Shown here: positions 1-35,009 of the stretch, piece after piece | Numbering within the stretch: the first letter of the stretch is position 1 | How the letters are laid out: each line of letters starts with the position of its first letter | NCBI GenBank assembly: GCA_900128565.1 | Contig: LT635947.1 | Coordinates: 1-35,009, forward strand | Length of the DNA: 35,009 nt | Origin: Stramenopiles sp. TOSAG23-6 | Lineage: Eukaryota | Direction of reading: 5' to 3' | The notes under the pieces: generated by a model | Databases searched by the model: none | What the model was told of the DNA's origin: nothing | The model's input: the letters and a program-made list of their open reading frames with translations, nothing else | Position numbers and translations under genes: made by a program

Positions 1-55
1 TAAATTCACAGAGAAAATATCAATTTTAGAAATGCAATAAATAATTTTCTGAAAG

Positions 56-970
56 TCATACCGTCGACAATAACCCAAAGACACCCAATAATAATATTGG
101 TGTAGCTGTTGATGACGTTGAAGGCAAACCTCGGAGACCACCCCAGCTCATAAAGATATTACAATTATTTGTCTCACACGCAGCACAATAATGTTCTGCT
201 GGTTTTACTAAACTCAGATTCCTTTCCTTGAGATACATTTTCCATTCTTCTTCTTTTTGATGTGTGAGTGTTACTTTCTCAAAATTGTCCATTGTACCAT
301 TACAATCTGAAACACCATAATCACCAGGTTCACAACGCCCAAACATAATTTCATGTTGTTTTCCTTTAAAGTTGACAAAAGAGAACTCGGTGATACATTT
401 CTTGCCTTGGTCGCATTCTTTTTCATCATGTGGAGGCACACGAAACTCGCCACTTAAAGTTGAGAGCCATTCTTCGTTTGACGCGTCATCATTTATGTGT
501 AGAAAATGATTACACGTCAATTTATCCAATTGTAAATGTTTTAGATTTGATTTCAATAGTTGACGAATTTCTGTTGGAATTTCAACAGATATGCCGTTGT
601 TGTACAAGCTCAAATATCCAAGCTTCGTTAGTAGACCAATTTGCGTTGGTATTGAAACAGATAGATCGTTGTTATCCAAGTTCAAATGTTCAAGATTTGT
701 TAGTTGACCAATTTCAGTTGGTATTGTACCAGATAGTTTGTTAGTTGACAATTCTAACTTCTTCACAACAGTGCGTTCATCGTCACAACTTACACCAAAC
801 CAATCGCAAACATGTTCCGTTTCCGTCTCCCAATTATTATTATTTTCCCAATTGACTCCACCAGTTGCCTCATAGAACGCTTCTAAAGCTTTCCTTTGTT
901 CTTCAAGTACTGCTCTACCTGTAGTACAATAAGTAATAAATACAATCAACGGTACAAATAATCTCGTCAT
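56..970 (-). CDS. Secreted leucine-rich-repeat protein (LRRNT_2 cap plus plant-type LRRs) with a Cys-rich C-terminal domain and probable GPI-anchor signal, ~304 aa
   Basis: ATG at 970 begins a hydrophobic signal peptide (MTRLFVPLIVFITYCTTGRA). It is followed by the cap ALEAFYEATGGVNW...CDWFGVSC and repeats of LxLxxNxLSGxIPTEIGQLTxL. The protein ends with CAACETNNCN, a Ser/Thr spacer and a hydrophobic tail. No intron needed. Confidence 0.85.
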   Translation of the reverse strand: MTRLFVPLIVFITYCTTGRAVLEEQRKALEAFYEATGGVNWENNNNWETETEHVCDWFGVSCDDERTVVKKLELSTNKLSGTIPTEIGQLTNLEHLNLDNNDLSVSIPTQIGLLTKLGYLSLYNNGISVEIPTEIRQLLKSNLKHLQLDKLTCNHFLHINDDASNEEWLSTLSGEFRVPPHDEKECDQGKKCITEFSFVNFKGKQHEIMFGRCEPGDYGVSDCNGTMDNFEKVTLTHQKEEEWKMYLKERNLSLVKPAEHYCAACETNNCNIFMSWGGLRGLPSTSSTATPILLLGVFGLLSTV

Positions 971-1145
971 TGTATTGTAAAAATGGTAGTTGCGTTTCGA
1001 AGGGAACAAATAAATAATAAACAAGAAAAGAGGACTAACGTCACTCAAAGGGTATCACGAACTGTGTTAACTTAACTTAATTTGCTACAACACGCGACAG
1101 GACGCGGCAGCTGCATAAATTAAAATCGAAAGTACGTTATTTTAC

Positions 1146-1175
1146 CCGGGTCCGGGTCCGAGGTCCGAGTCCGGG
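1146..1175. repeat. Short GC-rich (GTCCGR)-type tandem repeat in the divergent intergenic region
   Basis: ccgggtccgggtccgaggtccgagtccggg lies in otherwise AT-rich DNA between two divergently transcribed genes. Confidence 0.6.
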
Positions 1176-1382
1176 TTTATAAAATTTTATTTTTCTTGTT
1201 TTCAAACTTGCGCTCCTGTCCAACAAAACACACCACACTACCACATCACACACTAAATTTTGTTTGTAGAGTTTCTCCTTTCACACAATTTACGTCAAAT
1301 CAAAGATGTCATTCAACTGACATTGCAAACATGCAGATTCAGTTATACTAATTGGTAAAAAGCACATTTAAAAAAAGTGATT

Positions 1383-2949
1383 ATGGTCGTGCCATCATCA
1401 ACCTTAAAAAGATGTAGGTATCAACTCTACTTTAAGTTATCAATAATGGTGTGCGTAGCACTTGGTCTGAGTAATACCCCAGTTGAATCACATAGTGAAA
1501 ATTGCATAGAGACAGAAACATGCAGTACGCACATTCCTTTAAATTTGTTTATTCGGGAACCTTATGCTGAAGACCAAATTGCTGGTCCAGAAGTAGATAT
1601 ACACATTGATGTTCCTTCTAATTTTACAGTTGGCCCTATTGATGGCTTTATTTGTGTCCAACTAGATAAACAAAAAGAAATATGCGCTGAAAATCTTCCA
1701 TCAAACTCCTCAACTCTGAAAGCAAAATTGACTGATGTATCTGTTGGTCGGCACACTATATCAGCGTGGATATCAAAGGGTGCGTCAAACATAAAAATTA
1801 GTCAACATACAGTATCATTTGACACATTAGCTGTGACGAAGCCTTGGTGGGGTCCGTACAGATATAGAACAGAAAATACAACAAAAAGCACGGAACCTCA
1901 AAGCAGAATAAAACACAACATTGAACCTGAAATGACTTGCTCACGTGATGCAGTACACGCTGCGGCAGATCTTGAACAAATTCCGCATTTTCTTGGCCCT
2001 TCACCATCTCGAAAAGTTGCAGAATCTAAAAAAGCGCTTGTCGCATTGTTTGCTGGAAAGAACAATTTTCGTAAAGCTGACGAAAAAATCCGACAATTTG
2101 GTCTAGAAGCCTTCAGTTTTATATTGTTTCTATATGATTTTGCTGAATTAGATATCAAAACATTCCCTTGGCTATCAAAGATCCCAGTGGTTTTGGTTTC
2201 CGGACAAATGAAATGGTTTTATCTAAAACGATTTTTATCTCCAAAAATAGTTTGTCATTACAAGTATATCATAATTGTCGATGACGACTGTGATATGACA
2301 GAACTTGATTTGAAAGGGTTTGTAGATGATATGATGAAATACCAAATTCACATTGGACAACCATCTCACTCGCAAAACTCACATCAACCAATGTATGCTT
2401 TCATGATGAATTTCATTTTTTTTTTCATACCAAATTCCGTACCTAACAATTTTTTTATGTGACATATTTTTTCACCAATATGTACCCATTTCTAATTCAA
2501 AATCCTCAATTGTTGAAAGAAAATGTGGCTGGTATATGGGTAAACTTCATCGAATCTGGGCCACTTCTTGCCTTTTCTACTGAAGCATGTATGTTTTATT
2601 TTTGTTCAAATTCGATTTTTTTTCATACGAAATTTTGTACTTAACAATTTTTTTTGAAATATTTTTCCAAAACACATGGGAATGTTTTTGGCCATTGATG
2701 CAACCTGATTTAGTTTCTGGTTATGGTTATGATTTAATTTGGGTTCCTGCGTGTGCAAAACGTCGAGCGGCTGTAATGCAACAACATTCTATTGTTCATG
2801 TCAATACAGGTAGTGCTTCAAGTGTAAGAGCTAATTGGGTTCCCCGGGCTATCGGTGAAGCCTTTACACTATTTAAAAGGCTTGCCCCTTTCAGTATTTA
2901 TCCAATTGATCCAAAACCATTAGGTAAATTCTACAGTATTTCTAAATAA
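1383..2949 (+). CDS. DUF707-family (putative glycosyltransferase-like) protein; exons 1383-2392, 2482-2588, 2678-2949; ~462 aa
   Basis: KWFYLKRFLSPKIVCHYKYIIIVDDD, IGQP and the spliced NFIESGPLLAFSTEA|WECFWPLMQPDLVSGYGYD match recalled DUF707 motifs (KWWFAKRFLHPDIV..Y.YIF.WDED; FVE.MAPVFSR.AWRC.W..IQNDLVHGWGLD). Three ORF-track ORFs join in frame after two introns are removed. The start could instead be ATG 1446. Confidence 0.8.
2393..2481 (+). other. Non-canonical GT-AT intron 1 (89 nt), family member
   Basis: GTATGCTTT...CCGTACCTAAC...TTCACCAATAT. Removal gives ...HQPM-YPFL in frame. An ATGTA direct repeat makes the exact register slidable. Confidence 0.8.
2589..2677 (+). other. Non-canonical GT-AT intron 2 (89 nt), family member
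   Basis: GTATGTTTT...TTGTACTTAAC...TTCCAAAACACAT. Contains no AG. Removal restores the DUF707 motif EA-W-EC. Confidence 0.88.
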
Positions 2950-2958
2950 ATAATATGC

Positions 2959-3028
2959 TGACATCAAAGAAACTTTTATTAGAAATTGAATGACATCAAA
3001 GAAACTTTAACTTTTATTAGAAATTGAA
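2959..3028. repeat. Tandem duplication (32 nt + 38 nt copies) overlapping the stop codon of the minus-strand orphan gene
   Basis: tgacatcaaagaaacttttattagaaattgaa at 2959-2990 is repeated at 2991-3028 with a 6-nt insertion. Confidence 0.85.
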
Positions 3029-4540
3029 TACCTGTTAAGTTCTCCTCGTATATCATTCACAAGATGAAGAGGTAGGTTATATCTACTTGGTGAAGATGAA
3101 TTCATGTATTGAAGTTCTTTTGTAATCTGATTGAACATTGTAATTGGAGTATTATACCGTTTCGCATCAATAGATAATATTTTTCTAACATATTTGCTAT
3201 GAGTAGGATTCTCGGAAACCCTTGCGTTGTAATTATCTATACTTTTTTTGTATTTTTGTTTTTCAAATAAATTATTTGTTGAATAATTTTCTACAATAAA
3301 TTGATCTGCTATATATTTATTAAGTTCTCCTCGTATATCATTCACAAGATGAAGAGGTAGGTTATATCTACTTGGTGAAGATGAATTCATGAATTGAAGT
3401 TCTTTTGTAATCTGACGAAACATTGAAATTGGTGGGATACTGCCTTTAAACTCTAATCCCCTTTTTTTAGACTTTTCTACCAAATCAGAGGATACAGTAG
3501 ATTGATCTGTACTTGCGTAATTTGTTTTGGTCTCTATATATTGTGATAATTCATCGTCCGATTCATATATATTGTGAAAAATATTTGAAATTTGAAATTC
3601 GTTAGGTACAGAATTTGGTACAAAAAGAAAATTGAAATTATGATGAAAATGTACATTCATTATTAGATGATGAATGATAACTTGGTGGTCCATCATCATC
3701 ACTATCAATACTATAGTTTTCATCTAAATGGTGGACCATTTCTGGAGTTGTTTGAATAATTTTATCTTGTGTGGTCTCTCTACTATTCTCCTCTTCTTTT
3801 TTATATTTTGCCCGTTCAAGCTCACTATTTATTTTATCAATTCGATTTTCTATTTCCTCGCGAAGTCTTTTGTTATAAAATACAAGACACTTTTTATCAT
3901 CCTGGTATTTTATTCTAGCTTCTTTTTTAATAGACTCGCATACTGAACTGCCAAGCTCTTGTTCTGCTAAAGTTTGCCAATTTGATATCGCTGACTCAAA
4001 AATTTCAGTCATATTGGCTAGCTCAGTCGCATAAGAAGTATTTCTGTTTTTTATTGCTGTTTTGAGACTGGATAAAAGATGCCTGTGTTTGCTCATTGAT
4101 TTGCATAGTTCTTTATATGATAGTGTGTTAATTCTATTATTTGCTTCTAAATTGTCAACGCATTGAACGAGTCTGAGCAAACGTTCAGATATGAAAGGAC
4201 CAAGAGAGCTTTCATTTCGAAGCCAAGTCTTCAAATTTGTGCCAGATGCGAATGGTTCAATTCTATAACGAATTCTTTTTTGGTCGTAAAACTCGCTAGA
4301 ATGAATATCGCCTGGCTCAATTGCATGTAGTAATGCATTGATCTCGCTTTGGTCATTTATAAATTCCTGCTCAAACTTTGACCTTGCCGTCATTTTTGAA
4401 ACATTTTGAAAAAAACGTATATTCTCACATGAAAAATTTTTTGACGCTCCAAATAATTCCTGAGTAGCTTCACGACCCTTTCGATATACTGAAAGTGCTT
4501 TTGCTATGGTTTCGTTGCATTTGCTTTGAGTGGGAAACAT
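3007..4540 (-). CDS. Hypothetical protein, ~481 aa; exons 4540-3655 and 3566-3007; helical N-terminal half and a duplicated 40-aa C-terminal motif
   Basis: Two long ORFs (300 and 238 aa) join in frame (SNNE-Y-ESDD) once a family intron is removed. No homology recognised. Confidence 0.7.
3028..3432 (-). repeat. Two near-identical ~115-120 nt coding repeats 285 nt apart (about 3028-3147 and 3313-3432)
   Basis: Both encode PI(S/T)MF(R/N)QITKELQ(F/Y)MNSSSPSRYNLPLHLVNDIRGELN(K/R)Y with nearly identical DNA. Confidence 0.9.
3567..3654 (-). other. Non-canonical GT-AT intron 3 (88 nt), family member
   Basis: Minus strand GTACATTTTCATC...CTGTACCTAAC...TTCACAATATAT. An alternative in-frame AT end lies 6 nt further on. 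Confidence 0.75.
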
Positions 4541-4801
4541 ATTGAGGAAACTCGTTTAGGTTTCGTACTAACTGAAGCAAGCAACTTTTGAAATCACTGG
4601 ATCAACAAGTTTTGTTATATGAGTGACATGGCGACCTACCTGTGCCATCGCCATCGGCATCGATCGGAGTTTTTCATCAGCCGAAACCCACTTGAGAACC
4701 CCCTAACTACTAACCCCACCATCAACTTAGAGAGTATCAGGTAATAAAGTCAATAAAGTGTATTTGTTCCCAACGCCCCTCCAATCTTTATAATATTAGA
4801 T

Positions 4802-5574
4802 ATGGCATGGCGATGTTCAGGAGTGAGTAATGGGGAGTTGATCAAGAATTTAGTCGGAGCTTCCATAATACATACTGATCGAGTAATTCAAACAATGCTT
4901 GTCACTGACCGTCGTTTCTTTACTTCTTCCGATAGACCATACGACGACTCCCCACAAGAAATAGGATTTAACGCTACTATATCTGCTCCTCATATGCATG
5001 GATATGCTTTAGAATGGTTAGTGTCACATTTGAAGCCTGGAATGAAGTCGTTAGATGTTGGGTGTGGCTCTGGATACCTCACAGCTTGTATGGGCCAACT
5101 TTGTGGAAATTGTTATGGAATAGACCATATAAATCAATTAGTAGAATTAGCACGCTCAAATATATCTTCTTATAATCGTGATTTTTTAGACTCCGGCAAA
5201 GTAACCCTTCAGCAGACTGATGGTTTTAATGGTCTACCAGAAGAGGCTCCATTTGATGCAATTCACGTCGGAGCTGCTGCGCCTTCAATTCCTGTTGCTC
5301 TCGTCGATCAGTTGAAGTGTGGAGGTTTGTACGAAAAATTAGAAGAATTCGACCCTGACAGTTCTATTTTTTTGCACTACATTATGTACCTAACGAAATG
5401 TAAACTTGAAATAATTCTTCACAGCACATAATGATCATACCCGTTGGTCCAGTTAATGGTCATCAAGAAATATTAGCTGTGTCTAAGGACAAAGACGGTC
5501 ACGTGAGTACAAAATCTCTTATGGGGGTTAGGTTTATTCCTTTAACTAGTGTAGAAACGCAGATTAAAGGATAA
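4802..5574 (+). CDS. PCMT1: Protein-L-isoaspartate(D-aspartate) O-methyltransferase; exons 4802-5328 and 5430-5574; 223 aa
   Basis: MAWRCSG..N.EL, ATISAPHMH, LDVGCGSGYLTAC, APFDAIHVGAAA, then after splicing QLKCGG-L-MIIPVGP...LMGVRFIPLT. These are the characteristic PIMT motifs. Confidence 0.95.
5329..5429 (+). other. Non-canonical GT-AT intron 4 (101 nt), divergent family member
   Basis: GTACGAAAA...ATGTACCTAAC...TTCACAGCACAT. Removal in this phase restores GGLMIIPVG. The CAG at 5422-5424 gives a frameshift with either nearby GT (5325 or 5329). Confidence 0.88.
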
Positions 5575-5637
5575 TAAAATCTATAATGGGGGTTAGGTGT
5601 ATTCCTTTAACTAGTGTAGAAATTAGTAAAGGATTAT
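5511..5637 (+). repeat. Tandem duplication of the last ~65 nt of the PCMT coding sequence (5511-5575 and 5576-5637)
   Basis: aaaatct.t.atgggggttagg.ttattcctttaactagtgtagaaa-like sequence appears twice in succession. The second copy lies after the stop codon. Confidence 0.9.
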
Positions 5638-5734
5638 AAAATATTTTTTATTTTTCTTTCAAGTTTTTACTTCAGAATTTTACTTTATTTTTTTTTGTTT
5701 TTTTTACCAAATTTTGTAATTATAATAAAAACAA

Positions 5735-8700
5735 TTAAAAAAACATATGATCTTGTAAGCCTGTAGTGTCTGGTTCACTCGATGAATAATATTCTTCTTT
5801 TGCTTTTTCATCCATTCCACTCCAGACAGTCTTATCAACTTTTTCTTTCGTATCTTCTGTTATTTTTTCTAATTTTAAATCATTTACAACATTATCATCT
5901 AATATTTCGTCGGGGGGTGGTCCAGCGTCAATTGACTTCTTTGTCTCTTCTATAATACCTTTATCCTTTGCATTTGACTCGGAAGTATCAAGGTTTGATC
6001 CGCGATTTTTTCTTTGTCTCGATCTCCTACGACGAGATTTTGATTTGGTACTGTCCCCTGCATTATTAGTAGAAGAGCGAGACTTTCTGCGCCTAAATTT
6101 TCTACCAGATCTTGAGGAAATCCCAGACTTGCGGCGAGAAATACTACCTCCGGCTTGATCAGTTGATTTTGATGCATTTTCTAGATTGGTACTACCCTCA
6201 GCCTTATTGCTAGAAGAACGATGTTTTCTGCGTCGAGAGCGCCGAGACTTGCGACTAGAAATATCACCCCCTGCTTGATCAGTTGGTTTTGATATATCTT
6301 CCCCTGCCTTGTTACTAGAAGAACGAGACTTTCTGCGCCTATATTTGCGCCTTCTATCTCCTTTGCCAGAGCTAGAGGATCTTTTGGACCTTTTTTTGGT
6401 TGTGTCGTTCACTCGAGGATCGTCTACTACAGGGACAACTTTCCTTAAAGCTTTGCGTTTTGCCAGTGTTTCTTTACGTTTTATGGCACCTGCTGATATC
6501 TCAGCCATTGCTGCTTCGCTTACGGTGCTAGCTTTACTTATCATCTTACTAAAACGATTACGTTTTTTTCCTGCATCCTCCTCCTTTTTCTTCTTTGTCT
6601 TTGATTGAAGCATTTCTTGTGCCCGAATCAAAACAACTCTAATCCAAGGTAACCTTTTTGATAAAACGAGTCCGCACCAAATCAACAGGAAGCAATTTCC
6701 ACCAATGAGAAATAAACCTAATTGCGTCTGTTCATTTTTTCTTCTGAATGCATTTGCACTTATCAAGAGATTTGAGTAAAAACTACAGAATATTGCAAAA
6801 AGGAGAATAAGCTGAAGATGAAAGTCTACTAAGTGTCTAAATGGGTCTACTAGAGCACACAGAACAAAGAACATCACAGATATGACAACTGCAACAGCAT
6901 TACGTGTAATCCCACCTGGAAGGGCGGCAAGCATACCAGTCAACATTGCCTTTCGAATTAACTCCACAAATTCATACCACCACACTTCATGTCTATAACT
7001 AATGAATATTGATCCATACGTTTTTGTAATTCGGTAGTGAAGGATTCTCAAATCTTTGTTGTACAGAAGTACTTCGTGCATTTCATTTCCCATGGCTTCT
7101 TCTGCTATAAGCCACACTCGATTGGGCCATAAAATACAAAATCCTATCACTGGCACTCCAATAACATACACAATAATAGCGCTGATTGCCACGATTGACA
7201 ATATTCTATATTGACTATCGTCACAACTGACAGCAAGATCCGCAACAAGGTAATTACTTCCATTTACCTCAAAACAATTAAATACACGAAAACATCTCAC
7301 AGAAAAGGATGGATATATGCAAAACATCACTAATATAAGAAGTCTCTTTGCATTCATTGTTGCGCTTGCTTTTGTGAATTTTACTGTATTTCCAGATAAG
7401 TTCTTTAGACCGTGCGCTGTTTTGAGCGCCAGTAGAATAACGAAAAATATCAGTGGCATTACCATCATGTATGCATAAAATTTTGTCGCAAAATCGGATG
7501 AAAAATCACATGGACTTACATATGCTGCAAACCGCATTATATCAAAATTGATTACATGGAAGGATTCAATAAAAGCAGTATAGTTTTCTGGGTATTCTTC
7601 ACCAGAAGCATATTGCATTTGGGATAAAACTTGGGTATAACTCAAAACTAATTTTACCGTTGCGCCCAATTCTGCCCAATATTGCCCTAATAATCCATGC
7701 TTGTCGTCCACACTGTGTAATCGTTTTCTCTTTAAAATTTCTTCCTTGGTCAAAACAGATTTTTTCTGTTCCTCGTGCAATGCTCTAATGAGTGTTAGTC
7801 GATCTTTACGCGAACCCATACTTTTCCGTGCTAATGTATGTCGTAGTCGTGATTCCTTTGCTAATTGTGCTGCTTTGCGCTTCATTCTCATTTCTTCTAG
7901 TTTTGCTTGGTAACTTTCAGTGTGCATAGTTTGTGATGTCCATATAATATTTGGAGTTTCAATATCATTTGTATTGATTCCTTTAGTCATTGAACTAATA
8001 CTTTTTATAGAAACAGAGCGCAATGCAGCTTTTCTAATTTTGTTACGAGTTGCTTCCAACTTTTCAAGGTAACCATCAGCATAGTAACCTTTGTCCGCTT
8101 TCGAAACCATCACACAAATTGATACAAAATAGGAAAAGAAACCAAGCAAAATACAGAGAATAATCATACCTTTTGTATTGCCTGTACTCTCTTGGTTTTC
8201 GTTTTGGCATTTTGTACAATGTTTACCATCAGACTGCAGTGCCCAACCTTGCATACATAATGCACAAAGAATTCCCATATGCCCTTCACGACAATTCTGC
8301 CAGTTAGATGTCGAATTTGCCCTAATAGGCCCGGCTTCACAGTTGTCGGGTGTTAAACATTCACGTAGAGTACAATCGCGATATGCTTTCTGGGATAATG
8401 GATCAGATGCACATTTACAAGAAGAACACGGGTCGTCATTGCAATCATCTGTAATTTCTTTTGGGCAAAACCAGTCTGGATGTTGTACTAACAATTCTGG
8501 GTCTTGCCAGTAACCAACAACTCGTTCATTCACAGAATTCGTTTCACTGCAGCTACCATTAATATAAGGATTTCCATTACATGGTACAATGTGGATACGT
8601 CGATTTACTGCATTAGTTTGTAAAGCTAGACCAAATTTGTCACAACGCGCACCCGGTGGACAAGGTTGGCATTTTTGAGCCCATGTATCCTTTCCAACAA

Positions 8701-11700
8701 GCGCTTCAATAGGTAATGTTAATGCGGTTACGGTATTATTTGATTCTCGACAATTGTATTTTTCCTGGTCTATGCGAAGGCCGTGTGTAGCGCCATCAGG
8801 TCTATTACCATTACAATCATCCGCATATTCAAAGTATTTTGCGTTGAAATATTCATCAGTATACAAAGCTTGAAACTTAGTTGTCGATGGACATTCATAA
8901 GCGCTCGCTTTTGACCCACCAGGGTCGTTTTTCTGGGCAAGAGCAGCAGCTGTACAATCTTTACTCCAAGAACCTTGCCAATACTCTATACTGCCTCCAA
9001 GATGAGCGTAGTACGATGCAGGACATTCGCATCGGCTCCGGTCACCTCCAATTTGTTCCCCAGTCACAAGCTTGACTGAGTTCCAAACGGGGCACTCTAA
9101 AGCTTGGAATTGACCAGCAGCACAAAATTCAATACCTTTGCATTTTACTTTACTAGCAGATGTCATACAATAATAGCCAGCAGGACAGATACTTGGATTA
9201 CGCCAGCCAGCGGTACTATCTTCGAAGTCTGTACGCTTGCCACAGTAAGCACCTGGCTCAGTACATTCCATAACAGTTTTTGAATTCGGACAATAAGAAC
9301 CTTCTGGGCACAAAACCGGTTTTCCTGTCCCTGGAATACAACGATATGCTTCTCCGTGATATGTCTCGCCAGTTGCAATAATTCTGTTTGATGGAGACCG
9401 CATATGCGGAGACCAAGTACCCACTATTTTGTTTGTTTTCACAACTACTTTTGAATTATTTTCATCATCATTATTTGCATCATCATTACTTGCATCATCA
9501 CTACCTGCATCATCACTACCCGCATCATCATTTGACTCTATGCCATTTTCGCACTGACTCTGTGTTGTCCGGGCTTGATACCAAATACCAGCGTGCTTAT
9601 ATTTTCCAATAGGTAAATCTGCCTCGGTCCAAAGTAGAAGCTCGCAATCAATAACATTACGCGGAGAAGATATCCCTCGAACATTCCAAATACCTGAAAT
9701 ACTGCAATCTTTTATCTCGCGACCATGAATTTCACGCATTGCAGAATCATAGCATTTCTCATTTTTCCAAGTACCACCAATGGAACAAGTCGTTTCATCT
9801 CGACTACGATGGATGAATGTATAATTTCCGTGTCGCTCATCCTCCACGGCACAAAAACTTTCTCGAGTTAAAATAGTCATATGATCATTTGCATCAACAC
9901 ATACATCGATACCAACATGAATTGCCGGGCCAATATTTGAGCCAATCATACATCCATGAAAAGGAAAGTCACATGAGTACTTAAACTTGCCCTGTTCACA
10001 ATAGAAACCTTCTGGGCATAATACGGGCATTGAAGTACCTTCAGGGCAATACCAAGATGGAGGCTGAATCGGATGATCCTCTAAAACAAGATTTTTATCT
10101 TTGACTTGGTCTGCTGACGCATTTGGATCTAATACACAAGGTTTTTTGAACTCACCTTCTTCACAATAAAATCCCGCAGGGCATACTTCTGTTTTCGCCG
10201 CATTTTCACAAAAGTATCCTGCTGGACACTTTATAGGTGTAATCGTCTTTTCTGGACAAAACCAAGACACGGTTTCATTTTCAAGTTTAGTTTTTGTTTT
10301 TTTATTTGCCTCTTCATTATATATACAACTTTCTTTTACGTTTGAAGATTCACAAAAAAAACCCGCTGGACATTTCACTTGTTCAAACGAACCTGCGGGG
10401 CAATAAAATCCATTGTTTTCGCAACTTCTCACTTCCCTTGAGTTCTTACATCTGTTCCCAGCCTTGCACACATGTATTTTGGAAAAATATTTCAAAAAAA
10501 ATCTAAAAAAAATGTTAGGTACAAAATTTCGTATGAAAAAAAATCAAAATTGAAAAAAAAATAAAACATACATCTGGTGCACCTGAACCGGTCGGACAAT
10601 ATCTAGCAAATGCATCGACAGACCATATTCCGATTTCTCCATCTGGTGAAGACTCGCAACTCTCCGGAGTGGGTCTATCAATTGTCAAATCGACACCTTC
10701 TACAAGACATCTTCCAAGTTTGGGTTGAAGATTTTCAGATAGGAAAATATTCCTTTTTCTTTCACCAATCATAATATACTCTGCATCTTCAATCTCAAGA
10801 CATGCTCGTCTATCAACGTCTGAAGATAATATAGTACCATCAGACTGTTGACAGACTCCATAAAAATGATTGTCGTAGGGAAAGTCACAAGAGTATTTAT
10901 ACTTTCCTTCTTTACAGTAATATCCCTCAGGACATCTATTTACTCTCATTTTTTCTTTCGTCCTGTATTGCCCATGATGCCATGCACATTCATAATCCCC
11001 CCTGAATTTAGGATTCCATTTTGCACCAATTTCTTTACACAAAGCTTTGTCTGTAACATCACGAATTACACCTTGGCGGTTTATACATGTGCCAGTGTCT
11101 TTAACGTGCCAATTGCCACCAGCAGATGTACAGGAATATTGATCTGTTTTCTCTTTCATTAATGATTGTGCATCCGATGCCACACAGACATCTATATTTG
11201 CGATATCTTCGCCATCAATGATACAATATTCGAATTCTTCATATAATGAAATATCACCTGTAGCAGGAGGACAAAACCATGCAATAGCATTTGAATTTTC
11301 AAGTAAATTACTGTCCATCTGACCCGTAACTGGATCCACTTTAAAAACACAACTTTTCGGAAATGCCCCATCAACACAATAAAATCCACTTGGACAAAGC
11401 ACTTTTGAGTGTGCGCCAGGGCATACATGTGACTCTGGACAAGTTTTAGGAAATACTGTGCCTTCAGGGCAGTAATACTGCTTATCTTCTGCGATGTTTT
11501 CTTGATCTACTTGAGAATCCCAAATACATATTTTTTTTTCCGATGCATTTGAACAATAATACCCAGCAGGGCATATTTTAGGACTATATGAACCTTCTTC
11601 GCAGTAATTAGCATGTCCATCACCCCCACAGGATCTCAGTACACTAGATTTCGGACAGTAAGAGCCCTTTGGGCATATTTTGGGTACCAACGATCCTTCT

Positions 11701-14700
11701 GGGCAGTACGGCGCTTTTGGCTCTGCCGTCCAGGTTCCGACACCCGCTGGATTTTTTGGATCTTCGCAAAGCATTGGTGTACCCCTTACATTAGTAACAT
11801 CTGTTCCATTAGCTAATTTACATCTACCAAGTCTAGTATTGGGATCGCTATCCATTTCATATTCCCAAACTCCACCAAACGCAACGCATGTTGACCAATT
11901 AGAAGCAATTGCACCTCGACACGCGCCATGAATATAAGGAAAATCGCAACTAAGCTTGACGTTTCCTTCTTTGCAGTAAAACCCTCCAGGGCAAATGGAC
12001 GGTGTAATTGTGCCTTCGCCACAGTAATGTTCTTTCCATGTACACGATTGATTTTTTTTACACTCTACATCAGATGTAATACTCGTACACGCCGAATTTC
12101 CTTCACAATGAACAAGATTCATATCAATATCATCACTGTTGTACTTACACGTTGCCTTATGCTTGTTTCTGGCACAATAAAATCCAATAGGACAAGGAAG
12201 TTTTACTTTTGCATCTTTACAATAAAATCCTTCTTCACATGATGTAGGATAAGACGAATTAGATGGACAATACCAACTTTCTGATGGGGAATCAATTAAA
12301 TTGTCTTCAATGTCTGGATTCCACACACAAGATTTCTTTAAAGATGCTAGTTCACAATAGTAACCTGCTTCACAATTGAGTGCTCTTCTTGAACCCGCAG
12401 GACAGTATAGTCCAATACCCGAATCGCATTGCCGTCTCTCATGAGATGACCGACAGAAATAACCCGCAGGACAGAGTGACATACTTTTTGATCCTTTTTT
12501 GCAATAGTATGCATCCATTTCAACACCAGTATTAGCAGCAGGATACCAAACACCAGAGGGTCCATCGCGAATGCGGCTATATGATATAACCCCTACTCTT
12601 TCTTTTAATGGACAACTAGACTCTGACATTTGTGTCCGCAAATTACATGGGTGTTCACCTTCAGCAGAGAACTTCAACTGGCGATCAAACCCAACACATT
12701 TTATATCTTTATCGCATTCTGACTGACAAAATTGCACTGTGCCATTGATGGTTTCAGACTTACATGTTGACATATTTAGAATGGTGTGTCCAAAATTATC
12801 CATACTCCTGTACGTATTATTTACCCATGTACCGCGGGCACCAACACATCCTTCTTTGCCGCTACCTTTTGAATGCCAGTAATTATTTTCACCAACACAC
12901 AATTTTTTATTTAATGAATTAGTGGAAGAAACATGGTCTGAAAATGTTACGCATGTATTAAGATCCGTAATATCTTCATCACCAATCATACATTTTCCTA
13001 CACCCCAAACACACTGCATTTCAGTCGTGCGTGACGATATTATTTCTAATTTCGATGCACTCAAACAAAATTCCGGATCACATGAAATTTTCTCAGCCCC
13101 ATCTTTACAATAATATCCCGCCGGACATTCATCAGGTGTAGAATTCCCTCCAGGACAAAAGGAAGCATCGTCTTTGCATGCATTTTGATTTCCGTTGCCC
13201 TCTCCGCTGGAGCTGCTGTAATGGCATAAATTTTGTTTTTGTATGTTAATTTCAGATTCATCGATAATGTCAGAGTCCCATTCACAACTTCTCTTAGAAA
13301 CTGAGTCTAAGCAGTAGTAACCTCTTGGACATGGCTCATTCAAAATGGACCCTTCAGGACAGTATTCGCCCGGTTGGCATTGCTCTTTGATTGTAGAATG
13401 TGAACAATACATTCCTGCTGGACAAGGCAACGGTAATTTCGTACCACTTGGGCAGAAAAATGCAATTTCTGACCCGTCTGATTTCCTTTTGATACTCCAC
13501 ACAAACCTTTGTATGTCATCTCCTTCGTTTTCTTCTTCGTTTTCTTCTTCGTTTTCTGCGTCATTTGCTGATTCACATGCAGTCTTTGACGGGTACGTAT
13601 CTGTAACATCAACTAGCGTACCACTAGATACTTCACGTGTGCATTTTCCTATTGGTGAATTTGGGTGTATCATTTCTTCCCATATCGCGTTCACTGCATT
13701 ACTGCTAGATTCGCTAAACGCAATGGCCTTACATCCCTCTTCATCACTAGCTTTTTCATGCCATTTACCCTTTCTAGCTTCACATGTTGCCTTATCATTG
13801 CTGTCGGTCAAAATACTTAAACGTTTAACTGCACTGGTTGTACCATCTGCATCCTCAACTTGTTCTGTTATCTCAATGATGCATGCATTAAGCATGGAAA
13901 TATTTATTTCGCCAATCATGCATGCGTGATGATACGGATAATCACATGGATATTTAATATTGTCGTTGCAATAAAACCCGGGAGGACAAAGTTTAGGCTC
14001 ACTTAGGCCAGGGTGATTTTTTTCGATTACAGATTGGTCCACACGACAGTAAAATGCTGGAAGAATTTTTGATTGACTAGAATCATCATTATTTTTCCAC
14101 TCTAGATTCGGATCTTTATCGTCAGGGTCATATGTGCAACTCTTTGGGGCAATATTTTCTTCGCAATAATATCCAGAAGGACATGTCTTTTTAATCTTTG
14201 CTAATATGCACTGAAATCCTGCAGGGCATTTTATTGGACTTTCAGTTCCTTCTGGGCAATACCATTTGAGTTCCTGGGGCGCGATTTCGAGATCTGGGTT
14301 TTCGAGATTTTTATCTGGATTAGCATCGTCCCAAATGCAGGAATTTGAAGAACCAGATGTTAAACAATAACTACCCTCACTACACAAACTTTCTTCCCTC
14401 GAACCACTTGGGCAATATTTAGCTCTATTCGCAACACTTATGCAAGGTTTTTTTTCAGATGGAGTTGGACAGTAATGTTCTGCTGGGCAATATTCGCTTT
14501 TTTGAGAATTAGCAGGGCAATATAAAGCCTTTTCTGTATCATTACTACATGCAATCTGTAATTTTCCTTCTTGGCAATAGTGTCCAATTTCACATTGTTG
14601 AGGAGCACTGCTTCCCTCCTTACAGAACCAGGCATTCAGACCTACACGATCCTCATCTGGTCCCTTCAGCAATATATCGTCATCTGACTCATTATAAATA

Positions 14701-17700
14701 CACTCCTTTGGGGGTAACCCACGAGCACAATAAAAACCAAGCGGACAGTCCCTTTCAAACATTGCACCAATGCATGTAGAGCCCGCTGGACATGGTTTTG
14801 GTATGGTACTACCTTCCTCACAAAGCCAACTATAAGAAACGCTTTTCAAATTCTGTTCACACGTCATTTTGTTTACAGCTGAACTAGAACAATAAGTATT
14901 GTCCCATACACACGAATTCATCTCACTCGGAGAACGACAATACATTCCCGCTGGACAAGATGTTTGTATTTTTGAGCCTTTTGGGCAATATGCCCCAATA
15001 TCTGAACACAACATTCTTTCTGTAGAGGAGTTACACGCGTACCCAGCAGGACATATACCCCACGTTGATGAACCAGTGGGACAATATGGTGCCGTACTAT
15101 CATTTATGTGTTCTTGAATTCCATTTGGATCGTAATACCATCTAGTCCCATATTTAAATTCAAGACCACGATCTGTTATTGTTTTATCACAGCTTTCTTT
15201 AGTCTTAAAAAGAGAAAAAAACTTTCCATTGACAAAACACCCTTCAAACGGCCCATCACATCTATATTTGAACTTTCCTCTTTTACAATAATACCCAGTC
15301 GGGCACTCCGCTGGAGTTTTATTGCGCCCTGCGCAATACCACCCAGTTTGATCGTCAAAAAGTCGATTTTTTTGCTGGCTAGCTTTTATTCCACCCATTG
15401 AAGCAATTTGTTTATTCCACACACATTGATCTTTCATCGACGCTTCCCAGCAGTAATATCCGGGTGGGCAGTCCCCCGGTGCTCTAGAACCTTCTTCGCA
15501 GTAATCACCATCGGTGTCACAAGAAAGTTTTGAGGCACTATGAGGACAATAAAATCCTTTTTCGCAAACCCTTGGCGATGAAGATTTTTTTCCACAATAA
15601 AAAGCGGTTGTAGTATCGGTTTCGTCAAATGGTGAATTTTCATCAGGGTTTTCCACCACATCAAATGGACAATTGATGGGATCGTCAGGATTTCTTCCAA
15701 GATTTGCATAATACTGTCCTTCAGGGCATTTACTTTCTGAAATACCATGTAAAATAGTTCCCTTATCTCGACTGACACAAACACTGAGGACAGATATATT
15801 CACTGGTGGAATCCATTCTACTGTGGCATTTGGATGATTTTTTGCTAACATGGAACAACTAGTCTCGGTCATTCCTCCTCGAATTGCAATCTTACATGTG
15901 CCGTTTGCTACTGTTGTAAAAAGCATGTCGCCCTGATCTATGCATATTTCTTCATCCTCTGATAAAGGAACTTGTATCCGTCCCATAAGTAGACAAGCAC
16001 CAGGAAGGATACATGCTTTGTCATACGGAGCGTCGCATGGATACATATACCTTCCTCCTCTGCAATAGAAACCTTCAGGACATACTGAGGCAACAGAGTT
16101 TCCTGGGGCGCAGTAATCACCCGGTGCTTCACACCGTTTGGGGTTAATTCTGCCATCAGGGGTATCAGGACACTTAAATCCTAACGGACACTTAAGACAA
16201 TATTCCGCATTGATTTTATCTTTGTTAAAATACCCTTGTTCGCATGATACACAAATATTGTTTTGTACAAAAGTACCACTCCCACACACTACAATTGTTT
16301 CCCCTTTACTATATTCACCGTCGAGATCATTCGTTTTATCACCAATTAAACCATTTGTTGCACGAATCTTTATTTGGAATCTACCCGCAGTTTTTATTTC
16401 CTTTTGAGAAGACTCAAATATTTCGTCACGTTTGCAACCAACAATGGAAGTAAGCGTACTAGAAACGACGCCATCGATGACTTCATAAGCCTCTAGTATT
16501 TCTTCTTCTGGTTCGCTACCAACTGCTAGTTTAAATTTTGTTATACCGCGACCACCATCATCAGGGCATTGGAAACGAATTCTTATATATGTTTTGTCGT
16601 CTCGTCGCGTAAGTGAGACCGCCTTCTCCTCCCCCTTCTGTCCGTCACCACCACCGCCCTCGCCGCCACCGCCCTCACCGTCGCCCTGACTGTCTCCGTC
16701 AGTGTCTTCGTAAACTCCGTAAAAAAGTGCAACAGCACGTGGGGGTTGTAAATTCATTGTGACTTTTAAAGCACCAGAGTAATATGCTTGTGAATCATCA
16801 CCATCGTCTATTTTGTAATCATTTATTGGCTTTACTCGTACCTCAATACCGGTTTTATCTTCCATATTTCGGATAATTTGAATCCCGCTAGTGCTATGAA
16901 TGCATTCATCGCCCTCCCATGTGCCACTGGCATTAAGGCACCCTTCTTCACCACTACCTTTTGAATGCCAGTAATAATCACTATCGTCATCATCAGTACA
17001 CTTGTCTTCCTCTTTATTACTAATCTCAGGAGGTCGCAATTCTACGCATGTGTCGCCAATTTCCTCTGTACCAATCGTACATGTTGCTTCTGAATTGATT
17101 ACAACTGATCCCCATATGGCCCCGGCTTTAAGACACGCTTCTTCACCACCACCTTGTTGATAGAAGTAGAAATCAGGAGCACCACATGATTCTTCATCTT
17201 TTTTATCAGCATGAATCACGGGGTTTGGTAATAGTACGCATTGATTAAGATCAGTAATTTCTGTCTCGCCAATCATACATTTTCCTAGTGCGTTGTTACA
17301 TGCTTCCTTCCAACCATTGTCACCATTAAAATCCGTTGCGCCTTCAAAAGTATACGAAAAATGATATGTTAATACCCGATTGAGAGACAAGTCAAGACCA
17401 CTAACTTCAGGGGCTTTCACAACAAGGGTGTCACCAATTGCAACAATTTGCTCGGGCATAGCATTTCGTTTAGTAAAGTGTGATTTCCTTAAATATTCGC
17501 ATTTGTTTTCAAAAAATACAATAGTCCAATCATTTTGGTTTTCTGGGATTTCATTTAGCCCAATACAATTGTAGCAGTCTGATAACCCTGTTGGAGTTTC
17601 TTTTGTTTTGCATTCACGTGTTGTCCATGTATCTGCTTCCGACCTGGGTTTTGCAACTTCATGAAAAATTTCAATTTTTTTATCTCCATCTTCAAAGTAA

Positions 17701-20700
17701 TCATTTGAAAAACAAACATTATAGGTATTGTAATGAAATGTTTCTGCAGGAGTCACAACAAGTTTCGTAATTTTAGTAAAATCTTCAGAATACTCATTAT
17801 TTCTTGTCAAGTATTTTAATTTTTTTGTAGATTCTCCTAGACCAAGACTATCGTCATCATTTTTATTTTCATATGTAAGATCAGAGCAATTCTTTAATGT
17901 AAACACAATGGTTGGTAGGTTATACCAGTCTTCACTTAAGTTTTCGGGATCCTGATCGTTAACGGGCAAAAGATGCTCAACTTCAAACAATATTTCATAT
18001 TCACCTGGATTGCCGTCAGTAGGAATCATATTCCAGCTTTTTCGTGGCAATGGTACGGGTATACAAAATTGCTTCCCTAAGCCACCAATATACTGTCCTA
18101 CAGAGCAGACTTTACAATGTTTTTGAACATTATCAGAAGGATATACATTAGTACCTCGAGCAACAGTCGCAAACTCATCAGAGTATCGACCAGTGTCACA
18201 CGGCAAACATGCATTTTCATCTCTTCCAATATAAGGTAAATACCTCCCCTTGTCACACGCAATACAAGATTTTGAAGCTAATCCACTCTGCCACTTGCCT
18301 TTTGGACACTGAATGCAATTTTCCTCAAGACGTCTATTTTCATCTTCCTCCATATATCTTCCTCCTGGGCATGGTGTACAAACTGTTTGACCATGTGTGC
18401 TATATTTACCAAATCCACATTTTTGGCAGTCGTTATATTCATTGCAGTTTTCTTTCGAGAATCCTGTAATAGTATCATCAAGGTAAAATCCGGGATCACA
18501 TTGAACGCATTTGTCTTGACTGTCTACACCTTCGGCACTACTCCATCGTCCACCAGGACAAGTAATACACGCAGTAATTTCCCCTGGATTTTCACTATTT
18601 GGCTGTGAAGAATGATCGCTAGCATTACCATTACTTTGTAAATACGTTCCTGCGGGACATGACTTACAAATTGTTGGCGAGTTTGCGCCACCGAATTTTA
18701 TTTCTAGTCCTAATTGTTTTACATTTTCTGATCTGTTATCAGTATCATCCCATTTGTAATCCGAAAGCATATATGTACCACCCGGACACACAATACAGTC
18801 TGCCAACTCATCATGCATGACAGCAGTTGTACTATCCGTGAGGTAAGATCCTACAGGACAATTTATACAACTTATAACTTCCACGCCATCATCGTCAAAT
18901 TTCGTAGCCCTGAAACCCAGCTCCGTTGTTCCATCTGCTTCACCCCAATTTCTGGGTGAATCATTATATGTTCCGGGAGGACACGTGTAACATTCGCCAG
19001 GATTTGAAACTTTTCCATATCTTCCAGCGGGGCACACTTTGCAAACACTCAATTTTTCAAAATTTTTGCGTGTCGGATAACAATTTTCTGGACTTTCAAT
19101 TGGACAACGCTTTAACATACTGTTATCTGATGGACACGGAAAATCTTGCTGATTTGTATCTGGAACTGTAACTGTTGGTGTTTCTGTGCAATTTCCGGAA
19201 TTGATGATGGTAATATTCTCAACTTTACCATCAGGTACACTTACATTGTACGTAGCTTCAGGAATTGTATCGCAAGAATCAGCCTGGAAGTCTAAAGAGC
19301 CATTGGAATACCCCTCACCCGGCTTTTCAATGTATATAATAACCACTTGGTTATCAATGAGACTTGCTCTCAGCTGGGCTTTGTGGCCTTGTTTGCCGCA
19401 CTTTTCGTCCGTCTCTGTTAAATCATACCAATACCACTTTGAACCAAATAGACATTTTTTCTTACGATCTGTTTCTGGTTCATATGGGGATGCCACAGCA
19501 AATTTACCAAGTGAGCACAATCTACAGTCATACGTAGAATTCTCAAGTTGAATTCTTCTGTATCCCTGTGGGCATTCTAGATGCATGATATCCACAGTAG
19601 AAGGATTATCTTGGGATATTTCCAATATATCGTTATAAGTCCCTACAGGGCATAAAATACAATTTTCTACACTTGTATATCCTGGTGGGGCATTATTCTC
19701 ACCAATTCCTGGGGCATATTTACCCGCAGTACATAACTTACAGTCATTTTCTGATGTTGATCCATCGGTATCCAAATAGGTACCTGCATGGCATTTTATA
19801 CAGTCATCTTGTCTTGGTGCTCCTTCTATCCCACTATACCTGCCTTTATCACAATTTATACAATAAATTGAGCTGACGTGAACAGACACATCATTTACGC
19901 CATCAATGGTCTTGTTTTCTAAATATTTTCCTTTTCCACATGCATTACACGACGAGCTCTGTGTCTCTTCTACATACTGACCAGCTTCACAAATTTCACA
20001 CGGTATATCTGAGCTTTCCGAGTACATACCTATTTCACACCCAGTACATGATATTGCACCAGGAAGGTCATGAGTATTTGTTTCAAAACCAGCTTCGCAA
20101 GGAGTGCATTCTGTTTTCCCAGTAAGTTCCTGATACTCTCTTAGGACACAAAGGCTACATTGAGATTTTCCGACTTCATCGGCATAACTACCTGCTGCAC
20201 ATTGTTTGCATGTCTGACTTGCACCTGGAGAGTAAAAACCGACTTCACAAGCAGTACACGAAGTAGCACCACCAGGGTCTTCGGTGTCTGGATTTGTAGG
20301 ATACGTTTCTGTAATCCAACCAGGATTACACGTCTTACAGCTATCTGCGTATGCATGATTTGTATGATCGAGTGGTTCTATTAGGTCGATGTATTTACCA
20401 GGGGGGCATTTTGTACAAGTTTCTTTCGGATAATTTTCGCTATAATGCCCTAGAGGGCAAATGGCACAGGTAGATACTGTACCAGGTACCCATTTTTGGC
20501 CCGCAGAACAAGATTCGCACGCAGAATCCTTAGAAGCAGTTCCTGGGATGAATATTTGTGAAAATGTATCACACTCTTCCTTTGTTTTAAGATGTTTTGT
20601 ACACATGACGGAACCCCAATCACTAGTAAAGTGATTTGCTGGGCACTGGCGGCATTCACCAAAAGCATCGGAAGCATCCAAGAAACTAATCTCAACATAT

Positions 20701-23700
20701 CCATTTGGAAGAGTATTGCCTTCGCCAGAAAACACATACGACTTTTCCACTAAACCAAACTGCCCAATGAAACTGCTTCCTCCTTGTCCACCACGTTGTG
20801 CAGTGAAGCTATCTGGGTCTCCATTTACTTCGCCCGATATACCATAGTCACCACCGATCATACCACCGCCACCACCGCCACAATTCGTTCCTCCAGATCC
20901 ACCTCCCCCAAAACCACCACTTCGAAAAACTTTATCATCTTTCATAGCCCCTCTGCCTCCATTTATAAAGGACATTGGACAATTATCTGTTGCTGGATTA
21001 TCGGAAAATGCTGCGTTACATTCTGTTTTATTTCCCGTGCCATTTTCAATAAACCCCCCACCACCAGAGCCTCCACAGTCTCCTTCGTAACTTTGATTTA
21101 AATTTTCCACAAAGACTTCAAGATCTGTATTCGAACTGTCTACACTTCCCCCAAATAATTCCTCGCCAACTATGAGTGAGGTAATATCTGCTACATATAT
21201 TAAGCCTTCGGCTGTTTCAACAGGTTTCGATTGATCAAAAATGAGAGACTCTCCTGAAACGATTTTTAATACACCAACTGGGACATATGATTTAATTTCA
21301 TAACGAAAGACATATACCACATCACCAGCAGTAAATATTAGATCGGCTGATGTACCGGTGACCACCACTTCATTATCAGGGGATAGCGTGATATTTACAG
21401 AGTCAATCAACTCGTCACTACCATCTGTATACTTTACATGATATTTTACACTTCCCGAATTTTCAATAACATTGATTATTTTTGCATTTTGTTTCCGCAC
21501 CTGTATTGGAGAATAATAAACATATTTGACAACAACTCCTGTAGGTTTTATTGGTATTGCTATTGGTTCTCTGACACATTTACCACCCTCAATTACCTTG
21601 ATATCTTGAATAACCTGGTGGTCCACTTCTTCTGATATATCAAATGTATTGCCGTCTCTTGTACATTCGCCGCGATAGCCAATACGACATGTAGAAGTTC
21701 CAATGTTGGCGCCAAGAACACAACCACGATAGCAATCTTCTATAGTGTTTATTGTGCAATCAGTCTTATCTTGATAGAAAGATGTACAAAAGGCATCTTC
21801 ATTTGGTACTGTAGTATCCGGATTCAATAAAGCATTATTACAAAATTCTTTGCAGACAGTTTCATTTGTATAGATCTTCGGGTATTCCCTTTCAAGGTTC
21901 TCTCGGTATTCGCAAGCCTCGGAACACGAAACAAAGCCGGATATAGCACTATTACGTAAACAACAATGACCTTCACTTTCACATCGGCGAGGGCATTCGA
22001 CATGAGGATGTGTAGATGCTAAATCTGTTTGAAAGTCACATCCATACTTCACAGTAACAAATGCCTTTGGTGCTGTTTCACACATACAACCCCCGTTTGG
22101 ACACATAAATACAACCAAACCATTAATATAACCTTTTCCACCGTTTCCGTTTTTTAAGTCCACCTTGGTGACTGTTTTATACAAATATCTTTCTGCGCCA
22201 CCATTGGCAGCATTACTAATTGGTGCGCGACCATTTCCACCTTCAAACCCATTGTTAACATCACTGGGATCAGCATGACTGCCACCGGCCCCTCCAGCTA
22301 TCATGATAATATTTTCAATGGAAGGTAACATTTTTCTCTTACATGAAAAATAACAGAAACCATTCCAATCACCATGGGCATCCATGCGTTCAATATAGAT
22401 GGTAGAATTTTCTACTTTTTTAATCGTAAATTCTACATCGTTGTCAAATTCTACAGTTCCCGTTTCTGTATCAATAATCCGTTCACATTTCATATGATAT
22501 CCTTTGCTGGAGATAGTCGAAGGGCATTTTACATACTGCTCATTATCCAGAGGAATTTCATTAGACGTTGTTTCTGCGACATATTCTATACGATATTTAT
22601 GAGGAATGTGCGGACTATGACGCATAACAAACGTTCCACCAGACCCACCCGCTCCATATCCCTTACCATCATTACCACCAATACTACCACTTTGACCGAC
22701 TAGAATTTCAATCTTTTCGCCCTTTGTAAGATTAAAATTAGCACGGATAATAGCCCCTTTTCCTTTTTTCCTTGCCGCTTTATTATTTGTATTTTCACGC
22801 CAGGCGTCACTTGCACCTGCAGCTTCTATCGTATACGTTGCAGTTGCCGGGGCTGTCCATATTTGTATACCACCTTCAACATTGAAGAAGTCATTTTTTC
22901 TTATCCAATGATCATCATCATAGCTAGGGTTGTATGAATTTTTACATCTGTCGCTGTCCGGGCCTTCGCTTCCTTCTTTACCACAATTATCAAATCTCAT
23001 TGTTCCTCCAAAGTCATATAAATGATGACTTGCAATATCTTTACTGAAAAATCCCGGGGAACACAAAAGGCATTCATCAATATTCGCGTTTTCTCTTCCA
23101 TGCCCTCCATGACACCTACAATAGTATCCAGGTCCAGTGAATGTTTCTTCACATGTATATTTATGTCTACATTTGTTTTTTTCTGATTCCTGAAACTGCA
23201 CCAAATCAGGTGATACGCTGCTCTCATCTGAATTAAAAAAATACTGATATATGCTGTAATCAGGCGTGCTAGGATCTACATCATCGTACGCGATGTCCAT
23301 TGAACCATCACTATTTATCTTTGTAACGCTACCTTTGTGCCACTTGTTTCTCACAGCACAACAATCGACTAAATCATCAAAAAGGGTATTGTCTGATGGA
23401 AGCTCTATTCTTTCGGCCAGGGCTTTTTTCAGAATATCGTCACAATCAGAATTACTAATACAATTGTCAAGTTTAACTTCACAATATTTTCTAATCTCCG
23501 CTATATCATCAGCAAGATTTTTCTCTGTTGGGGCTAAAAAAAAACCCTTCTTTACCTCTACCTCTGCATCCTTTGTTATAGTTTCTTTAAACCATTTTTC
23601 AGAAGGGTTGTCATCGCCATCTTCGTCTGGGTTACAACCTCGCCATTCATCTTTGTTGCATGGATTATTAGCACATTTATTTTCTTTTACACATGGTATT

Positions 23701-26700
23701 GCTTTACCTTGTTGATCGATACCACCTCCAATATAACCTGCTAAACAGGAGCAATGAGATTTATTTTTCGCTAGAGTATACCCGTCGCTTGTTTGAGAAC
23801 ACACGCCGCCAATTCCACACGGTTCATCGGCACATTCATTCACATCAACACATATTTTCTGTACATATCTGAATCTCGTATCAAGTTTAGTGATACAAGC
23901 ATCTGATGAAGTATAAGCACAATCTTCCTTGAGTTCAAAACCAGGTTGACAATCTCTACATTGAAGAAGTGTAGCGCTACTATCACACGTATTGTGAAAA
24001 ATATTTAAAAAAAAAATCGTTAAGATACAATATTTCGATCGGAAAATAAATAAATCTGAAATTCATGATGAAAACGTACACGTCCCCGCGGAATTACATG
24101 CTTCGCCCCCCGAAGCGTCGCATTTACTCATAGTGCCACATACACATCCATCACCCCCGTCCTCACTTAAAGAACAATACTCAGAACCCCAGTATCCAAG
24201 TTTCATGTCTGTCCGAAATTCACACATATCCTTTTTTCTACACTCAGTTTCAGGGCCTGTTTTGTTTGACCAAAACCCAGTAACCGAGTCCACAAATCCA
24301 TAGTTTGCAATACACTCGGCACAAGAGTATTCAGATACAGCTGTCCTGTCGCCATTGAGATTTTTACATGAGTCTATTTCGGATTCCACTGCTTTGCATC
24401 CTTCTAATTGTCTATATGTGTCATGTTCCAGGGGGTCTAATAACTCTTGAATGTCAAGACATGAGGTTCCGACAAAACCATTCAAACAAGTTTTACAATT
24501 TGTAACCGGGTCAAAACCCTTATCACATCTACACTTTGCGTGTACATTGCGCTTGCGATAAATACTAAATCCATCCTCAGGTAATTTGTCAATGAGTTGA
24601 TCACATGTTGTGTTACATGAACAATGAGTTTCACTACTAGAGTAGTTCATATAAAAGAAGTCATCACACAACTCGATACACTCGTTCAATGTTTTTGAAT
24701 TATGATTCTCTTCATTATCAGCAACACACGAATAATCTTCCTTCCAAAATTCAAATGTACTGTCTGATGGCACAGGATTCCCACATGTACCGTGAGAAGA
24801 ACAATCATAATCACTTTCACATAAATCTCCATCTAAGGTTTCACAAAAAACACCAGAATATCCTTTAGGGCACACGCATTGTAACTGTGTTCTTGTATAT
24901 GTATCTGCATTATGATTACTCGACTCTGTAAATGAATCTGGAAGATATCCCTTCTCTCTCAAAGAACAGCGTACTGGCATTTCATAAACGACAAAAGTCG
25001 AAACATCAGCAGCACCTTGATCATTTGATGAGAGCCTAGCGCCACAATATAATGAATCTATAAATGAATTAGTATCAGTAGTCCATTTTCGAGTCGTCCA
25101 GTTGCTTCCATTAGCTGTACATTGTGATTCCTCTGTATACGAGGCATTGTCACACGAATCAACGCACTCTACCTCTGTATTAACATCATTAGGTGTACAA
25201 TATCCATATGTAGTCCAGAATCGAGTTGTCCATATTCCTCCACCCTCTTTACATTCTTTAGAATCTGTATACGAGTCATTGTCACACGAATTAACACAAG
25301 CTACCTCGCTATTTACATCATTAGGTGTACAATAGCCATTTTCTGTAGCTGTATATTTGCATGGTATAAGTTCACCTGTGCATTCATCTATTTTAGGTGT
25401 ATCATCAAGTGGGAATACAACTATAGACTGGTCATCACAACTTTCATCATTGCACCGAAAGCCTACATAGGAATAATTAATTGCTTTCTCTCTTATGATA
25501 CGTTTAAGTGAATACGTGTTCGACACTGTGAAGTAATTACCGCTTTGCTTCATGCAACCTAAATATGTCATAGTTCCGACCCATTTAGAAAGGTTGTCAC
25601 GCTGATTCCATCCTGATTTCTCCATAAAAACAGTATCGCATTTTGACTTTATTGAGTTTGGTTTTGAAATGTCAAGGCACATGCTCATACAATCTGACCT
25701 GCTCATTAAAGACGTATCATACTTTCCTAAATCATCTACTTCATGAAAGCCAGCATGCAACCCACCATCAACAAGTGGAGAACGATATAAATTTGAAACA
25801 TCGGTCTGGATATTGAACTTCAGTGCAGATGACCCAGGAAAACGTTTTGTGTAAGTAGTAAAAGGAGGGTATTTCTTAGAAAGCAATTTTACTTTGTATA
25901 CAGACCATAATCGCGGACGAGAATTCGTTGCATTAGAATTACCCCATTGCTTCTTCGTAACTGACTCCAAGAGAGGTGGCATATCTGTTGGATACTTATT
26001 ACACTGGGTATACGATATATCAGTAGTGATATTTTTTCCAAAAATAACCTTTGAATTTTGGCTAAAGCAGTCGTCGGCGGTTTCACATGAAAATGCAATG
26101 TATTCTATTTTTTTTGTTATAGCGTGTTGAATTGATGATGCAAAAATTCGAGACACATGTGGGGTTATGGTTATGCAGTAGCGCCAGCCGCCTTTGCCAA
26201 CATTATTCACGTTGCCCTCGTTCCATATGGGTACGCCCGCCGTTCCAGCTTTGGTCGAGGAGCAGCCGTGCAACCAAAAATCAGCATGCACCCCTGTCAC
26301 GGCGTTATCGCCATTGCCCACATTGTAACTGAGGGTCGGGAATTCTGCGGCGCACTCAGCCTTGGTCAGTGCACGAGTTCCACTTGGGCACGCCGCCCCT
26401 TTCGTCTCGTGTTCCGTTACTGCCCCTTCCGTCTCTTGTTCCGTTACTGCAACGGCATCAGGGAGTCCGCCAAATGCAGAAGCCGTAGTATAACCATCTT
26501 GCTTTATTACACGTGAACCAAATTTTGGCCAACATTCGCATATTTTATTTGCATTATGAAATGTAAAATAGAAACCAGCTTCCCCCAAATTGACACATTC
26601 CCTTCGACAAGAAGCGGCATCAGCTACTACTGTTTCAACTCTTGTTTCCAAAACAAATGGAATGCTCGGAATATCACTGTCTTCATTGTACACTCGAGTT

Positions 26701-29700
26701 GCTTCTCGACTGTGATTATAAACATAATTATCATTTGGAGGGCGTTGAAGTTCGTAGATCCGAAATAGGTCGTTTGTAGCTTCACTTATAATACACTCGG
26801 AAGTCCAAATACAATTATTTGAACCATCGGTATCATAAAAATATGAAATAAAATTGCATGATAATTCACTCACACATATATCCTTACAATTTTCCAAACT
26901 TGAAGCATTTGTCTGACCATTTGAAATACTATTTGAATCATCATATGCGCATACCCCAACACACGAATTTGGCTTGCAAAGCATTTTCCACTCATTTTGG
27001 ATCAGTGGGGCTTCTTGTATTCCATTAATATGAGACGCATCAACCAGTGGGTAGTATTTTATGTATTCCTTGTTCTCTTCACACGTGGTGTCGTCCCAAT
27101 TTTTGAATAGACATTTACANTGACCATTTTTCATTTTAGATGGTGGCTTACGACCTGGAGTTGTGTCTCTGTTGATTATTACACCATCATCAGTTGACAT
27201 AGAAGATCGAATAAAGCGAATATCACTCATACTAGTTATCGAGAAATAAGTCCATTCCGCTTTTATATAATCATCGCAAAAATTCTTATTATCAGAATTA
27301 TAAGATTCTGTTTCGGATTTCCACAAAAAAATTTCTGCCCCGAACTTAACCTCAATTTTATTTTTCAAATCAGACATGCTCATTCCTTGAAGTATCTTAA
27401 CACCAGTACCTTCATTCCAGTATGATGGTCTGATTTCACCGAGTTCACCGGTGTTTGACGTAGCACACTTCATTTTCCAATAAACAGGTTCCAAATCATT
27501 GACAGTCACGTCACCGCCATCCCAAAACACTTCGAATCCCACAGCCTTTCGCTGATTATCCCAAGATTTAAAATCTGTTGGTGTTCGCCCAAGTATATTA
27601 CTAGTAGTTTGAATTTCACTAGTACATGAATTGTGAAAAAATATTTTACATTTGAAATTCGTTAGGTACAAAATTTTCTATGAAAAAACAAATCGAAATT
27701 CAATTTTGAAAACGTACACGATTTGTGACACCATTCAATAGCAGATGCTTCTTTTTCTACTAAAGGCCCAAATTGATTTCCGTCAGGTAGTATGCTCCCG
27801 CTTCCATCGAAAGTTTTAATGAAATCATTTTCATTTGAACTTGTCGAATCTGCACAAGAACCTAAAATACCAGCTGAGTAAGGCAAAGTTGTTACATCAC
27901 CATGAAGACAACCTTGGAATTTGACACTATTAACCAATTCGACGAATATATTAGTATCTTCATCATTGTTAGCAGAAGACATTTTGAACTTTCCTCCAAC
28001 GTGAACTTCAAAGGAAAAACTACCAACACCATTGCTCCATGCTGGTTGTCCGTCAAACACAGGAACTTCTTGATCTCCGTTTGTTGTAACACAGTTTGTA
28101 CAGGGGGGATTTGTCCAAAACCCCCTTCGTCGCGACCACGATCCCTCACAAGGATCAGGAGATATATGCCAATACCCTGAAGTTTTGTTTACTGGTTCGT
28201 AGTACAAAAATATGTATTGTGCTACATTTTGAAATTCAGGAGTATCGACCCATTGATTATATGTTGATTCAGGAATGCAGTTTCTTGATTTATCGAGATT
28301 ACACGTCCATTTAATTTTATGTTTGTATTGTGAAATACCATTGCAGAGTGGTACATATTCAGTAGAGTAACTCCCATTCAAAAAACCCCAAAGACTGGAA
28401 GTTGTTCCATAAACAAAAAGTTCAGTGTTAAAATCTGTTTCGTCCTCAATACAAGACCCACCGTTTTGACAAGGACTGCTATCACAAATTGAACTGAATG
28501 ATTGACACGACGTAGACGCTATTTCACTGGTATATTTCCCAGGAGAACAATGGAAACAGTCTGTTTGACCTGGATCAGGCTGATACATATGAATAGGACA
28601 ATGATGACAATCTTCTATGCTATTCTTCTTTACATAATCAGCATTTGTTGGAAAATAACGCCCCGAAGGACATTTGATACAAAAATTTTCTTCAAAAAGA
28701 TAGTGCCCAGGATAACACGTCGCACACTGTCTGGGACCACGTCTGTCTTCAATTGACTTGGGTTCACCAAATTCACAATCCGCTGGCCAGTTCCGACATT
28801 CTAATTTACCTTCTTGTTCTATTGTGAAAAACCTACCCTCAGATGGATAAACAGAAAAAAATTCACATTTTCCAGAATCCACCAAATTGCATTTGGCTTC
28901 TTGTGTACGCTCTGATACCCCATTACAACGACCTTCAGATTCATTCGTTGTGGAAAATATTTTAAAGTTTAAATTCGTTAGGTAAAAAACTTGATACAAA
29001 AAAAATGAAATTTAAATTACCGATGAAAATGTACGGTTGTAATGCTTTGAGTAATGGATGAAAGATCAGGGTAATCTTCTGAAGTGTCCACTGCTTTGCG
29101 AAGCCGATTTTTAATTGCATCATCTGGTTGATACATGCAAAAACCCTTCACTAGTTTTTGCATATATTCCCAATCTGAACATTTTGTACAAACACCCTCA
29201 TTTATGTGACCATAGGGACCGGGAGACTGAATCAGAAGATTTCTATTAGAATTTTTTTCACCTTCATCTTCATTGCAAGGCAATAATGACTGACACTTTT
29301 TACCTCGAGTCATATCATTGCCAACCCTTTTATAAGAACCCCTAGGACATGGGACACAATAATTTTGCGTTGCCCCTTTACCGGTTCCATGATTACAAGG
29401 TTTACAAGTTGATAGATCGACGTATTCTTCACCACAAATTTCTTTATAAATATCAAGGCTGTTATAACCATCTTCAGCACAAAATGTACATACATCATTT
29501 TCACGTCTTCCTCCATCAAAGACATCTGTTTTTTCCCCGCAATCAGTATCACATAATTTGCACTCATTTATGCTATTTGTGCGCTTGTCGTTATATTTAC
29601 CATTTGAACATTCTGAACATATAGGTGGGTCTGTACTTCCTTCGACGGAGCATGCATCCCCTGGCCATTCAAATCCTCGGGGACACACCTCATTACAATC

Positions 29701-32700
29701 GATACACGCCGTTGCAGTACTTGAGGTACTGCTATACCGGCCGATAGGGCAGATTTTACATATTGGTGCATTCTTCGTCGGAGAGTCTTGTGGTATGACT
29801 TTATATCCTGGACCACAAACAGCCTCTAGACAGCCTATTGAAGTATCCGTGGCGTCGTTGTACGTATCCTCAGGACATTCAATACAATGAGGTGACTCCT
29901 CCTCCTCCTCCTCCTCCTCCTCCTCCTCCTCCTCAGTTGAGTAATGAAATGTCATTTGATTTGTACCAGGACTTCCATCTTGATTATCCTTACAATGATC
30001 TGTGCTCGGTAAATGTGTACCTGGTGGACACTCACAAGACAAGCAAGATGTGCCAGAGAACTTTTGAGTATTTTGATATTTACCATATGGACAAGTTTTA
30101 CAGGAAGGTATCTTTGTGGGATTGCAAATGCTTTCTCCTACAGTCCAAGATCGAGATGTCCATGTATCCCCATTAGAAGTACATTCTGATTGAACTGTAT
30201 ACGAGGCATTGTCACATGAATCAACGCACTCTACCTCTGTACTTACATCATTAGGCGTACAATGTCCATATGCAGTCCAGAATCGAGTTGTCCATGTATT
30301 CCCATTAGTTTCACATTGCGATTGATCTTCATAGTTGGCATTGTCACACGAATCAACACACTTTGCCTTTGTATTTTTAGTTACTTCATTAGGTGTACAA
30401 TATCCTTCTCTTGTAACAGAACTTTCAACATACTCCCCTTGTGCACACGCACAAGCATAACATTCATTTTTACTAAACAGATCATATTCTATTCGGGCTG
30501 TCTCCAAATACGTACCATGTGGACAATTATGACATACACCCTTTCGATCTTTATGATGTTTTGATGTTTCTGGTAGATATGTCCCCCTTTTGTCACATTC
30601 GTGCCATTTACAATCCTTTCCAGAACTCCATTGTCCATCAGGACATTCATTACATTGCAGTGCTCCCGTGCCATGCTCACATCCACTCGGAGAATAGCCC
30701 GGATTACATTTACACTCTGTGCACTCTAAACCTCTGTGATATTTTCCGCGTATCTTACTATTGCACAGTGGACTATAATTGTTTGCACTGCATCCAAGAC
30801 ATGATACACAACTAGTGTTTAACGAACTTGGAATCTCATTCTCTTTGGAATTTCTAAATACTGGATCATTGTTATATTTTCCATAATCACATTGTAAACA
30901 AACTGGACTTGCATCCGTATGACAACTATGACTAATATTCCCAGCACTATCCGACGTCGTTTCCCAATACTCCCCATCAGGACAACCGCGGGCGGGGAAT
31001 GCAGCAAAAAAATTAATTACAGCTTCTTCACTACACGCTATGCATGGGTCCGTAATAATTTGCGATCTCAGGTAAAATCCAGCTTCACAATCTTTACACA
31101 CAACACAAGAAGCGTCACTCACAGCACCTTTCCTATCGAAATTTGAATTATATTCACCTATGTCGCAAAAAACGGAACATTCTCTACACTCAGTTAATTG
31201 TTTATCACGGTATTCTCGATAATACCCAGCTTCACAGTCTTCACAACTCCAAATATCTTCATAGTATCCCTGTTTAATTCCATATCCTAATTTTGTACGT
31301 TTTTGAATTGCTTTTTTCCCAGCAGGACAATATATACATCCATTAAATACTGTTCCACCCACAAAATATGGGTGTACTTTTCCTTTAACACATGTTTTAC
31401 ACGCTGTATGACCATTGTCGGGATAACTGAAATTTCCGTAAAAACATTGCTTTTGTGTACTTTGTCCCAGATTATCTTGGTAAAACTGAACATCACAATT
31501 TTTGCACTTCGTTTCATTTTCATCATTCTGATACTGTCCTCTGTCACAATTTTTACACTGCGATTTATTTTCCTCATTCTGATACTTTCCACTGGGACAA
31601 TTTTTACACTTGTCTTGTCCTATCTCATTCTGATACTTTCCTGTGGGACAATTTTTACACTTGTCTTGTCCTATCTCATTCTGCCACTGTCCTTTACCAC
31701 AGGATTTACATTCAGTTGCACCTTCAAAATCAGAAAAATACCCCGGAAGACATTTGGTACATTTTTCCTCTTCTTTAGAAAACCATCTTTTTTTAGCTAT
31801 GTGTGTCCAAAGAAATTTTTTCTTTGAGAGATTATTAGCTTGGTCGACCAGAGTACAATCTTCTTCGTACGTTCTATCTGCTAAGGGCTTACATTTTTTA
31901 TAGTTCGATATTTCATAAGTTAAATTGTTTTCATTTCTGTAAAAACCTTTGGCACACTTTACACACAACAACCAACCTTTTTGTGAACAAAATTTTTTGT
32001 ACTCAAGAGGTGTGCCCCATTCTTCAAGATTATAGGATCCGGTAGCAAACACCGGAACGTACCCTGTGTTGGAACATTCTAAAACATTACCGTTGTTTTG
32101 TTTTAATTCATAAGATTCTTTTATTTGATAGTCAGCCAAATCATCTCTAGTCCTTATTATTTGAAAATTGTTGTTGTATTCAGAGTTTGAAAAATATCGA
32201 CTTTCACGTTTATGTTTTTTGGGAAAATATTTTCAAGAAAAATTTCATTAGATACGGAATTTCATACAAAATAAAAAAATTAAAATTCACAATGAAAATG
32301 TACGCCAAAACCAGGAATATAATACCTGTTATTTTTGTTAGTACTATCTTCGTTCCTACAAAACCCTTCATATATCCCATCCCCGTCCGTATGATAGTCC
32401 TTATGCTCGGGTTCCTCTAAAATATCATTTTCAAAACAAGGTTTTTGATTGTCAAAAGTAGGTTCATCAGATTCAGGTCGGCACCAAAGAACATTGAGAA
32501 AGACATTCCTATATGCTTGATGTGATGCCAAAAAAAAATTTAATTTTTTTTTTGTTAGGTACAATATTTCTTTGGAAAACAAATAAAATTGAAATTAAAA
32601 TGATAAAAACGTACATGTCGTGCTGCTTCTTCTGCTTCTGCTTCCTCTCTCGCCAACTCTGCCGTTTCTCTTCGATTCTCGGCTTCAAGAACTTCATCCG

Positions 32701-33129
32701 CTGCCTCATCAGCCTCTCGTAGACCCTCTGCCGCGATCTCTGCTGCGATCTCTGTTTTGACTGCGACCTCATATGCTACTTCTGCTGCTTTTTCAGACGT
32801 TTTTTCGGCAACACGGATGACCTCGTCNNNNNNNNNNNNNNNNNNNNNNNNNNNNNNNNNNNNNCCTTCTCTGCGGCTTCGGACACCGCGTTAACTACAT
32901 CTTTCACATATAGTCTTCTTCCTCGCCTCTTCAAAATTCGCCGCTTTTTGTCTGTTGGAAGTGGCTTTACTTTATTAGAAATGATAAAACTCCTCTTATA
33001 TCTGTCTTTTGTCGGCGAAAGTTTTTCGTCACCGTCGTTCGATTTTGTTTTTTCAATAGTAGAAGCTTTTAGATTCGTACAGGAAAGTAAAAGGGCGATG
33101 ATGCATAGCAAGCGGTGGAAGGATAACAT
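5735..33129 (-). CDS. Giant cysteine-rich multi-pass membrane protein, ~8,900 aa, 7 exons (33129-32615, 32519-32304, 32211-29035, 28942-27718, 27625-24080, 23986-10572, 10471-5735)
   Basis: N-terminal signal peptide, basic RRILKRRGRRL site and Ala/Glu-rich helix. These are followed by many C..C..G.Y (GCC2/GCC3, TNFR-like) and CP.G.YC repeats, EGF/cbEGF, PAN/apple-like, ALK/LTK-like Gly-rich and FN3-like modules. The C-terminus has ~9 hydrophobic segments and an Arg/Ser-rich tail. All six junctions are in frame after family introns are removed. The frame across the N gap in exon 1 cannot be verified. Confidence 0.8.
6000..6400 (-). repeat. Arg/Ser-rich coding repeats in the cytoplasmic tail
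   Basis: RRRK(S/H)RSS(S/T)N(K/N)A occurs three times and SK(P/S)TDQAGG.IS.RKS twice, with matching DNA. Confidence 0.75.
9463..9532 (-). repeat. 15-nt coding minisatellite (DDAGS/DDASN/DDANN)
   Basis: gcatcatcaYta units repeat every 15 nt. Confidence 0.8.
10472..10571 (-). other. Non-canonical GT-AT intron 5 (100 nt), family member
   Basis: GTATGTTTTA...TTGTACCTAAC...TTCCAAAATACAT joins GAPD|VCKAG, restoring a Cys repeat. The internal TAG ending at 10503 is out of frame. Nearly the same sequence as intron 2. Confidence 0.88.
23987..24079 (-). other. Non-canonical intron 6 (93 nt), GT-GT (or GT-AC if slid 2 nt), family member
   Basis: GTACGTTTTCATCATG...TTGTATCTTAAC...TTCACAATACGT, with an ACGTGT direct repeat across both junctions. 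Joins SAGT-C-DSSAT in frame. Confidence 0.8.
25082..25340 (-). repeat. Two tandem ~42-aa modules (GYCTPNDV...CVDSCDNASYT..S.C...G..WTTR.WT), also present twice at about 30140-30410
   Basis: 25141-25200 is almost identical at DNA level to about 30203-30262. Confidence 0.85.
27626..27717 (-). other. Non-canonical GT-AT intron 7 (92 nt), family member
   Basis: GTACGTTTTC...TTGTACCTAACGAATTTCAAA...TTCACAATTCAT joins CHKS-C-TSEI in frame. Confidence 0.82.
28943..29034 (-). other. Non-canonical GT-AT intron 8 (92 nt), family member
   Basis: GTACATTTTCATC...TTTACCTAACGAATTT...TTCCACAACGAAT gives the phase-0 join SITT|ESEG. The 3' end was chosen by analogy with other copies (+/-3 nt possible). Confidence 0.72.
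29896..29934 (-). repeat. (GAG)n microsatellite encoding poly-Glu
   Basis: About 13 CTC units on the plus strand. Confidence 0.95.
31495..31712 (-). repeat. 51-nt (17-aa) tandem coding repeats C(K)NC..G.YQNE..Q.K
   Basis: ggacaatttttacacttgtcttgtcctatctcattctg occurs twice exactly, with 2-3 diverged neighbouring units. Confidence 0.85.
32212..32303 (-). other. Non-canonical GT-AT intron 9 (92 nt), family member
   Basis: GTACATTTTCATT...CCGTATCTAAT...TTCCCAAAAAACAT gives the phase-0 join PGFG|KRESRY. The frame stays open down to the 1040-aa ORF. Confidence 0.78.
32520..32614 (-). other. Non-canonical GT-AT intron 10 (95 nt), family member
   Basis: GTACGTTTTTATC...TTGTACCTAAC...TTGGCATCACAT gives the phase-0 join EAARH|QAYRN. 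ACAT is repeated at both junctions. Confidence 0.78.
32828..32864. other. Assembly gap (37 N) inside exon 1 of the giant gene
   Basis: Run of N. The Ala/Glu-rich frames on either side are out of register, so the gap length is probably misestimated. Confidence 0.95.
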
Positions 33130-33487
33130 TGTAGTCTTATCGATATAGTATTGAAGAAAAGTATTCGTAAACAGCTTAATACTAATGACTTTATAGAATT
33201 AAATTGTCAACGGTCGTTTAGTAAGTAGATATATCAGAGCTTGGGTGTGTTCTCTCCAACAAAAAAAAACCGCCATTTTGATATCCCTCCTTACCTACGA
33301 AAATTCGTACCAATTCGTCTTTTTTTTTTTCGGTTTCGTTTTTGAATAAGATCCGGAGGTTTTTCTTCGTTTTTCTTTGCCGTTGATTTCAAAATTTGAA
33401 ATTAAATTGTTTTGACTCAAGATCGATACTAGTTTTTGTGAGTAAACTAAAGTAATATAGTAGTTTTTTTGTATTTTTTTTTATAAT

Positions 33488-34426
33488 TTATGAATAAAGT
33501 TGTCCCAACTTTCGACGGGAGGATTCAACGACAACTTGTTGCTTAATACTTCTACGATAATCATTAATGGTCGGAGTTAGAAAGATCTTTTTCTCTTCCA
33601 CCTTTTCTTTTTCATCGCAATACTGACTTCTAGTCATTTGGTAATTTAAGTGAGGCAAAATATTCTGGAATGCTCGCACAGAATCTAGTTCGAGAAAGCA
33701 TTGAGAACCCAGCGGCTCCAAAACGGTATATACAGTTGAATTAATATCATACATCTGACAAATACTTAAAATAGCGGCGGAAATGCCTGTGATAATGTTT
33801 GGAGGTTCGAGGATTTGAAAGTTTGAACAATCATGATGTGACGCGTCAGTCGTCTTTGTCGTACTGCACACTTCGTTCCTTAGAAGACGAAGTTCCCCTG
33901 GTTGACCAGAGCCTCTATAAAAAGATTCATTAAGCGATGTTAACACAATAACATCCTTTATATCTGCCATTACAGGTTGACGTAAAAGAGAAGAAGCCCA
34001 AAATAAAGAACATTCCTCAGGTATTTTATCACCAGAGTGGTTGACAGACAGAATGACGTCACCATATAAATACAAGTCCGTCTTTGTGTCAGGATTAGGA
34101 ATAGGTTTTGTAGTGTTCCGTTGTGTAGAGCCCACAGACTTTGTATCATATGTTTGAATAGATGTTCCTCCGCTTAGTTGATATTCAGCAAAAAAATGAT
34201 TTTTCTCAACCAAGCAATTTAGAAACGCTGAACCAGCAGCACCAACTCCAATGATTAGTGTATGAGGGCGAATATCCGTAGTTGTGTCACATGCACTATT
34301 GAAGATTACTTCAGGATCATCGAAACATGTCACTGTTGTATCCTCTTCACTAGCTCTAGAGGAACAATTACGCGACGCTGGAATATCAAAAGAAAGTTTA
34401 TGAAAACCTGGGTTGAAATATGCCAT
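33488..34426 (-). CDS. PSMG1: Proteasome assembly chaperone 1 (PSMG1/PAC1)-like protein, ~312 aa, intronless
   Basis: LEPPNIITGISAAILSICQMYDINSTVY resembles the recalled PSMG1 motif LEQPNIVHDLPAAVLSYCQ. It also has an N-terminal SRASEED and a C-terminal HbYX-type end (LYS). First ATG is at 34426. Confidence 0.7.
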   Translation of the reverse strand: MAYFNPGFHKLSFDIPASRNCSSRASEEDTTVTCFDDPEVIFNSACDTTTDIRPHTLIIGVGAAGSAFLNCLVEKNHFFAEYQLSGGTSIQTYDTKSVGSTQRNTTKPIPNPDTKTDLYLYGDVILSVNHSGDKIPEECSLFWASSLLRQPVMADIKDVIVLTSLNESFYRGSGQPGELRLLRNEVCSTTKTTDASHHDCSNFQILEPPNIITGISAAILSICQMYDINSTVYTVLEPLGSQCFLELDSVRAFQNILPHLNYQMTRSQYCDEKEKVEEKKIFLTPTINDYRRSIKQQVVVESSRRKLGQLYS

Positions 34427-34954
34427 TTGAAGAACTGAAAGCAAAGGAGTGTAATATTACCTCAAATTCAAATAGTTGAAAGTACAAAAAAACAAATAGT
34501 AACTCTTTATCAGATAGAGTGACAAATGCTACAGCTAGTAAACCTAGCGAATGTTGTTGTTGTATTTAGACAAACAAAGACTTCGTGATAAAAATATGCA
34601 CTGCAGTGTGTAATATACCCGTAACTCGTTCGTTCATAGCCGCGCGATGACTGGTGTAAATCCGAAATAATAAGCGTTTTTTTTCCGGGAACTTCACTTT
34701 GACTCGAATGACACGTGCCAGAAACTTGTCGACTTCTTCTTTACTCACTTTGTCCAGCTCACCCTACTACGTACAGTATATATTATATTAAATTATATTA
34801 ATAGTTTGTAGCACGCGTATTACTAACTTTAATATAGTCGCAGGTATACATCTTAGTGTAGTTATATTGTCTGCAACAGAACTGCTATCCTAGTCACTGG
34901 AGTTATCAAAGACCCCCTAACCGCAACCCTAAGAGTAAAGGTGGCCATGTGGAC

Positions 34955-35009
34955 GAGGAGGAGGAGGAGGAGGAGGAGTCACCTCATTGTATTGAATGTC
35001 CTGAGGATA
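34955..35009 (+). repeat. Exact inverted copy of 29865-29919 at the window end
   Basis: (gag)8-tcacctcattgtattgaatgtcctgaggata is the reverse complement of the poly-Glu locus in the giant gene. Confidence 0.9.

What the first reader, a model, noticed from the sequence alone, without database searches (positions are those of the whole stretch)
2393..32614. Every intron in the window is a non-canonical GT-AT (AG-less) intron from a single family
Seen: ten 88-101 nt inserts interrupt four unrelated genes (2393-2481, 2589-2677, 3567-3654, 5329-5429, 10472-10571, 23987-24079, 27626-27717, 28943-29034, 32212-32303, 32520-32614). Each is oriented sense to its host gene. The approximate consensus is GTAYRTTTT...AAATTYTGTACCTAAC...AAATATTTTTCMMAA-NNCAT. 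Cutting at GTAY and restoring the frame gives 3' trinucleotides TAT, CAT, TAT, CAT, CAT, CGT, CAT, AAT, CAT, CAT, i.e. YAT in place of YAG. I found no GT-AG intron. Known: U2 spliceosomes almost always need AG; lineages rich in non-canonical introns include Fritillaria borealis, Amoebophrya, euglenids and diplonemids. I do not know of a lineage dominated by GT-AT. Inference: this organism's spliceosome, or a variant of it, routinely accepts AU 3' ends.
Basis: partly seen in the sequence, partly recalled or inferred. Interest (0 to 1): 0.95.

Follow-up and report, generated by a model that had tools for sequence, protein, structure and literature searches.

The report
AG-less GT…AT introner family
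Ten copies of one short AT-rich repeat interrupt four genes of an unidentified marine protist and behave as introns that start with GT but end with AT instead of the near-universal AG, which is a rare exception to a basic rule of splicing.

Summary
Ten 88-101 nt inserts sit at the stated coordinates, all sense to their host gene. All ten start GTA and end in T: nine end AT and one ends GT. Deleting them fuses broken frames into four continuous ORFs, one of 8863 aa. Leave-one-out profiles recover all ten as one family.

RNA contigs from two independent metatranscriptome studies skip exactly 100 nt at 10472-10571. A seawater DNA run keeps the inserts. Homologue alignments fix three more junctions without gaps. 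GT..AT is the only terminal pair compatible with all four tested junctions. None of the four can be GY-AG.

The inserts carry a GTAYRT donor, a CTAAC-like branch motif 32-42 nt before the 3' end, and a T-rich tract. They do not fit U12-type motifs and have no end-pairing structure. Summed depth over insert 5 in the DNA run is about 2600 times the flanks, so the family is highly repeated.

Best reading: transposon-like "introners" removed by a major-type spliceosome that ligates after AU. Six junctions lack direct evidence, and three of those have untested GT-AG alternatives. The machinery and the organism remain unidentified. This is a new variant of a known kind.

The parts
2393..2481 (+). 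Insert 1 (89 nt), GT..AT, in the DUF707 gene, phase 2
   Evidence: The junction is gap-free against the three closest homologues (HQP-M-YPFLIQ vs HQPQYPFLIQ). No in-frame GY-AG alternative lies within +/-60 nt. A DNA contig of run X3 spans it.
2589..2677 (+). Insert 2 (89 nt), GT..AT (slack also allows AT..AC), in the DUF707 gene, phase 1
   Evidence: The split codon t|gg rebuilds a Trp present in 11 of 12 aligned homologues. It is 94% identical to insert 5.
3567..3654 (-). Insert 3 (88 nt), GT..AT, in a gene with no Pfam family, phase 1
   Evidence: A DNA contig of X3 spans it. There is no RNA or homology check of the junction.
5329..5429 (+). Insert 4 (101 nt), GT..AT, in the PCMT gene, phase 2; the most diverged copy
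   Evidence: The spliced PCMT aligns without a gap at the junction to 7 of 8 homologues. The AG 5 nt upstream of the 3' end gives a stop when used with the GT donor at the insert start (read from the sequence); one search lists in-frame combinations of that AG only with upstream donors, which delete 21-51 nt. A DNA contig of X3 spans it.
10472..10571 (-). Insert 5 (100 nt), GT..AT (slack also allows AT..AC), in the giant gene, phase 0; the only junction seen in RNA
   Evidence: RNA contigs in X5 (depth 34.9) and X9 (depth 10.9) skip 100 nt with 4 nt of slack, and both have 255 nt on the shorter side. X3 DNA contigs enter the insert from both sides. An in-frame AG 9 nt downstream is not used.
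23987..24079 (-). Insert 6 (93 nt), GT..GT (ends CGT), in the giant gene, phase 1
   Evidence: ACGT|GT is repeated at both junctions. Untested GT(+4)..AG(+7) alternative.
27626..27717 (-). Insert 7 (92 nt), GT..AT, in the giant gene, phase 1
   Evidence: Untested GT(+4)..AG(+7) alternative, net -3 nt.
28943..29034 (-). Insert 8 (92 nt), GT..AT (ends AAT), in the giant gene, phase 0
   Evidence: Boundary slack is only 1 nt, so AT..AC is impossible if exactly 92 nt are removed.
32212..32303 (-). Insert 9 (92 nt), GT..AT, in the giant gene, phase 0
   Evidence: There is no boundary slack at all. The nearest in-frame GY-AG alternative would delete 33 nt.
32520..32614 (-). Insert 10 (95 nt), GT..AT, in the giant gene, phase 0
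   Evidence: An untested GT(+4)..AG(+4) alternative of equal length exists.
1383..2949 (+). Host gene 1: DUF707-family protein, three exons
   Evidence: Pfam DUF707, E 3e-23; alignment to homologues.
3007..4540 (-). Host gene 2: protein with no Pfam family, two exons
4802..5574 (+). Host gene 3: protein-L-isoaspartate O-methyltransferase (PCMT), two exons
   Evidence: Pfam PCMT, E 2.5e-51; alignment.
5735..33130 (-). Host gene 4: giant gene of about 27 kb, seven exons, Cys-rich secreted-type protein of about 8,900 aa; scaffold gap at 32828-32864
   Evidence: Ephrin_rec_like repeats occur only in the N-terminal exons. There is no Pfam family in the remaining roughly 7,100 aa scanned.

Best explanation
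The ten inserts are copies of one short (about 90 nt, 78% A+T) high-copy intron family, an 'introner'. It has spread into unrelated genes of an unidentified marine protist. Each copy is transcribed within the pre-mRNA and cut out precisely.

The most likely machinery is a major (U2-type) spliceosome. The proposed steps are these. The donor GUAYRU is read by U1/U6. A CUAAC-type branch site inside the conserved UGUACCUAAC box pairs with U2. A U-rich tract follows. Exon ligation takes place 32-42 nt downstream, directly after ...ACAU, so the last intron base is U rather than the usual G.

Many other AU dinucleotides lie between the branch box and the end. The site is therefore probably chosen by the conserved 3' block (AAAUAUUUUUCACAA + 4-5 nt) and its fixed spacing from the branch box, not by the dinucleotide alone.

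The short direct repeats around both junctions (consensus AT|GT) suggest that the last bases derive from a target-site duplication, so that removing element plus one repeat restores the original reading frame.

Shown: the family, sense orientation, frame restoration, RNA-level removal of one copy, exact junctions of three more by homology, absence of AG, and DNA retention. Inferred: the spliceosome as machinery, the branch point, transposon origin, and the rule for choosing the 3' site.
For: - Ends and orientation: 10 of 10 are sense, 10 of 10 start GTA, 9 of 10 end AT.
- Frames: removal gives continuous ORFs of 470, 486, 238 and 8863 aa.
- RNA: contigs of two studies (X5, X9) skip exactly 100 nt at insert 5. 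No X3 DNA contig shows that joint, and X3 contigs span inserts 1, 3 and 4 and enter 2 and 5.
- Homology: the junctions of inserts 1 and 2 and insert 4 are gap-free against homologues.
- Termini: the boundary slack leaves GT..AT as the only pair shared by these four junctions. Insert 1 allows AT-AT, TG-TA, GT-AT, TA-TG, AT-GT and TG-TA. Insert 4 allows TG-CA or GT-AT.
- Family: leave-one-out recovery is 10 of 10. Inserts 2 and 5 are 94% identical along their whole length, filler included.
- Copy number: summed DNA depth in the bin holding insert 5 is 24,957 against about 9.6 in the flanks. The bin with insert 2 reaches 2,880. In total 3,472 X3 records were laid on 11 kb.
- Signals: a TA(C/T)(C)T(T)AA(C/T) box is present in 10 of 10. 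It lies 32-35 nt from the 3' end in 9 of 10 and 42 nt in one.
- AG depletion: 9 AG observed in 931 nt against 24.3 expected, and only 2 AG in the ten tails behind the box.
- Phases are mixed: 4, 4 and 2 in phases 0, 1 and 2, as expected for insertions.
Against: - Only 1 of 10 junctions is seen in RNA, and that one also fits AT..AC.
- Inserts 6, 7 and 10 have in-frame alternatives that use the second GT of GTACGT and a nearby exonic AG. No data here exclude these.
- Insert 6 ends GT, not AT.
- No terminal inverted repeat beats shuffles in any of the 10 copies.
- The junction repeats do not beat permuted exon/intron pairings (p 0.05-0.3), so transposon hallmarks are weak.
- Depth in contig data is a sum over all organisms in the sample and is not a copy number.
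- No genome is held, so no snRNA or splicing factor could be inspected.
- No further copies could be fetched from any collection.
- The shared sequence could partly be an unusually long obligatory splicing signal rather than common descent.
Confidence: 0.72

Rival explanations
1. These are minor-spliceosome (U12-type) introns. U12-type splicing tolerates non-AG 3' ends, and GT-AT is a known rare U12 subtype. Under this reading a lineage-specific, transformed minor system, as in Physarum, removes them.
For: In Physarum, GT-AT made up 17% of 1,425 non-canonical introns, and 71% of those introns were U12-type (passages of 10.1101/2020.10.12.336362). Inserts 2 and 6 carry CTTAAC, which is close to the U12 branch consensus. 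Inserts 2, 5 and 10 can be read as AT..AC. The donor has a T run at +6 to +9, as the U12 donor does.
Against: None of the 10 donors matches RTATCCTT. They carry 1-5 mismatches, with the C at +5/+6 missing. In 6 of 10 copies the best TCCTTRAY-like match lies 32-35 nt from the 3' end, not 10-20 nt, and every best match has 1-2 mismatches. AT..AC is impossible for inserts 1, 3, 4, 7, 8 and 9.
Confidence: 0.08
2. The inserts are not a mobile family. They are ordinary, old introns of an intron-poor organism whose splicing code is unusually long and strict, with fixed length, donor, branch box and 3' block. Under this reading the copies look alike because of constraint, not common descent. The AG-less 3' end would still be real.
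For: The conserved blocks coincide with the expected signal positions. Mean identity is only 69%. There are no TIRs and no significant TSD. Earlier notes of this scan on another alga found exactly this confusion.
Against: Inserts 2 and 5 are 94% identical across filler as well as signals. Summed DNA depth over inserts 5, 2, 3 and 1 is about 2600, 300, 12 and 10 times the flanks at >=95% likeness, while the diverged insert 4 shows no excess. That graded pattern fits repeat subfamilies of different age. The closest PCMT relative sequence with readthrough (P0003) diverges at a different position.
Confidence: 0.1
3. Removal happens at the RNA level but is not spliceosomal. It could be an endonuclease-plus-ligase pathway, or the unknown pathway of euglenozoan nonconventional introns, recognising the element's own sequence.
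For: There is no AG. A long conserved 3' block and a conserved internal box could serve as a protein or guide recognition site. Nonconventional introns of euglenids and hemistasiid diplonemids also lack GT-AG.
Against: Those introns have variable ends and stable pairing of the two ends. Here 10 of 10 start GT, no consensus structure is predicted (0 pairs), and single-sequence fold z-scores run from -1.9 to +1.8. The GTAYRT + CTAAC + T-tract arrangement is the standard spliceosomal layout.
Confidence: 0.05
4. There is no splicing. The joined form would come from DNA lacking the insert (polymorphic insertion or somatic excision as in ciliates), or from reverse-transcriptase template switching at the 4-nt repeat.
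For: The single RNA joint has 4 nt of identical sequence on both sides, which is the typical context of RT artefacts. Table 5b (joined form in other runs) was not available.
Against: The joined form is the assembled main path, with 255 nt on the shorter side, in two independent studies, and it is absent from the DNA run's contigs. All ten removals restore frames. Three junctions are confirmed by homologues independently of any RNA. DNA contigs of a second population (98-99% protein identity: P0123) keep inserts 1, 3 and 4.
Confidence: 0.03

Closest known systems
Introner elements of Micromonas pusilla, Aureococcus and other aquatic eukaryotes (Gozashti et al. 2022 and 2025, PMC9860276 and PMC12130899; review PMC11282704)
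   Same: One family of short, similar sequences that act as introns in many unrelated genes. They are sense-oriented, highly repeated, carry their own splice signals, and have short repeats at the junctions so that splicing restores the frame (passages).
   Different: Published introners are reported with familiar termini. The 2025 survey treated GT/GC/GA/AT donors and AG/AC acceptors as expected, checked families with mainly non-canonical or unfamiliar sites by hand, and discarded those that failed the check. Here the acceptor is AT. No TIR was found and the TSD is not significant.
Non-canonical MITE-derived introns of the tunicate Fritillaria borealis (Henriet et al. 2019, as summarised in PMC11282704; PMC13326754 seen as a search listing only)
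   Same: Transposon-derived introns that a modified major spliceosome removes despite non-AG ends. AG-AT is one of the two commonest pairs, so an AT 3' end is accepted there.
   Different: There the 5' end is AG, not GT, the ends are highly diverse, and TIRs and TSDs are evident. That organism is an animal. Here the donor is a conventional GTAYRT and only the acceptor deviates.
Non-canonical introners of Amoebophrya (PMC7789003, via review PMC11282704) and Polarella glacialis
   Same: Marine protists in which invasive repeated elements form introns with non-GT-AG borders.
   Different: In those, borders are variable, conserved TIRs and 3-5 nt TSDs are present, and genomes are GC-richer. Here one fixed pair (GT..AT) is used and no TIR is present.
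U12-type introns with GT-AT ends (Physarum polycephalum, 10.1101/2020.10.12.336362)
   Same: The same terminal dinucleotides.
   Different: The donor and branch motifs and the branch-to-3' distance do not fit. In Physarum, GT-AT is 17% of the 0.8% of introns that are non-canonical. Here it is 9 of 10.
Nonconventional introns of euglenids and hemistasiid diplonemids (PMC12621601, PMC4770533 listing, PMC11282704)
   Same: Abundant AG-less introns in marine or free-living protists, thought to derive from MITE-like elements.
   Different: Those have variable, often G/C-rich ends that pair with each other. Here the ends are constant, AT-rich and unpaired.

Membership tests
Spliceosomal intron, major (U2) type | Precise removal from RNA while the DNA keeps the sequence | tested here: met
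   Met for insert 5 only. RNA contigs of X5 and X9 skip 100 nt and DNA run X3 does not. The other nine sites had no RNA cover.
Spliceosomal intron, major (U2) type | GU at the 5' end with a U1/U6-compatible extended donor | tested here: met
   10 of 10 start GTA. They have 0-2 mismatches to GTATGT. That consensus is recalled from general knowledge.
Spliceosomal intron, major (U2) type | Branch-site consensus (CURAY) upstream of the 3' end, followed by a pyrimidine tract | tested here: inconclusive
   The motif is present in 10 of 10, 32-42 nt from the end, and the tail is T-rich. Its use as the branch point was not testable.
Spliceosomal intron, major (U2) type | AG at the 3' end | tested here: not met
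   0 of 10. AG is excluded for inserts 1, 2, 4 and 5.
Spliceosomal intron, major (U2) type | Lariat intermediate; dependence on U1/U2/U4/U5/U6 | not testable with these tools
   Only contigs of the runs were available, and no genome is held.
U12-type (minor) intron | Donor RTATCCTT | tested here: not met
   0 of 10 perfect; 1-5 mismatches. The motif is as given.
U12-type (minor) intron | Branch motif TCCTTRAY about 10-20 nt from the 3' end | tested here: not met
   The best matches have 1-2 mismatches. They lie 32-35 nt from the end in 6 of 10, 20 nt in one, and 4-7 nt in three.
U12-type (minor) intron | Minor snRNAs present in the genome | not testable with these tools
   No genome is held. 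There is no Rfam match in the window.
Introner (transposon-derived intron family) | Many introns in unrelated genes that are alike in sequence along their whole length | tested here: met
   Ten copies in four genes. Leave-one-out recovery is 10 of 10 and pairwise identity reaches 94%.
Introner (transposon-derived intron family) | High copy number across the genome | tested here: inconclusive
   Summed depth over insert 5 is about 2600 times the flanks, and 3,472 X3 records were laid. However, contig depth sums all organisms in the sample.
Introner (transposon-derived intron family) | Target-site duplication at the junctions | tested here: inconclusive
   Identical runs of 0-6 nt span the two junctions, with a mean of 3.2 nt (my sum of the left and right runs). 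They are not better than permuted pairings (p 0.05-0.3).
Introner (transposon-derived intron family) | Terminal inverted repeats or another transposon hallmark; an autonomous partner | tested here: not met
   TIR: 0 of 10 copies beat shuffles at the 5% level. The best are 34 of 300 and 61 of 300 shuffles at least as good. An autonomous element was not searchable.
Euglenozoan nonconventional intron | Variable borders and a stable structure pairing the two ends | tested here: not met
   The borders are constant. There are 0 consensus pairs, and fold z-scores run from -1.9 to +1.8.
Ciliate-type internal eliminated sequence (DNA excision) | Absent from the bulk (somatic) DNA | tested here: not met
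   DNA contigs of X3 contain inserts 1, 3 and 4 and both edges of 2 and 5 at the same depth as the flanks. The window itself is DNA.

The most novel reading that the evidence does not exclude
In this lineage the 3' splice site would not be defined by any terminal dinucleotide. The element would carry a 'ruler', made of the branch box plus a conserved 3' block at fixed spacing. The spliceosome would ligate at a set position behind it, whatever bases the transposon's target-site duplication left there. Those bases are usually AT because the element prefers AT|GT targets, and they are GT in insert 6, whose upstream exon also ends in GT. That would make every insertion scarless by construction. 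It would be a dominant, AG-independent mode of exon ligation in a free-living eukaryote with a conventional GU donor.
Probability: 0.25. Interest if true: 0.9.

Novelty: new variant of a known kind. Interest (0 to 1): 0.78.

Why it matters
The AG at the 3' end is among the most conserved features of spliceosomal introns. In the second catalytic step its G normally contacts the first intron G (established knowledge, recalled).

The known large-scale exceptions are Fritillaria, Amoebophrya, euglenozoans and the U12 system. They have either unconventional donors, variable ends or a separate spliceosome. A family with a normal GU donor and branch box but a fixed AU acceptor, apparently in very many copies, isolates the 3'-site problem. 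It offers a natural system for asking how the acceptor is chosen and what must change in Prp8, U2AF, step-2 factors or snRNAs to accept U at -1.

It also bears on intron gain. Surveys that start from GT-AG-biased annotations would miss such families (method passage), so introner prevalence in marine protists may be underestimated. Gene callers would also break these genes, as the readthrough ORFs P0001 and P0123 in the protein collection show.

My searches of the held library found no paper describing a GT-AT-dominated lineage. Subscription papers and supplements were not visible. In particular I could not read the original description of non-canonical introns in single-cell genomes of marine diplonemids (Gawryluk et al. 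2016, cited). It should be checked for overlap.

Tried and rejected
**RNA cover.** In the four runs laid there was no RNA contig across inserts 1-4. Run X13 had no contig across insert 5.

**Spliced proteins in the protein collection.**
- The 72-aa exon between inserts 9 and 10, searched among longer proteins, gave no hit.
- The PCMT and DUF707 searches returned only DNA-derived readthrough ORFs of this organism (P0001, P0123) plus distant relatives.

**More copies of the element.**
- A loose gapped motif gave 120 stretches in genome contigs and 83 in viral contigs. All 203 fetched loci are chance matches, with 0 nhmmer hits at E<=1e-3.
- A 22-mer of insert 5 gave 0 matches in metagenome contigs and 0 in viral contigs.
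- A second core motif gave 0 in viral contigs.
- A protein scan with exon P0122 in metagenome contigs found no relative.
- So the terminal dinucleotides could not be tallied beyond the window.

**Other lines that led nowhere.**
- Whole genome: none is held, so no snRNA or factor inspection was possible.
- Rfam: no match in the window.
- Structure: no consensus pairs and no unusual stability.
- TIR: none. TSD: not significant.
- Taxon: the best named PCMT hits are animals, fungi, dinoflagellates and a brown alga at 50-56% identity. The atlas and the cluster look-up gave no organism. I leave it as an unidentified marine protist.
- Earlier notes of this scan: nothing on this genome or sequence.

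**Rejected readings.** AT-AC as the general reading (impossible for six inserts), GY-AG for inserts 1, 2, 4 and 5, DNA excision, and RT artefact. The reasons are given under the rival explanations.

Full report
**1. What is in the sequence**

The window is 35,009 bases, about 38% G+C, with two runs of N at 27120 and 32828-32864. It is almost entirely coding. It holds six genes:
- an LRR protein (59-1054, - strand);
- a DUF707 protein (1383-2949, +);
- a protein with no family (3007-4540, -);
- a protein-L-isoaspartate methyltransferase, PCMT (4802-5574, +);
- a giant Cys-rich gene (5735-33130, -);
- a PAC1-like protein (33488-34456, -).

All ten lie sense to their host gene and all begin GTA. 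Their last three bases are TAT, CAT, TAT, CAT, CAT, CGT, CAT, AAT, CAT, CAT. So nine end AT and one (23987-24079) ends GT.

Deleting the ten stretches turns the fragmented frames into four continuous reading frames of 470, 486, 238 and 8863 aa. Intron phases are mixed: four in phase 0, four in phase 1 and two in phase 2.

**2. One family, beyond chance**

A profile of all ten finds only these ten in the window at E<=10, with no intergenic or antisense copy. With about 94% of the window coding (my estimate from the gene coordinates), the lack of intergenic copies means little. The 10 of 10 sense orientation is unlikely by chance (two-sided about 0.002).

Leave-one-out profiles recover every copy, with E from 5e-13 to 1.3e-5. 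Pairwise identity averages 69% and reaches 94% between inserts 2 and 5, along the whole length and not only at signal positions.

The conserved blocks are:
- GTAYRTTTT(C)A at the 5' end;
- AAATTYTGTACCTAAC(GAATTT) in the middle;
- AAATATTTTTCACAA plus 4-5 nt at the 3' end.

**3. Are they removed, and where exactly?**

Runs holding this stretch were found in seven studies, 14 of the 20 listed runs being RNA. I laid three RNA runs from three studies and one seawater DNA run on bases 1-11000.

In X5 (poly(A) RNA) a 6,418-nt contig joins 10469 to 10570. In X9 (a different study) a 4,996-nt contig does the same. Each skips exactly 100 nt, has 255 nt on the shorter side, and has 4 nt of placement slack. 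Read on the gene strand, the five possible placements give AT-GT, TA-TG, GT-AT, TG-CA and AT-AC.

The DNA run X3 has no such joint. Its contigs span inserts 1, 3 and 4 completely. They break inside inserts 2 and 5, as expected at a high-copy repeat. X13 did not cover the junction, and no RNA contig crossed inserts 1-4.

For three more inserts the junction is fixed by homology:
- Insert 4. The spliced PCMT aligns without a gap at the junction to 7 of 8 homologues (KCGG-LM-IIPVGP against KCGGKLVIPVGP and the like). The eighth (P0003) is itself a readthrough product.
- Insert 1. The spliced DUF707 protein reads HQP-M-YPFLIQ against HQPQYPFLIQ in the three closest relatives.
- Insert 2. The split codon t|gg rebuilds a Trp present in 11 of 12 homologues.

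Given these mRNAs, insert 1 allows only AT-AT, TG-TA, GT-AT, TA-TG, AT-GT or TG-TA. Insert 4 allows only TG-CA or GT-AT. GT..AT is therefore the only pair shared by the four tested junctions, and none of them can be GY-AG. An in-frame AG 9 nt downstream of insert 5 is demonstrably not used.

The other six rest on family alignment and frame restoration. Inserts 8 and 9 have 1 and 0 nt of slack, so they cannot be AT-AC. For inserts 6, 7 and 10, an in-frame alternative exists that uses the second GT of GTACGT and a nearby exonic AG (net -3, -3 and 0 nt). It remains untested.

**4. What kind of intron?**

The layout is that of a major-type spliceosomal intron:
- a GTAYRT donor with 0-2 mismatches to GTATGT;
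- a CTAAC-type box in 10 of 10 copies (CTAAC in seven, CTTAAC in two, CTAAT in one);
- a T-rich tail;
- an end 32-35 nt behind the box in nine copies and 42 nt in one.

AG is depleted: 9 are observed in 931 nt against 24.3 expected from base composition, and only 2 lie in the ten tails. This is either inherited from the founder sequence or a sign that AG would still compete as an acceptor.

It is not U12-like. None of the 10 donors matches RTATCCTT (1-5 mismatches). The best branch-consensus matches sit 32-35 nt from the 3' end in six copies rather than 10-20 nt (motifs as).

It is also unlike the nonconventional introns of euglenids and hemistasiid diplonemids. Those have variable, G/C-rich, mutually pairing ends. 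Here no consensus pair is predicted, and the ten folds have z-scores between -1.9 and +1.8.

Each tail between the box and the end contains four to seven AT dinucleotides and up to two CAT. The dinucleotide alone therefore cannot define the site. I infer that the conserved 3' block and its spacing do.

**5. Mobile-element character**

In the DNA run, the summed depth of the bin holding insert 5 is 24,957 against about 9.6 in the flanks. The bin with insert 2 reaches 2,880, and the bins with inserts 3 and 1 reach 113 and 100. The bin with the most diverged insert 4 shows no excess (9.4). In all, 3,472 records of that run were laid on 11 kb.

Depth from contigs sums all organisms in the sample and is not a copy number. 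Even so, the graded pattern is what repeat subfamilies of different age would give. The RNA run X5 shows the same excess (7,871 and 653 against 34.9), so intron-containing RNA, or DNA carried into the library, is abundant there.

The two junctions of each insert share runs of identical bases. Left of the cut the runs are 2, 3, 2, 1, 2, 4, 1, 0, 0, 4 nt. Right of the cut they are 3, 1, 0, 0, 2, 2, 4, 1, 0, 0 nt. Both junctions have the consensus AT|GT. Insert 6, the one ending GT, is flanked by ACGT|GT on both sides.

This looks like a target-site duplication. However, permuting the exon/intron pairings gives nearly as many matches (p 0.05-0.3), because both sites share the same consensus. No terminal inverted repeat exceeds shuffles. 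I therefore call these introners in the descriptive sense: a repeated family acting as introns. A DNA-transposon origin remains an inference.

**6. What could not be done**

- No genome is held, so snRNAs and splicing factors could not be inspected.
- The element and the genes are absent from the JGI metagenome collection and from IMG/VR.
- My first, looser motif produced only chance matches.
- The protein collection holds only DNA-derived readthrough ORFs of this organism.
- The organism could not be placed.

**7. Comparison with what is known, and verdict**

Transposon-derived introns, some with non-canonical borders, are an established class: Micromonas and Aureococcus introners, Polarella, Amoebophrya, Fritillaria (AG-AC/AG-AT), and euglenids. 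GT-AT occurs as a rare U12 subtype in Physarum.

What is different here is the combination of four features: a conventional GU donor and branch box, a fixed AU acceptor, no end pairing, and apparent dominance (all ten introns of a 35-kb window).

Searches of the held library found no description of such a lineage. Subscription papers and supplements were not visible, and the 2016 paper on single-cell genomes of marine diplonemids (cited) could not be read.

I rate this a new variant of a known kind. Confidence in the spliceosomal-introner reading is about 0.72, and interest is about 0.78.

Noticed in passing
window 5735-33130 (-): One gene of about 27 kb encodes a protein of roughly 8,900 aa with a signal-peptide-like start (MLSFHRLLCIIALLLSC...). 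Ephrin_rec_like Cys-rich repeats occur only in the N-terminal exons. The remaining roughly 7,100 aa scanned match no Pfam family. It is expressed: RNA contigs cover its 3' 6 kb in three studies.
   Followed up: partly
window 32828-32864: The 37-N run is a scaffold gap of unknown true length. The reading frame upstream of it (from the ATG at 33130) and the frame downstream of it differ, so the 8863-aa ORF reads the first 9 residues in the wrong frame.
   Followed up: partly
window 3036-3107 and 3325-3396 (-): The gene with no family ends in two tandem copies of a module. A stretch of about 70 nt is nearly identical in both, encoding ...ITKELQ(F/Y)MNSSSPSRYNLPLHLVNDIRGELN....
   Followed up: no
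window 5522-5560 and 5587-5625 (+): About 35-40 nt of the PCMT C-terminal coding sequence (atgggggttaggt.tattcctttaactagtgtagaaa) is repeated just behind the stop codon.
   Followed up: no
window 5690-5725 (+): The intergenic stretch between the convergent PCMT and giant genes holds about 20 nt resembling the element's core (ttttaccaaattttgtaat). This probably explains the weak cross-joints from 5661-5718 to 10470-10471. It is not a profile hit. It may be a decayed fragment or a chance match in AT-rich DNA.
   Followed up: partly
inserts 1, 2, 3, 5 (positions 33-37 of each): The reverse complement of the first five intron bases recurs exactly about 35 nt downstream in 4 of 10 copies, and it co-varies with the donor (GTATG...CATAC in three, GTACA...TGTAC in one). 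Two more copies have TGTAT. This could be subfamily history or a weak donor-masking hairpin (the MFE folds use it in inserts 1-3).
   Followed up: partly
protein P0003 against P0002 (relatives of the window's PCMT, 62-63% identity): The two are identical up to ...PALVAQ. P0003 then diverges into an Ala/Arg/Cys/Pro-rich tail, five residues upstream of the window's insert-4 position. It looks like an unspliced, G+C-rich intron at a different position in a related organism.
   Followed up: no
window 1-11000 against DNA run X3: A second seawater population carries the same genes at 98-99% protein identity (P0123) and holds all five inserts of this stretch. Small indels cluster in the intergenic stretch 4609-4706 and around 1107-1370 (tables 3-5).
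   Followed up: partly

Follow-up and report, generated by a model that had tools for sequence, protein, structure and literature searches.

Ten introner-like introns with probable non-AG 3' ends in a contig of a marine stramenopile

The analysed DNA, hereafter the window, is a contig of 35,009 nucleotides from Stramenopiles sp. TOSAG23-6 (LT635947.1). It contains ten short introns distributed over four unrelated and otherwise intron-poor genes. A DUF707 gene on the plus strand has two of them. Intron 1 (2393..2481, 89 nt, GTATGCTTT...ATAT; nhmmer E-value 4e-15) carries the branch-like box GTACCTAAC at 2439-2447 and a border direct repeat atGTA, and it is in frame only at the end homologous to those of the other copies. 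Intron 2 (2589..2677, 89 nt, GTATGTTTT...ACAT) has the box variant GTACTTAAC at 2637-2645. An unnamed gene on the minus strand (3007-4555) is interrupted at 3567..3654, with the box at 3601-3609; the intron is 88 nt long to the homologous end, and a 94-nt alternative, associated with the direct repeat atgaat, is also in frame. The most diverged copy lies in a PCMT gene on the plus strand (5329..5429, 101 nt, GTACGAAAA...CACAGCACAT, box at 5386-5394; nhmmer E-value 7e-15).

The remaining six introns belong to a giant gene on the minus strand (5737..32890). Its seven exons, one of them 13,415 nt long, encode a cysteine-rich protein with Ephrin_rec_like repeats (Pfam PF07699 match), and RNA contigs cover 5631-11000 and beyond. 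The introns are found at 10472..10571 (100 nt, GTATGTTTT...ATACAT, box at 10514-10522), 23987..24079 (93 nt, GTACGTTTT...ACGT, box GTATCTTAAC at 24019-24028), 27626..27717 (92 nt, GTACGTTTT...TCAT, box at 27661-27669), 28943..29034 (92 nt, GTACATTTT...GAAT, box TTACCTAAC at 28977-28985), 32212..32303 (92 nt, GTACATTTT...ACAT, box GTATCTAAT at 32247-32255) and 32520..32614 (95 nt, GTACGTTTT...CACAT, box at 32554-32562). The copies at 28943..29034 and 32212..32303 have no flanking direct repeat.

All ten introns (88-101 nt) can be aligned from end to end and form one sequence family. In this alignment the mean pairwise identity is 0.58-0.83 in the intron blocks versus 0.29-0.30 in the flanking exons. 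The signal blocks are conserved above the background, with identities of 0.79 for the donor, 0.83 for the branch-like box and 0.77 for the block around ATATTTT, versus 0.58 for the spacer. A family-profile search of the window (nhmmer) yielded ten matches only, with E-values from 1e-10 to 1e-16, and every copy is in the sense orientation inside a gene. Similarity that extends over the whole length of introns from unrelated genes and stops at the exon borders is the distinguishing feature of introners. In run X3, a community sample, DNA depth sums to 31,568 across the intron at 10472-10571 versus about 9.6 alongside, and a summed DNA depth of 7,324 was obtained for the bin of the copy at 2589-2677 versus about 6-8 nearby; 5,781 contigs of run X3 match across 11 kb. 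The family thus appears hugely repeated in environmental DNA, which makes it introner-like. Scans of public DNA gave 11 loci in metagenome_contigs and five in genome_contigs, all chance matches lacking the family features, and none in viral_contigs; the statistics given here are therefore confined to the ten copies of the window.

Hallmarks of transposons were sought at the borders of the ten copies. Neither terminal inverted repeats nor pairing of the ends was found. Direct repeats of 4-6 nt are present at seven of the ten copies, and they are not copy-specific: the exon end matches the intron end at 4.10 of 10 positions within a copy versus 3.83 between copies (permutation p 0.29). A clear target-site duplication was rejected on these values.

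The 5' end reads GTAYR in every copy, with an invariant GTA (alignment column 13). Four to six of six donor positions agree with the consensus GTATGT, as in GT donors compatible with U1 and U6. The sequence GTACCTAAC occurs six times exactly in the window versus 0.21 times expected, and none of 100 shuffles reached six. These six identical boxes and their four variants are all present as described in the original prediction, and because they are homologous parts of one repeat family, their count reflects how many copies there are and is no sign that the motif was selected ten times independently. Each box has a core CTAAC, TTAAC or CTAAT followed downstream by T-runs, an arrangement of the YTRAY type that makes it a putative branch site, with its last A as the putative branch point. 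When the intron ends are placed according to the reading frame and the alignment of the family, this A lies 35, 33, 35, 36, 43, 33, 36, 35, 36 and 35 nt from the last intron base (in window order), exactly as counted earlier by hand; nine of the ten distances fall into the range of 33-36 nt. The palindromic motif said to lie usually in between could be found in part of the family: AAATATTT sits between the box and the intron end in seven copies and the shorter ATATTTT in eight, and the others lack it. ATATTTT is separated from the intron end by 17-18 nt in all eight copies that have it, and from the branch A by 14-24 nt.

The 3' ends of all ten introns fall into the same alignment column 122, at which every copy has the required length modulo 3. 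In place of the AG of U2-type introns, the terminal dinucleotide is AT in nine copies and GT in one (23987..24079), the copies with border direct repeats also admitting other splice registers. Eight of the ten segments between the box and the end are free of AG, and the two AGs that are present are skipped; the one in the PCMT intron (5329..5429) is bypassed 5 nt upstream of the intron end. Base composition would predict 7.2 AGs in these segments versus the two observed, a depletion which may mean that the splicing machinery is still sensitive to AG.

Removal from mRNA is documented by RNA contigs for one copy of the ten. Contigs from three runs of two studies (X5, X6 and X9) join position 10469 to position 10570, with 255 nt of flank on either side, and omit exactly the predicted 100 nt. 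This joint can slide by 4 nt and is compatible with the registers AT-AC, TG-CA, GT-AT, TA-TG or AT-GT, none of which is GT-AG. RNA contigs do not separate splicing from transcripts of an element-free allele; in DNA run X3, contigs carrying the element are present on either side of 10472-10571 and no joined contig is seen. The PCMT intron is supported by the Pfam profile: exon 1 ends at profile position 167 and exon 2 resumes at position 169, and because only one split codon lies between them, the junction is exact. An X5 RNA contig (5108-5443) keeps this intron, and among the RNA joints listed no spliced contig bridges any of the four introns in 1-11000 besides the one at 10472-10571, the PCMT intron included. 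An Atlas look-up of PCMT gave bacterial clusters only and does not inform on the lineage. In the DUF707 gene the profile does not place a junction, exon 2 being too short to be scored and the gap being 56 profile positions versus about 42 residues. Searches of the protein collection for spliced products gave near-identical matches only to P0001 and P0002, both of which read into introns unspliced (P0002 continues through 27626..27717); a third search yielded nothing closer than relatives with 25-31% identity. Excision of the six introns of the giant gene creates a single open frame of 8,863 codons, which implies their removal. We infer that the eight other copies are spliced like the two checked here.

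The junction seen in RNA at 10472-10571, which removes 100 nt, and the junction placed by the PCMT profile mean that the 3' site is not picked by finding an AG, in agreement with the original prediction and with the AG-free segments. That prediction had further suggested that the acceptor may be set by distance from the branch box or by structure, and neither part was supported. A common structure was not detected (RNAalifold, 0 pairs; z-scores of single folds from -1.9 to +1.1), and when positions +3 to +6 of the introns were compared by eye with the four terminal bases, only three of the ten copies could pair at all four positions, with no consistent covariation.

A ruler would cut at about 35 nt after branching at the CTAAC box, regardless of the local sequence, and we regard this as unlikely. 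It would account for the nine distances of 33-36 nt and for splicing of the eight copies that offer no AG to scan for. It would also agree with the steady box-to-end spacing, a result in favour of the original prediction: this spacing does not widen as copies diverge (rho -0.18), whereas the 5' segment drifts (rho +0.54). Against it, the cut in the sole copy verified by RNA falls 43 nt from the box, in the homologous terminal sequence, whereas its sibling at 2589-2677, 93% identical, has 33 nt. The two differ by an 11-nt insertion between the box and the ATATTTT block, and both end in homologous ...CCAAAAYACAT, so that in this pair, the one instance seen, the cut stayed with the terminal block despite the insertion. 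The distance from ATATTTT to the end (17-18 nt) is also tighter than that from the box (33-43 nt). Finally, shared descent of the ten copies already predicts similar spacing; common ancestry had been named as the other possible source, and the ten introns are indeed one family. In addition, the 3' segment may be under some length constraint.

The U12 5' consensus is RTATCCTT, and the donor of intron 1, GTATGCTTT, differs from it by one base, as had been noted (eight of nine positions). The nine other donors agree at only 3-7 of nine positions, and the CC core is missing in nine of the ten copies. A derived U12-type system, in which unusual 3' ends like AT are tolerated and the acceptor is set by branch-site distance, is quite improbable for this family, and the suggested U12 likeness of donor and box was not supported. 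Such a system would be favoured by the occurrence of GT-AT among the rare non-canonical termini of minor introns (bioRxiv 10.1101/2022.09.24.509304), by the support of U12-dependent splicing by non-canonical termini (PMC3584512), by box variants with CTTAAC, and by the AT-AC register that the RNA-verified joint permits. This register is possible in only three of the ten copies when their flanks are read. In the available part of the same paper, the U12 class is defined by its 5' site, its branch site has an optimum of 11-13 nt from the intron end versus 33-43 nt here, and its introns are without the polypyrimidine tract, whereas a T-run is present in our family (PMC3584512). An Rfam search of the window gave no match.

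It is very unlikely that ordinary GT-AG introns were misread, with the true AG acceptors lying a few bases inside the called exons and the RNA joint coming from element-free strains, from whose transcripts contigs do not tell splicing apart. Within the range searched, in-frame GT-AG alternatives exist for eight of the ten copies. The introns at 23987-24079 and 27626-27717 may be GT-AG spliced, with the donor shifted by -2 and the acceptor by +7 in both, and at 10472-10571 an in-frame AG 9 nt past the intron end offers the alternative (0, +9). The contigs of three RNA runs, however, omit 100 nt at the latter and not 109, with no joined contig in DNA run X3. Intron 2393-2481 has no in-frame GT-AG or GC-AG alternative in the range searched, alternatives in the PCMT gene would remove residues that match the Pfam profile gaplessly, and ten copies are in frame at a single homologous column. 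Also very unlikely is non-spliceosomal excision of the euglenid non-conventional type, in which the ends pair and are cut by other machinery: the non-AG ends, the short direct repeats at seven of the ten borders and the fold of the RNA-verified copy with its ends paired (z -1.88) would suit it, but there is no consensus structure (0 pairs by RNAalifold), single-fold z-scores span -1.88 to +1.07 with eight of ten above -1.2, and the uniform, canonical 5' end and the branch box are the best-conserved blocks, whereas borders are variable in euglenids, hemistasiid diplonemids and Amoebophrya as far as the accessible parts of the sources describe them (PMC4770533, PMC12621601, PMC7789003).

The reading that we favour, with moderate confidence, is that the introns are copies of one introner-like repeated element and are spliced at a terminal AT fixed by the element's own end, not by the distance from the branch box. 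An element of about 90-100 nt would have invaded unrelated genes of a marine protist whose genome is compact and has few other introns. The splice signals come with each copy: the donor GTAYRT is yeast-like and runs into T's, the branch box (G)TAYCT(T)AAY is strong, and a T-rich ATATTTTT block is found ahead of the terminal ...CAC/CAA..AYAT. The major spliceosome presumably removes the copies, with the donor and the branch box serving the first step. The second cut would then follow the terminal AT (GT in one copy) and not an AG, at a position constant relative to the last 17-18 nt of the element and not to the branch box. That box and end are nearly always 33-36 nt apart would be an inheritance from the common ancestor, perhaps helped by mild selection for a certain length of the 3' segment.

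The 3'-terminal AG of introns is among the most constant signals of eukaryotic gene expression. Its known large-scale departures, in euglenozoans, Amoebophrya and some tunicates, alter both intron ends and leave few other signals. Here the 3' dinucleotide alone deviates while the donor and the branch box are textbook-strong, so that the way in which the second step of splicing locates its target can be considered separately from the other signals. We speculate, more tentatively than for the element itself, that these introns represent a constitutive GT...AT class with thousands of copies in an abundant uncultured marine protist, its AU end being recognised via the terminal block. If so, a genome-wide adjustment of the second catalytic step would have taken place, such as the substitution of a G1-U(-1) contact for G1-G(-1), and natural copy variants would provide a direct test of 3'-site choice without AG. 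The insertions and deletions in the family form a ready mutational series, one pair of which already argues against a branch-site ruler. This whole intron complement would be overlooked wherever AG or AC acceptors are required, be it in gene prediction or in surveys of introners; our literature search for the TACCTAAC branch motif or for a GT-AT class of introners or protist introns found no description.

Among known systems, introners share with this family the whole-length similarity in unrelated genes, the sense orientation, the high apparent copy number and the intron-poor hosts (PMC9860276, PMC12130899, as far as the accessible text goes). The described families were curated on GT, GC, GA or AT donors with AG or AC acceptors, according to the part of PMC12130899 at hand, whereas ours ends in AT; unlike transposon-like introners, it showed neither terminal inverted repeats nor a clear duplication of the target site in the window, and no coding partner was found there. 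The introns of intron-poor eukaryotes described by Irimia and Roy 2008 (PMC2483917) are likewise few, with a strong shared branch consensus and a narrow distance from the branch to the 3' site, as in our family with its box identity of 0.83 and nine of ten distances within 33-36 nt. In the portion of that paper available to us they have AG ends and do not form a single repeat family. The uniformity observed here differs in that it goes back, at least in part, to one ancestral element and is not a product of independent convergence. Introns of mirusviruses were considered as a parallel and set aside, being canonical GT-AG in the section consulted (PMC12768974) and thus without bearing on an AT-ending family.

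The introner elements of Amoebophrya and the introns of hemistasiid diplonemids are also repeated, non-GT-AG introns of marine protists; their borders carry short direct repeats, and they are thought to derive from mobile elements. In the accessible parts of the two reports they are without conserved terminal dinucleotides and have inverted repeats of 8-20 nt or G/C-rich pairing ends, with weak branch motifs (PMC7789003, PMC12621601); in contrast, the donor of our family is canonical, its box is strong and its ends do not pair, only the 3' dinucleotide being deviant. U12-type introns with non-canonical termini include GT-AT introns, and their 3' site is chosen in dependence on the distance from the branch site (PMC3584512, bioRxiv 10.1101/2022.09.24.509304, in the passages at hand). 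They differ in the consensus, spacing and pyrimidine content discussed above. Fritillaria and other tunicates depart from GT/AG genome-wide, which is likewise attributed to the major spliceosome, but these are animals whose sites, in the excerpts available, are highly divergent at both ends and not a single conserved GT...AT class (PMC13326754, PMC12621601). A precedent for a non-AG acceptor in the major spliceosome is the TG 3' splice site of human U2-dependent introns (PMC2374985); as described in the accessible part of that study, such sites are rare alternatives beside a normal AG in 36 genes, whereas in the family described here the non-AG dinucleotide would be the constitutive end.

The ten short introns of the window are best read as one repeated introner-like family with a canonical donor and branch box (UACCUAAC) and a constitutive non-AG 3′ end, AT. 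All ten, including the diverged copy in the PCMT gene, can be aligned end to end, and pairwise identity among them is 0.53–0.93. Mean pairwise identity is 0.83 in the branch box block, 0.79 in the donor block, 0.77 in the ATATTTT block, 0.69 in the terminal 10 nt and 0.58–0.62 in the spacers, and falls to 0.29–0.30 in the flanking exons. A profile built from this alignment and searched over the window recovered exactly the ten copies, all sense and all inside genes, with no additional match under E = 1.

The window is a compact, gene-dense piece of eukaryotic DNA with GC near 0.38; public runs with the same DNA are seawater metagenomes and metatranscriptomes, together with two small DNA runs of 2015 that are a possible source, and the source organism is a marine protist. 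Six genes were found: an LRR gene (56–1054, minus strand), a DUF707 gene (1359–2949, plus), an unnamed gene (3007–4555, minus), PCMT (4757–5571, plus), a giant cysteine-rich gene with Ephrin_rec_like repeats (about 5737–32890, minus) and a PAC1-like gene (33488–34456, minus). Intergenic space is minimal throughout, and the gaps between convergent genes are about 58 nt (2949–3007) and about 165 nt (5572–5737). Without its six copies the giant gene is a single uninterrupted frame of 8,863 codons. The encoded protein contains 6.4% cysteine, and the gene includes a 13,415-nt exon. The 92 open codons 5′ of the first intron lack a start codon and include an N run (32828–32864), and exon 5 has a single N at 27120. 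In the LRR gene, DNA and RNA contig joints at 689–742 jump back by 50–54 nt, and contigs there sum to a depth of 488, compared with about 24–37 alongside. This points to an LRR unit in tandem or repeated form, variable in copy number or common to other genes.

In the public DNA run X3, contig depth, a sum over a community and hence no measure of single-genome copy number, reaches 31,568 at the 10472–10571 copy against about 9.6 on either side, and 7,324 in the bin containing the copy at 2589–2677; 5,781 contigs in all matched on 11 kb. The diverged PCMT copy has a depth of 11.5, without excess, so the abundant subfamily is that of the 93%-identical pair 10472–10571 and 2589–2677. This depth pattern, together with the alignment, is that of an introner-like repeat. 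In the RNA libraries, too, depth over the element is very high (for example, 9,307 vs 35 in X6), in the bins 10277–10643, 2570–2936, 2203–2569 and 3304–3670. Poly(A) RNA preparations are therefore rich in family sequence, whether this comes from introns (retained or excised), from other transcripts or from DNA.

Every copy begins at alignment column 13 with GTA and ends at column 122, the last bases being ACAT (five copies), ATAT (two), TCAT, GAAT and ACGT (one each). With these ends the length modulo 3 demanded by the flanking frames is obtained in 10 of 10 copies, the chance of which with arbitrary ends is roughly (1/3)^10. Two junctions are independently supported. At 10472–10571, RNA contigs of three poly(A) runs from two studies (X5, X6, X9) join 10469 to 10570, extend 255 nt into the flank in both directions and omit exactly the predicted 100 nt. 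The joint can slide over four bases, giving AT-AC, TG-CA, GT-AT, TA-TG or AT-GT, and never GT-AG. At PCMT, exon 1 finishes with a match to position 167 of the Pfam profile, and exon 2 opens with position 169. Since a single split codon lies between, the match fixes a 101-nt intron ending in ...CACAGCACAT, and an AG 5 nt upstream of the end is passed over. The sole register possible for all ten copies is GT...AT (GT...GT once). These observations support the original prediction that AG does not determine the acceptor. Though AG is not the acceptor, only 2 occur in the 3′ segments against 7.2 expected from base composition, which suggests that AG is still avoided there.

The 100-nt joint at 10469/10570 could instead represent an allele without the element rather than splicing, and contigs alone cannot separate the two; the X3 DNA contigs run into the element from both sides, and no joined contig was found among the matches listed. 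In-frame GT-AG alternatives are present at several copies. The introns at 23987–24079 and 27626–27717 possibly have GT-AG ends at (−2, +7), and for 3567–3654 a 94-nt version, judged by frame only, is possible. The GT-AG alternative (0, +9) at 10472–10571 is ruled out by RNA and those at PCMT by the Pfam match, and the copy at 2393–2481 has no in-frame GT-AG alternative within the range searched. One X5 RNA contig (346 nt, depth 8.6, positions 5108–5443) is colinear with the genome and retains the PCMT intron; either unspliced RNA or DNA carry-over could account for it.

The motif GTACCTAAC occurs in six exact copies in the window against 0.21 expected, and the four variant boxes of the original prediction were all found. 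The box lies 45–57 nt 3′ of a GTAYR donor, each donor interrupting a long reading frame, and AAATATTT is located between the box and the intron end in 7 of 10 copies. With intron ends placed from reading frame and alignment, the final base of the intron lies 35, 33, 35, 36, 43, 33, 36, 35, 36 and 35 nt from the last A of the box, figures identical to the earlier hand counts, and the near-fixed spacing is thus confirmed.

A ruler measured from the branch box is not supported. The RNA-verified copy 10472–10571 is the 43-nt outlier, and its 93%-identical sibling 2589–2677 has 33 nt; in the former, the interval from branch box to ATATTTT block is longer by an 11-nt insertion, and both terminate at homologous CCAAAAYACAT. 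In all eight copies with the ATATTTT block, the block-to-end distance is 17 or 18 nt while the putative branch A lies 14 to 24 nt from the block, so the cut tracks the terminal block rather than the distance from the box. The spacing does hold in the diverged copies (36 and 35 nt in the two most diverged), and box-to-end differences do not rise with divergence (rho −0.18, against +0.54 for the 5′ segment, the pairs being non-independent), so a loose constraint on 3′-segment length is possible; however, the box-to-end distance is not clearly tighter than the donor-to-box distance (SD 2.8 vs 3.5). The terminal block of the element itself would define the AT end.

The proposed choice of acceptor by structure finds no support in folding: RNAalifold predicted zero conserved pairs for the family, z-scores of single folds range from −1.88 to +1.07, and among these the ends are paired only in the RNA-verified copy. 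No terminal inverted repeats were found in the family. Direct repeats of 4–6 nt span the borders of seven copies, and they are explained by a general likeness between flanking sequence and intron ends; same-copy matches are not above cross-copy matches (p 0.29). In 8 of 10 copies the last base of the upstream exon is T, in five its last two are AT, and in six the downstream exon opens with G. The exon junctions have their own weak consensus, roughly (A)T|G, which mirrors the ...AT and GT... ends of the intron much in the way that the classical proto-splice site AG|G does for AG and GT.

U12-type introns, as characterized in PMC3584512, are recognized by their 5′ site and branch sequence, have no polypyrimidine tract and place the branch 11–13 nt from the end; the present family differs in 5′ site, branch distance and tract absence, which leaves the suggested U12 link unsupported, and its copies are probably removed by the major spliceosome. 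Rare minor introns with GT-AT termini are on record, according to bioRxiv 10.1101/2022.09.24.509304. In the non-conventional introns of hemistasiid diplonemids (PMC12621601), as in the Amoebophrya introner elements (PMC7789003), both ends vary and the termini pair; the ten copies show neither feature. A description of a GT...AT introner family was not found in the literature searched. Introner surveys, by PMC12130899, admit AG or AC acceptors, so a GT...AT family like the present one would be filtered out. The ten introns resemble those of intron-poor eukaryotes, for which PMC2483917 gives a strong consensus at the branch and little variation in its distance from the end, except that here AT takes the place of AG and the uniformity is partly inherited.

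Follow-up and report, generated by a model that had tools for sequence, protein, structure and literature searches.

A repeated, introner-like intron family with GT...AT ends in an uncultured marine stramenopile

Bursts of intron gain are at present best explained by introners. Those described, among other lineages, from Micromonas pusilla, Aureococcus, dinoflagellates, Chrysochromulina, Florenciella and Acanthoeca resemble the introns reported here in being short, similar over their full length and housed in unrelated genes; they are high in copy number, as the present family probably is, and they too are spliced from RNA, biased towards the sense orientation within genes and divided into subfamilies of unequal abundance (PMC9860276, in its accessible part). 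Two differences emerge from the same part of that source: the ends of those introners are canonical or near-canonical, whereas AG terminates none of the ten introns studied here, and many of those families carry duplications and inverted repeats, which are not demonstrable in these ten. A 2025 introner survey, as far as its available text goes, accepted AG and AC as 3' sites and discarded unfamiliar ones unless they were verified (PMC12130899).

The introners of Amoebophrya A25 and A120 are likewise repeated, depart from GT-AG, carry direct repeats of 3-5 nt at their boundaries and belong to a marine protist; the portion of PMC7789003 at hand also gives them no preferred terminal dinucleotides and inverted repeats of 8-20 nt that form hairpins. 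By contrast, all ten of our introns begin with GT and close with T, a CTAAC-type branch motif is conserved in them and no hairpin is predicted. In appendicularian tunicates (Fritillaria), most introns across the genome depart from the GT/AG rule, and presumably it is a U2-type spliceosome that removes them (PMC13326754 and PMC12621601, both in excerpt). That is another lineage and another intron family, and the introns described here have kept the 5' GT and lost the 3' AG. In the non-canonical introns of tunicates it is mostly the 5' end that varies, while AG is kept.

Introns of hemiascomycete yeasts and Ostreococcus have a GTATGT-like donor and a TACTAAC-like branch motif. They are short and uniform in architecture, as ours are, with similar donor and branch motifs, but they share signals only and end in AG, whereas our introns have homologous interiors and terminate in AT or GT. 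The rare GT-AT introns of the U12 (minor) class have the same terminal dinucleotides as ours; they are a rarity within that class, compared with 9/10 here. Minor-class introns have their 3' site set by how far it lies from the branch site, not by AG; their consensus combines an RTATCCTT-like 5' site with a branch site that precedes the 3' end by about 10-20 nt. Our introns differ from this consensus at both places: their 5' ends read GTAYRTTTT, without the ATCC core, and the branch-like motif stands 33-43 nt, not about 10-20 nt, from the 3' end. Our literature search returned no description of GT-AT introners, and among the papers listed GT-AT occurs solely as a rare category; a stramenopile single-cell paper mentions introns in its methods only (PMC5778133). 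The use of AT or GT in place of the near-universal AG is an unusual natural variant of splice-site recognition.

Ten copies of one element in four genes

The window, that is, the whole 35,009-nt stretch of DNA analyzed (Stramenopiles sp. TOSAG23-6, LT635947.1), is about 90% coding, with about 3 kb of non-coding sequence, and an Rfam search of it returned no RNA gene. It contains 10 introns of 88-101 nt (numbered i1 to i10 along the window), spread over four unrelated genes and lying in the sense orientation relative to the host gene in every case (10/10, p=9.8e-4). The plus-strand gene at 1359-2949 (3 exons) encodes a DUF707-family protein (Pfam PF05212, E=3e-23 in exon 1 and 7.4e-5 in exon 3) and holds i1 (2393-2481; 89 nt, phase 2), placed by reading frame, family alignment and an nhmmer match at E=8.2e-15, and i2 (2589-2677; 89 nt, phase 1). 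The minus-strand gene at 3007-4555, read from its ORFs as two exons, gave no Pfam match above threshold; it holds i3 (3567-3654; 88 nt, phase 1), for which a 94-nt alternative is likewise GT...AT and in frame, with a 6-nt repeat at its flanks. A protein-L-isoaspartate O-methyltransferase (PCMT) is encoded on the plus strand at 4802-5574 (2 exons; Pfam PF01135, E=1.8e-51, and an orthologue alignment), with its best named matches in animals and early fungi (50-56%), and is interrupted by i4 (5329-5429; 101 nt, phase 2), the most diverged copy. The fourth gene, at 5735-33129 on the minus strand, would encode a giant cysteine-rich membrane protein of about 8,900 codons in 7 exons; it was assembled from five consecutive minus-strand ORFs, has a signal-peptide-like start at 33129 and an N gap at 32828-32864, and PF07699 is precomputed for one of its read-through ORFs, P0122. 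Its introns are i5 (10472-10571; 100 nt, phase 0), i6 (23987-24079; 93 nt, phase 1), i7 (27626-27717; 92 nt, phase 1), i8 (28943-29034; 92 nt, phase 0), i9 (32212-32303; 92 nt, phase 0) and i10 (32520-32614; 95 nt, phase 0). All introns of the window run GT...AT except i6, which is GT...GT and ends in ACGT.

The window's ten introns are all copies of one short repeated introner-like element. A full-length alignment takes in 10/10 of them, across all four genes, with pairwise identities of 0.46-0.84 and a mean of 0.625, compared with a mean of 0.424 (highest 0.475) in 20 controls in which the interiors were shuffled and the 5' end, branch motif and 3' end were kept. The original prediction, that near-identical introns occur in unrelated genes, is borne out on each point: i2 and i5 align end to end, with 84/89 aligned positions identical (94%) and 11 gap columns, and the stretch that it saw shared between i3 and i7 (74/88 positions identical) is present as a 20-mer around the branch-like motif. 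Further pairs are comparably alike (i3/i8, 74/88 identical; i8/i9, 71/88), and an nhmmer profile recovers all 10 copies at E <= 4.8e-10, with the best score for i7 (E=1.2e-16). Over the window this profile found nothing beyond the 10 introns at E <= 1, and no antisense or intergenic copy; the best sub-threshold match, at 5674-5718 on the plus strand (E=1.9, 3.9 bits), is too weak to count. A two-block pattern that matches four of the window copies, with 0 matches expected from 100 shuffles, occurs elsewhere at four loci, two each among metagenome and genome contigs, and the element has no resemblance to any of them; a 17-mer searched for exactly in viral contigs turned up at 6 loci, each in an unrelated context.

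From an independent seawater DNA metagenome run, X3, 5267 contigs were placed on 20 kb, 1466 of them at least 99% alike and 695 fitting two places; thousands match at 92% or more. Word depth reaches 152,723 at position 10493, compared with ∼9.6 in the flanks, and the binned depths are 16,362 for i5, 3,374 for i1/i2, 155.6 for i3 (against ∼9) and 14.6 for i4. Assembly breaks fall in i2 and i5, members of the high-copy subfamily, and not in i1, i3 or i4: within i2 the contigs end at 2609 and resume at 2650 (word depth 28,797 at 2615), and they reach 25-27 nt into the i5 element from either side and then stop. The contig matches and these breaks therefore indicate high-copy, near-identical DNA rather than shared short motifs. 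Summed word depth inside i2 and i5 is 10^3-10^4 times that of the flanks, a ratio that should not be read as a count of copies and to which related organisms may contribute; expressed as summed contig depth, the element is present at roughly 10^3-10^4 copy-equivalents in this marine protist. The uneven depth from i5 down to i4 fits subfamilies that differ in age, in keeping with the several insertion waves that had been proposed.

Removal from RNA and splice signals

Intron i5 is removed at the RNA level and present in the DNA. PolyA RNA contigs from three runs of two studies (X5, X6 and X9; 2368, 6418 and 4996 nt) skip it with a gap of 100 nt at 10470-10569 plus 0-4 nt, flanked by 255-nt sides and with a placement ambiguity of 4 nt, while the joined form occurs in 0 contigs of DNA run X3. 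An artefact of de Bruijn assembly is an unlikely source of this joint, because its two sides share just 4 nt and because it is absent from the DNA run. The 4-nt ambiguity permits an AT...AC reading for i5 alone.

Precise removal from RNA combined with presence in DNA was found for i5, the one intron of the ten with an RNA check. Contig placement covered positions 1-20000, a stretch that ends before i6-i10; RNA contigs cover much of 5631-19457 in the giant gene, with gaps, and cover is thin over the DUF707, unnamed and PCMT genes, where no joint for i1-i4 is among those listed. Protein searches for spliced forms returned solely read-through ORFs of unspliced contigs: P0121 reads through i1 and P0001 through i4, both of which are retained in DNA contigs, and P0122 reads through i7 from an independent 2262-nt contig. 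Two of the three source contigs equal X3 DNA contigs in length. Splicing of i1-i4 and i6-i10 is predicted from reading frame, family alignment and one orthologue alignment.

The ends of the ten introns are uniform. The 3' end is AT in 9/10 and GT in 1/10 (i6), never AG (0/10), so that T is the last base in all ten, and the 5' GT is invariant. Each copy opens with GTAYRT, followed by TTT(T)CAT, and carries 33-43 nt from its 3' end a candidate branch-point motif, TAYYT(T)AAY with a CTAAC core, which places the branch adenosine (by motif) 33-36 nt from the end in 9/10; a T-rich tract follows, and the 3' end is YRT, usually ACAT. Set against U2-type introns, the 5' GT is there in 10/10, as are the branch motif and pyrimidine tract, and the 3' AG in 0/10. 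We infer that a U2-type spliceosome removes these introns and has come to recognize U instead of G as their last nucleotide.

Reading frame and orthology point to the same ends. Taking the GT start together with the family-aligned AT end keeps 9/10 introns in frame (p=3.6e-4), and in 8/10 copies no AG follows the branch motif at all. In i5 a T-run is followed by an AG, 31 nt before the 3' end, that is skipped in RNA; the AG of i4, 5 nt before its 3' end, is out of frame and is taken as unused. PCMT orthologues have a single residue between the conserved QLKCGG and MIIPVGP blocks, and only removal of the 101-nt i4 yields that spacing. Other boundaries were considered and rejected: a GT-AG solution for PCMT would delete a conserved block or break the frame, AT...AC is possible in 3/10 introns only, and TG...CA fails for i1, i6, i8 and i9. 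Separately, i6 has an in-frame stop inside, a variant branch motif and a junction repeat of 6 nt, and a 2-nt shift would give it GT...AC ends. The one hint of recent gain is that the relative P0003 stops following P0002 six residues upstream of the i4 site.

Junctions, termini and origin of the family

At the exon-intron junctions, the exon and the intron that follows it end in the same two bases in 6/10 cases (AT in i1, i2, i3, i5 and i10; GT in i6), with longer matches in i2 (CAT), i10 (ACAT) and i6 (ACGT). The remaining copies (i4, i7, i8 and i9) keep AT although the exon ends in TT, GT, CC or GC; the junction repeat is 1 nt in i8, where exon and intron ends are unmatched, and i9 has none. 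The match between the two ends of a locus averages 3.2 nt, compared with 2.8 nt in 90 mismatched 5'/3' pairs (n=10; permutation p=0.078, or 0.056 and 0.94 when the left and right sides are taken separately), and at position -2 own pairs match in 6/10, where other pairs would predict 4.7. The junction "duplication" looks more like a consensus of the whole family than a repeat specific to each locus. The exon base before the donor is T in 8/10 (p=9e-4), and AT precedes it in 5/10 (p=1.2e-3; background 0.094), an enrichment that a preferred insertion site, a 2-nt duplication and a constraint from splicing would explain equally well. End-to-end duplex energies are -8.1 kcal/mol for i5, -6.7 for i2, -6.5 for i6 and -5.7 for i7, and -1.9 to -4.2 for the other six; i5 alone has a terminal inverted repeat of 6+4 nt, which is imperfect. 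RNAfold gave no stable hairpin for any of the 10 introns (z -1.05 to +0.77), so that stable end pairing is lacking, and the borders are conserved rather than variable. The original prediction had counted the junction matches correctly and had described weak inverted ends, which are indeed present. Its larger proposal survives in part: a family of near-identical sense introns, present in DNA and, for i5, spliced from RNA, agrees with introners, but the idea that a duplicated NT target supplies the acceptor finds no support in the form proposed, with AT at the end of 9/10 copies regardless of the exon and no significant excess of own over mismatched pairs.

We consider it quite probable that these are genuine introns removed from RNA, belonging to one high-copy introner-like family in which every copy has its own splicing signals, GT...AT is joined and upstream AG is ignored. 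Each copy would bring a 5' GTAYRT, a branch-type motif, a T-rich tract and a 3' YRT; because this signal set recurs in each copy, with the branch spacing kept in 9/10, splicing would join GT to AT (once GT to GT) and pass over upstream AG. It is improbable that the introns are instead immobile and alike only because the lineage, like hemiascomycete yeasts or Ostreococcus, requires long and strict splicing signals in its short AT-rich introns. Such signals would explain why each conserved block falls on a splicing element (5' site, branch site, T-tract or 3' site), why the branch-to-3' distance is tight (33-36 nt) and why every intron of the window shows these features, as a genome-wide rule would give; they do not explain why the interiors are alike as well (0.625 vs. 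0.424), why i2 and i5 are 94% identical over aligned positions, or why contigs match in the thousands at 92% or more (1466 at 99% or more) with the assembly breaking at i2 and i5 and not at i1, i3 or i4. Removal outside the spliceosome, whether as end-pairing introns of the euglenid, diplonemid or Amoebophrya type or by DNA elimination like that of ciliate IESs, is very improbable. The non-canonical termini and the short direct repeats across the junctions would suit it, and the accessible parts of the sources describe repeated non-canonical introns with direct and inverted repeats in Amoebophrya (PMC7789003) and pairing-based introns in hemistasiid diplonemids (PMC12621601). Against it, none of our introns has a stable fold, end pairing is weak in most copies, and GTAYRT and CTAAC are conserved, unlike the variable borders given in those parts of PMC7789003 and PMC12621601; DNA elimination is excluded in the sampled cells, since the i5 element is in the DNA and missing only from RNA.

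The family may have spread recently by insertion into (A)T|G-like sites, either through DNA transposition with a 2-nt duplication or through reverse splicing; no empty site or autonomous partner was seen. The transposition route takes the element to be a miniature DNA transposon with GT...AC termini whose insertion at NT, mostly AT, leaves a 2-nt duplication, with the last two intron bases coming from its 3' copy, and we regard it as doubtful. It draws on the 6/10 end matches, which include the only non-AT case (i6, with GT on both sides and ACGT over 4 nt), on the six copies that, minus their final two bases, end in AC, the inverse of the GT start, on the imperfect inverted end of i5 (6+4 nt, -8.1 kcal/mol) and on AT at exon positions -2 and -1 in 5/10 against a background of 0.094; co-option of a splice site from a duplication is documented for introners in the available part of PMC9860276. 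The match shows no significant specificity for the locus, however (3.2 vs. 2.8 nt, p=0.078; 6/10 vs. 4.7 at position -2), four copies keep AT after exons ending in TT, GT, CC or GC, the junction repeat shrinks to 1 nt in i8 and vanishes in i9, six of the ten copies lack inverted ends, and the window has no antisense or intergenic copy, though just ∼3 kb of it is non-coding. Rather unlikely in our view is the other route, in which excised intron RNA is reverse-spliced into transcripts and the process is completed by reverse transcription and recombination, a mechanism put forward for fungal introner-like elements. This route predicts neither duplication nor inverted ends, and is in line with a duplication that is not significant and with the lack of stable structure; 10/10 copies are genic and sense, each has the complete signal set, and the exon consensus (A)T|G mirrors the intron's own 3' junction, as look-alike target sites would give. 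Families without duplications and inverted repeats are reported in the accessible text of PMC9860276, which also argues that most introners move as DNA. No direct evidence speaks for reverse splicing, and, because the window is ∼90% coding, sense-only genic copies are equally expected from selection on DNA insertions.

Meaning for splicing and intron gain

The GT...AT-ending introner-like family probably consists of introns that spread themselves. Surveys built on annotated GT-AG or AT-AC junctions would overlook such a family, gene prediction on this organism's genomes and in marine metagenomes will fail at every intron unless GT...AT is allowed, and the family's repeats break short-read assemblies inside genes.

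A more far-reaching proposal is that one introner family makes up essentially the whole intron complement and that 3' recognition by the spliceosome has moved from YAG to Y(A/G)T; we put it forward tentatively, as a possibility that falls just short of an even balance. If true, GT...AT would be the standard intron of this eukaryote and AG would be actively ignored, which would imply that AG-reading factors (the U2AF small subunit, second-step factors) have been altered or lost and that G/G has given way to a G(+1)/U(-1) contact. A family that carries the full set of signals and ends in AT or GT would mean that the spliceosome can be retuned at its most conserved 3' position, and the lineage would be a natural system for the study of how the 3' splice site is chosen, whether through its distance from the branch site, the nature of the last base or proteins that read AG.

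A family of ten short introns in four genes

Introns were located by a search for a branch-like motif, followed by inspection of breaks in the ORFs. The ten introns obtained (i1 to i10, numbered by position) lie at 2393-2481 and 2589-2677 (i1 and i2, + strand, in the gene of a DUF707 protein, 1359-2949, +), at 3567-3654 (i3, - strand, in the gene of an unnamed protein, 3007-4555, -), at 5329-5429 (i4, + strand, in the gene of protein-L-isoaspartate O-methyltransferase, PCMT, 4802-5574, +) and, within the gene of a giant cysteine-rich membrane protein (5735-33129, -, read from five consecutive ORFs), at 10472-10571 (i5), 23987-24079 (i6), 27626-27717 (i7), 28943-29034 (i8), 32212-32303 (i9) and 32520-32614 (i10), all on the - strand. 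Every one of them separates two long ORFs that belong to a single gene, and all ten are in sense orientation relative to the host gene (p = 9.8e-4).

The ten introns can be aligned from end to end; pairwise identities are 0.46-0.84 (mean 0.625). In 20 controls the interiors were shuffled around three fixed parts (the six bases at the start, the branch motif and the four bases at the end); the mean identity was then 0.424, the highest mean 0.475 and the highest single pair 0.628. A profile built from the ten recovered all of them in the window (E ≤ 4.8e-10), and the next match there, with every filter disabled, had E = 1.9. The family takes in every intron recognised in the window, and no GT-AG intron was seen among them. 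The observation in the original prediction, of near-identical introns in unrelated genes, was confirmed, and each of its specific statements holds: over 89 aligned positions, i2 and i5 are equal at 84 (with 11 gap columns); the 20-mer quoted for i3 and i7 occurs in both, which are equal at 74 of 88 positions; and weak inverted ends are present in i5 and i2 and, to a lesser degree, in i6 and i7. Its reading of the family as introners is supported in its core. The best sub-threshold profile match, not significant (model positions 17-53, E = 1.9, 3.9 bits), was also found by a repeat finder; it lies at 5674-5718 (+), between the PCMT stop and the giant-gene stop, and may be a decayed element fragment in non-coding DNA.

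The surrounding DNA is AT-rich (GC ∼0.38), dense in genes and eukaryote-type; the remaining genes encode an LRR protein (56-1054, -) and a proteasome-chaperone-like protein (33488-34456, -). Sequence words of 2000-11000 are shared with two small DNA runs from one organism, the probable source, and also with seawater metagenomes and 14 RNA runs, from seven studies in total. The product of the giant gene (∼8,900 codons) is a cysteine-rich protein with PF07699-type repeats; its start resembles a signal peptide, and a multi-pass membrane region lies close to the C-terminus. PolyA RNA contigs cover most parts of 5631-19457, with gaps, and the first exon of the giant gene contains 37 N at 32828-32864, either a scaffold gap or a withheld stretch. 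A small tandem duplication at the 3' end of the PCMT gene copies the final 47 nt of its coding region (5511-5557 and 5576-5622, 94% identity); the second copy lies 65 nt on, right behind the stop codon. The last exon of the unnamed gene carries a 120-nt internal duplication (3028-3147 and 3313-3432, 93% identity, 285 nt apart), which repeats a C-terminal peptide block, and short repeats at 2950-3030 separate it from the DUF707 gene. In seawater DNA and RNA contigs, joints that go back, with raised depth, were found at 689-742 in the LRR gene, and small insertions, with raised depth, near 16636 (16630-16645, a low-complexity coding repeat); these point to repeat numbers that vary among strains.

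Removal from RNA and the ends of the introns

We aligned Logan contigs from four runs to positions 1-20000: two polyA RNA runs that belong to the same study, an RNA run from a different study and a run of seawater DNA. Intron i5 is removed: one long contig in each RNA run (2368, 6418 and 4996 nt) skips exactly 100 nt, with 255-nt sides and a placement ambiguity of 4 nt. This is the sole junction of the ten verified by RNA, and it demonstrates excision of i5 at the RNA level. No joined contig lacking i5 was found in the seawater DNA run, where single-copy contigs reach 25-27 nt into the element from either side and then break (end at 10496, start at 10545). The same break occurs at i2 (end at 2609, restart at 2650), while i1, i3 and i4 are crossed by contigs. 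ORFs of independent contigs read through i1 (P0121), i4 (P0001) and i7 (P0122), confirming that these introns are retained in DNA-like contigs from elsewhere.

The RNA joint of i5 is compatible with GT...AT, TG...CA, AT...AC and two more placements, of which only GT...AT applies to nine of the ten introns. If the introns start at GT, the 3' end given by the family alignment keeps the frame and reads AT in nine introns (9/10 against a chance of 1/3, p = 3.6e-4); the exception, i6, ends in GT (ACGT). The last intron base is T in all ten, preceded by A except in i6, where G precedes it. In PCMT relatives, exactly one residue separates two conserved blocks: this spacing is reproduced only by removing 5329-5429, as GT...AT or as TG...CA one base to the left. 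The closest PCMT relatives, P0002 and P0003, show 63% and 62% identity; the best named matches are from animals and early fungi (50-56%) and are not diagnostic of taxon. P0002 and P0003 are the same up to ...ALVAQ, beyond which P0003 enters unrelated GC-rich sequence. P0003 resembles an ORF read from unspliced genomic DNA of a GC-rich relative, and the point where it leaves the full-length form, P0002, lies six residues upstream of the i4 site, which suggests that the intron may be placed differently there.

AG is absent downstream of the branch motif in eight copies; in i5, all three RNA contigs pass over an AG that follows a T-run 31 nt before the true end, and use of the AG that lies 5 nt before the end of i4 would break the frame. 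The distance from the branch-motif adenosine to the intron end is 33-36 nt except in i5, where a 10-nt insertion is present and the distance is 43 nt.

Junction repeats, possible copy decay and abundance

The exon-end dinucleotide equals the intron-end dinucleotide in six of the ten introns (AT in five, GT in one), and the match is longer in i2, i6 and i10. It had been proposed that the acceptor derives from a duplicated insertion target, and we compared 5'/3' pairs from the same locus with shuffled pairs, following the logic of published introner surveys as given in the available text of PMC9860276. For the ten real pairs the contiguous match averages 3.2 nt, compared with 2.8 nt for 90 mismatched ones (by permutation, p = 0.078 overall, 0.056 on the exon side and 0.94 on the intron-start side), so that a duplicated target is not demonstrated. 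Because the own-locus match is not significantly above that of mismatched pairs, the apparent duplication is mostly family-wide consensus. The exon ends in T before the donor in 8/10 introns (p = 9e-4) and in AT in 5/10 (p = 1.2e-3), the downstream exon begins with G in 6/10 (p = 0.012), and the AT intron end is independent of the end of the preceding exon. This arrangement mirrors the AG|GT...AG|G symmetry of canonical introns, T replacing G, and it is compatible with a 2-nt duplication, an insertion preference or a splicing constraint; only in i6, where ACGT stands on either side, is there a hint of a locus-specific repeat. The inverted ends are short in this family, and none of the ten introns folds more stably than its own shuffles, with z-scores between -1.05 and +0.77. 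The family may have spread as a miniature DNA transposon or by reverse splicing.

Donor positions 4-5 are CG in four introns (i4, i6, i7, i10), TG in three (i1, i2, i5), CA in three (i3, i8, i9) and TA in none, and the 3' end is ACGT in one copy (i6) and ACAT in five. These variants look like CpG decay of an ancestral GTACGT...ACGT master, a pattern that would fit many old copies decaying from one master and may hint at cytosine methylation of the family repeats.

In the seawater DNA run, 5267 contigs matched the 20-kb stretch, 1466 of them at least 99% alike and 695 fitting two places. Summed word depth, which is not a copy number and to which other organisms may contribute, reaches 152,723 at 10493, 42,321 at 10512 and 28,797 at 2615, against ∼9.6 in the flanks; per bin it is 16,362 for i5, 3,374 for i1/i2, 156 for i3 and 14.6 for i4. 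Such contig depths should be read only as indicating that the sample holds thousands of near-identical copies, in subfamilies of very unequal abundance.

Relation to known introns and mode of removal

Introners are a well documented class, and the family corresponds to their core definition as worded in the available text (PMC9860276). The nearest non-canonical case is Amoebophrya, whose repeated introns are described, in the portion of that paper at hand, as having no preferred terminal dinucleotides and as depending on 8-20 nt hairpin-forming inverted repeats (PMC7789003); unlike these, the present family has conserved, unstructured ends. Pairing-dependent introns with variable borders are also described for hemistasiid diplonemids and euglenids in the accessible part of PMC12621601. 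According to the available sections of a 2025 introner survey, AG and AC were accepted as 3' sites and families with unfamiliar sites were dropped unless confirmed by transcripts (PMC12130899); by that route, therefore, GT...AT introners of a single-cell genome that lacks annotation would go unreported. Among the papers searched, none combined 'GT-AT' with 'introner', and 'GT-AT' appears there only as a rare category, mostly minor-class; the family may have been described before in other wording.

The signals of the family comprise a donor, a branch-type motif, a T-tract and, at a fixed distance, an end other than AG. The donor and branch motif resemble the yeast consensus for these signals and the hallmarks of U12 introns are absent, and we infer on these grounds that removal would be by a U2-type spliceosome. 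The family stands out most for its non-AG 3' end, as seen in one window and at one RNA-verified junction (i5). The lineage would take Y(A/G)T as a 3' splice site, perhaps selecting it by its distance from the branch site.

Follow-up and report, generated by a model that had tools for sequence, protein, structure and literature searches.

Few signals in eukaryotic gene expression are as constant as the terminal AG of introns. To our knowledge, exceptions to it are limited to rare classes, such as AT-AC introns, or to a few odd lineages. U12-type introns carry RTATCCTT at the 5' end and a branch box of the form ...TAAC about 10 to 20 nt from the 3' end, and they tolerate non-AG ends.

Several described systems are related to the case analyzed here. 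In the available parts of the reports on introners, those of Micromonas, Aureococcus, Symbiodinium, Chrysochromulina, and others have GT/GC/GA...AG or AT...AC ends (PMC9860276, PMC12130899). According to the available text of a 2025 survey, families whose splice sites were inconsistent or unfamiliar received further scrutiny, and those for which transcripts did not support correct splicing were discarded (PMC12130899). In Amoebophrya, as far as the available sections describe it, more than 60% of the introns are non-canonical, and part of them are introner elements with direct repeats of 3 to 5 nt; no dinucleotide is dominant, inverted repeats of 8 to 20 nt form a hairpin, and standard gene finders fail (PMC7789003). 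For appendicularians such as Fritillaria, the available passages report AG-A(N) patterns, with the escape from GT/AG found mainly at the 5' end (PMC7789003, PMC13326754). In the open literature, searched at the level of main texts, we found no description of GT...AT or non-AG introners in stramenopiles. The accessible portions of the main texts of two papers on marine stramenopile single-cell genomes (PMC5778133, PMC8163842) and of the Cafeteria genome note (PMC6972860) contain nothing on unusual splice sites.

Here, we analyzed a stretch of 35,009 nt from Stramenopiles sp. TOSAG23-6 (contig LT635947.1), referred to below as the window. The original prediction proposed that the intron of a PCMT gene in this window must skip a perfect CAG and end 5 nt later, at CAT. 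All introns recognized in the window lack the terminal AG, have a textbook 5' end together with a branch-like box, and belong to one mobile family. Splicing of the PCMT intron at GT-AT (5329/5429), or at the equivalent TG-CA, is the reading that we favor, with modest confidence.

Results

A 101-nt insert divides an otherwise ordinary PCMT gene

The window is eukaryotic in character, with a G+C content of 30 to 44% per kb. Besides a giant gene on the minus strand, it contains a small number of compact genes. N runs are present at 27120 and at 32828-32864, and an Rfam search of the window gave no matches.

Exon 1 of the PCMT gene (4802-5328, plus strand) is open from the ATG at 4802 and ends with ...GGA GGT TT. 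Exon 2 (5430-5574, plus strand) starts with A + ATG ATC, extends to GGA, and is closed by the stop codon TAA at 5572-5574. In the Pfam PCMT profile (PF01135), positions 3-167 matched exon 1 (E 1.8e-51), and positions 169-209 matched exon 2 (E 2.5e-07). The whole PCMT domain was thus covered, including its C-terminal segment, and the spliced form reached 337.2 bits. According to the results of BLASTP, exon 1 is 63% identical (110/175) to residues 1-174 of the protein P0002, and exon 2 is 58% identical (26/45) to residues 176-220. Since exon 1 stops at residue 174 and exon 2 begins at residue 176, a single codon would have to bridge the two, and exactly 101 nt would have to be removed. P0002 was the nearest relative (63%) among the best 120 of 4435 matches. 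The gene that carries the intron is a typical eukaryotic PCMT; besides the intron, nothing about it was unusual.

Direct reading gave ...TGT GGA GGT TT/GTACGA... at 5318-5334 for the end of exon 1 and ...TTCTTCACAG CACAT/A ATG ATC... at 5415-5436 for the 3' side. The letters and coordinates on which the original prediction was built (GT at 5329, CAG at 5422-5424, and CACAT ending at 5429) were therefore right. Without splicing, the frame from the ATG at 4802 continues as ...GGA GGT TTG TAC GAA... to a TAA at 5429-5431 and encodes 209 aa. Exon 2 is read in a frame shifted by +2 relative to that of exon 1 (5431-5571, with stops at 5572-5577). It encodes the C-terminal part of PCMT, MIIPVGP...LMGVRFIPLT..., so the downstream LMGV segment is intact, as had been stated. 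When 5329-5429 was removed in a scripted splice variant, the product read ...LKCGGLMIIPVGP... and the predicted enzyme of 223 aa was obtained.

The insert is a member of a ten-copy family with uniform ends

Searching the window by nhmmer with a profile built from the same ten sequences returned exactly 10 copies at E <= 6e-10; the next match had an E value of 2.5. The copies lie inside the ORFs of four genes and are always in the sense orientation. The giant gene contains six of them and a DUF707 gene two, whereas PCMT and an unnamed gene contain one each. Wherever a long ORF changes frame in the window, the change coincides with this same sequence of about 90 to 100 nt, and every intron recognized in the 35 kb is a member of the family. 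The copies are 88 to 101 nt long, and their pairwise identity of 50 to 83% represents near-full-length similarity between introns of unrelated genes. The boundaries of each copy were placed at two invariant features, the GTA and the final T of the alignment. With these boundaries, all ten copies start with GTA and end with T. The last two bases are AT in nine copies and GT in one (G2), and AG occurs in none of the ten in the frame-restoring register. The 5' hexamers are GTATGT/C, GTACGT, GTACAT, and GTACGA. A box resembling TACCTAAC is present in all ten, and the distance from its A to the intron end is 33 to 36 nt in nine copies and 43 nt in the copy G1. An AG within 30 nt of the intron end was found in the PCMT copy but in none of the nine others.

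The PCMT copy (5329-5429, plus strand) matched the family model, which includes it, with an E value of 2.1e-15. It is the most diverged member, with 57% identity to the leave-one-out consensus compared with 68 to 78% for the other nine. As the most decayed copy, it is probably old. Despite this divergence, it retains the GTA, the branch-like box, and the 3' box. Its 5' end, GTACGA (5329-5334, plus strand), differs from the family pattern GTAYRT/C by an A at position +6, where eight of the other copies have T and one has C. The box TACCTAAC is located at 5387-5394 (plus strand), with its last A 36 nt before the intron end. The yeast branch box is UACUAAC, and by analogy we consider TACCTAAC a putative branch site. 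The 3' box, TTCTTCACAGCACAT (5415-5429, plus strand), terminates the element; in the alignment, it corresponds to the 3' end of each of the nine other copies, and its last T is invariant. Five nucleotides separate the CAG (5422-5424, plus strand) from the family end.

A joint shift of both ends of an intron keeps the frame; therefore, frames alone cannot fix the register, and the registers that each copy allows were compared. In the DUF707 gene, the first copy (2393-2481, plus strand) allows registers -2 to +3 and the second (2589-2677, plus strand) allows -3 to +1. In the unnamed gene (3007-4555), the 3' boundary of the copy at 3567-3654 (minus strand) was reset by frame. The remaining copies are those of the giant gene, all on the minus strand. 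G1 (10472-10571) is removed in polyA RNA (see below). G2 (23987-24079) can be read as GT...GT or GT...AC and is the sole copy that has no GT-AT reading. G3 lies at 27626-27717. G4 (28943-29034) allows registers 0 to +1, and an AT-AC reading is absent from it. G5 (32520-32614) allows registers -4 to 0, and a GT-AG reading also exists at +4. G6 (32212-32303), with ...GGC/GTACAT...AACAT/AAACG..., has no register ambiguity at all and belongs to a highly expressed gene, so it offers a cleaner test of GT-AT than PCMT does. In the polyA runs, the contig depth of this gene is 19 to 43. Cutting the six copies of the giant gene at these boundaries yielded a single ORF of 8829 aa; it begins past the N run, and the N at 27120 gives rise to one X in it. 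Exact removal that restores an ORF is also expected for any clean transposon insertion, so it is not by itself proof of splicing.

We also examined the copy boundaries and the abundance of the family. No consistent inverted repeat was seen by eye. Direct repeats of 1 to 6 nt overlap the boundaries of the copies. The 4-mers at exon ends and intron ends agreed at 23 of 40 positions, against an average of 19.5 for deranged pairs (P 0.046). From their sequence, these repeats would mostly reflect a junction consensus shared by both ends (...CAT/GT...), and less a copy-specific duplication. For the DNA run X3, contig depths summed to 22898 in the bin containing G1 and to 9.6 beside it; such a depth gives no copy number. 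The very high summed depth of the bins with family copies, in DNA and in RNA, can be taken as a sign only of highly repeated sequence. The DUF707 profile matched exon A at 14-154 and exon C at 211-257 (E 0.028), with no match to the 35-aa middle exon; as a second boundary test, these coordinates were too loose to fix a boundary.

Copy G1 is removed from polyA RNA without a terminal AG

The region 1-12000 was compared with contigs from three polyA metatranscriptomes of one study (X6, X7, and X8) and from one seawater DNA run of another study (X3). These data are assembled contigs, in which the presence of a form is visible and its proportion and strand are not, and Logan contigs drop minor forms. 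A joint from 10469 to 10570, which leaves out 100 nt and has a slack of 4 nt, was found in one contig of each of X6 (depth 24.1), X7 (19.2), and X8 (34.9). In X3, no contig had this joint; two X3 contigs, covering 5750-10496 and 10545-12000, enter the intron from both sides. The RNA depth was zero in bins 1-400 and 801-1600 in X6, X7, and X8, whereas X3 DNA covers both; therefore, DNA carry-over in the RNA runs is unlikely. On the gene strand, the joint allows AT-AC, TG-CA, GT-AT, TA-TG, and AT-GT, none of which ends in AG. In-frame GT-AG solutions for G1, using acceptors at +9, +27, and +40, differ from the form assembled from RNA. Since the exact joint was present in three of three RNA runs and the intron was present in DNA, members of the family are indeed removed without needing a terminal AG, as G1 demonstrates. 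G1 is the copy for which removal from mRNA, as expected of an introner, was found. Other contigs match the 3' end of G1 and continue into other flanks (one in X6 and four in X8, with loose ends at 10471). Other copies of the family thus also occur unspliced in polyA RNA.

The PCMT copy is retained in the sampled RNA

The rival that survives best holds that the PCMT copy is not, or is no longer, spliced. The gene would then be interrupted by an insertion, with intron-retaining transcripts and a truncated product of 209 aa. We consider this unlikely. It is suggested by the RNA contigs, which run unspliced through 5329-5429 in both of the runs that cover the site: record 11 of X6 (5108-5443, depth 8.55) and record 16 of X7 (5266-5590, depth 11.9). 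X8 has no cover over 5201-5600, so it is uninformative on PCMT splicing. None of the 15 joints listed (of 39) is a PCMT splice joint, and PCMT is weakly expressed. In the sampled RNA, the PCMT copy is mostly or wholly retained. An unspliced transcript had been named beforehand as evidence against the original prediction, which is weakened in part by these two contigs. The deviant A at +6, the CAG 5 nt before the family end, and the unspliced contigs of other copies (one in X6 and four in X8) point in the same direction.

Against this, a spliced minority would go unseen, since minor forms are lost from Logan contigs. The unspliced contigs could also be antisense read-through of the highly expressed giant gene. 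PCMT and the giant gene are convergent, their stops are about 160 nt apart, and the giant gene is far more abundant in RNA. If the contigs arose by such read-through, they are silent on PCMT splicing either way. Exon 2 has kept an open frame, a PF01135 match, and a level of conservation (58%) close to that of exon 1 (63%), next to an intron that is the most decayed of the family. The same intron is present in X3, on a contig of 1993 nt that spans 3774-5771 and for which no difference is listed between 5329 and 5429. Within the coding sequence, the X3 seawater population differs from the window at two positions, 5317 G>A (AAG/AAA) and 5475 A>G (TTA/TTG). By codon reading, both are synonymous and at third positions, in a sample of only two SNPs. 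The intact exon 2 frame, the similar conservation of the two exons, and the synonymous SNPs are suggestive of continued PCMT function.

Among the best 120 of 4435 matches to exon 1 in the protein collections, the unspliced 209-aa ORF was found at 100% identity, the next match was at 63%, and no spliced PCMT was present, in line with a gene that is not spliced. Queries with exon 2 recovered one mis-modelled public protein (P0121) among longer proteins and only a bare 47-aa ORF among those of similar length, and again no spliced PCMT. P0121 is a 162-aa public model with the source name GSMAST32.ASY1.ANO1.1019.1. It enters the intron for 16 residues, continues as ...INGHQEIL..., drops the SAM-binding block, and is without three conserved blocks, including LDVGCGSGYLTA. 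This structure corresponds to the alternative GT(5361)...AG(5452), with 308.4 bits in the scoring described below, and is the product expected of a gene builder that accepts GT-AG only. A query with the G4-G3 exon gave P0123 as the only near-identical match; it is an unspliced ORF that extends 18 residues into the intron G3. P0123, P0001, and P0122 are single-member clusters. When metagenome contigs were scanned with exon 1, the 80 loci kept were all at most 40% identical; none was from the organism or a close relative, and they are evidently bacterial PCMT.

Choice of termini at the PCMT intron

Returning to splicing at GT-AT as the favored reading, we scored 17 splice variants against a profile of 118 of the 119 homologues P0002-P0120. 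P0003, a form of P0002 that retains an intron, was left out. Every removal of 101 nt that preserves Gly-Gly (registers GT-AT, TA-TA, TT-AC, and TTT..CA) scored 337.2 bits. GT(5325)...GC(5425) scored 333.8 bits, and GG(5324)...CAG(5424), which gives ...LKCGHIM..., scored 332.9 bits, 4.3 bits below GT-AT. Within about 45 nt of the boundaries, eight GT/GC-AG combinations are in frame and free of stops, and all of them scored 296.7 to 308.4 bits, so that an ordinary GT-AG solution for PCMT carries a penalty of about 29 bits or more. The lowest scores were those of GT(5329)...CAG(5424), with a premature stop (278.3 bits), the unspliced form (277.7 bits), and GT(5325)...CAG(5424), with a frameshift (276.1 bits). 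Most of what had been claimed for this site was reproduced: the CAG gives the stop TTC ACA TAA with the donor at 5329 and a frameshift with the donor at 5325, and ending at CAT gives the 223-aa enzyme, which at 337.2 bits exceeds every in-frame GY-AG form (at most 308.4 bits). Judged from the alignments, a homologue-like enzyme of 223 aa would need exactly 101 nt taken out, with the CAG at 5422-5424 bypassed. Homology would accommodate each register of this 101-nt removal and is unable to separate them.

Comparing registers over the family was more informative. At register 0, the 5' end is GT in ten copies and the 3' end is AT in nine and GT in one. At register +1, TA is found at all ten 5' ends, and the 3' ends are TG (6), TA (3), and TC (1). 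At register -2, the 5' ends are AT in five copies, GT in two, and CC, GC, or TT in the others, and the 3' ends are AC in six, AT in two, and TC or GA in the others. A true AT-AC reading is available in only 3 of 10 copies and is excluded by PCMT, G4, and G6; the claim that it is impossible at PCMT held. By this uniformity over ten copies, GT-AT, the only register common to the family, is the most likely one. The GT-AT model thus gained from the removal of a non-AG intron in G1 and from the family-wide register; on the other side, G1 allows five registers and the PCMT RNA is unspliced. PCMT was not the cleanest single test of GT-AT that it had been taken for. T5328 equals T5429, so GGT TTA ATG fits both GT-AT (5329-5429) and TG-CA (5328-5428); in addition, its expression is weak and GG-AG is only 4.3 bits worse, whereas G6 has zero ambiguity.

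Splicing of the PCMT intron at other termini (GG-AG, TT-AC, or TA-TA) is a less probable alternative than absence of splicing, and we regard it as rather doubtful. All three removals are of 101 nt and in frame, and their scores (332.9 bits for GG-AG and 337.2 for TT-AC and TA-TA) are close or equal to the 337.2 bits of GT-AT. GG(5324)...CAG(5424), which was absent from the original prediction, gives ...LKCGHIMIIPVGP... with a canonical acceptor, and Oikopleura is known to have G*-AG donors. TT(5327)...AC(5427) gives GGT ATA ATG, TA(5330)...TA(5430) gives GGT TTG ATG, and a TA start is possible in all ten copies (register +1). However, GG-AG replaces the second G of a GG pair that is kept in seven of seven relatives inspected, and no equivalent AG lies within 30 nt of the end in any of the nine other copies. 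Registers +1 and -2 are also less uniform than the ten GT and nine AT of register 0.

End pairing and assembly error

A non-spliceosomal removal, guided by pairing of the intron ends as proposed for the nonconventional introns of euglenids and the introner elements of Amoebophrya, is very improbable. The non-canonical termini and the direct repeats of 1 to 6 nt at the boundaries are compatible with it. However, RNAalifold predicted no consensus pairs over the ten copies with 8-nt flanks. The PCMT intron folded no better than shuffled sequences (z -0.67; 45 of 200 shuffles folded equally well). End pairing of the Amoebophrya or euglenid type was rejected on these grounds. The invariant GTA, the GTATGT/GTACGT starts, and the TACCTAAC box resemble spliceosomal signals instead. 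Least probable of all is an artefact of the single-cell-type assembly, with a frame-shifting indel beside a normal GT-AG intron: the window does have N runs and the likely source runs are small, but 5329-5429 recurs in X3 DNA and in two RNA runs, with neither differences nor indels listed, and the same architecture occurs in ten places.

Discussion

Based on these data, we propose that 5329-5429 is an old, diverged copy of a transposon-like intron family, or introner, of about 90 to 100 nt that sits in the sense orientation in coding genes and would be removed from their mRNA. Each copy would supply its own signals: an invariant GTA at the start, a box similar to TACCTAAC some 35 nt before the 3' end, and a T-rich/CACAA box closing the element in ...RT, the terminal AG being absent. 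In PCMT, removal from GT 5329 to AT 5429 (or from TG 5328 to CA 5428) would fuse GGT TT with A ATG and bypass the CAG, which lies five bases upstream of the intron end. The retention seen in RNA may reflect inefficient splicing of a weakened copy, with its A at +6 and a competing CAG, in a gene that is not dead. The G at +1, the yeast-like GTATGT/GTACGT, and the UACUAAC-like box make the spliceosome the natural reading, and we infer that it is the machine that would remove these introns. The 3' cut may be placed by the 3' box of the element or by the distance from the branch box. By manual count on the ten-copy alignment, the 3' box ends 17 to 18 nt after a conserved AAATA.

At the family level, a non-AG class of introns, most likely GT-AT, is supported by one copy proven in RNA and ten concordant copies. 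Extending this to the lineage is more tentative, and we hold it a shade less firmly than splicing of PCMT itself. In that extended form, the standard intron of the lineage would be an introner of about 90 to 100 nt that the spliceosome cuts at GT...AT; AG would be neither required nor preferred, so that a CAG can be skipped, and the 3' cut would be set by the 3' box or by a branch-box distance of about 35 nt. If true, a change of the 3' splice-site rule across a lineage would have been carried by a mobile element, which would explain the broken public gene models. Confirmation of GT-AT would provide a natural system in which the second catalytic step chooses its site without an AG, and would mean that introners are able to spread a non-standard splice signal. 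Gene finders restricted to GT-AG would mis-model most genes of the organism. Since the public PCMT model P0121 is mis-spliced, the gene numbers given for such genomes, and the gene losses claimed for them, may be unreliable.

Known intron classes and systems fit the family to different degrees. Like U12-type introns, it has a non-AG 3' end and a strongly conserved branch-like box. However, RTATCCTT occurs in none of the ten copies, the box is 33 to 43 nt from the end, and an AT-AC reading exists in 3 of 10 copies, PCMT not among them, so a U12 assignment was rejected. Assignment to the U2-type GT-AG class was rejected because none of the ten copies has the terminal AG, but the GTA 5' end and the TACCTAAC-like box, each found in ten of ten, do fit it.

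Compared with introners, as described in the available parts of the reports, the family agrees in consisting of short repeats that lie in the sense orientation in unrelated genes, carry their own splice signal(s), and leave the mRNA restored (PMC9860276, PMC12130899). It differs from those described there in that no copy in the window ends in AG and a target-site duplication is weakly indicated (23/40 versus 19.5, P 0.046). Appendicularian introns also depart from GT/AG, there genome-wide and with the spliceosome retained, according to the available passages (PMC7789003, PMC13326754). In those animals, the 5' end is changed and no single repeat family is involved, whereas the window family keeps the 5' GT and is missing only the 3' AG. 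The nearest precedent is Amoebophrya, which in the text available is likewise a marine protist with repeated elements that escape GT-AG and with failing gene finders (PMC7789003). Unlike the elements described there, the window family has an invariant GTA, a branch-like box, an end in ...RT, and no predicted pairs.

[quoted passage not shown]

Only one public gene model, P0121, was found for the PCMT gene of the window. It maps to 4802-5571, and its reading extends 16 residues into the intron, which belongs to the family of introner-like elements that begin with GTA and have no terminal AG. Three conserved blocks are missing from P0121, including the SAM-binding LDVGCGSGYLTA. Gene models built on the GT-AG rule are probably unreliable in the TOSAG23-6 genome in general.

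A direct repeat of 47 nt with 94% identity and a spacing of 65 nt was also seen on the forward strand, at 5511-5557 and 5576-5622. The first unit is formed by the last part of the PCMT reading frame (...KSLMGVRFIPLTSVE...), and the second lies in the 3' untranslated region, directly 3' of two stop codons.

Family introns in other genes of the window

One host of family introns is a giant gene on the reverse strand, at 5735-32790 and going on past a run of N at 32828-32864. After the removal of its six family introns, it reads as a single ORF of at least 8829 aa. The product is rich in cysteine and carries Ephrin_rec_like repeats (PF07699, E values of 3.3e-12 and 1.1e-07) and an Arg/Ser-rich tail; a Pfam search at 1e-5 gave no matches other than PF07699. 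Distant relatives of 1000 to 6000 aa were found. Contigs of this gene had depths of 19 to 43 in three polyA metatranscriptomes. There are two N runs inside the gene, a single base at 27120 and the 37 bases at 32828-32864; the latter is likely to mark a scaffold gap towards the 5' end of the gene.

Another copy, g3638, lies on the reverse strand and is flanked immediately on both sides by the hexamer ATGAAT (3565-3662). Its removal as a GT-AT intron would retain both hexamers (...N E Y E S...) and is in frame. If instead a stretch 6 nt longer were removed, as AT...AT, one hexamer would be retained and the frame would likewise be kept. The upstream part of the host gene had no match in a Pfam search. 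In the ORF downstream of g3638 (3007-3723, reverse strand), a protein repeat of about 35 residues occurs twice (...ITKELQ.MNSSSPSRYNLPLHLVNDIRGELN...).

Family-intron sequence in RNA and DNA, and the nearest PCMT relative

The summed contig depth, which is not a copy number, was very high for family-intron sequence in polyA RNA and DNA alike (bins 10401-10800 and 2401-2800), reaching 7224 versus 34.9 in the polyA RNA run X8 and 22898 versus 9.6 in the seawater DNA run X3. Some RNA contigs continued past the end of the family intron into other flanks (one in polyA run X6 and four in X8). Therefore, many family-intron copies seem to be unspliced in polyA RNA.

We also compared the nearest PCMT relative, P0002, with P0003, a variant of the P0002 gene. 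The two have the same sequence through ...ALVAQ, after which P0003 departs into a G+C-rich tail. This tail resembles an unspliced intron, lying six codons 5' of the site interrupted in the PCMT gene of the window, so the P0002 gene would have a nearby intron at another site, one that is not of the window's family.
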